From Leucoraja ocellata (Eukaryota), in NCBI GenBank assembly GCA_036785375.1, contig JAWMAR010001838.1:1-64000 (forward strand): a stretch of 64,000 bases of DNA, read 5' to 3'. This document shows positions 1-64,000 of this stretch, piece after piece. The notes beneath the pieces are model-generated. The model saw only the letters and a program-made list of their open reading frames with translations. It ran no database searches and was not told the DNA's origin. The translations under genes were made by a program, and so were the position numbers. The first letter of the stretch is position 1. Each line of letters opens with the position of its first letter.

Positions 1-544
1 CATTTCCTTCTCAACTGTGAAATTCCATACCACATATTGTCTCCTGATTTAAATCTAACCAAACTAACCTGTTACTTAAAAACTACTTGACAATAGATTT
101 AGAATTAATTATGTTTTTTGTGGAAGTAAAGTGGAAACGGAGCAACACCCCAGCATTTCTGAGCATATGGTGCAAAACAAACAGAGAAGGGACGGATGGC
201 TTTGTGTTATCTGAGCTGCATCTGTTCACAATGGGACGTTTATCAGGGCTGCTGATTGTCCTCGGAGAGATGCCGCAGACCCTAGAGTCTTGCAGCAGAT
301 GATGATCTTATCACAAAACCCTCTTCATTCACATCATCAGTTTTTTGCTGCCAAATTTGTGGCATTTTGTGCTGTGTGTTTTGGAGCATTAACAAGCAGA
401 GTCAAAAAATATTTAGTTGAGCTGATTCCCACTGCCGTCATTTTATTGAACTGTTCTTCTCTCGTGAGAAATTTGGATGTTTCAAATTGTACAATTTTAC
501 ATTTAATTGTAAACATAATTTATCATTATATCTAACAAATATGC

Positions 545-903
545 AGTCATCATTTATTTATTTGTACTCCCCAATTTGAGATTTGTAATAGAAAAAAATC
601 ACTAGTGGTTAAAGTGCACTTTGTCAGATTTTAATAAAGGCAATTATTATACATTTTGGTTTTACCAAGTAGATATTACAGCAGTGTTTATACATAGTCC
701 CCCATTTCAGGGCACCATAATGTTTGGGACACAGCAATGTCATGTAAATTAAAGTACTCATGTTTAGTATTTTGTTGCATATCCTTTGCATGCAATGACT
801 GCATGAAGTCTGCGATTCATGGACATCACCAGTTGCTGGGTGTATTCTCTGGTGATGCTCTGCCAGGCCTGTATTGCAGCCATCGTTAGCTATGCTTGTT
901 TTG
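545..903 (-). mobile_element. Tc1-like transposon copy 1, left long TIR plus transposase C-terminal remnant
   Basis: Colinear with 15372-15723 (aaagtgcac..cccatttcagggcaccataatgtttggga..tttagtattttgttgcatatcctttgcatgcaatgac); stops abruptly at the CR1 tail. Confidence 0.88.
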
Positions 904-2730
904 AGAATAGACAATAGTCAATAGGCGCAGGAGTAGGCCATTCGGCCCATCGAGCCAGCACCACCATTTACTGTGATCATGGCTGATCATCCACAAACTG
1001 TACCCCATTCCTGCCTTCTCCCCATATCCCTTGACTCCACTATCTTTCTCAATCTAACTCTCTCTTGAAAGCATCCAGAGAATTGGCCTCCATTGCCTTC
1101 TGAGGCAGAGAATTCCACAGATTCACAACTCTTTGGGAGAATATTGTTTTTTCCTCATCTCCGTTCTAAATGGCCCACCACCTATTTTTAAACTGTGGCC
1201 CCTGGTTCTGGACTCCCCCAACATTGGGAACATATTTCCTGACTCTAGCGTGTCTAATCACTTAATAATCTTATATGTTTCAATAAGATCCCGTCTCATC
1301 CTAAATTCCAGAGTGTACAAGCCCAGTCGCTCCATTCTATCAACATATGACAATCCCGCCATCCCGGGAATTAACCTTGTGAAACTACGCTGCACTCTCT
1401 CAATAGCAAGAATGTCCTTCCTCAAATTTGGAGACCAGAACTGCACACACTACACCAGGTGGTCTCACAAGGGCTCTGTACAACTGCAGAAGGACCTCTT
1501 TTCTCATATACTCAATTCCTCTTGTTATGAAGGCCAACATGACATTAGCTTCTTCACTGTCTGCTGCATGCTTACTTTCAGTGACTGATGAACAAGGACC
1601 CCCCAGATCTCGTTGTACTTTCGCTTTTCCCAACTTGACACCATTTAGATAATAATCTGCCTTCCTGTTTTTGTCCCCAAAGTGGATCTTCTACTTGCGT
1701 ATGGCGTGCACAGCCTAAAGTTGTAGGACAACATGTTCTATTTGATCGTATTTGATTGTGCACACCAGGCTGATTGCATTCGTCAAAACGTGAAGGTTGC
1801 AATCTTCCACCCCCACCAAATTGGATAACCTCACATTTATCCACATTAAACTTCATCTGCCATGCATCTGTCCATTCACCCAACCTGTCCAAGTCACTCT
1901 GGATCCTCATAGCATTTTCACGGTTCACACTTCCACCCAGCTTTGTGTCATCTGCAAATTTGCTAATGTTTCTTTTAATCCCTTCATCTAAATCATTGAT
2001 GTATATTGAAAATAGTTGCGGTCCCAGCACCGTGCTTTGCGGTACCCCACTAGTCACTGCCTGCCATTCTGAAAGGGACGCGTTAATCCCTACTCTTTGT
2101 TTCCTGTCGGCCAACCAATTTTCTATGCATGTCAGCACTCTACCCCCAATACCATGTGCCCTAATTTTGCCCAATAATCTCCTACGTGGGACCTTATCAA
2201 ATGCTTTCTGAAAGTCCAGGTACACTACATCCACTGGCTCTCCCTTGTCCATTTTCCTAGTTACAACCTCAAATTTCCAGAAGATTAGTCAAGCATGATT
2301 TCCCCTTCATAAATCCATGCTGACTCGGACCGATCTTGTTACTGTTATCCAAAGTACCTGTTCCACTCATCTGCTATTTTCTTGTTCTCCATAATAAATT
2401 TGCCTGTTTCTGTCTTCAAGGAGCACGTATTTGTCTTAACTATTTTTTTTCTTTTCACATATCTAAAGAAGCTTCTACTATCCTCCTTTATATTCTGAGC
2501 AAGCGTACCTCATTTTTTCTTCCGGTATTGCCTTCTTAGTTATGCTCCGTTGCTCTTTAAAAGTTCCCAATCCTCTGGCTTCCCGCTCATCTTTGCTATG
2601 TTATACATCTTTTCTATTTTTATACTGTTCTTGTCAGCCACGGTCGCCTCTTACTCCCCTTAGAATCTTTCTTCCTCTTTGGAATGAACTGATCCTGCAC
2701 CTTCTGTATTATTCCCAGAAATACCTGTCA
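904..2730 (-). mobile_element. CR1/HER1-type LINE, 5'-truncated and frameshifted
   Basis: RT motifs [40 protein letters not shown] (1578..2252); QFWSP..RKDI..IERVQR (1258..1446); 3' UTR caggagtaggccattcggccc with a (caatagr)n tail at 904-925. Confidence 0.93.
1688..1812 (-). mobile_element. Short unclassified insertion (about 125 bp) inside the CR1 RT
   Basis: Non-CR1 sequence flanked by an imperfect duplication ccaaaagtggat / ccaaattggat; it breaks the CR1 reading frame. Confidence 0.6.
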
Positions 2731-2731
2731 T

Positions 2732-3469
2732 TGAGGTCTTCCTTGGCCTGCCGGTCCCTTTGTGATTAGTAAGCTCTTTCTTCTTAATGATGTTTCAAAC
2801 AGTTGATTTTAGTAAGCCTAAAGTTTGGCTGATGTCTCTAACAGTTTTATACTTGTTTCTCAGTCTCATAATGGCTTATTTGACTTTCATTGACACAACT
2901 TTGGTCCTAATGTTGATGAACAGCAATAAAAGTTTCCAAAGATGACGGAAAGACTGGAGGAAAGACTAAATGCTGAGAGCTCTCTTCTACCTGCATTAAG
3001 GAGGCAATTAAACACACCCGAGCAATGACAAATGCCATGTGTCCCAAACATTATGGTCCCCTGAAATGGTGGACTATGTATAAACACTGCTGTAATTTCT
3101 ACATGGTGAAACCAAAATGTGTAAAAATACCCTTTAATAAAATCTGACAATGTGCACTTTAACCACATGTGATTTTTTTTCTATTCAAATTGTGGAATGC
3201 AGAGTCAAATAAATAAATAATGGGAGCTACACAAAAAAGCTGGAGAAACTCAGCGGGTGCAGCAGCATCTATGGAGCGAAGGAAATAGGCGACTTTTCGG
3301 GCTGAAACCCTTCTTCAGACCCGAAACGTTGCCTATTTCCTTCGCTCCATTGATGCTGCTGCACCCACTGAGTATATCCAGCTTTTATGTGTACCTTCGA
3401 TTTTCCAGCATCTGCAGTTCTTCTTAAATAAATAATGGGTCTTTGTCCCAAACATTATGGAGTGCACTG
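2732..3469 (-). mobile_element. Tc1-like copy 1, transposase N-terminal remnant and right TIR
   Basis: Colinear with 16430-16826; ends tgtcccaaacattatggagtgcactg (Tc1-type CAGTG terminus on the opposite strand). Confidence 0.88.
3225..3424. mobile_element. Penelope-type terminal-repeat insertion forming a hairpin, with a hammerhead-like core
   Basis: Arms 3228-3301 and 3320-3393 are inverted; 15-bp TSD taaataaataatggg at 3210-3224 and 3425-3439; minus strand reads ctgaagaagggtttcagcccgaaaagtc. Confidence 0.75.
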
Positions 3470-3605
3470 TCTAAGCCCTTTGACATACACAGTGCAAGTG
3501 CTTTCATTGTTCATTTTGTGCGACAAAGTAGATCGGAGGATATGCAGTATGAACCACACCACACCAACTTGAGATTAATTCATCATTTATCTCTTTATTT
3601 ATTTA

Positions 3606-4317
3606 GTCAAGTCAAGTCAAGTCAAGTCAACTTTATTTGTCACATACACTTACAAGATGCACAGTGAAATGAAAGTGGCAATGCCTGCGGAATTGTGCAA
3701 AACCACAGAACAACAGAACAGAGCCAGTATTTACATTAAAAAAACAAGACAACAACCTGTGGGAAGAAACTCCATCTCATCCTCTCTGTTTTTGCAGCGT
3801 GACAGCAGAGGTGTTTGCCTGACCGTAGCAGCTGGAACAGTCCGTTGCTGGGGTGGTAGGGGCCATTCATTATGTTGCTGGCTCTGGATCTGCATCTCCT
3901 GATGTATAGGTCCTGTGTGGGGGGCGAGTGTAGTTCCCATAGTGCGTTCGGATGTACGCACTACTCTCTGAAGAGCCTTCCTGCCCTGGGCAGAGCTGTT
4001 GCTAAACCAGTTCGAGAGGTTTCTGGTCAGGATACTTTCTACAGCACCAGAGTAGAAGGATTGAAGGATCCTCACAGAGACTTTTAATTTCCTCTTCTGC
4101 CTGAGGTGGTAAAGGTGCTGCCTTGCCTTACTCACCAATGCGGCAGTGTGTGTTGTCCATGTCGGATCCTCTGTGATGTGGACTCCCAGGTATTTAAAGC
4201 AGCTCACCTTATCCACAGTAGTCCCATTTATCCCCAGTGGCGTGTACGTCCTCGGTAGTTGTGGCCATCTAAAGTCCACAATCAGCTCCTTAGTTTTAGT
4301 GACATTCAAGAGGAGGC
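3606..4317 (-). mobile_element. Rex1/Babar LINE 3' fragment
   Basis: KTKELIVDFR..FKYLGVHI..KARQ.LYHLRQ (3731..4309); (ttgac)n tail at 3606-3630; closely similar to 36170-36945. Confidence 0.9.
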
Positions 4318-4321
4318 TTAG

Positions 4322-5137
4322 TTAAGTGTAAAATATAAGTATAAAGTATCCTTTATTGTCATTCAAACTGTCTCCAGTCTGAATGAAATTGCATACCTTG
4401 CAGTCATAACAAAAAATAAAATAACATAACACACAATGAACACAATTTAACATCCACCACAGTGAGTTCACCAGGCACCTCCTCACTGTGATGGAAGGCA
4501 AAAGTCTTAAAGTCCTTGTCTCCTCCCTCCTTGTTCTCCCTCTACGTTGAGGCGATCCAGGCTTTTGATGTTGAAGCCCCCGCCGTGTGATGGTAAGTCC
4601 CGCAGCTGAATCCGAGCTCCGCGAACGGGCCGGTTCAAACTCCGCGGCCCGGGGCGGACGAAGTTCCCACCCTCCAGTCCAGTGGACGAAGCTATTGCCG
4701 CAGGGAGCTCCGGAGAATTGGTCACCAACCTGGGACCTGCGAGCTCCCGATGTTGTTGTCCTCTGGGCCCGCGGCCGAGCTTCCTAGGCCCCGAAGTCGG
4801 GCCATTGCCGCAGCGCCACCACAGCCCCCAAGTCGGCCAGCTTCACTATAGTAAGTAAGTCCTGGCTCTGCCTCCGGAGCCTTGAGGTCGGTCCCACTTG
4901 GAGGCCACCAGCTCCACCATTAGGCCTCAGCGCAGATGGAGACGGAGATGGAGACGGGGATACGACAAAGAAAAGGTCGCACATCCCCCCTGAAGGAAGA
5001 GATTAAAACCATCCCCACACATACACAACTAAAAATAAACTAAACATACATCTAACAAGACAAAAGAAAACAAAAAAATAAAAGACAGACGGACTGCAGG
5101 CGAGCCGCAGATGCTTGGACAGTGCCGCCACTTCCGG
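4322..5137 (-). mobile_element. GC-rich non-autonomous retroposon with Rex1-type tail (copy A)
   Basis: 5' head ccggaagtggcggc..ctgcggctcgcctgcagtc; 3' ccttccatcacagtgagga..stem-loop..tgacaataaa; both ends match 18424-19011. Confidence 0.75.
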
Positions 5138-5829
5138 AATGTTTATTTTATTTATTTTATTTATTGGAGATGCACATTGTCCATACATTTCATATATTTA
5201 GGTAAGAAGCCAGAAAATAACCTTAACATGCTTTAAGAATTACTTTTTATAATAATCTGTTGTGCTCAGGTACCTAAATGTTGATAACCCAATCAGAGTT
5301 AGTTGAATATGTGAGGACTGGTAGCTTTCTTCTGTTTTTCAACTGCAAAAATAATACGTATGTATTTCACACATGTCACATAAATCATCCCACTCATATT
5401 TGTAGTTGTGGGTTTGTTGGGCTTTGAGGGTCTATATTTTATGATCTCCCAAAACTAATGGGAGGAACACAATATATGGTTATTGTTTGGCAGTTGATTC
5501 TGTGACAACTTGTGCTATCTGCTACTTCACATGGTTGCAGCCAACTCTGTGCAATTTTGACTGGGTCCACACGTCAGCAGGAAGCCAATTAGTGCTCTGC
5601 ACCAGTTAGCACTGGCCTGCTCCACGGGAAGCCAGCCTGTAACTATAATAGGTAGTGTATAACGTTATGTTGGGCGCTGGGAGTCATTCTGGAGTTTATT
5701 ATGACCTGGAAGACAACAAGTGGCATTGGACACTAGCCTATCTGACCTTTCCACATTAGACAACTCATCTCTTTGAGATATTAGTCCTGTAAACCTTCTT
5801 AGAATTCCTTCCCAAACACTTGCTACATG

Positions 5830-6090
5830 GTGACCCCATTACAACTGCACCTACGACTACAGGATTATCGATTTTCTACATGGCGACCAATTTTTGGTCG
5901 CCAAAGAATTGCCAACATGTTGAAAAATTTGCGCCGACAATACTGATGCCGCGACTGGTTCCCAGCATGCGGGAACTCCTCGCGACTATGAAGGAGACTC
6001 ACCAGAACACCAGCGAACATGTGGCGATCATGAGGCGAGCGCAGAGTCTCCTGCACTCGCCTAAAAAGTCGCCTAAGTGGGACAGGCCCT
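5830..6090. mobile_element. Harbinger-like MITE, right part
   Basis: Ends aagtgggacaggccct followed by taa, the same TIR end as 51725-52277; internal motif caacatgttgaaaa also occurs at 62270. Confidence 0.65.
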
Positions 6091-6140
6091 TAACAATAGT
6101 ACATCCCACAGGTTTTGCCCCAATTACATCTTACTCAGGG

Positions 6141-6500
6141 CCATAGAGCCTTACAGCATGGAAACAGGCCCTTCGGCCCACTCGTCCATGCTGAACAAGA
6201 TGCTCCATCTAAGCTAGCCTCATTTGCCTGCTATATAGCTCTAAACATTTCATCCATTTACGTGTCCGTGCCTTTTAGCTTCTTTTATGTTATCAGCCTC
6301 CACTACCTCCTCTGACAGCACGTTTCATATAAATACAGTTCCCTGAGTGAAAGAAATTGCCCCTCAGGTTACTTTGAAATCCTTCCCATCTTACCTTAAA
6401 CCTATGTCCTCTGATTCTTGATTCCCTACCCTGGGTAAAAGACTCTGTGCATTCACTCTATTAGGTCAGCTCATGATTTTATACAGCTCTAAAAGATTCA
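6141..6500 (-). mobile_element. Old CR1-type LINE 3' end
   Basis: acagcatggaaacaggcccttcggccc tail and cttaaacctatgtcctct..ccctaccctgggtaaaag typical of the LINE 3' region. Confidence 0.65.
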
Positions 6501-6859
6501 CTGTGTAGATCCTGCCCTAATGCCTCTATGTGGCAGCGCTGTTGAACAGCTGCGGCTCGCCTGCATCAGTGTTTGGAACTCATTTCCTCAAAGGAAAGCA
6601 CAAACAATATATTTGAATACTGTTAAAGCAGAATTTATTTTGTAATGTGGTAACTCATAGTAAAAGCACATACAAAAGTTGAGGTTCTACTGAGATCAGT
6701 CATTGTCTCCCAACATTCCCAGTTTCTATTACTCGCTTGGGGATCATTTACAGTTGCCCAATAACCTACCAACCTGCAAGTGAGGAAACTGGAGTACCTG
6801 AGGGAAACCCACAGGATCAACATACGATCTTCACATGGACAGTACCAGTGGTCACAGGT

Positions 6860-7294
6860 CAATTTGGTTTATACTCTCTAGAATTTAGAAGATTGAGAGG
6901 GGATCTTATAGAAACTTACAAAATTCTTAAGGGGTTGGACAGGCTAGATGCAGGAAGATTGTTCCCGATGTTAGGGAAGTCCAGGACAAGGGGTCACAGC
7001 TTAAGGATAAAGGGGAAATCCTTTAAAACCGAGATGAGAAGAACTTTTTTCACACAGAGAGTGGTGAATCTCTGGAATTCTCTGCCACAGAGGGTAGTTG
7101 AGGCCAGTTCATTGGCTATATTTAAGAGGGAGTTAGATGTGGCCCTTGTGGCTAAGGGGATCAGGGGGTATGGAGAGAAGGCAGGTACGGGATACTGAGT
7201 TGGATGATCAGCCATGATCATATTGAATGGCGGTGCAGGCTCGAAGGGCCGAATGGCCTACTCCTGCACCTAATTTCTATGTTTCTATGTTTCT
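6860..7294 (+). mobile_element. CR1/HER1 LINE 3' end inserted into a minus-strand V-SINE remnant (about 6735-7325)
   Basis: GLYSLEFRRLRGDLIETYKILKG..RTRGHSLRI..FFTQRVVNLWNSLP; (tttctatg)n tail. Confidence 0.93.
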
Positions 7295-8494
7295 AAACCC
7301 GGGCAGCTGGAGATATGCCACTGTACTGAACTGAATCTAAAATGTAAAACCACATAATGGTGTAAAACATGTAACTCTTCTGTCTCACCCAACCTGCAAC
7401 CTTACCCATGTACCTTTCTTAATAGATGTCCATTAGCTAAGGTAGACTGGTGAACAAGCAGGAAGACACTGATGAAGCAGGAATGCTATTACCTGACTTT
7501 GCATTCCTGGTCATTAACTAATTACAGTACACGTATGTGTTATCTAAGGGTAGATTAGAGGCTGGATTTGACCACAGAGAACCAAGGGGCAAAATTATCT
7601 ACAGCCAGGATTGGGCAAAATGGCCAGGTAAAGATTGCACATGTTCTGCAGTGAAGATCTTCAATTAGCACTTTGATGTGCTTGCTACTGATGAATATTC
7701 TTGGGCATACACAATGAAATATGATGCATTGATAGACTTGCAAGCGGTCTCGCGGAGCGTGGATGAGCCTGGCTACAGCCTTATGTGACCTATGACTACG
7801 CTACATGTTGGCACTTCACAGACTTGGCAGAACCCCTCTGGAGCAAAGCAAGAAGCAGAAGTTTTGTTTTAGCAGGCCAACGTTTTGTGTGAGGTGCACA
7901 TTAAACCTGCTTCACATGTTGTTTTGATTGTGTGCTGGAAGCATCAGGCTCAGTGTCAGTTGCTGCATAATGAAGAATTCTAAAGTGTATCACATTCTGT
8001 AAAGGTGCATCAACTATCAAGGAACAAATATTTCAATGGCTAATTAGAAAATAGTTGATGACGTAAGTCAGGGCCTTGGCTGCTGCTGAATGTGTGTTCA
8101 TTGTATAGGGTTGGAGAGGATGTTGGATGTCCAAAATGGTGTGCATTGGCACTGATCTACAGCCTGTAGCACCCAAAATAAATGCACCGTGGAACAGTGT
8201 CGTTAATATGACATTTTATGTCTTTAGTTTTTACTGACAAAATGATAAACAAGTTTCAATAAAATTAACTTTTGGATTGTTGCTGTGATCTGTTCATAAA
8301 AGTGCACTAATTTTCTAGTCACTTTTATATAGATCTGTTCTAATTGCTATGCCTCAATTGTTTATAGTCAGCACAAGATTCAATCAACAGCAATTAGATA
8401 TCTGTTTTGTAATAACTGACATAGTTTGTCTTGTGCACTTTGGTTCCTAGCCTTAAGCCTTTTTGTAGAACAGAGGGATAAGAGTACAAGCACA

Positions 8495-10088
8495 CCATTC
8501 TCTGAAAGTGCCATCGCAGACAGGTAGTGTGGTGAACAAGGCTTATGGCATGCTGGCCTTCATTTGTCAAGTGACTGAGTATAGAAGTTGGGACCTTAGG
8601 TTACAGTTATAGAATACATTGGTGAGGCTGCACTTAGAGTATTGGGTTCTATTTTAGTCATCCTGCTATTGGACTGATGCCATTAAATTGGAAAGAGAAG
8701 ATATACGTGGGTGTTAGCAGGGCTGAGATATGGGAAAAGTTTGCACGGCCTAGGACTTTATTCCTTGGGACACTAAAGGCTGAGGGATCTCCTTTTAGAG
8801 GTATATAAAATCATGAGGAAAATAGATAGGACCGCAGCGGGACCTGTAATATCGTGAAAGACATTACACATCCTTGTCACACTGCTGCCCTCAGTAAAAA
8901 GGTACATGTCGCTAAAGTCACTCACTGCCAGACTCAAGAACAGCTTTTAATCATCAGCAATCTTGGAACTGAACTCTGTCTCGGGAGCGGGTTATGGGGA
9001 AGGAGGGGGGGTGGGAGACAATGTTAATTTATGTAAATGTGAATCCATGGGTGGGTTTGGGGAGGGAGGGAGTGTAAAAAGTATATGTGAATGTTTGAAG
9101 TTCTTTTAAATGGAGAGACACAGTAATCTCGTTGTATGTGACACATGCAATGACAATAAAGCATTCTGGTGTTCTGATGGGATAAAGGCACAGTCGTTTT
9201 CCCAGAGTAGGGAAATTGAAATTTAACAGGAACCTGAGGGGCAACGTTTTCTCACACATTAGGTGATGGGTATATGGAACAAGCTGCCAGAGGAAGAAGT
9301 TGTGGTATAAAGCATAATTGAAAAGATGTTTAGAAGGTATATTGATAGGAAAGGTTCAAAGGAATAAGGGCCAAACATTGGGACTAGCTGCGATAGGGCA
9401 CCTTGGTCAGCATGGACATCTTGGTCAGCATGGGCACCTTGGTCAGCATGGGCACCTTGGTCAGCATGGACACCTTGTTCAGCATGGACACCTTGGTCAG
9501 CATGGACACCTTGTTCAGCATGGACACCTTGGTCCAAAGGGGCACCTTGGTCAGCATGGACACCTTGGTCAGCATGGGCACCTTGGTCAGCATGGACACC
9601 TTGTTCAGCATGGACACCTTGGTCCAAAGGGGCACCTTGGTCAGCATGGACACCTTGTTCAGCATGGACACCTTGGTCAGCATGGACACCTTGGTCAGCA
9701 TGGACACCTTGGTCAGCATGGGCACCTTGGTCAGCATGGGCACCTTGGTCAGCATGGACACCTTGGTCAGCATGGGCACCTTGGTCAGCATGGGCACCTT
9801 GGTCAGCATGGGCACCTTGGTCAGCATGGACATCTTGGTCAGTATGGGCACCTTGGTCAGTATGGGCACCTTGGTCAGCATGGACACCTTGGTCAGCATG
9901 GGCACCTTGGTCAGCATGGACATCTTGGTCAGCATGGGCACCTTGGTCAGTATGGACATCTTGGTCAGCATGGACATCTTGGTCAGCATGGGCATCTTGG
10001 TCAGCATGGCCACCTTGGTCAACATGGACACCTTGGTCAGCATGGACAACTCGGGCCAAAGGGAATGTTTCCTTGCTGCATGACTATC
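8495..10088 (+). mobile_element. Decayed CR1 LINE 3' part, interrupted by a Rex1-type tail (about 8835-9170) and a minisatellite
   Basis: aaggcttatggcatgctggccttcat..gagtatagaagttggga..; resumes at about 9175; terminal gggccaaagggaatgtttccttgctg at 10053. Confidence 0.65.
9396..10047. repeat. 18-bp minisatellite, about 36 units (gg[g/a]caccttggtcagcat)
   Basis: Read directly; accounts for the four overlapping repetitive ORFs. Confidence 0.97.
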
Positions 10089-10257
10089 TTCTTCACTTAT
10101 CACCTCCAACTTTCTCTTTTCAACCAGACTCTTCTGCTAATCAACTGCTCCTCACCTAGATTAACCTATCACTTGGCAAATCTTGCCCACCCCTTCTTCT
10201 CACCTCTTTCTATCAGCTATATCCCCAATATATCAATATACTGTTGAAATTCTCAAT

Positions 10258-10907
10258 CCCGACAGGCTGTGGAGGATGGATATATCGGCAGGAGGGCGGG
10301 CTGAACAAATAAATCTCTGGCTATAATCATGGCTGAAATAGAGTTTTGACCTATAAGGGAGTCAAGCATCACATGGAAGAAGTTGGTAAATGGAGTCCAA
10401 GATCAGATCAGCCATGATTTTAATGAACAGCAGGGAAGGGCAGAGGAGTCACGTGCCATATTCTGGCTCCTGTTTTTATATTTTTATATTGTTGTGATAT
10501 ATTCTTGTATCTTCAATGTAAAACAATCTAATTGAAATGAATCATTCAATGTGTCCCTGAGCTTCATTTACTCCGGAGATTCTTTGGACATCAATATAAT
10601 CAGAGTGGTGCCCACACGTACAAAATATAAGCATATGTTTAATTAAATGTTCCATTTAGTAAGGGTATAAAATAATATAGTGCTATCGAAAGACATTACA
10701 GATACTCTACTACTCCATGAAGAGTATACATCTCCTGATGTATTCAACAGGGAGGAAGATTTAGCTCTTAAGGCTAACAGAATCAAGGGATATGGGGGGA
10801 AAAGCAGGAATGGGGGGGGGGGGGGCACTGATTTTGTATGACCAGCCATGATCAGATTGAATGGCAGTGCTGGCTCGAAGGGCCGAACTCCAGCACCCAT
10901 TTTCTAT
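10258..10907 (+). mobile_element. Two decayed CR1 3' ends (about 10258-10480 and 10740-10907)
   Basis: agatcagccatgat..aatgaa and accagccatgatcagattgaatggcagtgctggctcgaagggccgaa tails. Confidence 0.65.
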
Positions 10908-11657
10908 TAAACAGTAGGTATGGTCGAAAGCAACCTAAAATTTAATCAGAAAGTGTTTGGTAGAGATAGCATATGTTCTGTAGTCACTCCTACTCTCATT
11001 GTGTAACAAGGGAAATGTGCAGTGGCACACAGTAAAGGAGACGGAATAAATCCACGGATTATCGCAGCATGGTAAAACTCATTTGCATCATAAAGAATAC
11101 TCTTGCCATTGCATTTTCTGGAAAAGATTCGGTGCTGATTGAAGAAAAGGAAGAACGTTTTTGCAATACTTGTTTGTTTTATAAATACACACAACTGTGA
11201 GATATTCAGTTAACTATATATTTAAACTAAATACCATCGTATCAGTAACTCCCCCACCCCCCTGCCTCCAGCTTTCATTTATTTTCCCATCAAATTACAT
11301 TTGTGCCTAAGTAGACCATTGTGATAATGGGCCAGCTGAGAAATATTTTTGCAAATACATTTATAAAAGTTGGGCTGATGGCCTCTTTCTATGTTTTAAA
11401 TTTGAAAGAATATTAGTTAAATAGATTGTGGATGAAAGGACGTTAAAATGGCGATGAGCTTGAAATGTAAAGGAAATGACTGGACAGTAATTATAAATGT
11501 AGAGGATTTTCCATGGATAAGTACTTAATAAATGTGGCTAATCAGTGGTGGTGAGTTTTGGACAGTGGCCACCTAATGAGCAGATACATAGAGATGGGTA
11601 GGTGGCTGTGGTGAAGCAGGACAAGCTGATGGAGGGACATGAATGAAAGGACATTAT

Positions 11658-12350
11658 TGAATGAATGAATCTCTTTATTGTCATTGCACATGGTACAACA
11701 AATTTAAAAGTCAATCCCATGGTGCAATTCACAAGAGCAATTTTAAATACATAAGATAAGGTAAAAATATATACATATAAAAAAAATTTTAAAAATTACA
11801 GATAAATAACAATAGCAGCTGAGGTAGAACCATTCAGTTGAATGTGAGTGTTATTTCTTATTTTGCATTGTTAAGTTTACGTATGGCTATGGGGTAGAAG
11901 CTGTCTCTGAGTCTGTTTGTGCGAGTTTTGAAAGACCTGTACCGTCTGCCAGAGGGCAGCAGGTGGAACAGGTTGTGTCCAGGGTGGGAAGGGTCCTTCA
12001 GGATGTTGGCTGCCCTGCCAAGGCAGCGAGAGCTGAAGATGTCCTTCAGGGAGGGCAGTGGGCAGCCAGTGATTTTTTGTGCGGTGTTGATGACCCGTTG
12101 ATGGGCTCTCCTGTCCGCTGCAGAGCAGCTGACATACCATGTGGTTATACAGTACGCCAGCACACTCTCGATGGAGCAGCGGTAGAAGGACACCAGCAGC
12201 TTCTCCTCCAGGTTGTTTTTCCTGAGGATCCTCAGAAAGTAGAGTCGCTGCTGGGCCTTCTTGACTGCTGTGGTGGTGTTTGTAGTCCAGGAGAGATCCT
12301 CCATAATTTGTGTGCCCAGGAATCTGAAGTCTGAGACCCTTTGACATAGA
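11658..12350 (-). mobile_element. Rex1/Babar LINE 3' fragment
   Basis: DLSWTTNT..KKAQQRLYFLR..FYRCSIESVL..LLPSGRRYRS..RLRDSFYP (11858..12304); tgacaataaa plus (attc)n tail. Confidence 0.92.
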
Positions 12351-12358
12351 AGGGCACA

Positions 12359-12446
12359 AGATCAGATTCAGATTCAGATTCAGATTCAAACTTTATTGTC
12401 ATTGTGCAGTGTACATACAGTACAGAGACAACGAAAAGCAGTTAGC
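12359..12446 (-). mobile_element. Isolated Rex1-type 3' tail
   Basis: (agattc)n followed by tttattgtcattgtgcagtgtac. Confidence 0.65.
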
Positions 12447-12884
12447 ACACATGATCCAGTGTGCTGAAAAATGGAACAAAAACAGTGTTGGACAGTAAAC
12501 AAAGATACATGTGAATAACAAACATAACATTTAGATTAGTCATCATCAGCTAGAAAATGGATTGCACCCTCTCAATAAACCTCACGTTTAGCATTATATC
12601 TACTAACATTCTGATCCACCAGAAAAAATGGAGAAATCAAACAAAAAAATCATTAAAAGCAGCACTGTAGTGATACACAAAAAGCATCTGGTGGTTAAAA
12701 GGGACCTGTATGGGTTTCTGTTGGGAGCTACATGAAGAACAGCCACTTACCACTGGGACTTATCATTGGGACTCTGATCACTAGCAAGTGCAACAGCCAT
12801 CATCTCGTGGCTGCCACAGGACAGCTGCATAAAAAACTCCCACAGAAGGGCGGGAAAGCACAGGCTGGGAAGAATATAACAATG

Positions 12885-13156
12885 CATAGACAATAGACAG
12901 TAGGTGCAGGAGTAGAGGCCATTCGGCCCTTCGAGCCATCACCGCCATTCAATGTGATCATGGCTGATCATCCACAATCAGTACCCCGTTCCTGCCTTCT
13001 CCCCATATCCCCTGACTCCGCTATTTTTAAGAGCCCTATCTAGCTCTCTCTTGAAAGTATCCAGAGAACCAGCCTCCATCTCCCTCTGAGGCAGCTCTCT
13101 GTGAGAAAAAGTGTTTCCTCGTCTCCGTTCTAAATGCCTGACCCCTTATTCTTAAA
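12885..13156 (-). mobile_element. CR1/HER1 3' end
   Basis: atagacaatagacagtaggtgcaggagtagaggccattcggcccttcgagcc. Confidence 0.88.
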
Positions 13157-13196
13157 GAAGGCATAGGAGTTGGCACGATGGGATTCTTAAAGAAGG

Positions 13197-13550
13197 CACG
13201 ATGTTTTGGATCGGGACCCTTCTCTGACTGATTCTAATAGAAAGGAGGAAGCTGGTAAAGAGGTTGGAGGGAGGGACAAAGCCAGACATGTGATGAATGG
13301 GTCCAGGTGAGGGGTGGTTTTGATTGGCAGATGGGTAGACAAAGATGAGAGATGAAAAGAAGGCAAGAGGCTGTAAGATAAAGAGAGGAGAGGAATAAAA
13401 TGTGAAGCCAGAAGAAGGGATATGGGGGAATGGGACAGTTTTGTTTCAGAGATACAGAATGGAAGCGGGCCATTTGGTCCACCAAGTCCATCATTTACAC
13501 TAGTCCTATATTATCCCACTTTCTCATCCACCTCTTAAATGCCAGGGGCA
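13197..13550 (-). mobile_element. Decayed Penelope-end segment followed by a V-SINE 3' fragment
   Basis: gatgttttggatcgggacccttc followed by a purine-rich tract; tttcagagatacag..ggaagcgggccatttggtccacc is the reverse SINE tail. Confidence 0.5.
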
Positions 13551-15350
13551 ATGTTCCTCTTTCACCAGAACTTCTATGCCACAAAAAAGGTGGTGTTTTC
13601 TTCCTGCTCCACACAACTTCTCTCTCGCTAGTGATAACCTCAATACATGTTGCTGTTGCCTGGCAGCTATGGGACATTTGCCTTTAATGGCTGATGCCCT
13701 TCTCTGATTGCTGTGTAGCCAAACACCAGGACTGGAAGCTGAGAGTCTTTCCATCGTGACCCCTTGGTCATAATTTAACATCTTTTTAGGTGGAAATTGA
13801 TCATGTTTATATGTTTAACCACATCCGTCTTGAAAGCTGTAATTGAATCTGCGTTCACCACATTTTTAGCCAGTTCATTCCAAACCTTAATTGCTGCTGC
13901 TTCAAAAGGCTTTTCCTGACTCTTGGAACTGTCCCAAACAGTTTAATTCTGGAGCACAATAGTTCTTATTTTCTCTGTTTACCCTATTTTGAAACCTGAT
14001 TGAGAAATGAAAGATAAAAATCAGAAACAGGGAGGGGTAGAAGTTAGGAGAAAAGTCTTTGCAGTCTATACTCAAGTAGGAAGCAGCACAAGTTCTGGTG
14101 TGAAAGAATTCAATATTCATGATTCATCTAGGCTGGCTAGGTCCAGAAATCTAAAAAGTGTAAATGATTTGTACATCTCTAGTAATGCTCCCTCAATCTT
14201 CTCTGCTCCACGGAGAACACCACCAGATTCTCTGTTACTTTCCTCATAACTTACATCCGTCATTCATATACCGTTACAGTGAATGTGTTCACCATCCTTT
14301 GTTGGACCCCTGTATCTTTCCTAGTGTGTGGTAAACACAATTGAATTCAATAATACTGACATTGTTAATCAGTTTTTTGTAAAGTACAATGAGAAAATGG
14401 TCAGAGTATGCAGCAAGTCAGGTAGCATCAATCGGGGAAAATAAAACTGGGGATAGTAAATTGGACCTTGTCACTAAATATCTCTGAAAACGAAGGTAGA
14501 GAAGTTGAAAAAGGGGAGAGAAGAGTCAGAGATAGAACCAAGTGAAAGTGAGAGCTGAGTGTACGTCAGGGGTATAGGTTTTGGCCCTGGTATTAAGTAG
14601 GAAGCAGCACCTAGCAACTCGCAATGTAACTTTACTTGACTGTTGTGGTTGGAGAACACAGTAGAGGCACAGGAGAGACTTCATTTACCAGGATCTAACC
14701 ATTTGGGCATTGCCATAATGCAGACTCCCTGAGGAAGAAAGAGTCGGGTTTGCTTTCTGAAATGTGGTACGCACTATCAGCAAATGCTTCTTATGATCCA
14801 CAGCCACTTGTATATCCAGAGAGGTAGGCTAAGGCATTAGGCTGAGCAATGGACACATGCTGTGCTTTCAATGGCACTTCTCTTTCATGGGAAGCCAGCA
14901 ATGCTGGAAGATCCAAGTGCCCAAAATAGAGCATTTCCTTGTTGAAATCGTTGTAAATGAGATGGTTTCTTCACGAGTACGCTACTTGAGTGATTGCCCT
15001 GAGGCAGCAGTGAGCAGCAAATTGGAAGATGGCAAATATTTGTTCAATTATAAATGCTAATAGGTACGCTGAGATCAAAGTTGTGAATATTTTCATATGA
15101 TTATATTTATTTATGTTTAAGAGATCTGTTCACAAACTTTTATTTAACATTTTTGTAATGTAAAATCATGAACAAATAGGATATAAAGTGACAACAAAAT
15201 ATGGGGTTGACTCGTAAAGCAAAAATCTACAGAAAATGAGGATAACTGTAAACCTATTGAGTATGTATAAATATGTGTGGTATGAAAATCTCTTTGTAGT
15301 CCTTTATGAGAGAAAAAAATGTGTCTTTGAAATTTGTGCTGGAACATATA

Positions 15351-16827
15351 ATGCCCTCCATAATGTAAAGACCCATCATTTATTTAGTTGCCTCTGTGCT
15401 CCACAATTTGTGATTTGTAATATGTGGTTAAAGTGCACATTGTCAGATGTTACTATAGGCCATTTTTATACATTTTGGTTTCATCATGTACAAATTACAG
15501 CAGTGTTTATACATAGTCCCCCCATTTCAGGGCACCATAATGTTTTGGATACAGCAATACCATGTAAATGAAAGTAGTCATGTTTAGTATTTTGTTGCAT
15601 ATCCTTTGCATGCAATGACTGCTTGAAGTCTGCAATTCGTGGACATCACCAGTTGCTGGGTGTCTTCTCTAGTGATGCTCTGCCAGGCCTGTATTGCAGC
15701 CATTTTTAGCTTATGCTTGTTTTGTGGGCTAGTCCCCTTCAGTTTTCTCTTCAGCATATAAAAGGCATGCTCAATTGGGTTCAAATCAGGTGATTGACTT
15801 GGCCACTCAAGAATTGACCATTTTTTAGCTTTGAAAAACCCCTTTGTTGCTTTAGCAGTATGTTTGTGATCATTGTCTTGCTGTAAAATGAACTGCCAGC
15901 CAATGAGTTTTGAGGCATATTTTTGAACTTGAGCAGATAGGATGTGTCTATAAACTTCAGAATTCATTATGCTACTACCATCAGCAGTTGTATCATCAAT
16001 GAAGATAAGTGAGCCAGTACCTTCAGCAGCCATACATGCCCAGGCCATAACACCCCCACCACCGTGTTTCACAGATGAGGTGGTATGCTTTGGATCTTGG
16101 GCAGTTTCTTCTCTCCTCCATACTTTGCTCTTGCCATCACTCTGATATAAGTTAATCTTCATCTCAGCTGTCGACACAACCTTTTTCCAGAACTTGGTTG
16201 CTCTTTTAAGTACTTCTTGGCAAACTGTAACCTGGCCATCCTATTTTTGCAGCTAACCAGTGGTTTGCATCTTGCAGTGTAGCCTCTGTATTTCTGTTCA
16301 TGAAGTCTTCTACGGACAGTGGTCATTGACAAATCCACACCTGACTCCTGAAGAGTGTTTCTGATCTGTCGGAAAGGTGTTTGGGGATTTTTCTTTATTA
16401 TAGAGAGAATTCTTCTGTCATCAGCTGTGGAGGTCTTCCTTGGCCTGCCAGTCCCTTTGTGATTGGCAAGCTCACCAGTGCTCTCTTTCTTCTTAATGAT
16501 GTTCCAAACAGTTGATTTTGGTAAGCCTAAGATTTGGCTGATGTCTCTAACAGTTTTATTCTTGTTTCTCAGTCTCAAAATGGTTTCTTTGAATTTGATT
16601 GGTCCAAATGTTGATCAACAGCAATAAATTTTACAAATGTGTTAGAAAGACTGGAGGAAAGACTAGGTGCTGAGAGGTCCCTTATACCTGTATTAAGGAG
16701 GTATTTAAACACACCTGAACAATTACAAACACCTGTGAAGCCATGTCCCAAACATGATGGCGCCTTGAAAAGGGTAGGGGGGGGGGGGGGGGGGGGGGGG
16801 GGTGCTATGTATAAACACAGCTGTAAT
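15351..16827 (-). mobile_element. Tc1-like transposon copy 2, near full length
   Basis: About 200-bp left TIR; right TIR partly present (16744-16826) and cut by CR1; contains the transposase. Confidence 0.93.
15584..16578 (-). pseudogene. Tc1 DD34E transposase split by one frameshift near 16165
   Basis: HTH part with GRPRKT (16159..16578); catalytic part VKHGGGGVMAW, QQDNDHKHT, WPSQSPDLNPIEH (15584..16177). Confidence 0.93.
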
Positions 16828-17372
16828 TTCTGGTCTCCAAATCTGAGGAAAGACATTCTTGCCATAGAGGCAGTACAGAGAAGGTTCACCAGACTGATTC
16901 CTGGGATGGCAGGACTTTCATATGAAGAAAGACTGGATAGACTCGGTTTGTACTCGCTAGAAATTAGAAGATTGAGGGGGGATCTTATAGAAACTTACAA
17001 AATTCTTAAGTGGTTGGACAGGCTAGATGCAGGAAGATTGTTCCCGATGTTGGGGAAGTCCAGAACAAGGGGTCACAGTTTAAGGATAAGGGGGAAATCT
17101 TTTAGGACCGAGATGAGGAAAACATTTTTCACGCAGAGAGTGGTGAATCTCTGGAATTCTCTGCCACAGAAGGTGGTTAAGGCCAGTTCATTGGCTATAT
17201 TTAAGAGGGAGTTAGATGTGGCCCTTGTGGCTAAAGAGATCAGGGGGTATGGAGAGACGGCAGGTACGGGATACTGAGTTGGATGATCAGCCATGATCAT
17301 ATTGAATGGCGGTGCAGGCTGGAAGGGCCGAATGGCCTACTCCTGCACCTATTGTCTATGTTTCTCTGTATG
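16828..17372 (+). mobile_element. CR1/HER1 3' fragment
   Basis: FWSPNLRKDILAIE.VQRRFTRLIPGM..LRGDLIETYKI; standard 3' UTR. Confidence 0.93.
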
Positions 17373-18423
17373 TGGCTATATTATTGTAATCCAAGCTCTG
17401 TCTTACTTCTGTGCAGCATCGTTATCAATGGAATGTGAAATTTGTCCTTCCTCAGTCTGCAAAATCTTTCCTCTGTTTGTTCCACTTAGATGGCTCCTTA
17501 AAGTAATTGATGAGTTGCTTCCACTGAAGTTATGTGGGTTTGTGAAGTGGCTGATGAAGCCAGTGAAGGATCCACCAAACCTGCCACATGTGTGAAGGTG
17601 GACAATTGATGAGGAAGGTGGATGTTGGAAGTGATGCCATTGTCACTTCTGTGTGCTTCCAACACACACTTGATGTTCTCAGTACCACCACAAAGGTTCA
17701 TTTTCATTGGTCATGGGTCTTAATTCGCTTAATTTTGCAAGGATGTTACACTCTAAAATAGGCCTTTGGGAATATACTTGAACCAATTCTTCTCTCCTCA
17801 TGATAATTTCTTGCTGTGCTGAACTTGCAGTATCTTTCAGGATTTTCATAATTCAACCTGCCATTTAAAGTGGAATAGAAAGATACATACATTTGGGAAG
17901 GTGAGTTCCAAGACATCATTGGCCTGAATATTGAAGCATATGAGAGAACGGGCCTTAAATGAATGATTCTTCTGTTTATAACCTTTAGACATTTGCCCTC
18001 TATTCTTTACTTTCTTGCACAATATAGACATAAAATACTACGTAACCCTTTCAATGTTGAATGTGCTTCTATTCAGCACCACTGTTATCTCTTGACAGAT
18101 ATGGATAATCTCCTCAAATTTGCCGTTGTCCTTCACTTGTCCTCTCCCACAGAATTTTGATTTCTAGTTTTGACTCTCCAGTGTTTTATGTTGTTATTGT
18201 TGCATGCTTGGAACCTGGTTTAAGAGTTTGTAGAAGTATCTATTCTATTTAAAGTTGGAATGTGAGTAAGATGGTGAAATGATTCCATGAATATGTTATC
18301 AGGGCTTGTCATCTTGACAAGATTTACACACAGTATTGGCTAATTCTAATTTTGCAATGATAATCCATGCCAAACAACTTGAACTGTTCTCATTTTGTGA
18401 ACTGAGCCACATGTGCAGGATGG

Positions 18424-19011
18424 ATAAGATGGCGGCGCTGCCTTAGCAGCTGCGGCTCGCCTGCAGTCTGTTTGTTTTTTTCTTTTTTTTGTTTGTTCTT
18501 TTGTCCTGTTTTAGTTAATTTTGGTTTTATTTTATTATGTTGTGTATGGGTGTGGGGGGGAACGTGTTTTTGGTCTCTTCCTTCGGGGGGATGCGACTTC
18601 TCTTGTCGTATTCCCCGTGTCCGTCTCCGTCTGCGCCAAGGCCTAATGGCGGAGCTGGGGCAGCGTTCCGGCGGCAACGGAGACCCGGCAGCGGAGCTGT
18701 GGCATTCCGACAGCAACATCGGAGATGTGGCGTTCCAGCGCCAGCGGCGAGTTGACCTCGGTGGACGACAACGTCGGGAGCTCACAGGTCGGAGCAGAGG
18801 GAGAACAAGGAGGGAAGAGACAAGAACTTTAAGATTTTTGCCTTCCATCACAGTGAGGAGGTGTTTGGTGAACTCACTGTGGTGGATGTTAAATTTGTGT
18901 TTATTGGGTGTTTTTGTCATTTTTATTATATGTATGACTGCAGGCAATGAAATTTTGTTCAGACCGAAAGGTCTGAATGACAATAAAGGCTACTTTACTT
19001 TTACTTTACTT
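18424..19011 (+). mobile_element. GC-rich non-autonomous retroposon with Rex1-type tail (copy B)
   Basis: Head aagatggcggcgctg..gcggctcgcctgcagtc; 3' hairpin ttcagacc-gaaa-ggtctgaa, tgacaataaa, (tttac)n. Confidence 0.78.
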
Positions 19012-19132
19012 TATGTGTGCACCAGGAATACACAATATGTTTGCTTCAGTGTGTTTGCTTTTGCAAGCTGTGACTATGACTTAGAGATAGCTCTAAGTTT
19101 ATTAGCGTATTAATTTAGTATAAAAACAATAG

Positions 19133-19207
19133 TATATATAATATTATATATTATATATATATAATATATATATTATATATACTGTATAATATATATATTA
19201 TATATAT
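19133..19207. repeat. Imperfect (TA)n microsatellite
   Basis: Read directly. Confidence 0.9.
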
Positions 19208-22200
19208 GTGGATGTAACAGTAGCACTTGTTTGAATTAGTTGGCTAAAATATGAGATTATAAGAGGCCAAGGTAGGGTAGACACAATCTTTTTCCCATGG
19301 GTGAGCATAGTTTTAAGATGTGAGTAAAGATGTGAATTGAGGGAAGTTATTTTATACTAAGTGTGGTTCAGATCCTGAACTTGTTGCCAAAGGGGATGGT
19401 TTAAGAAATATTTAGACTTGCGGATAAATAGGTACCAAGCATGCTCCTATAACATGAAGTATTGTAGGGAAATGCGATTGATGTAGATAGTCAAAATGGT
19501 TAAAATAAATAGTGGGCAGAAGGACCATTTCTGTGACAACTCTATGACTATAAGATGATTCCAACTATGAAAAATACAAAAAAACGAAAAACTGATTGTA
19601 AAAGCTACAAGAAGATGGGATGAGAAAAATTGTCTTTTCACGAAAATGTTCTATTCTGCACACTAGTTTGGTGCTGAAAATGAATATTATGATTTTATTA
19701 ATAGCTAATGCAAACATTGTCATTTATTTGGAAAATAAAGTTAATTTCTGGCTAGAGTTGAAATTACTTTCTGAAGAGGAAAAATATCAAAATAAATGGT
19801 CCAAAATATACAAATGAATATATGTATTTACCATCTCCAATGCAAATGCAAAAAATGTTGCTTTGAAAATGTATTGAGGTGTGTTCCTAGACTGGGGTCA
19901 TTGATGTTGAGGTTACTGCATCAATGATAAAAACAAATGCTGTGAAAATGAACAGCACAGTCCATCCACATGGAAGACTAGGAATCTAAAGTTCAGGATG
20001 AGCATCCAAAGGAAAATGTATCCTTGGGCCTTTACTTTCTGAACCACATCTCTTATTGAATCAAATCTATGAAGCTCAACTTGTGACATTGCACAGTTCG
20101 TCTGGGATTAAATCAAATCTGTTGTTATATAAAAAAGTAAATGTTATTGATTTCCCCTCCTGCTGAGAACTTCAGGTAATGAGATCTCTATAAGATAAAG
20201 GGTCTTGTTTCTTGACTGGTCTCACAATTGTGAGATTTGAGTGGGCAGGGTAGGCTATATCAATCCTTTTTGCCCTCAGGTTCTGCTCTCCAGAATTGTA
20301 AGATATCTGACTCATTTATTAATTACAGACAATTGATGGTAGAGATAGAGGACAAAGCTTTGACAAAAAGCAGGTCCTCAACGTGTACAGGTATCCACTG
20401 GCTGTGATTCATTTTACATTATTGTATCAAATTCATACGGAAATTTTCCAAACACTAATCCGCCTTTCTGAAGATTTAGAATATGATAATGGCCAAATTA
20501 AAATTAGTTGAATTATCTTATTAAATATCTTACCTCACAAAGGCATTTTCAACCAATCTAATTCATCAAATACACTAAACTTTAAATATATGTGCCAATA
20601 TCCAAAGGGCGTTGAGGCTTCTGCATCTGCACACCATCGTTGCTTCTGTACAATATCGTTTTTATTTTGTCATTATATTTTGTTAGAACTAAAGGTATAA
20701 ACAACTTTTTTAACAGCAATTATGAACTCAAATATAACATCACAATATTGTACTGTAAAAGGGACTTTGTTATAATGTTTATGTTTTATTATCTAAATTA
20801 TGAAACCTAGTAAAAGTGTCACAATCTCCTGTCGTGTTCGTTTGTCATTGTGTGGTGAGATCAGACTAGTGCCGAGAAATTGCTTTACTGCATCTTTGTT
20901 GAGATGTATCCTAACCCACTTTGTTTTTCAAAGTATCACTTAGAGTACAGTATGACAGAGTACATTTTGAGTTTTCTGGAACAGCATTTGTTCTGTGAGA
21001 GTGTTGATCTACTATAATTTCAGCTGTAGGCATTTAGACTAGCAGCTCAAATGTGGCAACTGGCTCTTAAAGATACACACTTACAAACAAGCCACACTCT
21101 TCCAGACACTGGGGATTATTGCTGCTTGGAGAATCAATGCTGTGGTGATGAGGCATAGGGAATTGAAGGATACTCCCATGGGGTCACAGAGACCTGGGTC
21201 AAGCAAATGAAGTGCAATCCTCCCATGATTTATATTCTTTATGCAACTTACTTATGAAGATTCTCCGAGGCCATAGCCAAGCACTCCTAACATAAAAGTA
21301 TCATTAACTGCAAGCAGCATTATTAAGTGAGTACGTTCTATGCATGCCTCCACTTTGGGGAAGTCCAAAAATCCCTTTTGCTTGCTTCTTGGGTAACGTG
21401 TTTTTAACAGTGTTCCAAACTATTGCCTATTAAGTATTAAGCAAATGTTGCACTTGTGAATACTACACAGGTATGTTACACACTCGGCAAATTCCTGCTG
21501 CAGGCTGCTCCTAAAAATACCTGAATGTAGCCTAACAGGATCAATTTAAATTTCATGAGATGAAATCATCTGTTCTATGTGATTCACTTCATTAATTCTT
21601 GACCATTTACTCATGGAATACTGGCCACTCAACTTTCCATCCTGACTGCCACATTGACTAAAAGTGCTGTCACTGACCACAGCCCTTCAAAGTTATCTTG
21701 ATCACCCCTCTTATCACAGAGCCCACTTTAATCCATCAGTCCACAGAGTGTGCTACAACTGACAGTGAGTGTTTATGCTAGTGTTTAGCTGCTGCGCTAC
21801 TCGTTCTATGACTGCCTCCATGCTGACTGCTGGCACCTCTTCATTGTTGGTGTCTTTAGCAGAGTCACGCCAGGCCACTAACAGGCGTTGGGGCAAGGGT
21901 CAAAGCCATAGCAATACGAGAAGGGCCAATGTGTCAGATACACCATTCCCTTTCTGATGTCCAATGTACTCAGATATTCAAGAGATAGGAAAGAGATATT
22001 TGATATCCTTTGGTCTTCATCAATAATCTTCAGCCTGGACTGCTTTCTCCAATGAGCCCAGTGCCAGTGACGCTCAGCTTCCTCACCAATATGTCATTCA
22101 AAGCAGCAACAGAAGGTATAGACTGGCTCTCTATACCGAGAGGAGCATCTTCATTTATTTTAATTTCCCTGAGGACTAGGTCTCGACTACTAAGATTTAT

Positions 22201-22449
22201 CACCACTGATGGCTTTTATAAGTGTATGCAGCTAATTGTGTGGTCTCAAGGACTGCCATTAATCAGACGTTTTCATCAGTGTAAAGGATTTCCAATCCTT
22301 CAATATGCAACTGGCCAAAGTTCATGAGAAGCATTTCTTATTGTTCAATGCCATGCTTCCCATGTCTCCCCGGGAATGTTGCACTGCTGGATATTTCCAG
22401 TGATGAACACTGCCTGGAAAACCAGACCCTGGGAGCGAGAGCTACTCTA

Positions 22450-22582
22450 TCTTGATGGAGAGTCTTGACCTGAAACATTGATCTACCTATTTTCTCCATG
22501 GATGCTGCCTGACCCACTGAGTTCATCCAACAATTTGTCTTTTGCATCCAGATTCCAGCATCTACAGTCTTTCGTGTCTCCA
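22450..22582 (+). mobile_element. Older Penelope-end insertion
   Basis: gacctgaaacattg..tctccatggatgctgcctgacccactgagttc..gattccagcatctacagt matches the 47118 family. Confidence 0.6.
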
Positions 22583-23173
22583 TTCTTACTTTACTTCCAT
22601 GACTCCTTGGAGAAGCACACTTTGTATTACAGCATCTGAGTGTTGAAGAGAAAGTCATGCATGTACCAGAATTATAAACAGGATTCCAGTCCCAACATCA
22701 GTCCTGGCCTGCCCTGTTGTATACAGCAACCACCTGCAGCTATCTCATCTTGGTGAGCTGCATATTGCCCAACACAGTTTTAATGGAAATTAAATTATCC
22801 CTCTACCAAGAATCTGCTCGGGGAATTCATATGGCACTTAGAGTTCCTTCATCTTTCTATGAAGATCCACTTGAACTGATGAGGCAAAGGATCCCTCATC
22901 CTCTAATGACAATACTACAAAAATAATGTATGCACCACATTATGCATGTTCAAGTGACAGAAATTCATTTTTTACAGGATTAACAAATCATTTCCAAAAC
23001 CCTCTACAATTTATGGTCAATGCTGCAGCATACCTGGTAATGATGGTGTCTACTGTTGAATGATTGAAATAGGAGGTGGTCATGACGGTAAACCATTATT
23101 AGTGGGCAAGCCTGTCAGATCCTAGTTACTCTGGGGTCCAGAAATATTTGCAGCTTTTTTGACCCTGGACTTT

Positions 23174-23500
23174 GAGGCCACGGTGGCGCAGCAGTAGAGT
23201 TGCTGCCTTACAGCACTTGCAGCGCCAGAGACCCGGGTTCGATCCCGACTACGGGTGCTCTCTGTACGGAGTTGGTACATTCTCCCCATGATCGTGTGGG
23301 TTTTCTCCGAGATCTTCGGTTTCCTCCCACACTGCAAAGACATACAGTTATGTAGGTTAATTGGCCTTGTGTATGTGTAAATTGTCCTTAGTGTGTGTAG
23401 GATAGTGTTAATGTGTAGGGATCGCTGGTTGGTGAGGGCTCGGTGGGCCAAAGGGCCTGTTTCCGTGCTGTATCTTTAAACTAAACTAAATTAAACTAAA
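23174..23500 (+). mobile_element. tRNA-derived V-SINE (HE1-like), full length
   Basis: A box tggcgcagcagtag (23184), B box gggttcgatccc (23235), central ggtttcctcccac domain, LINE-like tail gggcctgtttccgtgctgta, (ctaaa)n. Confidence 0.9.
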
Positions 23501-24005
23501 TAAATAGCCTCCATAAGCCTGGAGAGGTAAAGTACTCACAGACTTCCCACTTAATCCTCCTTGTTTTAGCTTAATAGAGGATTTAGAGTGACCTCTTCGA
23601 TATCCTGCCTTTGGAGGCTTGACATCAGCATGGAGAATGGAATGGGTAAATTGTCTACAGTGGAGTGGGAATATTGTATGGAGAAGAAGCTTGTGTGTGT
23701 GTGATGTGGATGGGGTGATTCACAGCTTTAGGGATGTGTGTGGGTCTCTGGATCGGCATGTCTGTGGAAGGGAGCTGTCTTTTCATTGCTATGAAATTCA
23801 CTTTGACATATTTTGTGAGGTCATGAAACACAAAATGTGACATTGTTGTGTGAGAATTCTCATACCTGGAGGTGACATTGCTCGCTTTCTCGTGCCAAGC
23901 ACGATCTGGCATGTCCCTTACCCATCTGCTACACAAGACTGCTATACACGCAACTTAGTATGTCTCAGTGAACCTGAAATCTCTCACACTCTGCCATGCA
24001 GCCTA

Positions 24006-24095
24006 TCTCTCTCTCTCTCTCTCTCTCTCCCTCCCTCTCTCCCTCCCCCTCTCTCCCCCTCTCCCCCTCTCCCTCTCCCTCTCCCTCTCCCCTCA
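24006..24095. repeat. CT-rich microsatellite
   Basis: Read directly. Confidence 0.9.
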
Positions 24096-25835
24096 TAGAG
24101 GTATAATGTGAGTTGCTGCTGTCTGTGAAGGGTTGTGAAGGGAAGAATGCCTTTAAATGTGTATACACTTGAGTGATGTTTGCACAGCAAGATATAGGTA
24201 CATTGGAAAATGCAGATGTGAAGCACATTTATCATCTGTTTGACCAATTTCTAGATTTTTCTGTGAAGGGTCCCGGTTTGATATTTGTGCTAAATGTACT
24301 ATGTTTTAGCAGCCAAAAGCATATCCAGTTTATAGGCAAACGTGACATGTATAATTATTTCCTAAAGATATGAGATTCCTAAGAATGAGTGACTAAATCT
24401 AACGAGTGACCAAAGGTCAGACAGCGTTATGACTTGAGGGTCATTACAAGCTCTATGGTGTGGCCGGGGAAGAGATTTGAACCCAGTGAAAATGATGCAC
24501 AAATTGCCAGAATCAGTCAAACAGAAATTGGAGAGAGGATGATTGAAAACTGTGGGAAGTTACATGGAGAGCAATGGTAAAAAGACATGGAGCCATTGAA
24601 AGACAAGACCCAGTAGTTTATAGTCATGGACTTGTTATTATTGTGGCATTTCCTCATTAGATCTTAGTCTCAGTAGTACAGGAACTTTCTTCAGCATTCT
24701 TTAAGTAATATGGAGATTGTGAATATATGATACCTAAACTTGTGTTTTCTACTTTACTTCACTTGTCTCAGCTGCATAATGTCCCCTTGTTCATTATGGT
24801 AAGGAGGTAGTCAAAGTTTAGTTCCTACTACTGTGGCTCCAGTGATTCCCGGATTGTTGGAATTAATTTCCCTTGCCATTGTTAACTCGATGGGGTAATT
24901 ATATGAAATATAAAGTGAGGTTTTAAAACAGTAAGTGATTTTTAATACAATTTCTGATTAAACATAATTTCTTTGTGGCTCAATAATTTAGCCTGTGTTG
25001 AATGATTTAGCCATTCTAATGCTGAACACTTTCGGAGTGAACTGACTTCAGACCTGTTCCTATTGCAACTCTGTACCTGAAGAGCTCAATGCACAGATAA
25101 CCACAAATGTAAGAGCATCATTTACCGCTCTCTTATTTGAATTATTTTTTCTGATGCACTTGAGTAGATTCTTTTCTTAACGTATCTTTCTTTTAATTCT
25201 TTAAAGCTCAATGTATAGGTGCAGAAGGAAAACATGTAATTTGACAAATCAGATTACATGTTTTTTTTCCACTTAACCAAGTGCAACCTGCTCTTTCTAC
25301 CTAATCGATTTAATATCTGAAGGAATGATACTAAAAAGATTTTTTCCCAGTTCCGGATATATTCAGCAGATCAGTTTACTCATTTAGCCTCAAATGCCAC
25401 ATTTCAATGTTATATTCTTAGAATTGATCTTTCCATAAACTAGGCTTCTTGCACAAGGGTTTCACATTGTTCATTCATCCTTCCCTGGTTTCATTATCAA
25501 GATCTTTAATCTTGGTTTTCTGCAGATATCAAATGATATGTGGAAAGGAAAGTGATTCTAATCATGCTGTCTTGGAGTAGTTCTTAATCCTTTTGATAGC
25601 ATTGACACACAGTGTGCTGCACTTTTTAGCATAAAGGCACTTTCTATAACATTATCAAGTAGCCCTTCTGCACTCTGAGCCTGATAAGTAAAAATCAACA
25701 AAGTTATTACAACCAAGCCTAACCTCACTCTCACCTGATATCCCTGTATACCCTTCCCAACCGTGTGTGGACCCTGTATATCCCTGTATACCCTTCCCAA
25801 CCGGATGTCGAGATATCGAATGGTAACGACGAAAC

Positions 25836-26803
25836 GCCAAATAACTGCACGGACACGACGCCTAAAAGCCAAATAACCGAAAGGGCACAACGCCGAAAGA
25901 TACGAACCCGAACGGACTCCACGGCGAAAGGACAATACGCAGAACGGACATGACGTCTCCGTGGATGGGATTTATCCGAGACTTTGTCAGCGATTGGTCC
26001 AGACCCCTGCGTCCATCACATCGCTGGCCGGGGGAGACGGGAGAGTGAGGAGCATTTTTAATTTTCCTTCGCCACATTTGGACTTTCCTGAATATAAAAT
26101 AAAACCCCGTGTGATTGAAACTTTCGGTTGATTTAACAAAATGATAATCCAAATTGTTTCCATAGATATTTACACCAACAGTAATGCTGTAACAATTATA
26201 TTTCAACTACCACAATACATTCACTACCATGCATCTTGAAGGCCAGTGGTCCTTTGGCTGAGAATCGAGAAACCAGACGAAAAGATATGAATGCTTTTAA
26301 AAAATATCTTAGCTCCCTGAGTCGGTTCAGTGATATGACAGAACTGGTCGTTTTGCGCTCGGCGATTTCCTTTGGGTTGGAAAAGTGGGTCAGTTGTAGA
26401 GAAAACCTTTTATCAAGTGCATTGAGGGAAATTAAACACATTTTGGAACCAGCTTTCATCTGATCTAACTGACCGCATCAACTATATCTGCTTTCCAATA
26501 GGAAATACACTCAGGTGATAGGGGAAATTGTAAAAAGGGCACAAAGGCAAGGAGGTTGTGTTGAACTTTGTTGAAACATTGGTTTCATTAAGGCTGGGAT
26601 ATTGGGCACTGCACTTGTCAGTGCAAAAGCACAGCAGAGAGCGCAGACACGATTTACTAGAACAGGTAGACTGAAATTGCTGGAGGAACTTAGGCGGCAT
26701 CTGTGGAGGGAATGGATTAGGAGTTGTTTGGGACCAGGGTTCTTCTTTAATAGGAAGGAACGGCAGATGCAGTTGTCTTTGCAAAATGCTAAATGATTCT
26801 GGG

Positions 26804-26873
<70 letters not shown>

Positions 26874-27275
26874 TTCTAGCCTCAACCCCACGCACCATGG
26901 TAGATCAACGCTTACAAAAATAATCCGCTCTGTGATATTTGGCAGTGACTCCAAGCTGCTGCCATCCAATCACACAGGGTTTTATTTTATAGCCAGGAAA
27001 GTCCAAAAGCGGCGAAGGAAAATTAAAAATGCCCCCACTCTCCCGTCTCCCCCGGCCAATGATGTGATAAAGATGGGGGTCTTGACCAATCGCTGACAAT
27101 GTTTCGGACAAATCACGTCCACAGAGACGTCATGTCCGTTCGGCGGCTTTTCGATGTCATGTCCATTCTGCGTATAGTCCTTTTGGCATGGAGTCCGTTC
27201 GGGTTCCTACCCTTTAGGCGTCGTGTCCGTTCGGTTATTTGGCTTTTAGGCGTCGTGTCCGTTTGGTATCTTGGC
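25836..27275. mobile_element. Foldback-like element with about 300-bp modular inverted arms
   Basis: 25836-26117 is the imperfect reverse complement of 26967-27275. Confidence 0.75.
26808..26871. repeat. (GA)n microsatellite
   Basis: Read directly. Confidence 0.95.
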
Positions 27276-29771
27276 TTCCATTTCTTTCCTTCAGCTTCTC
27301 ATCCTTCGACCGGGTACCTTCAATGGCTCCATGTCCCAACAGAGCTAGTGAGATAACTGAAGAATTCTGTGTAAATTGCCGAGTGTCATCAGGACAGTTG
27401 TCCTTATTCAGTTTAGGTAACTTAAATCTGCCTTGAACTTGGAAAGTGTGTAAAATGATGGCACATCTATATGGGTACAATAAGTCATCAGGGAAGTGAT
27501 ATGTGAATTCTGACGTGGTTACAGTTCTAAGTACAATGCCAGGCAATGTTCTGCACATGGAGCACAGTGTTGTCAAATTGGTCCCTTTATCTTCATATTA
27601 GAGGGCAAAGGAAGTCCTCAAACAAAGTTACTAGAAATGCTGTAATTCTGAAATGAAACTAGAAAATATTCAGCATGTCAAGCAACATCATTAGATAGAA
27701 AAGCAGGGCTAATATTTTCAACCTAATGATGAATGTCACTGACCTGAGACATTGACTCTGTTGCTCTGCTAAGTATTTTGAGCATTTTCTGTTTTTTAAT
27801 CTATGAATGAATCCAAACAATTTTTGTATGGAATTTGTGTTGTCGACGATTAGGCAATCTTATTGAACCTTGATTATCATTCTTTACTGTTGTGAAACAG
27901 ACATCATGTTAATTTTGGCAATATTCTATATCAGCAGGCTTAGAGTAAGTAGTGGCTTTGCCATCTGTCTCCTTTTAACTGTCCATCTAAATTTACCACC
28001 CTTATCTTTCCCACCTCCCTAATTCATGCAGAGTTAAATCCATATACCCAGGACATGTTTGTTTCATGCACAAGCATTTATAACAACAAGCAATGGAATC
28101 AGATTTACAGAGAATTTATTTACCCTGAAAAATCAGTTTTCTTGCTGACAATTAATTGTTGGTTGATTGCAGCAGAGTGTGTGTGTGTGACGATTCTAAC
28201 AGCTTGTAAAATTCCCACTACTGGCAATGCCAAGGTGCATAATCAAGGATCAAAGAATCCAAGCAGCCAGAAGAATAGGTGGCAGGGTGGGTGGTGTTTA
28301 GCTCCTTGTCATTTCAGCTCCAGCACAGGGTGAACTAAATAGAGGATCAAGAAGAAAAATGAAAAGCACAGGATGCAGCATAACGAAGGTCAGGCCACGG
28401 AGAACACTGATTTCTTTTGAGGTAAAACAGTGACAGATTGCAGACCAACTGGAACAAAATAAGGCTATTTTATTTTAATAATTAGGCAGACAGAAGCACC
28501 GCCGACATTTTCACACACATCGCTGAAAATAAGTAATCTCAACAGGTCTAGGAAAATCATTAAGATCTTTACAGAAGACTTAACTGAGATGTGTGTCCAA
28601 TTGTGGCGTTGAAATCTTCAATAATGTGAAAGGAAATTCTTCGAGGAGAAGGAAACATTCTGTCACCTAACATCAAATACAAATGATTCAAAGAGAGTTT
28701 GAAATTCAATGTAAGGCTCTCATGGGAATGATTCTTCCTGAGCAGGGAAAACAAACGGAAGCACATTCGCTATTTCACGATGCCACATTTTATCACGATT
28801 TGTCTAAATCTACATATGATGCGAAGTTAAAAAGTAGAAGAATAAAGACAATCTGGAAATGATTATGAGGGCTATTTTACTGAAATACTGAACAGACCAT
28901 TAATATATTCTCTGCAAGTTTCGAAAGGATTTGTTTTACCAACAGGTCAGTGGTTAGACTTCAAAGATTACTGTAAATCCAGAAAGGAAATCCATGTTAA
29001 TCCGAATTAAGTTATTTCGATCAGTTGGGCCAGGAAATAGTCTCGCTTGCTTGTGGCTTGGATAAGGTCAGGTCTATTTTTCAGTATCAGTTCTCTTTTT
29101 AAAGCCTGGATTCAAACTCTTAGTGGGTGGAACATGGAAGCAGAAATTATCTTTTTTTCCTGTTCAATTTGTGAAAAATGATAAATAGCTTTTGTCACAT
29201 TAAAAAAAAAAGTAGTTCAGTACAGCAGCATGATGTAATTTTTCCTTTCAAATTCACTGGAAAAATGTGCTAGATAGTTGAAATATGGAACATGTTTTGA
29301 TAATGACTGGTATCCGTGTTCCGTCAAACTTAATAGTAATGAACTCTTTGCCGTGCATTTATTGTCTGCAGAATTGAGGCCAGTCTGCCTTGATTATATA
29401 TTACAAAATGCAGTTTATAATAATCCAAGTGTCAAGCTGATTGTGGTGAATTTCCTGTAGATTTGCACTTTTTACTCCTCTCCTTGTGCGAGAGTGTTCA
29501 CTGTCTTAAACAATATCATCGTTCCACAGACCCAGCATTCTCATGCTCATACCGTGTGGCCCAGAAATTGGAAGTATTTTTCAGTGCCAAAGGAGTCCTC
29601 AGAATTCCAATATGATGTGCAAAACACCTGCTTGGGGGCCAATGATATATTGCCATATTGGTGAAGGAGTCAGTGCATAAACAGTGAACATCATGTCCAC
29701 TGATTAAAGCCAGGATCTTTTACTCTGGAGTCTGCGTTTCTAGCTAGATCTCCTAACTTCTGACAACTGAA

Positions 29772-30565
29772 TGAATAATAATATTAATAATAATATATTT
29801 TTTTGTCATTGCACATATGTGCAACGAGATTTGGGTATGCAACTTCTATCCGATGTCATAACTTAAATAACTAATACATTTAGTTTAAATACCCCGAGAA
29901 ACAGGATTTATAACAAGAACTGTAAAACAGTCAAAACAGTATAAAGTGCAAATATGTCTGTGCCGGGTCGATGTGTGACGTGACCATCCGAGGGAGACAG
30001 TCCATGGGGGTGGGGGGCACTCAGCAGGGCCGGTTCAGAGCCGCTATAGCTCTGGGGATGAAGCTGTTCCTTAGTCTGGAGGTGCGGGTGTAGAAGGCCT
30101 TGTAACGTCTGCCGGAGGGAAGTAGTTCGAACAGTCCATTACAGGGGTGTGAGGAGTCTTTGTGAATGCTGACGGCCTTCCTGAGGCACCGTGTGTGGTA
30201 GATGCCCTCCAAGGCTGGTAGCTGTGCCCCAATAATCCTCTGCGCTCTGTGGACGACGCGCTGAAGAGCTCTCCTCTCCGCCTCCGTGCAGCTGAGATAC
30301 CACACAGAGATGCCATACGTTAATATGCTCTCTGTGGTGCAGCGGTAGAATGTTGTCAGCAGCTGTTGGGGCAGACCAGTCTTTTTTAATGTTCTCAGGA
30401 AGAACAGTCGTTGCTGTGCCTTCTTGACCAGCGCAGCGGTGTTGGTAGACCATGTGAGGTCCTCTGAGATGTGAGTGCCCTGAAACCTAAAGCTGGACAC
30501 TCTCTCCACACTGTCCCCGTAGATGGAGATTGGTGCGTATTCCCCATTATGTGTCCTCCTGAAGC
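29772..30565 (-). mobile_element. Rex1/Babar LINE 3' fragment
   Basis: VERVSSFRF.GTHISEDLTW..KKAQQRLFFLR..LLPSGRRY..RLRNSF (30021..); (tta)n tail. Confidence 0.92.
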
Positions 30566-30782
30566 ACCAGCGATCATCTTTACTTACATTATGGATGATG
30601 TATTCTGATGGTTGCCATAATTCTACAAGTCTTTGGTGCTTCACTCAGTTATTTCTCAAGGTCTATTTCTAGTAATGTTTAAAGGGTTATGTGTGCCAGG
30701 TCATTTAAAGGCTACAAAACAAATCAATTACTCCCAAAATGATTCATAACTAGAGTTCAGTTTAGTTTATTGTCACCTGTAG

Positions 30783-31097
30783 GTATGAGTTCATTCAATT
30801 GCTCTCCCGAGTTTAAAAAAAAATAGAACTCGTGGTAAGCACGTAGAATGAACGTAGCGGGTGCGTCGGAGTTCGGGGACGTATCTTAGCGGCTCCTAAC
30901 GCTAACGACAGGTACTCAGGAAAACTCGCTAATGGCAGGTACGCTTGGGAAGACTCGTGAAGAATTTTCTACATGTTGACAAATGTCCACGAGAGCCCCG
31001 AGTACTGACGAGCGGCCATTACCTTAAATCTCCTAGTTCGAATCAGGGCAAACTCGGGGAGAACTCATGAATGAACTCGTACAGTGGGACAGGGCTT
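30783..31097. mobile_element. Harbinger-like MITE with eroded left tip
   Basis: gtatgagttcattca..tctcccgagttt is inverted to aaactcggggagaactcatgaatgaactcgtac; ends gtgggacagggct. Confidence 0.7.
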
Positions 31098-31304
31098 TAA
31101 CCGGTCAGCAGAAAGATAATACATGATTCAAAACAATCCATTTACAGTGTATAGATACACGATAAGGGGATAATGTTTAGTGCAAGGTAAAGCTAGCAAA
31201 GTCCAAGGGTCACCAAAGAGGTATATTGTATGGTGGCTGGGAAGGGATGATCAGACCAGTAAATCGAATGGCCTCCTCCTGCACCTAGTTTCTATGTTTC
31301 TATG

Positions 31305-32060
31305 TTACTGGTGGTGGTATCCTGTTGGAGCTGACATAAATGGTGAAGGATGCTCTGCTGGATGCAGAGACCAGTGTGGAGAAGGGGAGGATGAAGGGAA
31401 CTCTATGTCTGTTCTGCTTGGTGAGAGGGGGTGAGGTTGGTGAGAGTAGTGATTTGGGGACTGGAGGAAATGCATTTCAGGCCATTATCAACTTCAGCGG
31501 AAAGAAGGAGTATATTTCAGAAGTCCTAGAGTAGAAAGCCTCATCTTGAGAATAGATGTGGAGTAGACAGTACAATTCAAGGATGGGGAGAGTGCCTGTA
31601 TGGAAGATAATGTTGGAAGAGGTGTCGTCATGATTGTTGTGAGAGTCCATAAGCTTATGATAGATATCAGGGTTCGGCTCATGAGATTAAGATCCTGAAA
31701 AACAAGGCAAGTTTCAGACGTTTTCCAGATGAACTGAGGGCTGGGTGGATCATGCTGGCAAAGGTAAAAGCAACGTACAAATTCCACACAAGTGCAGGAA
31801 GCTGCATCAAAGCTGTCATTAATGTAGTGGAGAAAGAGTTGGGGAAGAGTGCCAGAGTAGCTTTGGAACAAGAATTGCTCCATGTAGTCAACAATAGACA
31901 AGCATGGCTGGGGCATATTCAAATGCCCATGGCTACACCTTTGATTGAAGAAAATGGGAGGAATTGAGAGTGAGTTGAGAGTCGAGAAGATATTGAGAGT
32001 GAACATATTCTGCCTGGTGGATGAGAGTGTTGGTGGAAGAGAACTGGTTAGGTCTTAGTT
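31305..32060 (-). pseudogene. Penelope-like RT remnant
   Basis: Minus strand encodes QIKGVAMG (about 31925-31947) and a decayed YIDD context (LFLHYIND, ORF 31494..32006). Confidence 0.7.
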
Positions 32061-32231
32061 CCAGAAACAAGCTTTTATGTGCCAATCCATGTGCCTATTT
32101 AAAAATGTTTGAAATGTCACTATTCTATTTGCTCTGACCCACAACCTGGCAGCAAGTTCCAGGCTTCCACCCTTCCCTAGTGCAAAACCCCTACACATTT
32201 CCTTTAAACTTTCCCCACCACCTTAAAGCTA

Positions 32232-32831
32232 TGTGCCTGTTCCACTTGGGCATCATTTGCGCATCACTTATACGACAGGCCGGTTGTGACTGACGCGTGA
32301 AAATCACCTAGCAGTACGACAGTCACACGCCAAGTGCTGTTGAGGGCCCTGCTTCTTTGGGGAGCCATTTGCGATGTCATTCGTACTTAGTCCGATCTCC
32401 GTGGCAAGGATTTTCCCAGTGAAAAATGTTCAAAACTTTATACCCAGGTGGTCAGGTGGTGCGGTGCTCAAATGACGTGTAAATGGTGCGTCGACAGCAT
32501 ACGGGTGACGCGTGGTTACGGACGTTGACGCACGGTGACGCATAATAAATTAGCATAGGCAATGCTCGTGCGTCACCGTGCGTAACCATGCGTCACCATG
32601 CGCCACACGTACGCTGTCAGTACGTCAGCGTATGCCATCAGTACGTCAGCGTGCGCAAGGGATACGTCACGCAGGTGGCGCGCAAGGATTTTGAACATCC
32701 CAAAATCCTGGGGCGCTGCGCATTACCGCGTGTCACTGCATCTGCCACCACGCGCGCGTAACAATGCGCCAACCAATTTTTAGGATGTTGCGTAAATGAT
32801 GCACAAATGATGCCCAAGTGGGACACGCCCT
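32232..32831. mobile_element. Harbinger-like MITE, CpG-rich
   Basis: TIRs gcctgttccacttgggcatcatttgcgcatca / tgatgcacaaatgatgcccaagtgggacacgccct. Confidence 0.8.
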
Positions 32832-35424
32832 GTACCGTTTAGTCTCTACAACACTCTACAATACTCCCCAGAACCCTGCCATTCAATGTGAAAGTCATGA
32901 TTTGACTTCCAATAATGCAACAGAAGCCAATGAACCTACAAACCTGTACGTCTTTGGCGTGTGGAAGGAAACCAGCCCACCCATAGAAAACACATGCACT
33001 CATAGGGAGTTTGTACAAACTCTGGCCTTTATAACAGAGCTCAAATATGTTGTAGGTGAAAGGTGAACCCCACTCCATTCAAAACATTCCCAGCACAGAT
33101 TCACTTCCTGCATCTCTAAGATCAGCTGTTTCAGCAAAATACAGCTCCCCAACACAAGGCAAAATCAGAAAATACCCGAAATATTCATCAAGCCAGATGG
33201 CAACCGAGTGTAGATGCTACAGATTAACAATATCCGTTATTTATTTGTTCCTTTCTGTTCCTCTCTAATAAGCCTATATTGACTTTTGCAGTGCAGCTTA
33301 GCTTGACCGAGTTGAATGGCCACCCAATGAATGGTAAAGTTCATGCTAGCGAGACTTGGAAATCGTTCAAATGGCACCAGCACTGCAATCAGTGGGTGCG
33401 AGCTCATCATGCATTGAGATCCTGTGACTTTTTCAGGGCCTTTCATATTTAATTTCTATAATTCCAGTGTCATCATCTAGTTGTAAACTCTGCCTGCCCG
33501 CCCGCCTTACAATTCTGACTGCCCATCTATTTGGCTCCACGTTGACTCTACTCCAAAAATTAACCTATATCTGTAAACTACAGGGAAACAGGAAAACAAT
33601 GTGTTAATTTTCAACATATTGAACATTATGTAAGTTATTTATCTGGTTGCCAGAAAGGCTTGAGGCTAAGTCATCATTTTCAATAACTGCATGGGGGGCG
33701 TTGGCATGATAGAGGTATGACAGAAGGAAATATTGTTTGTTGGCAAATATACCATCCTCACATTTGAAACTGTGATACACTGATTGAGAACATGACTACA
33801 CACGATGAGATCTGCTGTGGTTGTCAAATCCAAATGTAGGATCGATCTGCAACAAATTGGAATATTTTTTTTAATAGTTTTTCACAAACTCTGACCTGGA
33901 CGTTCCATTTCAAAATGTCAATGTGGCCATTTGTTACACTTACAAATTAGCATAAGCAGTCATATCAGGATTCATAATGGTAGAATTGTTAGAGGAAAAC
34001 AGATTTACTCGCAGCCCACCTTATTCCACCCTCTTACCGCTCACGTTATTTGTCTGTTTTAATAAGACAGTACCTCCAATGGCTTCAATTTGCAAATTAA
34101 AAGTAATTTTATAAGTATATCGCAACAAAATATTCTGTGTGATGCAGTAGAAAATTAATTTACAATAAATATTTAAAAAACATTATAGTAATTATAAAAT
34201 GTGAGAATCATATTGTCAGCAAATTCTAATGTACAAATCTTGCCCTTTCAACACTGAGAAGCATGTGGCATGAAAAACCTTTGTAGTTTTGTGTCTCAGA
34301 ATTTTAAATTACTTGGAATGTGTATTTTTTGTATTGTGATAATCATAGAGATCTTAACTGGCAGAACACTTCAGCTAACACATGACTGGAATCCTGCCTG
34401 CTGGAAGCACATACTTTTTACCTTTCCTTCTTACCCATTCCTGTCAGAAGGTAGCTATGGGATCCAACTATGCTCTATTGTCCACTTTGTTTCCAAATTT
34501 GAAGGTGATTGTAGCATATGTGTCAATTGCATTATTGGTGATGTACTCTTTTAAGGTGCGCTCTAATCTTAATACAGTACATTGTATTGAACAGAAGCTT
34601 CCATACATTTGTTTGTTCATGTGAAGTGAGCACTCAGTAGAAATGTTGCCCTTATTCTCTCCTCATTGTTTAATGAATTAAAGACATTTCCAGCAATCTT
34701 TAAATGGGATTGAGAAAGACATTGGGTCATTCGTGACATTAAAGTTGGCCCATTAGGTTTATTCAATTTATTTTCTCCAATTTAGTTGAGTAGTTTAGTC
34801 CCACACTTCCATGTGATTCACAGACCTATCTACATTCCTATTTTACAAACAAATTTACCATGCAACAATACTACCACTTTAAATCATCATGTATTGTAAC
34901 TAGATTTTAAATATCCATATTATTTAGTTCATATTTTAATATTGCCATAGGATTTGTGGGGGACTTTTTTTACAATCTAACTATTCTGTGCAAAGATATT
35001 TCCCATCTTTCCCATTGATTATTTTTATGTTCAACTTAAATTCATGCCCTTTGGTTACTGTTCTGCTGAGCAGTGGAAATAATTTATTACTTTTTGCTTT
35101 ATTATTAATTTTCATCATCCCGGAGGTAGCTTTCCGGCATATCTAAGCCATGTCAGCAATAATTATTATAGTCAGGAGTCAAATGTATTTAATTATCATA
35201 TGCACCAGAAACAGAACAATGACATTCTTACTTGCGACACCTTTACTGGTATATTAATGCAGCAACACAACAAATATGCAATAATCAATAATGCAAAAGA
35301 TTATCAGTAATAATACGTAACCAGACCATGATCCAAACTGAAGTATGTAGTGCAACCTAAACTGATTCCATAGTACATCACTGTAGTCCCTATTTGGGTT
35401 GTGCAGTGTGGTTCAAGAGCCTGA

Positions 35425-35955
35425 TAGAAACATAGAAACATAGAAACTAGGTGCAGGAGGAGGCCATTCGGCCCTTCGAGCCAGCACCACCATTCATTGT
35501 GATCATGGCTGATCGTCCCCTATCAATAACCCGTGCCTGCCTTCTCCCCATATCCCTTGACTCCACTAGCCCCTAGAGCTCTATCTAACTCTCTCTTAAA
35601 TGCATCCAGTGACTTGGCCTCCACTGCCCTCTGTGGCAGGGAATTCCATAAATTCACAACTCTCTGGGTGAAAAGTTTTTTCTCACCTCAGTCTTAAATG
35701 ACCTCCCCTTTATTCTAAGACTGTGGCTCCTGGTTCTAGACTCGCCCAACATTGGGAACACTTTTCCTGCATCTAGCTTGTCCAGTCCTTTTATAATTTT
35801 ATATGTTTCTATAAGATATCCCCTCATCCTTTTAAACTACAGTGAATACAAGCCTAGTCTTTTCAATCTTTCCTCATATGACAGTCTCGCCATCCCAGGG
35901 ATCAATCTCGTGAACCTACGCTGCACTGCCTCAATCACAAGGATGTCCTTCCTGA
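35425..35955 (-). mobile_element. CR1/HER1 3' fragment inside an older Rex1-like remnant (about 35175-36168)
   Basis: (catagaaa)n tail; gccatcccagggatcaatctcgtgaacctacg. Confidence 0.9.
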
Positions 35956-36169
35956 CAGTAGATGGGAAGAAGCTGTTATTGAACCAGGAGTTAACGGTTC
36001 TCAGGCTGTTGTACCATATTCCTGATGGTAGCTGTGAGATACGAAAGTGGCCAAGGCAGCATGTGAATCTTTGATGATACTAGTTGCCTTTTCGAGGCAG
36101 TGTTTCTTATAAATCCCTTCAATAGGGAAAGAATTAACCTGTGAATAACCACGTTATGTCCACCACTTT

Positions 36170-38890
36170 CAAGTCAAGTCAAGTCAAGTCAAGTTTATTT
36201 GTCACATACACATACGAGATGTGCAGTGAAATGAAAGTGGCAATGCTCACGGAACAACAAAACAACCAAACAAATTATAAACACAATCATAATACACATA
36301 TTATTTTACATAATAAATAATAGAAGGAAAAACGTTCTGTACAGTTAGTCCCTGGTGAGAAAGGCGTTTACAGTCCGAATTGCCTCTGGGAAGAAACTCC
36401 TTCTCAACCTCTCCGTTCTCACCGCATGGCAACGGAGGCGTTTGCCTGACCGTAGCGGCTGGAACAGTCCGTTGCAGGGGTGGAAGAGGTCTCTCATGAT
36501 TTTGTTGGCTCTGGAGTTGCACCTCCTGTTGTATAGTTCCTGCAGGGGGGTGAGTGAAGTTCCCATAGTGCGTTCGGCCGAACGCACTACTCTCTGCAGA
36601 GCCTTCTTGTCCTTGGCAGAGCAATTCCCGAACCAGATGGTAATGTTCCCGGACAAGATGCTTTCCACCACCGCTGCGTAGAAGCACTGGAGGATCCTCG
36701 GAGACACTCTGAATTTCCTCAACTGCCTGAGATGGTAAAGGCGCTGCCTTGCCTTACTCACGAGTGCTGAGGCGTGTGATGACCATGTCATATCCTCAGA
36801 GATGTGGACTCCCAGATATTTAAAACAGTTCACCCTATCCACAGGATCCCCATTTATCCTCAATGGAGTGTACGTCCTCGGATGATGTGCCCTCCTAAAG
36901 TCCATGATCAGCTCCTTCGTTTTTTTGATGTTCAAGAGGAGGCTGTTGTCTTGGCACCAGAGTGCTAGATCAGCCACCTCCTCCCGGTAGGCCCTCTCAT
37001 CATTGTCTGAGATCAGGCCCACCACCACAGTGTCATCAGCAAACTTAATTATTGAATTGGAGCTGAACCTAGCCACACAGTCATGTGTGTACAGGGAGTA
37101 CAATAGGGGGCTGAGGACGCAACCCTGGGGCGATCCTGTGCTCAGGGTGAGGGACTTCGATGTATTCCCTCCCATCTTCACTACCTGGGGCCTGGCGGTG
37201 AGAAAGTCCAGGACCCAGGCACACAGGGAGGTGTTGAGCCCCAATTCCAGTAGCTTCCCGGCCAGTCTGGTGGGGACTATCGTGTTGAAGGCTGAACTGT
37301 AGTCTATGAACAGCATCCTCACGTAGCCCCCCTTCTGGCTGTCCAGATGGGAGAGAGCGGTGTGCAAGACCTGGGAGACCGCATCGTCCGTGGACCTGTT
37401 CGGACGGTATGCAAACTGCAACGGGTCCATGTTCCGAGGGAGGAAGGCGCAGATGTGATTCTTCACCAGCCTCTCAAAGCATTTCATGACTACCGAGGTA
37501 AGGGCCACCGGACGGTAGTCATTCAGGCAGGCTGGGGAGGCATTTTTTGATACCGGTACAATGATGGATTTTTTGAAGCAGGCAGGGACCACGGACTTGT
37601 CCAGGGAGAGGTTGAATAATGTAGTGAGCACTGGAGCTAGCTGCGTAGCACAGGACTTGAGTACTCGCCCCGAGATGCCATCGGGGCCTGCAGCTTTTCT
37701 TGTGTTCACCCGTGTCAGTGCCCTCCTCACGTCGTGCTCGGACAGCGAGAATGTGTGCATATTCCTCCCTTCAGCTTCGGTAGCCAGCCCGCTGTCGGTA
37801 TTGTCGATAGTCGGCAGACCTGGAGTGGTGTTGCCCCTCTCAAAACGAGCGTAAAAGGAGTTCAGGTCGTCAGCTAGGGAGGTGCCGGCACATGCGGATG
37901 AGGGAGCGGTGCTTTGGTAGTTGGTTACAATCCGTAGCCCCTGCCACAGGCTTCTGGTGTCCTGCTGCTCCATCTGTAACTCCATCTTGTCCCTGTACCT
38001 TCTCTTTGCGTCCTTCACCACCCTTCGCAGTCGGTAGGACTCTGCCTTGTAGACGTCCATGTTTCCTGATGCCAAGCCCGAGTTGTAGGCAGCGGTACGA
38101 GCATTCAAGGCCACACGAACAGATCTGTCTACCCAGGGTTTTTGGTTCGGAAAGGTGCTTACCCTAATCGTGGGGACGATGTTGTCAGTTACTGTTGCGA
38201 TGAAGTCCATGACTGCTTCCGCGAACTCACTGACGTCACTGGAACTTGCTTCGAACATATTCCAGTCGACATCACTCAGTGCATGTTGCAGCATGGCCTC
38301 TGACTGGTCGGACCACCGCTTTACGTCCCTCGTCTCTACCGCTTCCCGAACTATCCTCTGTTTATACTCCGGCAGCAGGAAAATGGCAGCGTGGTCAGAT
38401 TTTCCTAGGGGAGGGAGTGAAACGGCCTTGTAGCCTTTCCTGAACGGTGTGTAGCAGTGGTCCAAAGTTCTCTCCCCCCTGGTGGCACACGTGATGTGTT
38501 GGTAGAAGTTCGGCATGACCTTCTTGAGATTTGATTTATTAAAATCTCCAGCCACCACCATAGCCGCTTCCGGGTACTTGTTTTGATGTCGACATAGCAC
38601 ATCGTGTAGGGCCGATAGTGCCACGTCGCTGTCCGCCTGCGGTGGAATGTAGGCGGCTGTGACGATCACTGAGCCGAACTCCCGGGGAAGGTAGAATGGA
38701 CGGCATGAGATTGTCAGGTGCTCCAGGTCCGGCGAGCAGGAACGGGAAAGCATCTTGATATTTCCAGGGTTGCACCAGTTGTTATTGGTCATGAAGCAGA
38801 CTCCTCCACCCTTGGATTTCCCAGATGCTTCTGTTCTGTCAGCACGGTGGACAGTGAAGGACTCGGTTGGGCAGATTACCTGATCCGGAA
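36170..38890 (-). mobile_element. Young Rex1/Babar LINE, 5'-truncated within the endonuclease
   Basis: Uninterrupted ORF with 3' UTR and (ttgac)n tail; the host remnant resumes at ctttccgcagcc. Confidence 0.95.
36345..38890 (-). CDS. Rex1/Babar ORF2 (partial APE endonuclease plus RT); the ORF-track start at 38954 lies in flanking DNA
   Basis: GGGVC, AGDFN, TLDHCY, SDH (APE); KAAGPDG, DYRPVALTS, QFAYRP.RST, LFIDYSSAFNT, GSPQGCVLSPLLYSLYT, KFADDT (RT). Confidence 0.93.
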
Positions 38891-40289
38891 CCTTTCCGCA
38901 GCCTTTATGTTTTTGTGAGAATTCTCTGGCATTCTTATAAATGTAACAGTTCACCCTGTTAATCTAGTGATTCTGAGGTGAACCGTTTCCATTTCTCTCA
39001 TGCTTTTACCATAATAGTCTAATTTTATTGAAATGCAGTGAATGGGTGTCACCGACAAGGACAGAGTAATTTACATTTGGTGGTGACCAGTTTCGGAAGC
39101 AAGTCAATCCTTCAAGTGAAGATACTCCCATTGGGCTTATACCTAGCCAGACCTAACGTTTTCAACCAGCAGTGAAGATTGAGTGGTGGGATATTTCCAA
39201 GTCAGAATTGTGTGCTATTTGAAGGCACTTGTAGGTGGTTTTGTTCCCAGGTGACAGCTGCCCTTGCTCATTTTGGTTGCATGTAACTTGAATTTGAATT
39301 TGCACATTAAGGCTTGGCATGTTGTGGCTGTGCATCAGGATACACGTTCTGCAGCCATTTAGTGTGGGTGATGGATGAAATACCATCTTTAGGGTAGCAG
39401 ATATAGCGCCAGGCAAGATGGAAGTGTGTTGAGAAGGTTTCAGGAGATAAGCTATTTGTACCTCATTGTTGTATATCCAACCTCTTGGTCTTCAAGCATA
39501 GTATTTGTGTGTCAGATCCAGTTAAATTTAAGTTGTTGGTGAATCTAAAGATGATATTTTACCCAACATGTTGATAGTGGGGATTTAGTGATGGCAGTGG
39601 AATTGAATGTCAGGGAAAGTTGTTTGGACTAGGTGTGATTGGCGGTGGTCAGTGGCACTGACTTGCGTGGTGTTCATTGTTGTTACTACTTATCAAACCC
39701 CGTCTGAATATTGTAACTGAAATCACACATTAAATTTCCAAATATCTTCATAAAATCCAAACCTAACATTTCATTATCTGCAGGGTTACAGATGGAATCA
39801 TGATGTGGAAATGTATTGATAAAACAGCTAATGATGGTTAATATACAATAACTACAATACATTTTCTTTCTAGCTTACCACTTTGACCACTTTATTGAAT
39901 CTTTTAGCAATTAGGTGTTGCCATTTAAGTTGTATTTCATTATCTTCTTGTTTTATATCAATATCAATATTCACTGATAACCTTCTCTACATGTCTGAGG
40001 ATATTTTTACGACATTCACTGCATAGTCCTGCTTCACCATAGCACTCTTTCATTTTGGACCCTTATTTTAAAAAAAAAAATTGCAAATTTGAACAAGCCG
40101 CCACGAGTGCCTATCTTCGTTGACATTATTGTAGCCAATCAGGATGCATCGCATGTGTGCTCACATCTGGTCGCCAGTTTCCTCTCAATCCTCAGTTGGT
40201 TCAAGCTCTGGCACGAATAGTGCACGCATTCTGGTTGTCTCACAGAATGTGTTATCTTATCTCTACAATCTCCATCCATTGTGCTGCTA

Positions 40290-41620
40290 CCTCAACTTCA
40301 AGTGCTCAAAGTGCACCTAAGGTGCTGAGGGAAAGTATGTAAAGCTACAAGTTCTTTGAAACTGGTTAGGGTCAGGTGGATGAAGGATCAATCTTTCAAC
40401 TTGACTACATCAAGGGTTAGAAGCATAATTTAAAGTCCATATATGATTAAAAATTGTTGCCATGCCGACCTCACAGTTATTAACAAAGAAGATGACCCGC
40501 TCAGGGTGCATTTCTTTTGGACAAAATGGAAGATATGGGTTTCAATTAGGTGGATTTCCAAAAGCAATGCGACATGTCATTAAGCCAGCTGATCATCATG
40601 GAGAAAGCAAAGACCATCTTCATACATCTACAAGAAGAAGAAAGAGATAGCTCAGAAACACTCACTATTAACAGTCTGAAGAAGGGTTTCGACCTGAAAC
40701 GTTGCCTATTTCCTTCGCTCCATCGATGCTGCCTCACCCGCTGAGTTTCTCCAGCATATTTGTCTACCCACAGTTAGCAGAGATTGGTTTGACAGGTTCA
40801 AACAATGCTGTAACCTGCACAGCATCTGTATCTCTGGTGAAGCTACAAGTGCAGCCATGCAGGCAGCGAAGGAATTTCCTCAATATCTCAATGCATTCGT
40901 TGACCACGACATTCACTCTCCCCGGCTTGACATCATTGTTGATGAAATAAGCTTTTTCTGGAAAAGAATGCAAACCACTCTTTTATTTCCCAAGAAGAAA
41001 AAAAGTGTTTGTTGGTTCAAGACTGTAAAAGAGCGTTTAACACTCCTACTTGATGGTAATGCTTCAGGAGACTTTCAGCTGAAGCCGATGCTCATTTATC
41101 ATTTAGAAACTCCACAAGCAATGAGGGCATGATCAAAAATGCAGCAACCTGTGATTTGGAAATCAAACAAGAAGGCCTGGGTGCCTAAAGATATTTTCAC
41201 ACAGTAGTTTGTCTCACACTTTTGCCAAGTTGTGAAACGATATTGTGAAGAAAATAATCTTGAACCTAAAGCATTGTTGGTGGTGGATAATGCCTCAGGC
41301 CACCCCGAGAATCTCAACGCCCTTTGGAGCTGCATTCCTGTAGAGGTGGTTAATCTTCCACCGAAGATTACTCACTGTGACAGGACTCCATTACAAGAAC
41401 CACAACTTCCTTGCTGCAACCAATAGTTCAGGGAATCATTTCTAATTTCAAACCCTACAACCTTTGCTGCACCATCAGACAACGTGTTGAGCAGACAGAT
41501 GGTCACGACAAACAATCTATCTGGAAATTCTGGAAAAATGACGTCATCATGTTGATCATAGGTAATATCAAAGCAGCCTGTGATGAAGTATCCCAAAACA
41601 CATCATGGAGTACCGAAAAA
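40290..41620 (+). mobile_element. Decayed Tigger/pogo transposase
   Basis: IIVDEISFFWKRM, KERLTLLL.GNASGD..LKP.LIY, WKSNKKAW, LLVVDNASGH, LPP, LQP..QGII..FK across frameshifts. Confidence 0.85.
40673..40768 (+). mobile_element. Penelope-end insertion with hammerhead-like core, inside Tigger
   Basis: ctgaagaagggtttcgacctgaaacgttgcctatttccttcgctccat. Confidence 0.75.
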
Positions 41621-41664
41621 TCTAAGGCTGGAAGCAAAGGAAAAACTTACTAGAATTTGTTGGT

Positions 41665-42826
41665 TCTGGACCCCAAGAAAGGGAGTTTGTAGAGTGCCTC
41701 CAAGGTGGACTCTTAGAGCAGCTGGTTCTGGAGCCTACCAGAGAGAAGGCAATTCATAGTCATAGTCATAATCATACTTTATTAGCCAAGTATGTTTTGC
41801 AACATACGAGTAATTTGATTTGCTGTAAATCATGTCTTGACGAATTTTATAGAATTTTTCGATGATGTAACTAGTAGAGTGGATAAGGGAGAACCAGCGG
41901 ATGTGTTATATCTGGACTTTCAGAAGGCTTTCGCACACGGTATTGGGGGTTCAGTATTGATGTGGATAGAGAACTGGCTGGCAGACAGGAAGCAAAGAGT
42001 AGGAGTAAACGGGTCCTTTTCACAATGGCAGGCAGTAACTACTGCAAGGCTCAGTGCCGGGACCGCAGCTATTTACAATATATATTAATGATTTGGACGA
42101 GGGAATTGAATGCAACATCTCCAAGTTTGCGGATGACACGAAGCTGGGGGGGGGCAGTGTTCGCTGTGAGGAGGATGCTAGGAGGCTGCAAGGTGACTTG
42201 GAAAGGCTGGATGAGTGGGCAAATGCATGGCAGATGCAGTATCCACTGAGGTTATCCACTTTGGTGGCAAAAACAGGAAAGTAGACCATTATCTGAATGG
42301 TGGCCGACTAGGAAAGTGGAGATGCAACGAGATCAGGGTGTCATGGTACACCAGTCATTAAAAGTAGGCATGCAGGTGCAGCAGGCAGTGAAGAAAGCGA
42401 ATGGTATGTTAGCATTCATAGCAAAAGGATTTGAGTATAGGAGCAGGGAGGTTCTACTGCAATTGTACAGGGTCTTGGTGAGACCACACCTGGAGTATTG
42501 CATACAGTTTTGGTCTCCTAATCTGAGGAACTACATTCTTGCCATAGAGGGAGTACAGAGAAGGTTCACCAGACTGATTCCTGATGCCAGGACTTTCATA
42601 TGAAGAAAGACTGGATAGACTCGACTTATACTCGCTAGAAATTAGAAGATTGAGGGGGGATCTTATAGAAACTTACAAAATTCTTAAGGGGTTGGACAAG
42701 CTAGATGCAGGAAGATTGTTCCCGATGTTGGGGAAGTCCAGAACAAGGGGTCACTGTTTAAGGATAAGGGGGGAATCTTTTAGGACCGAGATGAGGAAAA
42801 CATTTTTCACACAGAGAGTGGTGAAC
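41665..42826 (+). mobile_element. CR1/HER1 fragment with internal deletions and no 3' UTR
   Basis: [48 protein letters not shown]; short (catagt)n Rex-type tail inserted at about 41755-41822. Confidence 0.9.
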
Positions 42827-43461
42827 CGCTTTTGGCCAGCTGTGCTGCGATTTCCGAGAGACGCCGCCACCTACGGCCGTCATTTTTGGCCACCTCGCTC
42901 AGAGTCCCCCTCCGCCGTATGCGTGCGGAGGATTTTGTCCGTCGATGAAAAATGAGAGAGATATTAATGTTTTTACAAAATTCCCCATTCTCTCTGCTGC
43001 CCCCGCTGGCGGCAGGGGGAGGGACTATAAAACCAGGAAGTGTCGTGCCTCACTCAGTCTCTGCCAGACCCAGGAAGCAAGAGGGTCACAGCTCTCTGAG
43101 CTGCGAGTAACACTGAACGCACGTCTACTCCACGGTGAGTCCCCTCGATGCGGCTGTAGTGGCTGCAGCCCTTTTTAACAAGTTTGTGCTCACAAAATGA
43201 ATTTTGGTTGTCGGGTGTCTGCAGCTTGGCTTGGCTTTTAAAATTGTTGCAACAGTTGGATGCCTGCCCAAGCATCCATACGGCCCATAATGTCTATACC
43301 AGCCCTCTGGAAACCAGTACCTTCGGCCCGCAACACCCATACTAGCACAACAGACAACCCCACTGGCGAGCAATATTGGAATTGGTGGAGAGGTGGAATA
43401 TTGCGTTGGTGATCAGCCTTCCCATGTGATGCTGGGACCCAACGAGTCCCACTTAGTCTAG
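42827..43461 (+). mobile_element. Non-autonomous Helitron-like element, 3' portion
   Basis: Subterminal hairpin tgggac-ccaacga-gtccca (43433-43451), then CTAG (43458-43461) followed by T; no TSD; CpG-rich body. Confidence 0.65.
43026..43140 (+). promoter_or_regulatory. Candidate Pol II core promoter and first exon inside the Helitron-like element
   Basis: TATAAAA at 43026; ETS-like caggaagtg; Inr TCAGTCT with its A at 43056; donor ACG|GTGAGT at 43134/43135. Confidence 0.45.
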
Positions 43462-44009
43462 TTCAAACTAAATCTTTTCAAGGTGAACTCCAGTGTTGCC
43501 CTTTCTTTAGCACAGATGGTTCCTGGTTGTAAGATAGGCCATCGTGGACGATTGGATTGTCCTTCGTTAACCTTGTGGCATCAGGTTCCTTCTTCTCAGT
43601 CTTCCATCATCATACCTGTCACGTGAATATCACGTCTTTTGCAGGGAACATTTTTCTCAGATCAACCCTGGCAAATTATCTGCTTGGATCTCTTTTGTGA
43701 CATTTCACACCAATTAAGTTATCAAAACCAGAAAACCTGTAGCTTTGCATTATGAAACTTTACATTCCTTTGTTTATGTTCACATATAGTTGTATTTAAT
43801 CTCATGACAATTTCTTTCATCTCCTCATTCACTCGAGACCATTTGTTCTCCACTATCTCAGGTTCTTCTGCTATTCTAATTCATTCTAATTATAATCCAA
43901 CATAATTTCTCCTGTTTTATTCTGTTAGGAACATACAATACATTTTGCAAATATTTTCTTTCTTAGTTAACGATAGCAGGTTTTACAGTCTTTTTGCTGA
44001 GTTCCTCTT

Positions 44010-44555
44010 ATATTCTGTTGGTAATGGTATTGGTTTGTTATTGTCACGTGAAGCAAGATACAGTGAGAAGGTTAGTTTGCGTGTTATCCAGATACATTAT
44101 GAGTACAATCAAGCCATACACAAGTACAACAGCAAAGAAAAAAATACCAGTGTAGATTACAGTGTTACAACTTTAGAGCATTAGAGGTACAGAGAAAATA
44201 TCCAAGATCTGCAATGAGCTAGGTTGGAAGGTTGGAACTACACCCTCATTTATGGGAGGCCCATTCAGTAGGTTGATAACGTCTTGGATAAAGCAGTTCC
44301 TGAATTTAGTGGTATATGTGTTTTCAAGCTTTTATATGTTCTGCTAGTCAGGAAAGGGTAGAAGAGGGAATGACCAGGGTGAAAAAGTTTCTTCATTATG
44401 TTGGCTGCTTTTCCAGTGTAGAGTAAATTGTAGATGGTGGGAGGCAGGTCTCTGTGATGTAATGCATTACATAGAGGCTATCTTCACAACTCTGCAATAT
44501 CTTGCAGTCTTTGGCTGAGATGTTGCTGAACCAAGCTGTGATGCATCTCAATATG
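44010..44555 (-). mobile_element. Old Rex1-like LINE remnant
   Basis: (ggtatt)n-like tail and ttattgtcacgtg; ORF 44396..44770 contains ILRCITAWFSN.SAKDCKILQ. Confidence 0.6.
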
Positions 44556-44620
44556 ATCGGGGCTGAGGCGCAGGTGGCCCGACTCGTAGCTGAGGCGGCG
44601 GCGACCTGACTTCGGAGGCT

Positions 44621-45418
44621 CAGGATAACAGCCTCCTCTTGAACATCAAAAAAACGAAGGAGCTGATCATGGACTTTAGGAGGGCACATCATCCGAGGAC
44701 GTACACTCCATTGAGGATAAATGGGGATCCTGTGGATAGGGTGAACTGGTTTAAATATCTGGGAGTCCACATCTCTGAGGATATGACATGGGCATCACAC
44801 GCCTCAGCACTCGTGAGTAAGGCAAGGCAGCGCCTTTACCACCTCAGGCAATTGAGGAAATTCAGAGTGTCTCCGAGGATCCTCCAGTGCTTCTACGCAG
44901 CGACGGTGGAAAGCATCTTGTCCGGGAACATTACCATCTGGTTTGGGAATTGCTCTGCCAAGGACAAGAAGGCTCTGCAGAGAGTAGTGCGTTCGGCCGA
45001 ACGCACTATGGGAACTTCACTCACCCCCTGCAGGAACTATACAACAGGAGGTGCAACTCCAGAGCAAACAAAATCATGAGAGACCTCTTCCACCCCTGCA
45101 ACGGACTGTTCCAGCTGCTACGGTCAGGCAAACGCCTCCGTTGCCATGCGGTGAGAACGGAGAGGTTGAGAAGGAGTTTGTTCCCAGAGGCAATTCGGAC
45201 TGTAAACGCCCATCTCACCAGGGACTAACTCTACAGAACGTTTTTCCTTCCATTATTTATTATGTAAAAGAATATGTGTGTTATGATTGTGTTTATAATT
45301 TGTTTGGTTGTTTTGTTGTTTGTCTTTTGCACAAAAGTCCGCGAGCATTGCCACTTTCATTTCACTGCACATCTCGTATGTGTATGTGACAAATAAACTT
45401 GACTTGACTTGACTTGAC
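44621..45418 (+). mobile_element. Rex1/Babar 3' fragment, near-identical to 36170-36960 in the opposite orientation
   Basis: NIKKTKELIMDFRRAHHPRTYTPL.. matches the long ORF; one frameshift near 45028; (cttga)n tail. Confidence 0.95.
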
Positions 45419-46698
45419 TAGTATTATCAATCCGTAACCGCACATGCAAGTGCTGCATTTTAGATGCATATGCTTTTAAATCATAATACTCAACATTTCT
45501 AAATTGATGCCCAGTGTGTGTGGTAATGATGACTCTGGTTAGTCCATCTGGCACCTGTGCTGGATATGGAGTTAGTTGCCCCCCCCCCCCCCCCAGGCTT
45601 GAGCACTGGCATCTATATTAATAACTAAAGTAGGGTTAGCCCCCCACTGTAGCTCTGATATAGCTCCAGTGGGTAATTTCATGATTCGATCATAGTGACC
45701 CGAATATCGTTTTAGTGCGTACCTTTGTTCTTTGTAGATTTTGATAGTGCAAAGGTCCGATTTGTCCATGGTAGTACATGGCTTCAACCTAGATTTATCT
45801 GGAGTAGGACGAACCCCAGTGTTTCAAGGAGCTGTTTTGTAGCTAATACTGCTGCCACAGCCAATTCCTTTGTTTCCCTACTGTGAGAATATCATCCAGA
45901 TATGCTATGACAATATACTTTTGTTTCCTTAGTATTCCCATGGCTACTTTTAATATTTTGGTGAATTGTCTAGGGGCTGGAGTTAGACCATTGGGCAATC
46001 TCTATACTACCACAGCTGCCCCAACCAGCTAAATTTTAGGTATCTGCAATGATCCTTGTGTATGGGTATTAGATAGTAAGCATCTTTAATATCAATGCTT
46101 GCTATAAATTATCCTTTGGAAATCAGTTGTCTGACAGTAACAAACGTCTCCATCTTGAAATGTATATACTAAACAAACTTATTTAGTGATGTTAAGTCAA
46201 TGATGATGCGGCTTCCACCATCTTTTTTGGGCCAATGTTGAACTGGCGATAATATCTCTGATATAACTGAATTTTGTATCCACTAATGTTGTTGAGTATA
46301 TACTAGTTACTCGTGACATTACCCCATGCTTCTTTAAACAAGTGTATTCGCCCCCTGTTAGTAGAGCACCCTTGTTCTCTATATGCTGGCAGGAACCAGA
46401 CCCACCTACCTCCATGGTTATGGGTATTCTTCTGTTTCCTCCAGGTCCAACGAGTCTTACACGTCGTATGACGTGGTGGGGGTGGCGCATTTTCCCTGGG
46501 GCCTGCTCTGGGCCCTGGCCTGAAAGGCTTACAGGATTGGCATGCAGGCCCCGAGCTTTCACCAGTACCATAAGGTATACCCAGCTGGTGGATGCATTAG
46601 AGGTACTGCTGACTGGTTTACGTGTGGTGCTCATTCCAGACCCTGCCGCCTTACCCCGATATTTTTGACACGTCGTCCAGTTTTTTGAAAAACTTTGT

Positions 46699-46792
46699 TT
46701 GAAGAAGGGTTTTCGGCCCGAAACGTTGCCTATTCCCTTCGCTCCATAGATGCTGCTGCACCCGCTGAGTTTCTCCAGCTTTTTTGTGTACC
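46699..46792 (+). mobile_element. Penelope-end insertion
   Basis: tgaagaagggttttcggcccgaaacgttgcc; imperfect TSD ttttt(g/a)aaaactt. Confidence 0.75.
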
Positions 46793-47117
46793 TTTTTAAA
46801 AACTTGGCTTGATCACGGATCCTTCTGTCTGGCTAAGTTGTTGTGTCGGCATTCTCACAGTCTTGTGAATTTTGGTTGAAGGCAGGGTTTATAACTTCCT
46901 GAGAGTTGCGGGGCACTGCGAACAGTAGGGTCAGGTGTTTTTCCATACTACCCTGACCTCTGGAAGAGCATGTGAATGATAGCCGACATCAGGCATATCA
47001 AATTCATTTTAAATATTGGGTTTTTTGAGAGCGATGCTCAATGTATCCCCCAATAATGGTGGGCACTTTGAGTAATGCAATTTAGGGGAGGCGTGATGAA
47101 TCCAACACCTCATGACT

Positions 47118-47244
47118 CTGAAGAAGGGTTTCGGCCCGAAACGTTGCCTATTTCCTTCGCTCCATAGATGCTGCTGCACCCGCTGAGTTTCTCCAGCTTT
47201 TCTGTGTAACCTTCGATTCTCCAGCATCTGCAGTTCCCTCTTAA
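47118..47244 (+). mobile_element. Penelope-end insertion starting exactly at CTGAAGA
   Basis: 11-bp TSD acctcatgact at 47107-47117 and 47245-47255. Confidence 0.8.
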
Positions 47245-48154
47245 ACCTCATGACTACCTGTCTTGGAGAGGTTCTTTGAAAAGAACAGGTAGTAAGCTGG
47301 TCTGTCAGTCGAGACTGAAATTTATCTCACTAGTGGTGAAGCCACATAGCGGCCACACCCAGCAGCTGTTCCTGATCCTGTACCTCAAGCATACTCCCGA
47401 TGTTGTTCAGCCAGTGACCCCTCTTCTTGACCAGCCCAGCTCTGGTCCCATCAATCCCTCGACAAGGGAGATGGCCAGTGCAATAGCACTGGAGTGGGAG
47501 TGTTAGCTCCCTTGGCAGTTTTTCGGGAGTTTTTAGCTCCATGACCTCCTCTGGCTTGGGGAAACAGACATACTTGTTTTTTGTATGAAGTGCTGATCCC
47601 ATCTTCCGTGTCTGTCTCCAGCCTGAGGTTTGGTCTTACCTTGTTGTTAGAGGCTGCCTGCCGTTTTCGGGCGGCATTTCAGCGGTTCTCGGGCGGCGAG
47701 TCTCCTTGTCGGGAGTCTGCAGGGGTGCCAGCCGGTTTTTAAATTTCCCTCCGGTCCGCTGCTGTTAGTCAAACAGCTGTTTAGCGGACCGGGCATCAGC
47801 GCAGCACCCGTGTCTGTGGACCGCAGCGTGTGCGGTCCCGTTGCCGCCTCTCCCCCCTCCACTGTCGGCTCCTTCACTGGAGTCGAACGGGGGCCGCTTC
47901 CCTCTGGTGCTTTGCTCCCCCTGGAGCAAAAACACAAGGAAAAGACCGATGAAGGTAAGTACTTACCTAACGTTCCTTTCTTTCAGGCTAGTTGCGGGAG
48001 CGCCCGACTCCCGTCTGGCCGCTGTTGCACTGCTGGCGTTAATGCCGCGCCTGCGCACTGAGCGGGTTCTTCACGGAATCACTCACGTGACTCCGAAGTA
48101 AAATTACTGTAAACGTTGTTGTGTTTTCAATCTATCACTGCCACCTCATCCTCT

Positions 48155-48990
48155 AGGGGCGCTGCATTGGCAGCAGCCTCTACCTACAGCCTGTCTGTCA
48201 TTTCTATTTTTTTTTTAGTTAGTCTAAAGTCTGTTTTAAGGGGAAACTTTAACTTTTCTATGTGGGGGAGGGGGGCAGGGTAAGGGGGGAAACCGTTCCC
48301 CAGTCTCTTCCTGACGGGGACGCGACTATTTCTCTGAGTCGCGTCCTCGCCCCCCACCTCGCGGCCTACCAGCTGGACCGGAGCGGCCTTTCCTGCCGGG
48401 GACCGGGAACCGGACCAGGGCTGCTACAGCGGCGGCGCAGCGCTGGAGTCACCGCGGAGCGGGCGATGCCTACCTGGGTCGCCGTTTGGAGCTCTGGAGC
48501 GTTGGGCCGCTGCTCCAACATCGTGGAGCTCTGGTGCGGAGAGCTTCCAACGCGGGCGGCGCTGACCGTTATCGTGGAGTCCTGGGGCGCCTTGTAGAGG
48601 GTCGCCAGCAGCAGTCTCCACCCGGTGCGGCCTGCGGACTTTGGAAGCCGCAGACTCCGGTAGGAGGGGGCCGACTCTGTGTCCGTGCCGCTGAGGACGT
48701 CCCGCAGCCCCGACGTTGGACTTACAACACCCTGGCGAGCGGTCCTGGACATCGGGCCGCCCGTAGCTGCAACTGCGGAGGGCACGGGGAGGCCCTGACC
48801 ATGGGGAACAATGGAGACTGACTTTGGTGCCTTCCCACACAGTGGGGAACTTTGATTCTGCTGTGTGGGGATGTTTTGTGTTAAATTCTATAGTGTGTTG
48901 AGTCCTGTTTATTTTTATTGTATGGCTGTATGGGAATTCATTTCACTGTGCCATCTGGTACATGTGACAATTAAATCTATCTTGAATCAT
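48155..48990 (+). mobile_element. GC-rich non-autonomous retroposon (copy C)
   Basis: ggggcgctg head, T-tract, G-tract, GC core, gccttcccacacagtg, catttcactgtgccatctggtacatgtgacaattaaa. Confidence 0.7.
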
Positions 48991-50164
48991 AGTTACTATT
49001 GTCTAGATCGAAGACTGGTTTCAGATTGAACTGAATCACTCAAGAGGAAACATTGGATTGGTGATTTATTTTTAATATTAGGGAAATAACGAATAAAAGA
49101 CAGGAAACTGGCACTGCGATAAATGATCAGACATAATCTTGTAAAATAGCACAGCAGGGGTAAGGGACTTAATGGTTTTCACTCATTCCTTTTTTTAGCC
49201 TATATATAAAGGTCTTTCATGTTACATTACTTTTCCACAAAACATACTTAACTATAAGATTACTAATTATTATTTTTCTTTGAACAATTTAAAATCTAAA
49301 ATAACCCAATCCTTCAGTTGTTCCCGACAATGCCAAAGTGGAAAACCATTTTGTATATATTCCATTTATCTGTTCTCCTCACCAGTTCTACTGCTAATGT
49401 GTTTTGCCCAGTTGTACATGCATGCTATTGTCTCCTATATGGGTGAGGTACTCCTCCACTTATGTAGCTAAAAATCTAGGTTACACAAATAGACAGAAAA
49501 ATAAACTGAGATTATTACTATAGTCTGGTCTGTTCGATATGTCTCACAGTTTTGCTATTAACAACACATTCCAGAGACAAAGAAGCATAATGTGCTGTAA
49601 CTGCAGTTCCAACTGCCCCCATTAACCCATCTCATCTGACGTTTAAGAAATATTTCCATTGACCTACCAATTCATCCTCACTTTCACTTCCAGTGAAGAA
49701 TAACTTGGACCTGAAACATGAATGGATTCTCTTTGCACAGATCCACCGATGCACTCTTTGAAACAAGAGAACATTCAAGAATAGCATTTTTCTCCTGTTA
49801 AAACGTCTTAAGTTCAGCTGCAGGCTGAATTGCCATTGTGCTTGGTATCACCAAGTTCAAATCTTGCACCTTCCTGATTTGCCCGACCTGGAGATTTGTT
49901 GTTTTGCCAAAGATTACTTTCAATTGTAGTGGTGCTTGCAGCATCAGCACACAGATGAGTTCATGGCAGTATTATTGGTATTTTCACCCACAATTCCCCA
50001 GCAATTGGTTTTATTCAGAGACTGTTTGATTTTTGGATACACTGAAGATCATGGAATGTGGGTGATAATGCAGAAAGTTGAACGAAGCCTGGTGATCTGC
50101 CATGCATTGAATGTTGAATCATTCATGTAGAGCCAAATAGCAAACTCCTTCTTATCTTCTTATG

Positions 50165-51100
50165 TTATCCTTGAAGGTCGTGTCGCAGGTTTATCAGGTG
50201 GTCAAAACGTATTTTGGCACTTTGGCCCTCATCAGTCAGAGTATTGAGTATAGAAGTTGGGAGGCCATGTTGCAGTTATATAAGACGTTGGTGAGACCGC
50301 ATTTAGAATATTGTGTTCAGTTCTGGGCACCATGTTATAGGAAAGATGTCAAACTGAAAAGAGTACAGAGATCCCCATCCTGGAACAGCCCAATCAGAGT
50401 TGTGTCATCCGCAAACTTGAGAAGCCTGACAGAGGTGTCTGTGGAGGTGCAGTCATTGGGTGTGAAGTGGTGATTGGAGTGGGATGGGTGTAGAAGGGCC
50501 CAGTCTTTGCAGACTGAGGTCAGGTTGTGAGTGGGTGTGAAGTGTTGGTTGGGGTGGGAAAGGGTCCACTCTTTTCATACTGGTGTCTTGCCTTAAGTAG
50601 GTGTGAAGTGGTGAATGTGAAGGAGAGGGTGCAGGGTCCATTCTTTGCAGACTGGGGTCTGGCTGTGTTTGTTGGGGAAGGGGTACCAGGGTTACGTTTC
50701 TGATTTTCAAGCCTGCAGTAAAACTCATTCAGGTTGTTCGTCAGCTGACGATTGTCCAAAGAGCGGGGGGCTTTCCTCTTATAGCTGGTGATTTCTTGCA
50801 TGCCCTTCCAAACTGAAGAAGTGTCACTAGCTGAGAACTTGCTCCTCAACTTCTCAGAGTACCTTTCCTTGGCAGCTCTGATTCCTCTTCTCAGCTCTTT
50901 ATCGATTAGGCTATCTTTTAACTCTTTAACGATTAGGCTATCGGCTTGACGCATATTTTCTCCCAGCCCCCCTCCCCCCGATTTCAAAATGGAAATGTTA
51001 CATCTGTTTGGATGATCAGCCATGATCATATTGAATGGCGGTGCAGGCTCGAAGGGCTGAATGGCCTACTCCTGCACCTATTTTCTATGTTTCTATGTTA
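50165..51100. mobile_element. Mosaic of CR1 (+, 50165-50370), deleted Rex1 (-, about 50372-50900) and CR1 tail (+, 51007-51100)
   Basis: LYKTLVRPHLEYCVQFWAP; minus strand kfaddtt-type aagtttgcggatgacaca and SSVWKGMQEIT.YK..NNLNEFYCR. Confidence 0.75.
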
Positions 51101-51724
51101 TGTTTTTATCTTCTAAATTAATCCAAATTGTCATTTCTCTCCATTACATGAAAGCTTTTCTTAAAATCGATCTTTTGATCATGTCACTATGGCACTTTTC
51201 AACCCCATATTTCACAAACCCACTCACCTTTACCACTATTATTAAGTTAATACGTTTGTGGTTCCTACAAGCCTAGTTACTTGTCAGGTACTTTGAAACT
51301 AGTTTGCGACAGACTAAAGTAATGGAAGGTGTTGTCCTTAGAGACGCATTGCAATATAATGAATGATAATAGATGCTCTACCTCTGAAGAAGGGTCCTAA
51401 CCCAAAACATCTACTGAATGTCATTTATTTCACCACCCCCTCCATCCCACCTGGTGTCTCACAGTTTGAGATACCCATGTTTGATCCTGATCTCCAGTGG
51501 TGCCTGTGTGTGGAGTTTGTATGCTTTCCCTATGAGCACATGTGTTCCTAACCTACATTGCAAAGTTATGCAGATTGGTAGTTTAATAGGCCAATGTACC
51601 TTGTCTGTAGACGAGTGGTAGAATCTGGGGGGGTTGATGAAAATGTGTGGGAAATAAAGTGGTTTAGGGAAGGAATAGTACACAAATGGGCGGTTGAACG
51701 TTGATGCAGATTTGATGGGCCTAA

Positions 51725-52277
51725 AGGGCCTGTCCCACCAGCATGCGATTGCATGCGTCTAGCGCGACCAAATGGAAGCGGAGTTCACGTGTGACATAAT
51801 TTACGTCAAACCCACCAATCAGCTGGGCAGGAGGCGGGCCGACTGAATTTGGACGTCGCACGGCGTCAGGCGGTGACGTCATCGCGCAACGGCATGCCAG
51901 GCGGTGACATCATCGCGCAACGCCATGCGCTAGGCGTACGCCGTCAAGACGTTGCGTACGACGTCAAGGCACTGCATATGACGTCGAGACACTGCGTACG
52001 CCCGTTGAGACGCTGCATACGGTGTTGAGACGCTGCGTACTCCGTCAAGACGCTGCATACGCCCTCAATGTGCCTACGGGCCGAAAGGCCATTGGGGCGC
52101 GGAATTTTAGAACAGTGCAAGATTTTTGGAGCCCCGCATGATGTCGGGACTACTCCCACACAACTCTATACGTCTCCGCCAATCGAAGTGGGACCGGCCA
52201 CGCGAGGCCGTACGCCTCAAGCGACCACGTTTGGTCGCACTAGACGCATGCTATCACATGCTGGTGGGTCAGGCCCT
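51725..52277. mobile_element. Complete Harbinger-like MITE inserted in a V-SINE tail (SINE about 51450-52310)
   Basis: About 50-bp TIRs agggcctgtcccaccagcatg.. / ..catgctggtgggtcaggccct; TAA on both sides (51722-51724, 52278-52280). Confidence 0.85.
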
Positions 52278-52320
52278 TAAGGCCATGTTTCCATGCTGTA
52301 AGACTATGACTCAACTGCTA

Positions 52321-52443
52321 CAGTCTCAGTAGCCTGCGGCAGTCAATGTTGGGAGCACCAACAGTCTCAGTAGCCTGTGGCAGTCAATGTTGGGAGCACC
52401 AACAGTCTCAGTAGCCTGTGGCAGTCAATGTTGGGAGCACCAA
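52321..52443. repeat. 41-bp tandem repeat, 3 copies
   Basis: cagtctcagtagcctg[c/t]ggcagtcaatgttgggagcaccaa at 52321, 52362 and 52403. Confidence 0.95.
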
Positions 52444-52993
52444 GGGATTTGCTCAACATCAGACAGTTTGTTATGTTGCAAGGTTAATAGTGAGATTAAA
52501 CGAGAACTTACCAGTTTGAAGTTTGATCTGTATTTTATGAGGAGTTACGATGAGGGATTACGTGAAGAGCCCGTCCAACACGCATGCGCGACATACTTCA
52601 AAGCAGCGGTGTGGAATCACAGACAGACACAGTAATTGAAATAAACATAGTAAAGAAAAGGAGAGCTTAGATACCAGTTTGATCTCTATTATTGAGGGTG
52701 GGAGCGGAGGGCACGGAATCCCTCATCGTAACTCCTCATAAAATACAGATCAAACTTCAAACTGGTAAGTTCTCGTTTAATCTTATTATTTTACTTCGGA
52801 GTCACGTGAGTGACTACGTGAAGATTTTAAAGCTCTGTGATTTCAAACCGTGTAACAGTTCATACTTCACTCACTGCCGAAGTCACTTGAGGGAGGAAGT
52901 GTGTTATCGTATTCAACCAATGAATCTGTTGTAAAAACAATAATGGTATTTATTAACAATAACAAAAAAACAAATTGCTCCCCCGGGCTTAAA

Positions 52994-53848
52994 TTATATA
53001 TTTGCAGATTGTAATATTTTCTCTGCAAATAAAGCAGGTTTTGCCAACGGCTTATTATAAAAAGTTCTGAACGTTCTTTCCCCAGACCACCCCGCTGTAG
53101 CCAGGATGTGGTCTATTGGTACGGCCATTCTCTTAGCCGCCGACGTGGATGCTGCCCTAGTGGAGTGAGATTTGTACATGTTAGTATTTATACCAGCAGC
53201 TTTCAGCACCTGCTTGAGCCATCCTGAAATGGTTTGGCTCGTCACCCGACCATAAGGTTTCTTGTGGCTGACCCATAAGACTTTTTCACTCCCTCGATGG
53301 ATTTTAGTTGTGTCTATATAGTACAGTAGGTGGGTCATGGCACATAACCGTGGTTCTGGTGGGTAGGCCCGGAATTCCATGACTGGATTTGATGTTCCTG
53401 GCCTGCTCTGTTTGACCAGCCCCTGGATAATAAATGAGGCATGGTCTGGAGTTATGATCATGTTGTCCAGTCGTAAAAGGTGAAGTGACTGGCCTCTTTG
53501 TGCTGACACAAGTGCCATCAGCATGGCCGTCTTCAGTGTTAATTGTTCCAGGGTGAGGGACCTGGCTGGTGACCATCCCCTGAGGTATGTCAGGACAACA
53601 CTGACATCCCAGATATGGGTGTACCTAGGTCTAGGGGGGTTACAGTTGAATATCCCCCTCATGAGTTTGACCACCAGCGGGTGGGACCCCATGGCCTGTT
53701 GTCCTGGTGCCTGTATTAAATAGGCAGACAGAGCATTTCTGGCTGTGTTGATGGCGCTGTAGCTGAGTCCTTCATTGTGGTAAAGGCCTGCCAGGAACTC
53801 CAGTACATTGGTGACTGTTGTGGTTGAATAGGTGGTTCCTGTATCCAA
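52994..53848 (-). CDS. DIRS tyrosine recombinase (N-terminus frameshifted, upstream part to 53979)
   Basis: LSYSAINTARNAL, LTLKTAMLMALVSAQR, K.HSTRAAST, ATAGWS..TF..FY. Confidence 0.92.
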   Translation of the reverse strand: MDTGTTYSTTTVTNVLEFLAGLYHNEGLSYSAINTARNALSAYLIQAPGQQAMGSHPLVVKLMRGIFNCNPPRPRYTHIWDVSVVLTYLRGWSPARSLTLEQLTLKTAMLMALVSAQRGQSLHLLRLDNMIITPDHASFIIQGLVKQSRPGTSNPVMEFRAYPPEPRLCAMTHLLYYIDTTKIHRGSEKVLWVSHKKPYGRVTSQTISGWLKQVLKAAGINTNMYKSHSTRAASTSAAKRMAVPIDHILATAGWSGERTFRTFYNKPLAKPALFAEKILQSANI

Positions 53849-54048
53849 ACAGTATTTCTCCCACTCTTGATACTAGATAAGTACTGTTTCCTTCTGGATA
53901 CACGGTGGGATGCTGTCATGGTGTTGTTGGTGTTTTCTGACAATCCCAGGCCCAGCAAAGGCCTTTTCAAAATCTGCAACCCAGGAGTTCGATTTTATCA
54001 TGGCATGGGTGGCTTCTGCCAGATACTGGGTGGGTTAGCAATTCTGGG

Positions 54049-54383
54049 TTACTGGGAAATGTATGGGGTCTCGACGATCATGTCGAGGAGCACTGAGAAC
54101 CATGGCTGTGTAGGCCAGTCGGGTACTATCAAAATACCTGAAGCATAGTCCATTTGTATTTTGCGTAGTACCCGACTGATGAGGCAGAAGGGAGGAAATG
54201 CATAAAAGAAGAAATTTCCCCAGTCCAGCGCGAACGCATCTACCGCTGCTGCCTCAGGGTCTGGTTCCCAAGCGACATACATAGGAACCTGGTGATTTAG
54301 TCTGGATGCAAATAGATCGATATCTGGCGTACCATAATGCTTGGTAATTTTAGCAAATACTTTGGAATTTAACATCCATTCGG
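54049..54383 (-). pseudogene. DIRS DNA N6-adenine methyltransferase-like domain
   Basis: PDIDLFASRLN..DAFALDW..YAFPPF..LIVPDWPTQPW. Confidence 0.85.
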
Positions 54384-54389
54384 TGTTGT

Positions 54390-54879
54390 GGGTCTGTGGA
54401 CGACGGCGCCGGGAGCCCGCGGCTCCCTGGAGAGAGACCGCTTTTCGGGGCTCTGCAACGGCGACTTCTCCCGCCCGTGTTGCGGGGTCGAAGAGCTCCT
54501 GGAGCGGGGCCTAGCACCATTGCCCCGCGCGGCTGGAACGGCTGCAGGACTTTACGAGCGCACACCGGGGGCTCTAACACCAAGACCCGGTGTGCGACCT
54601 CGCGTGGCTTTAATGGCCGCGGGACAATCGCCATCGCCAGCCGGGGGCTATGACTTTGACTTTGACATCGGGGGGGGGAGAGTGCAGTGGAGAGATAAGT
54701 TTTTTTGGCCTTCCATCACAGCTATGTGATGGATGTTTATGTTAAATGTAATTATGTTGTGACTGGGGTCTATTTGTGTGTAATGTATGGCTGCAGAAAC
54801 GGCATTTCGTTTGGACCTCCAGGGGTCCAAATGACAATTAAATTGACTCTTGACTCTTGACTCTCTTGACTCTTGACTT
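54390..54879 (+). mobile_element. GC-rich non-autonomous retroposon (copy F, 5'-truncated) inside DIRS
   Basis: TSD gtgttgt at 54383-54389 and 54880-54886; (ttgactc)n tail; removing it rejoins SRKFNDNT-EWMLNS. Confidence 0.85.
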
Positions 54880-54886
54880 GTGTTGT

Positions 54887-56400
54887 CATTGAATTTGCGT
54901 GACCTGGTGTCTGCCACTGTATTTAGCTTACCATGCAGGTAAGTTGCTGATAGCCAAATATGTCTGTCGACACACCATTGCCAGATTGTGTTGACCAATT
55001 TGTCGCATGATATCGATTTAATGTCGCCCATATGGTTAATGTAGGCCACCACCGTGGTATTATCTATTTGTAACCAAACATGCAAGTGATGCATATTTGT
55101 TGAATATAGTTTTAATCCATAAAATGCACCCAACATTTTTAGATAATTTATGCCCAGTGTAAGTAGTAACGATGACTGGGTTAGTCCATCTACCACCTGT
55201 GCTGGATATGGAATTAGTTGCTCCCCAGCCTTGAACACTGGCATTTGTTTGGATAACTAATGTAGGGTTAACAATGATGATAGGGCTGGAACTATGCCAA
55301 ATGTTCTCTAGCCACCACTGTAGCTCTGATATTGCTTCAGTGGGTAATTTCATGATCCGGTCAAAATGACCTGCATGTCGTTTTAGTGCCTGCACTTTTG
55401 CTCTTTGTAAGTTTTGATAGTGCAGAGGTCCAAATTGTGTAGCTGGAAATGCTGCTACCATTTTCCCAATTACTCTCGCCACTTGTCGAATGGTTGGTCG
55501 ATCGTTGACCATTAAATTGTTACATGTTTGTGCCAATTCAGCTGTTTTTGTCTTTGGCAAAGTTACAGACATGTGGACTGAGTTAATTGTGAAGCCCAGA
55601 CAGTCCATGGTTGTGGATGGCTTCAACTTAGATTTATCTGGATGTACGACATATCCCAAGGTTTCAAACAATTGTTTGGTAGCTGACACAGCTGATATAG
55701 CCAATTCCATGGTTTTGCCTACTATTAAGATATCATCAAGATATGCCATGACAATATGTTTTGTCTTCTTAATATTGCCAAGGCTGGCTTTAGTATCTCG
55801 GTGAATAATCTTGGGGCTGATGTTAAGCCATTAGGCAACGCTTTAAACTGCCATAGCTGCCCCAGCCAGGTAAATTTCAGGTATCTGCGATGATCCTTAT
55901 GAATGGGTACTCAATAGTAAGCATCTTTGAGGTCAATGCTTGCCATGAAGTATCCTTTCGAAATCAGTTGTTTGGCAGTTACAAACGTTTCCATTTTGAA
56001 ATGTACATATTTAACAAACATATTTAGTGAAGTTAAGTCAATGATGATGCGACACCCACCATATTTTTTAGTTTTAGTGAATATATTAGAGACAAATTCC
56101 AAGGGTTCATGTTTGGTTTTTTCAATGATACCCTTTGTGATTAGCCTCACGAGTTCAGCTTGCCCCTCTCGTTTTTCTTTAACTGAGAGGGAAAAGATCC
56201 TTTGGGGTCAATGCTGAACCGGTGGCAAGTTTTCTAGAGTGAACTCTATTTTGTATCCACGAATGCTGTTGAGTATATACTTGTCATTCGTGATAGACTT
56301 CCATGCTTGCTCAAACAGGTGTAATCTCCCCCCTGTTAGTATAGAGCCCCCACTTTCTATATGCTGGTAGGAACCAGACCCACCTACCTCCATGGTTACG
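54887..56400 (-). pseudogene. DIRS RT and RNase H, frameshifted
   Basis: RIIIDL..LN..FKMET, MASIDLKDAYY, AYLDDILI, LQIDNTTVVAYIN, G.LN..AD..SR. Confidence 0.92.
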
Positions 56401-57680
56401 GGTGTTTCTTCTGCTTCTTTGTCGGATGATGAGTCTTCTGTGTTGTCTGACGTGTTGCTATTGGTTGGGGGTGACGCATTTTCCATGGGGTCTGCTCTGG
56501 GCCTTGGCCTAAAAAAGGCTTGTGATGTGCGGACCCCGCGTTTTCAACAGTCCCATAGGGTAGACGTCGACTGGTGGACGCGGTGGGGTACTGCTGCTTG
56601 GGTTTAGTGGGTTTGCTCGTCCCGGGGCCTGCCCTCATGAGGTCAAATGTTTTGGACTCCTCCTTCATATCTTTTACTTTCTTGGAGAGGTTTTTGCCGA
56701 AGAGCAGGATTTTTGGCTCTGTGGTGGGCGTTTTGCACAAACCCGTGAATTTCGGGTTGAGGACAGGTCTTATAATCTCTTTACGGAGGTTGTTAATTTC
56801 TAACTGGGTATTGCACAGCAGTGCGAGTGTATCCTGCTGATTCGTGGCCATCCACAGAACGAGCATATGAAGTGATGGCTGACGTCAGGAGCCTGAGGAT
56901 CCGCTGTAGTTTGAGCTCTTGATTGCAGATATTTGGCCCAACGTGCCCCTAGATTTGGCTGTTGACAGCCGGCACGTTGAGCGAGGCACAATTCTCAGGG
57001 GCCGAATACAGCTCTAGGGCCTCATTAACTATCTGCTCCTGTAGGGGCTTGAAGGACAGGTAGTTAATGCTGGCCGCCAGTTTTGGCTCTAATGGCTGTC
57101 CTGCAAGTGGAGCTGCCACGTAGCGGTCTACCACACCCAGCAGCTCTTCCTGTTCCAGTACCCCAAGCGTACTCCCGACATCTTCAGCAAGTGACCACTC
57201 TTCTTGACCAGCCCAGCCCTGGTCACCAAAGCTGCCCTCGGATAAGGGGGAAGTGATGGCCAGTGCGTGAGGCACTGTGGCGGGAGTGCCTGAACTCCCT
57301 CTGTGAGACTGCCCCTCTCGAAGCAAGTCTCGCTGGAGCTTATGCTCCACGAGCCGCTCCATGCGGCTCAGACGACTGTCTCTGCCCCGAGCGGGCAGTG
57401 AGACGTCCCCGTCCGAAGAATCGGAAACCACCGGCCAGTTAGTCTTCCGTGCTGCTTTACATCCAGCCCGCTGCTCAGGCTGCGCTAGCGGGACTGGGCT
57501 CGGCACGGTGTCGGGGATGGCGGATCGCTGGGTTAACGGTCCTACCGCCTCTTGCCCCCCCCACTGATGGAACGCTCCTCCGTTGGAGTCGAACGGGGGG
57601 CAGATTTCTTGGATAGTCTTGTTTTGTTCATGTTCTCCCTGTTGAAACAAAACAAAACCCTTCTTTTCCGGAAAAAACAA
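56396..57680 (-). pseudogene. DIRS ORF1 (gag-like), frameshifted
   Basis: ORFs 56949..57680 and 56396..56866 lie between the 5' ITR and RT; PENC..L.VP.VN and LLFG..L segments. Confidence 0.7.
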
Positions 57681-59223
57681 CCTCAGAATAAACTTACCTG
57701 ACGGTCCGTCTTTTTAAACTGTAGCGGGAGCACCTGACTCCCGCTGCGTCGCTGTTGCACTGCGTGAACGCAATGTCGCGCATGCATGCTGGACGGGTTC
57801 TTCACGTAGTCACTCACGTGACTCCAAAGTAAAATTGCAGTATATATCTCTACACTCTGTGTGTCTGTGTGTGTGAGAAAGAGAGAGGGAGAGAGAAATG
57901 TAATTTTATCGGCACTGCCAGAGAGATGAGCTGATAGATTTGCAGGTTTCCAGGTGGGGGAGAATGGCATTGACTCCACTCATATTAATTCCTGCGTATC
58001 TTGTTTGAATAGAAAATCAGAAACCAAACTGAATCCACCCGCGATCCTCGGAGCACGATTATTAACAGCTCAATGTGGAGTTGAATGCCTGTTTTCCTGC
58101 CAGTGGACATGATACTGTAGTGGTAATCTGTTCCACCTATTTTTTGACTCATTGAAGGAAAAGGCTCGTTGCAAGACAATGAGGGTTATTCAACCATGGT
58201 CTAGCTCATTGATTTAATTTTAAAACATTAAAACAGGTACAGCATCCCTAAATGGATTCCCATGTTCCACCAGAAACGTTGGAGCAGTTCTGTACCTGCA
58301 TCTGCAGTGCCTGGACTGTACAAGTGCTCCACAATTCTCATTTGGAAAAGCATCAAGGTTTATGCCTGGATACATGTTTCCAGGTCAAAATATTTAATTG
58401 ACTGTATATATTTAATTGTCCAGGCTGACTTTTGTCATAGCGCCCACCCCGCCTATCGCAAATGCATTCCAATTCCTCGGTAAGCTGCAGGCTGCTGCAT
58501 AGCATTGTTAGTCATTTGCAATACAGGCCTTGCTGGTGTGTACAGCAATGAATTGTGCAGTAATTGCTGGCCGCAAATAACATAATTTAAAAGAGGCAGC
58601 AGAAATGTAGTTTATTGCACACAATTCATTCATTGGGCACAGGTTTAATTGCACATTGTGATACCAGTGCCAAGTTTTGAGGTAAGCCTATTTTTCCCTC
58701 TGTGTAATTTTGTTCAATACTCTTTTACACAATAAATAGATGCAGTTCAGGATGAACTATGACACTGGCAACAATTGGTAATCAGCAGAGCCTGTACCTT
58801 TAAGATAATGGTACTGCACCTTACACCTTAGTCAGTGGGACATCTAGATTGCTGGCAAGTTTCAGTGCCATGAATGCATGATGACATTTGTTTTTTAATT
58901 GCACTATGAAGGTATGTTCACTATAGTACTTCAAACATTACTGATGCCAGGAGCTGAAAGGATAACTGTATACCAACATAAAATGAAGCCACCTTACTTA
59001 ATGTTCTTACTTGTGTTTATTATAATATAATGGGCCTCAGGGTTACATGTAATATTATTGAATATGCAAGATTTGTTTAATCTCTTACAACGCACTCCAA
59101 ATCTTTCCAAGAATTACATTTTTGCACCAAAATTATATTGAAGCAACATGCTGTCAGAATTGTTTATTAATTGTAACAATTTATTATTATACAATGTGCC
59201 CATTATAAAACAACATCTACTAT

Positions 59224-59598
59224 ATCCGCTGTTCTAGGTGTGGACTCCTGTATATTGGCGAGACCAAGTGCATAGTGGGCGATCGTTTTGCTGAACACCT
59301 TTGCCTGGGCCTACACGATCTCCCTTTTGCTAAACGCTTTCACTTCCCCTCCCCTTCCCGTACTGACCTTTCTGTCCTGGGCCACCTCCACTGTCAGAGA
59401 GAGGTCAAACAGTACCTCATATTTTTCTTGGGCAGCTTATGACCCAGTGTATGAATATTGATTTCCCTAACCAAGTAACCCTTGCTTTCCCTCTCTCTCT
59501 GCCCCTCCCCCACCCCAGTTCTACTACTAGGTTCACTGCCATCCTGATTCATTTTACTATTTGTATGCCTTGTTGTCACCTTCCCCTAAGCCAACAAT
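59224..59598 (+). pseudogene. Penelope GIY-YIG endonuclease remnant
   Basis: Translates as IRCSRCGLLYIGETKCIVGDRFAEHL; downstream LIFFLGSL..MNIDF. Confidence 0.8.
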
Positions 59599-60512
59599 GT
59601 ATTGATATTGGTGTATTAGTGTCATGTGTTCTGAGATAGAGTGAAATTGTTTTATGTGCAATTCAAGTGAAACATACCATGCAATAATGCTTTCATGCTA
59701 TACATGAGTTCTACAGTCAAAAAAGAGTATATGAACGAGAATATAGCATTATAGCAGCAGAGAAAGTGAATGTAAAAATGTGCTGGGGTGGTGCAACAAT
59801 GTAGGTGGCGATGATTGCAAATACATCCTCAGAATATGAGAAGTCTTTTCAAATCTGAGAACAGTAGGGAAGAAGCTGTTATTGAGCACATGCTTCCAAG
59901 CTTCAGGTTATTCTGCATAATGGGAGAATGAAGAACAGGGAATGACGGTGTGAGTGGTCCTTGATTGTATTGTAGAAACAAGGATGGCTGATGCTGGTTT
60001 GCAATCAAATGTCAAAATGTTAAAAGAAGGAAGGGTCCTGACCTGAATTGTTACCTATCCATGTTGTCAAAGGATGCTGCCTGCCCTGCTGTGTTACTCC
60101 AGCACTTTGTATCTATTTCCTTGATTATGTTGATTTACGTTGCCTCAGATTATGTTCTGAGGCAAAGTGAAGTATAAGGGCAGTCGATGGGATGGAGGTT
60201 GGTTTGTGTGATGCACTGGGCTGTATCTACTAATGTCTGCAGTTTCTTGCCGTCTTTGGCTGAGCAGTTGTCATACCAACCTGTGATAGGAAGGTTTCTA
60301 AAGTGCATCTGTAGAATTGCCAAATTTCCTTATGGGCTTGTCCCACTTACACAACTTTTTCGGCGACTTACGGCACTAGTCATAGGTCGTTGCAGGTCGC
60401 CAAAAATATTCCACGTTGAAAATCCAGCGGCGACCAGAAAGACGCTACGACTCTTTGGGCGACTGAAGACTCTTTGGGCGACATGTCACGGGGTGAAGCT
60501 TGTATGGTCTTA

Positions 60513-62200
60513 TGGGGCGCCGTCCTGTTTGGCTGCCCAGCCGGCAGCTGACCTTTTTACATCTCTTTTTTTTATTTTTAGTTAGTTGAGTTTTTGTTTT
60601 TCAGAGTTCTAGTCATTTTTATGTGGGCGGGGGGGGGAGGGGGAAACTACTTTCTAAGGTCCCTACCTGGTTAGAGAGGCAGCTTTTCTCCGGGCTGCAC
60701 CTTCGACCCGTCCTCGTGGATTACCATCGGGCCTGGAGCGGCGTTTCCTGAGGGGACTGCCCAGTACCTCGGCTTCGGTGGCGGCACAGCGTTGGAGCGC
60801 TATCGTGGAGCGGGCGATGCCTTGCCCGGGTCGTTGCGCTGGAACTCCGGTCAGCTGAAGACCGCCGATGAAACATTGTGGAGCTGCGGGTCTGTGGAGC
60901 GGCCAGCCGCGGGCGGCGGTGCTGCACTTTACATCGGGAGCATGGGATCTCTCGCCGAGATCGCCAGTGTGTGGAGCTCCGTCCAGCGCGGCCGGTTGGC
61001 TTTGGAAGCCGCGGTCTCCGGTACGGAAGCGGCCATTCCAGGTTTCCCATGCCGCTGAGAGGGTTCTCCCGACGCCGGAGCACCATCATCCGGCGAGAAC
61101 GGCCTGGAACATCGGGCCTCTGTAAAGGCGACTGCGGAGGCCTTAATAGGCCCGACTATGGGTGGACATCAAGATCAAGATTCAAGAGATTCAATTTAAT
61201 TGTCATTTGGACCCCTTGAGGTCCAAACGAAATGCCGTTTCTGCAGCCATACATTACAAACAAATAGACCCAAGACACAACATAATTTACATAAACATTC
61301 ATCACATCGCTGTGATGGAAGGCCAAAAAAACTTATCTCTCCACTGCACTCTTCCCCCCCCCCCGATGTCAGAGTCAAAGTCAAAGCCCTGGCGATGGCG
61401 ATTGTCCCGCGGCCATTAAAGCCACGCCGGGTGATGCGAGGTTGCACACCGGGTCTTGGTGTTAGAGCCCCCAGCTTGCGCTCGCAGAGTCCCGCGGCCA
61501 TTCCAAGCCGCACGGGGCGGTGATGTCAGGCCCCGCTCCAGGAGCTCTTCGACCCCGCAACTCGGGCGGGAGAAGTCGCCATTGCAAGAGCCCTGAAAAG
61601 CGGTCTCCCTCCAGTGACCCGCGGGCTCCCGGTGCCGCCGTCAGCCAGACCCGCAGTTGCAGCCTCCGAATCTCCGGAGGTCGGGCCGCAGCAGCAGCAG
61701 CAGCGCTCCACCACCGCTCCACCCGCTCTGGAGTCGGCCAGCTCCGCGACGGTGACGGTGAGTCGTCGGCACCAGAGTCCCCGGTCTTCTCCTGTTGGAG
61801 GCCGCTCCTCGTTGCAGCCCCAACGACAACGGAGACCCGACAAGAAAAGGTCGGGTCTCCCGTGCAGGGAGAAATTTAAAAGTTACCCCCTTCCTCCCAC
61901 CCCACCCCCACCCCCCCACAAACACACCCCAACAAAAAATAACAAAAACTACATAAAAACATAGACAAAAAATAATAAAAACGCGGACGGGCTGCAGGGG
62001 CCGCTGCTGACGAGAGTCGCACATGGGGATGGGGACTGGACTTTGTGCCTTCCCTCATAATGGGAACCATTGTGGGGGGATGTTTTTTATGTTACATTTC
62101 TTTATTATTGTTATGTTGTTTTCTTTTTTATGTGCTGCATTGGCAATACGCATTTCACTACACCAATTGGTGTATGTGACTAGTAAATAACTTTTTGAAC
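60513..62200 (+). mobile_element. GC-rich non-autonomous retroposon (copy D)
   Basis: ggggcgccg head; 3' gactttgtgccttccctca..catttcactacaccaattggtgtatgtgac. Confidence 0.7.
61170..62020 (-). mobile_element. GC-rich non-autonomous retroposon (copy E), same subfamily as 54390-54879
   Basis: 61190-61645 is a close reverse complement of 54396-54845; head ..agcagcggcccctgcagcccgtc. Confidence 0.82.
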
Positions 62201-62524
62201 CTTATGAACCTTTTGGTCATGAGTAGTCACCCAAAGAGCTATACCTTGTTCTGGTCGCCGCTGGATTTTCAACATGTTGAAAATTTTCGGCGAACTGCAA
62301 CGACCTATGACAGGTGCCAGCAGTCGCCGAAAAAGTCACGTAAGTGGGACGGGCCCAATAGTTGTCGGAGGGCCCAGAGATATTGGTGTGTTTTCAAGGC
62401 CGTATCATCAATGTGGTTGAACCACATTTAAGAACTTGAAGTTCTCGAATATCTGCTCCTTTGATGCAGCCCCACTTCCTGAAGTCCATGACCAACTCCT
62501 TCATTTCTCTGATATTGAAGGAGA

Positions 62525-62614
62525 TAGATACAGAATGCTGGAGTAGCTCAGCGGGACAGGCAGCATCTCTGGAGAGAAGGAATGGGTGATGTTTCGTTTT
62601 GAGACCCTTCTTCA
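62525..62614 (-). mobile_element. Penelope-end insertion
   Basis: Minus strand tgaagaagggtctc..cgaaacatcacccattccttctctccagagatgctgcc. Confidence 0.7.
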
Positions 62615-62919
62615 TGGAGTTCTTGTTGTTTTGACCATACTACTAATCTCTCTTTCTCCTTCCTATACTCTGTCTCAATATTATTTAAAATCCATCCAAC
62701 CAGCCCACTGGTGTTATCTGCAAACTTGTAAATAGAGTTAGAGCAACATTTGGCTGCACAGTCATGAGTATATCGGGTGTATAGTTAGGAGCTTTTATCA
62801 TGTGACTTAACCTTTTTTGAGGCACTGTTTCAAATGCCTTCTAGAGTCCAAATAGAAAACTTTTTCCATCCAATCTAATCTTTTTACTCTAAAAGACTTC
62901 AATAACTTTATCAGACATA

Positions 62920-63174
62920 GTGCCTTGGCCATGGAGTTGCTGCCTTACTGCATCAGAGATCTGAGTTCGATCCTGACTATGGGTGCTGTCTGTAGGGGAT
63001 TTGTACGTTCTCCCTATGACTGCGTGGGGATTTCTGGAGGTGCTCCAGTTTCCTCCCACATGCTTCTGTAAATTGTCCCGAGTGTGCAGGATAGAATTAG
63101 CGTACAGGTGATGGTTGGTCGACACAGACTAGGTGGAAAAGGACCTGTTTCCATGCTCTGTTTCTAAACTAAAC
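62920..63174 (+). mobile_element. V-SINE (HE1-like), diverged
   Basis: gagttgctgcctta..gagttcgatcct B box; parallels 23174-23500. Confidence 0.85.
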
Positions 63175-64000
63175 ATACTTCCCCTTCGTGAAGCTTGATT
63201 AGATTATGATTTTTCCAAATTAACTTTATTCACAATTGGTTTTAATGTTTTTCCAACAATAGATGTTAGATTCACCTCTTCCCTGTTTTTCCTGTTGGTA
63301 TTTTTCCAACCCCTCTAATAATTGTCCAGAATGGGAAGATTGCAACCAATGCATTCACTTTTTTGATCAACACTACTTTTCGGACCAGGGATGCGAGCCA
63401 TCTGAGCTAGGGATCATTTTGGTGTTTAGGACCATGCACTACACAATGCTATTTCTCCAGTGATGGCAATGGTATTTAATTCATCACTAACATTATTCGG
63501 TATTAATGGGATGCTTGTTGTATCTTCTACCATAAACACTGATGCAAAATATTAATATAATTCCTCTGCCATTTGCTTGGTCTCTATAACTATTTCTGTG
63601 CCTTATTCTCTGAAGAACCTATGTTCACTTTGACCTCTTACTTTTTATATCGTTAACTAAACTCTTTTTGTCCGCACCAGGATGATTAAAACTATTATAT
63701 TTTAACGCAATCATGGCTATTTGGCAAGTCAACTAGACACAACCCAGGATAATCTTTCTCAGTCTATACCACAATTGTTGGTTCATTTAGCGATTGGTCT
63801 ATTTGGGGCGATCCCAATATTTCATTTTATCTGTGATAAATGGCATTGTATTGCTGATCAAAGTTATTGATAATACGATATTGTAGTGGCACATGATCTT
63901 CAACTTAGTTTCACTAAGTTTGATGGACATGTTAAGCAGAAGTAAATCTTCTCTGCACAGCAGTTAGCGCAGGAGTTTATTGGCAGCATTATATCATGTT

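Follow-up and report, generated by a model that had tools for sequence, protein, structure and literature searches.

A 64,000-nt stretch of Leucoraja ocellata DNA (hereafter the window) contains GC-rich interspersed elements, and the question that it raises is how such elements are copied. The first-pass annotation had proposed that they are non-coding retroposons with a GC-rich, swappable cargo and a covarying 3′ stem-loop, mobilised by Rex1-type LINEs.

Elements and families

Element coordinates and family alignment place the six annotated elements, A to F, and their common layout where the annotation had put them (Table 1). All six are members of genome-wide families, which together comprise ~170,000 fragments and ~1.6% of the genome. 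We built eight family consensuses of 567–901 nt (A, B, C, D, F, G, H and I). In genome DNA searches with A, B, C, D and F, the 40 candidates scored for each matched, mostly co-linearly and at near full length. Twelve open frames, drawn from five of the six elements, were compared with Pfam, and none matches. The dispersed families and the lack of a protein domain support a non-coding retroposon superfamily.

The stretch 60513–62200, annotated as one element, does hold an element, namely D (~0.83 kb), which is split by an antisense copy of F. The insertion carries a 4-base duplication at its junction, and there are reads that join 61165 to 62021 with 4 letters in common. Element E is 86% identical to the F family over 501 nt. 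The head fragment near 6530 matches the head of B (86% over 36 nt, E 5e-6), with nothing behind it. The 3′ end of element A abuts a 5′-truncated Rex1 copy.

The idea of swappable cargo did not hold. The cores are homologous within two clades (C–D, 67% over 683 nt; C–H, 73% over 436 nt; F–G, 72% over 522 nt; A–F, 71% over 161 nt), within which they vary by internal duplication and deletion; module exchange is occasional only, as in family H. By these alignments the cores fall into two clades of common descent and are not freely swapped.

Table 1. Positions of elements, predicted hairpins and Rex1-type LINE sequences in the window
Feature	Position	Strand	Remarks
Element A	4322–5139	−	full length; 89% to family consensus
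Element B	18426–19011	+	full length, short core
Element C	48150–48990	+	full length
Element D, 5′ part	60511–61169	+	
Element D, 3′ part	62021–62200	+	carries SL2 (62047–62084) and SL3 (62155–62187)
Element E	54387–54879	+	5′-truncated F-family copy, inside DIRS-like element
Element F	61170–62020	−	antisense insertion within D; ~12 nt missing at own 5′ end
Head-only fragment	6530–6565	+	A/B-like or Rex1-like 5′ end
SL1 of A	4956–4989	−	pyrimidine loop
SL1 of B	18585–18616	+	
SL1 of C	48316–48348	+	
SL1 of D	60669–60708	+	internal loop
SL1 of F	61831–61861	−	
SL2 of A	4449–4499	−	
SL2 of B	18840–18890	+	
SL2 of C	48829–48875		
SL2 of E	54708–54737		
SL2 of F	61294–61323	−	
SL3 of A	4352–4386	−	
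SL3 and AATAAA of B	18955–18987	+	
SL3 of C	48938–48975		
SL3 of E	54807–54842		
SL3 of F	61195–61230	−	
Rex1-type LINE, family R1	36194–38895	−	5′-truncated, open frame with RVT_1 and PF09004; tail hairpin 36194–36234
Rex1-type 3′ fragment, R1	44606–45419	+	tail hairpin 45357–45397
Rex1-type 3′ fragment beside A	3610–4321	−	tail hairpin 3632–3672
Rex1-type 3′ fragment, another family	11660–12361	−	tail hairpin 11674–11701
Rex1-type 3′ fragment, further family	29780–30644	−	with tail hairpin

Partner LINEs and their tails

We take the partner LINEs to be Rex1 from their domain content, not from a named reference sequence. They fit the clade in having a single frame of 989–1331 aa that runs from the 5′ end and contains RVT_1 and PF09004. 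In this genome, young element families coexist with young Rex1 families that have intact frames; among 11 copies fetched of R6, an old and abundant Rex1 family, none is full length. PMC6274825 and PMC13343379 describe the clade as having a single endonuclease and reverse transcriptase frame, no ORF1, and a 3′ UTR followed by short repeats. According to the latter source, Rex1 occurs widely in fishes, reaches its highest abundance in rays and has often moved by horizontal transfer.

Starting from C-terminal Rex1 protein matches, 30 of 65 lead to a tail of the same pattern as the element tails, in 16 clusters, and consensus folds agree with the annotation that the two share one frame. Specifically, the anchor words and the frame are common to all eight element families and to the Rex1-type tails, which were gathered using those same anchor words. 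The tails of D and R1, I and R1, and H and R5 align over 47–54 columns. No element tail is identical to any Rex1 tail, and the likeness lies in the frame and the anchor words.

The terminal hairpin (SL3) covaries, as had been claimed. In the 14 element families compared, 69 of 70 inner pairs remain intact (37 on average after permutation, maximum 59 in 20,000 permutations); in 10 Rex1-linked tails, 41 of 50 do (permuted mean 33; 48/20,000 as high). These tests ignore relatedness and use anchors chosen to favour pairing. The quoted hairpins are present, except that in C and D, for which 2-nt loops had been given, the fold has a longer loop and a bulged base beside a 4-bp basal stem. RNAalifold returns no structure when both tail types are put in one alignment, and structures appear once the types are split: for unbulged tails of elements and LINEs, 9 pairs, 4 of them with two-sided changes in 6–7 of 14 sequences; for bulged tails, likewise from elements and LINEs, 10 pairs, 5 of them with two-sided changes. 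All 96 cells of the basal helix are paired. Both the bulged and the unbulged forms occur among Rex1 families.

Two further hairpins

The annotation had recorded SL3 and had missed two other conserved hairpins. The first, SL1, lies behind the G-tract, has a loop of pyrimidines and covaries. It has 11 pairs, 7 with two-sided changes, and 88.7% of 230 cells are paired, a level reached in none of 500 shuffles (slid controls, 29–59%). Across the eight consensuses there are 4 distinct stems, with 807/20,000 permutations as high. SL2 sits before the tail, varies less (399/20,000 permutations as high) and is missing from family H. By eye, the 3′ UTR of R1, alone among Rex1 3′ UTRs, contains a weak AT-rich hairpin resembling SL2. 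Two predicted hairpins keep their pairing while their letters change, and they are probably RNA signals that Rex1 reads.

Heads, transcription and marks of copying

The short GC head is present as annotated, and what had been overlooked is that the head itself is a Rex1-type 5′ end. In four of eight families, the first ~35 bases match a full-length Rex1 at its 5′ end: B and G match the young family R12 (0/2000 shuffles as good for each), A matches R12 (5/2000) and I matches R5 (2/2000). For the heads of C, D, F and H, comparison with the same three Rex1 5′ ends gave nothing significant (best, 51/2000 shuffles), and these heads agree with those of A, B, G and I in layout only. At least 10 Rex1 tail types exist, and the 5′ ends compared represent 3 of them. 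All three Rex1 families begin at the very 5′ end with ATGGCG, a GC-rich and then a T-rich part, or an equivalent. Shuffled sequences fold as stably as the head hairpin (z +0.7 to −1.5). Short GC-rich heads could have converged on the same promoter word.

A tRNA or Pol III origin was ruled out: ARAGORN detects no tRNA gene in the window, Rfam searches of the window at E up to 1 reveal no tRNA-, 5S- or 7SL-type head and no ribozyme or other family in the elements, and the B box is absent from all eight families, with an A-like box in one and a first run of four or more T at nt 46–59 in all. Elsewhere in the window, Rfam gives one unrelated miRNA-family match. SINEU elements have a U1- or U2-derived head, a poly(A) tail and a Tx1 partner (PMC4494074); membership in that group was rejected, as there is no U1 or U2 match and none of 134 genomic copies has poly(A) behind the tail. 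Single-cell reads from a relative do have poly(A) directly after the tail (445 reads; 436 and 262). Bulk reads of a relative, unstranded and thin over the head, show no transcript start. Single-cell peaks with a strand bias beside the T-tract were discounted as probable internal priming.

The families have fixed 5′ ends, and their copies have the marks of target-primed reverse transcription, namely 5′ truncation and variable microsatellite tails. Among 30 fragments in a 600 kb sample, 16 extend to the 3′ end, 8 to the 5′ end and 3 to both. There are no long target-site duplications: in 145 non-redundant full-length copies the longest shared word averages 5.2, against 4.9 when permuted, and words of at least 7 nt are shared in 15 copies (permuted mean 9.6, maximum 15).

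Proposed route of copying and its alternatives

From these comparisons we consider it likely that the elements form a protein-less retroposon superfamily for which Rex1 proteins supply the copying machinery in trans, acting on templates that are probably Pol II transcripts, because their last 40–60 bases (hairpin and repeat tail) are Rex1-like and the head matches in half of the families. The Rex1-type head, perhaps aided by the CpG-rich core, would start a Pol II transcript, which the AATAAA in the tail would end. The Rex1 reverse transcriptase would bind the terminal stem, with its 4-bp basal helix and variable upper stem, in either the bulged or the unbulged form, and would prime on the repeats behind it, which would account for the repeats, rather than poly(A), at the ends of copies. 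Selection acting on the RNA may maintain SL1 and SL2, most likely because they stabilise it or bind a host or Rex1 protein. The superfamily most likely arose by an old internal deletion of a Rex1-type LINE, the middle of which was replaced or diverged beyond recognition, and would later have radiated by duplication, deletion and occasional tail exchange.

A more speculative version, which we hold to be doubtful, would make the elements a separate class of Pol II retroposon, with Rex1 ends around a captured, structured RNA that is still under selection. SL1 would recruit a host RNA-binding factor and help to capture the Rex1 protein, as SRP9/14 does for Alu, and tails would switch to follow the Rex1 family active at the time. 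In that case the element may be linked to the splicing machinery by the motif that precedes SL1, either as a piece resembling U1 or as a splice donor in antisense.

The most serious competitor to copying in trans of a distinct superfamily, though an unlikely one, is that the elements are plain internal-deletion products of an unsampled Rex1 family, whose long structured 5′ region held the head, SL1, the core and SL2, the hairpins being inherited. Head and tail are both Rex1-like, only three families supplied the 5′ ends compared, R5 has a GC-rich repeat region near its own 5′ end, and 4 of 24 core comparisons with R1, R5 and R12 beat all 40 shuffles. However, those four alignments are gappy matches to the R5 minisatellite, on either strand, or to a 44-nt stretch, and the best tblastn match of Rex1 proteins has an E of 0.18. 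For R1, R5 and R12, we rejected the view that the cores are simple LINE deletion products, which the first-pass annotation had itself named as an outcome that would speak against it. The frames of these three families begin at the 5′ end and leave no room for a UTR that could hold SL1 or the core. Furthermore, of the 249 matches of an SL1 profile in 1.93 Mb, ~35 lie outside the searched-for copies, and only two of these have a Rex1 frame downstream, both being complete elements with their own tail. The 450–750 nt between the element ends were not traced to a source in a Rex1 LINE.

It is less probable still that a cellular structured RNA or a CpG-island promoter gained a Rex1 tail to yield a SINE-like element, with the likeness of the heads reflecting convergence on a Pol II start word. 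Half of the heads have no match, no source is known for the body, and older subfamilies carry ahead of SL1 a motif that resembles the start of U1 snRNA. Against this, the alignments of B and G with R12 extend over 28–35 nt and cover the two arms of the head hairpin, and an Rfam search of two 241-nt stretches at E up to 10 gives neither U1 nor any other family, on which ground a U1 origin of the motif was rejected. That the hairpins are by-products at the DNA level, with template switching keeping near-palindromes perfect and the anchor words alone mattering for copying, is the least credible account: the upper stems of element tails are indeed nearly perfect inverted repeats, but G-U is kept at fixed places (one basal tail pair in 13 of 24; SL1 in 9 of 21), and elements and LINEs alike retain the bulge that marks the second type of tail; neither feature is a DNA palindrome.

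Relation to known systems and significance

The general design is already known, from SIDEs and bipartite LINEs. Primate SVA and LAVA are likewise composite non-coding retroposons with a GC-rich, repeat-variable body; unlike the elements described here, they depend on L1 and poly(A) and are built from Alu and retroviral parts. Our literature search, made in article texts, retrieved no Rex1 or vertebrate CR1-group case of such a design; supplements may list such families.

For ORF-less bipartite LINEs (RIME, NARTc, Bov-A, RTE-N, Vingi derivatives and R2 SIDEs), the relevant parts of PMC5786205 name only RTE, Ingi, Vingi and R2 as sources. Like them, our elements join LINE 5′ and 3′ ends, encode no protein, have no Pol III head and are presumed to be Pol II transcripts; unlike them, they have a Rex1-type partner and an untraced middle with conserved hairpins. 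As described in PMC6740152, Persaeus, a SIDE of Zenon in Lepidoptera, is similar in having a CR1-group partner without ORF1, both LINE ends, no Pol III promoter, a high copy number, a homopolymer run closing the 5′ part and a variable central region without clear LINE likeness. Persaeus is ~270–320 bp long and 71–99% identical to the LINE ends, whereas our elements measure 570–900 nt, are less similar to the LINE at their ends, and have a structured, CpG-rich body and two types of tail. In Table 1 of PMC3747384, the only Rex1 pair is SINE2-5_NV/Rex1-24_NV of Nematostella, with none in vertebrates. SINE2-5_NV is also a non-autonomous element that shares a Rex1 tail, but it is a tRNA-headed Pol III SINE of a sea anemone, and our elements lack a tRNA head. 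Stringent LINE/SINE pairs such as eel UnaL2/UnaSINE and shark HER1/HE1 have a common 3′ stem-loop followed by short repeats, as here; as described in PMC3747384, they have tRNA heads, L2/CR1 partners and a different stem-loop.

No description of the RNA signals read by Rex1 came up in the literature search. The 24 tail variants amount to a natural mutagenesis that defines a minimal predicted recognition element, composed of a 4-bp basal helix, a free upper stem, an optional bulge, AATAAA and repeats. The elements bring CpG islands and poly(A) signals to many loci, and they would add the Rex1 clade, and a vertebrate in which they make up more than 1% of the genome, to the range of ORF-less bipartite LINE parasites.

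Anatomy and abundance of the retroposon superfamily

The first-pass annotation described six protein-less GC-rich elements (A–F) of one layout, and we confirmed the placement and layout of all six. The insertion of F interrupts D with a 4-base duplication, and reads from relatives span the insertion site joined; E is a 5′-truncated F-family copy and sits within one DIRS-like piece in the opposite orientation. Besides these elements, the repeats of the window, which is contig C1838 in an animal assembly of 3.44 Gb, include CR1-like and Rex1-type LINE pieces, a DIRS-like element and a Tc1-like element; this repeat complement is suggestive of a ray or skate. A near-identical second version of the whole window, on contig C154, is 98–100% identical at A, C, D, F and the Rex1 copy and is either a second haplotype or a duplicated assembly; several locus pairs among the genome search results are twins of this kind. 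At three loci of the same genome (L291 on G000:C132, L287 and L038), elements nest in or abut each other and Rex1 copies, including F within G, B adjoining Rex1, and C tail-to-tail with a B-like tail.

Coordinates of features in the window and at other loci of the genome
Feature	Location	Strand	Remark
DIRS-like pieces	window 46197-47800 and 52994-57713	-	tyrosine recombinase-like frame, RT frame
Tc1-like transposase frames	window 15584-16614	-	DDE_3
Related Tc1-like transposase copies	near window 581-891 and 2774-3190		
18-nt tandem array	window 9288-10100		CpG-free, several frames open
Second version of window	G000:C154, about 950,000-1,015,000		
CTTACCT just before SL1	L058:3190-3284	-	older subfamilies
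CTTACCT just before SL1	L155:685-779		older subfamilies
CTTACCT just before SL1	L225:8937-9031		older subfamilies
CTTACCT just before SL1	L239:9056-9150	-	older subfamilies

Genome DNA searches with A, B, C, D and F gave 5,800–8,400 first-look candidates per query, which are not copy numbers; those scored, 40 per query, are for the most part co-linear copies whose 5′ ends are fixed and whose short-repeat tails vary. Three more families (G, H and I) were discovered in flanks, their consensuses being constructed likewise from 19 copies each, and at least six further families are known from partial copies. Top-ranked copies, a sample biased to close copies, have a median likeness of 90–97% to their own consensus. 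In 60 arbitrary 10-kb stretches out of large contigs, 30 fragments, two of which had themselves supplied their library entry, occupy 9,729 of 599,400 bases (1.6%); the 3′ end is reached by 16, the 5′ end by eight and both by three. Extrapolated genome-wide, the superfamily would occupy 56 Mb, in some 172,000 fragments with a Poisson range of 116,000–246,000. The superfamily is real and abundant, and its anatomy, its covariation and the ends that it has in common with Rex1 are directly observed.

The terminal hairpin is common to the elements and Rex1

The tail pattern lies downstream of 30 of 65 C-terminal Rex1 protein matches, in 16 clusters (two spurious when inspected), and a motif scan over 1.58 Mb found 244 tails in 66 clusters. 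Nearly all scanned tails share one fold frame, in which a basal helix of 4 bp carries a free upper stem and is followed by AATAAA and repeats. The unbulged type occurs in element families A, B, F, G and H and in the Rex1-type LINE families R5 and R12, and the bulged-base type in C, D and I and in R1, R6 and R7. In a permutation test using one sequence per family, with anchors picked to favour pairing and relatedness ignored, element tails keep 69 of 70 inner pairs (14 families; permuted mean 37, maximum 59 in 20,000), and Rex1-linked tails, one of them mis-anchored, keep 41 of 50 (n = 10; permuted mean 33; 48 of 20,000 as high). RNAalifold gives no structure with both types aligned together; after a split by type (14 and 8 of 24 sequences, two ambiguous ones omitted), each set shows a clear stem, of 9 pairs with four two-sided and of 10 pairs with five two-sided, respectively. 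The basal helix is paired in 96 of 96 cells, one position keeping G-U in 13 of 24. The covarying 3′ stem-loop of the first-pass annotation is borne out by the kept pairs and two-sided changes, and so is its common frame with the Rex1 tail.

The top-scoring tail partners are R1/R8 for D and I, R8 for C, R5 for H, and R12 for A and B, while F has no clear best partner among Rex1 tails by score. Further short GC-rich sequences with a Rex1-type tail and no SL2, in the flanks of L285, L073 and L216 (clusters 19, 35 and 57), are possibly further, unrelated Rex1-dependent families.

The body contains two stems and a clade-specific core

SL1, an 11–14-bp stem with a pyrimidine-rich loop, lies 3′ of the G-tract in every family (z −2.1 to −4.7 in the seven families with a correctly placed window). 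In a set of 21 diverse natural copies, changes on both sides occur at 7 of the 11 pairs, and 88.7% of 230 cells are paired (0 of 500 shuffles as high; slid registers 29–59%); among family consensuses there are just four distinct stems, and 807 of 20,000 permutations are as high. SL2, a second stem about 100 nt upstream of the tail in seven of eight families (z −2.1 to −5.0), shows few two-sided changes. A role of both stems in RNA stability or protein binding is a guess. The CTTACCT found before SL1 is a strong antisense-strand splice-donor match, and similar words recur within cores; it is reminiscent of the U1 snRNA start, and Rfam gives no U1 match on two 241-nt stretches bearing it.

Cores are homologous within two clades, (A, B, F, G) and (C, D, H, I), with zero blast matches between them, and contain internal repeats whose number varies from copy to copy. 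H combines a C-like front and core with an unbulged R5-like tail and lacks SL2, which makes it the best sign of putative module exchange; a relative's reads also include an F-like front continuing into a different core. Cores have no credible alignment to R1, R5 or R12, and no SL1 match lies directly upstream of a Rex1 frame.

The head resembles Rex1 5′ ends in four of eight families

In full-length copies of R1, R5 and R12, a single frame opens at the extreme 5′ end; those of R1 and R12 start GC-rich and then enter a T-rich run, which encodes a hydrophobic stretch. Among 24 comparisons of element heads with these 5′ ends (2,000 shuffles), B–R12 and G–R12 score above all shuffles, A–R12 above all but five and I–R5 above all but two; the heads of C, D, F and H have no significant match to the three. 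B and R12 have the first 14 bases and both head-hairpin arms in common, and codon 6 of B is a stop. In layout, each of the eight heads aligns with the others. Because of the matches to R12 and R5 and the common start and hairpin arms of B and R12, the GC head and T-tract noted in the first-pass annotation are most simply read as a decayed Rex1 5′ end.

The LINE families have features of their own. Just 5′ of many full-length R1 copies (L093–L120) is an A-rich run of variable length, odd for a LINE 5′ junction. R5 (L271–L286) is a young family with a single frame of about 1,330–1,440 aa, whose N-terminal part includes a GC-rich minisatellite with units of 18 and 27 nt that encodes Pro/Arg/Gly-rich sequence and varies in length with the frame kept; splice-donor-like words lie on the sense strand of this region. 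In R12 (L361–L369), the C-terminal 146 aa are identical in more than 100 copies and several frames are near 1,000 aa, indicating a very recent burst of this Rex1-type family.

Transcripts and the proposed mode of amplification

Raw reads of a relative cover the elements lengthwise, mostly at below 95% likeness, with no start peak over them. In single-cell reads the tail runs straight into a stretch of A (445; 436 and 262 reads), at a consensus agreement of about 0.5 only, versus 0 of 134 genomic copies. These reads are consistent with cleavage at the tail AATAAA, and are compatible with transcripts initiated inside the element as well as with those of a host gene. Pol II transcription would begin at the head, the Rex1 reverse transcriptase may recognise the terminal stem, and priming would occur on the repeats behind it, the last two steps by analogy with stringent LINE/SINE pairs (PMC3747384). 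A Pol III SINE identity was rejected.

In the parts of the sources available, RTE, Ingi, Vingi and R2 are named as sources of ORF-less bipartite LINEs (PMC5786205), one Rex1 pair is listed, with a tRNA SINE of sea anemone (PMC3747384), and the design closest to our elements is Persaeus, a SIDE from the CR1-group Zenon (PMC6740152). The accessible text of PMC6274825, PMC13343379, PMC4494074 and bioRxiv 10.64898/2026.10.27.761883 does not mention such a family. The searches, over largely open-access literature, showed neither a Rex1-ended non-coding vertebrate family nor a Rex1 3′ stem-loop; an existing entry in a repeat catalogue such as Repbase or Dfam is quite possible. In this reading the superfamily would parasitise Rex1 in the manner of a SIDE or bipartite LINE. 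What sets the elements apart from textbook SIDEs is their long body, which is conserved, structured and of untraced origin.
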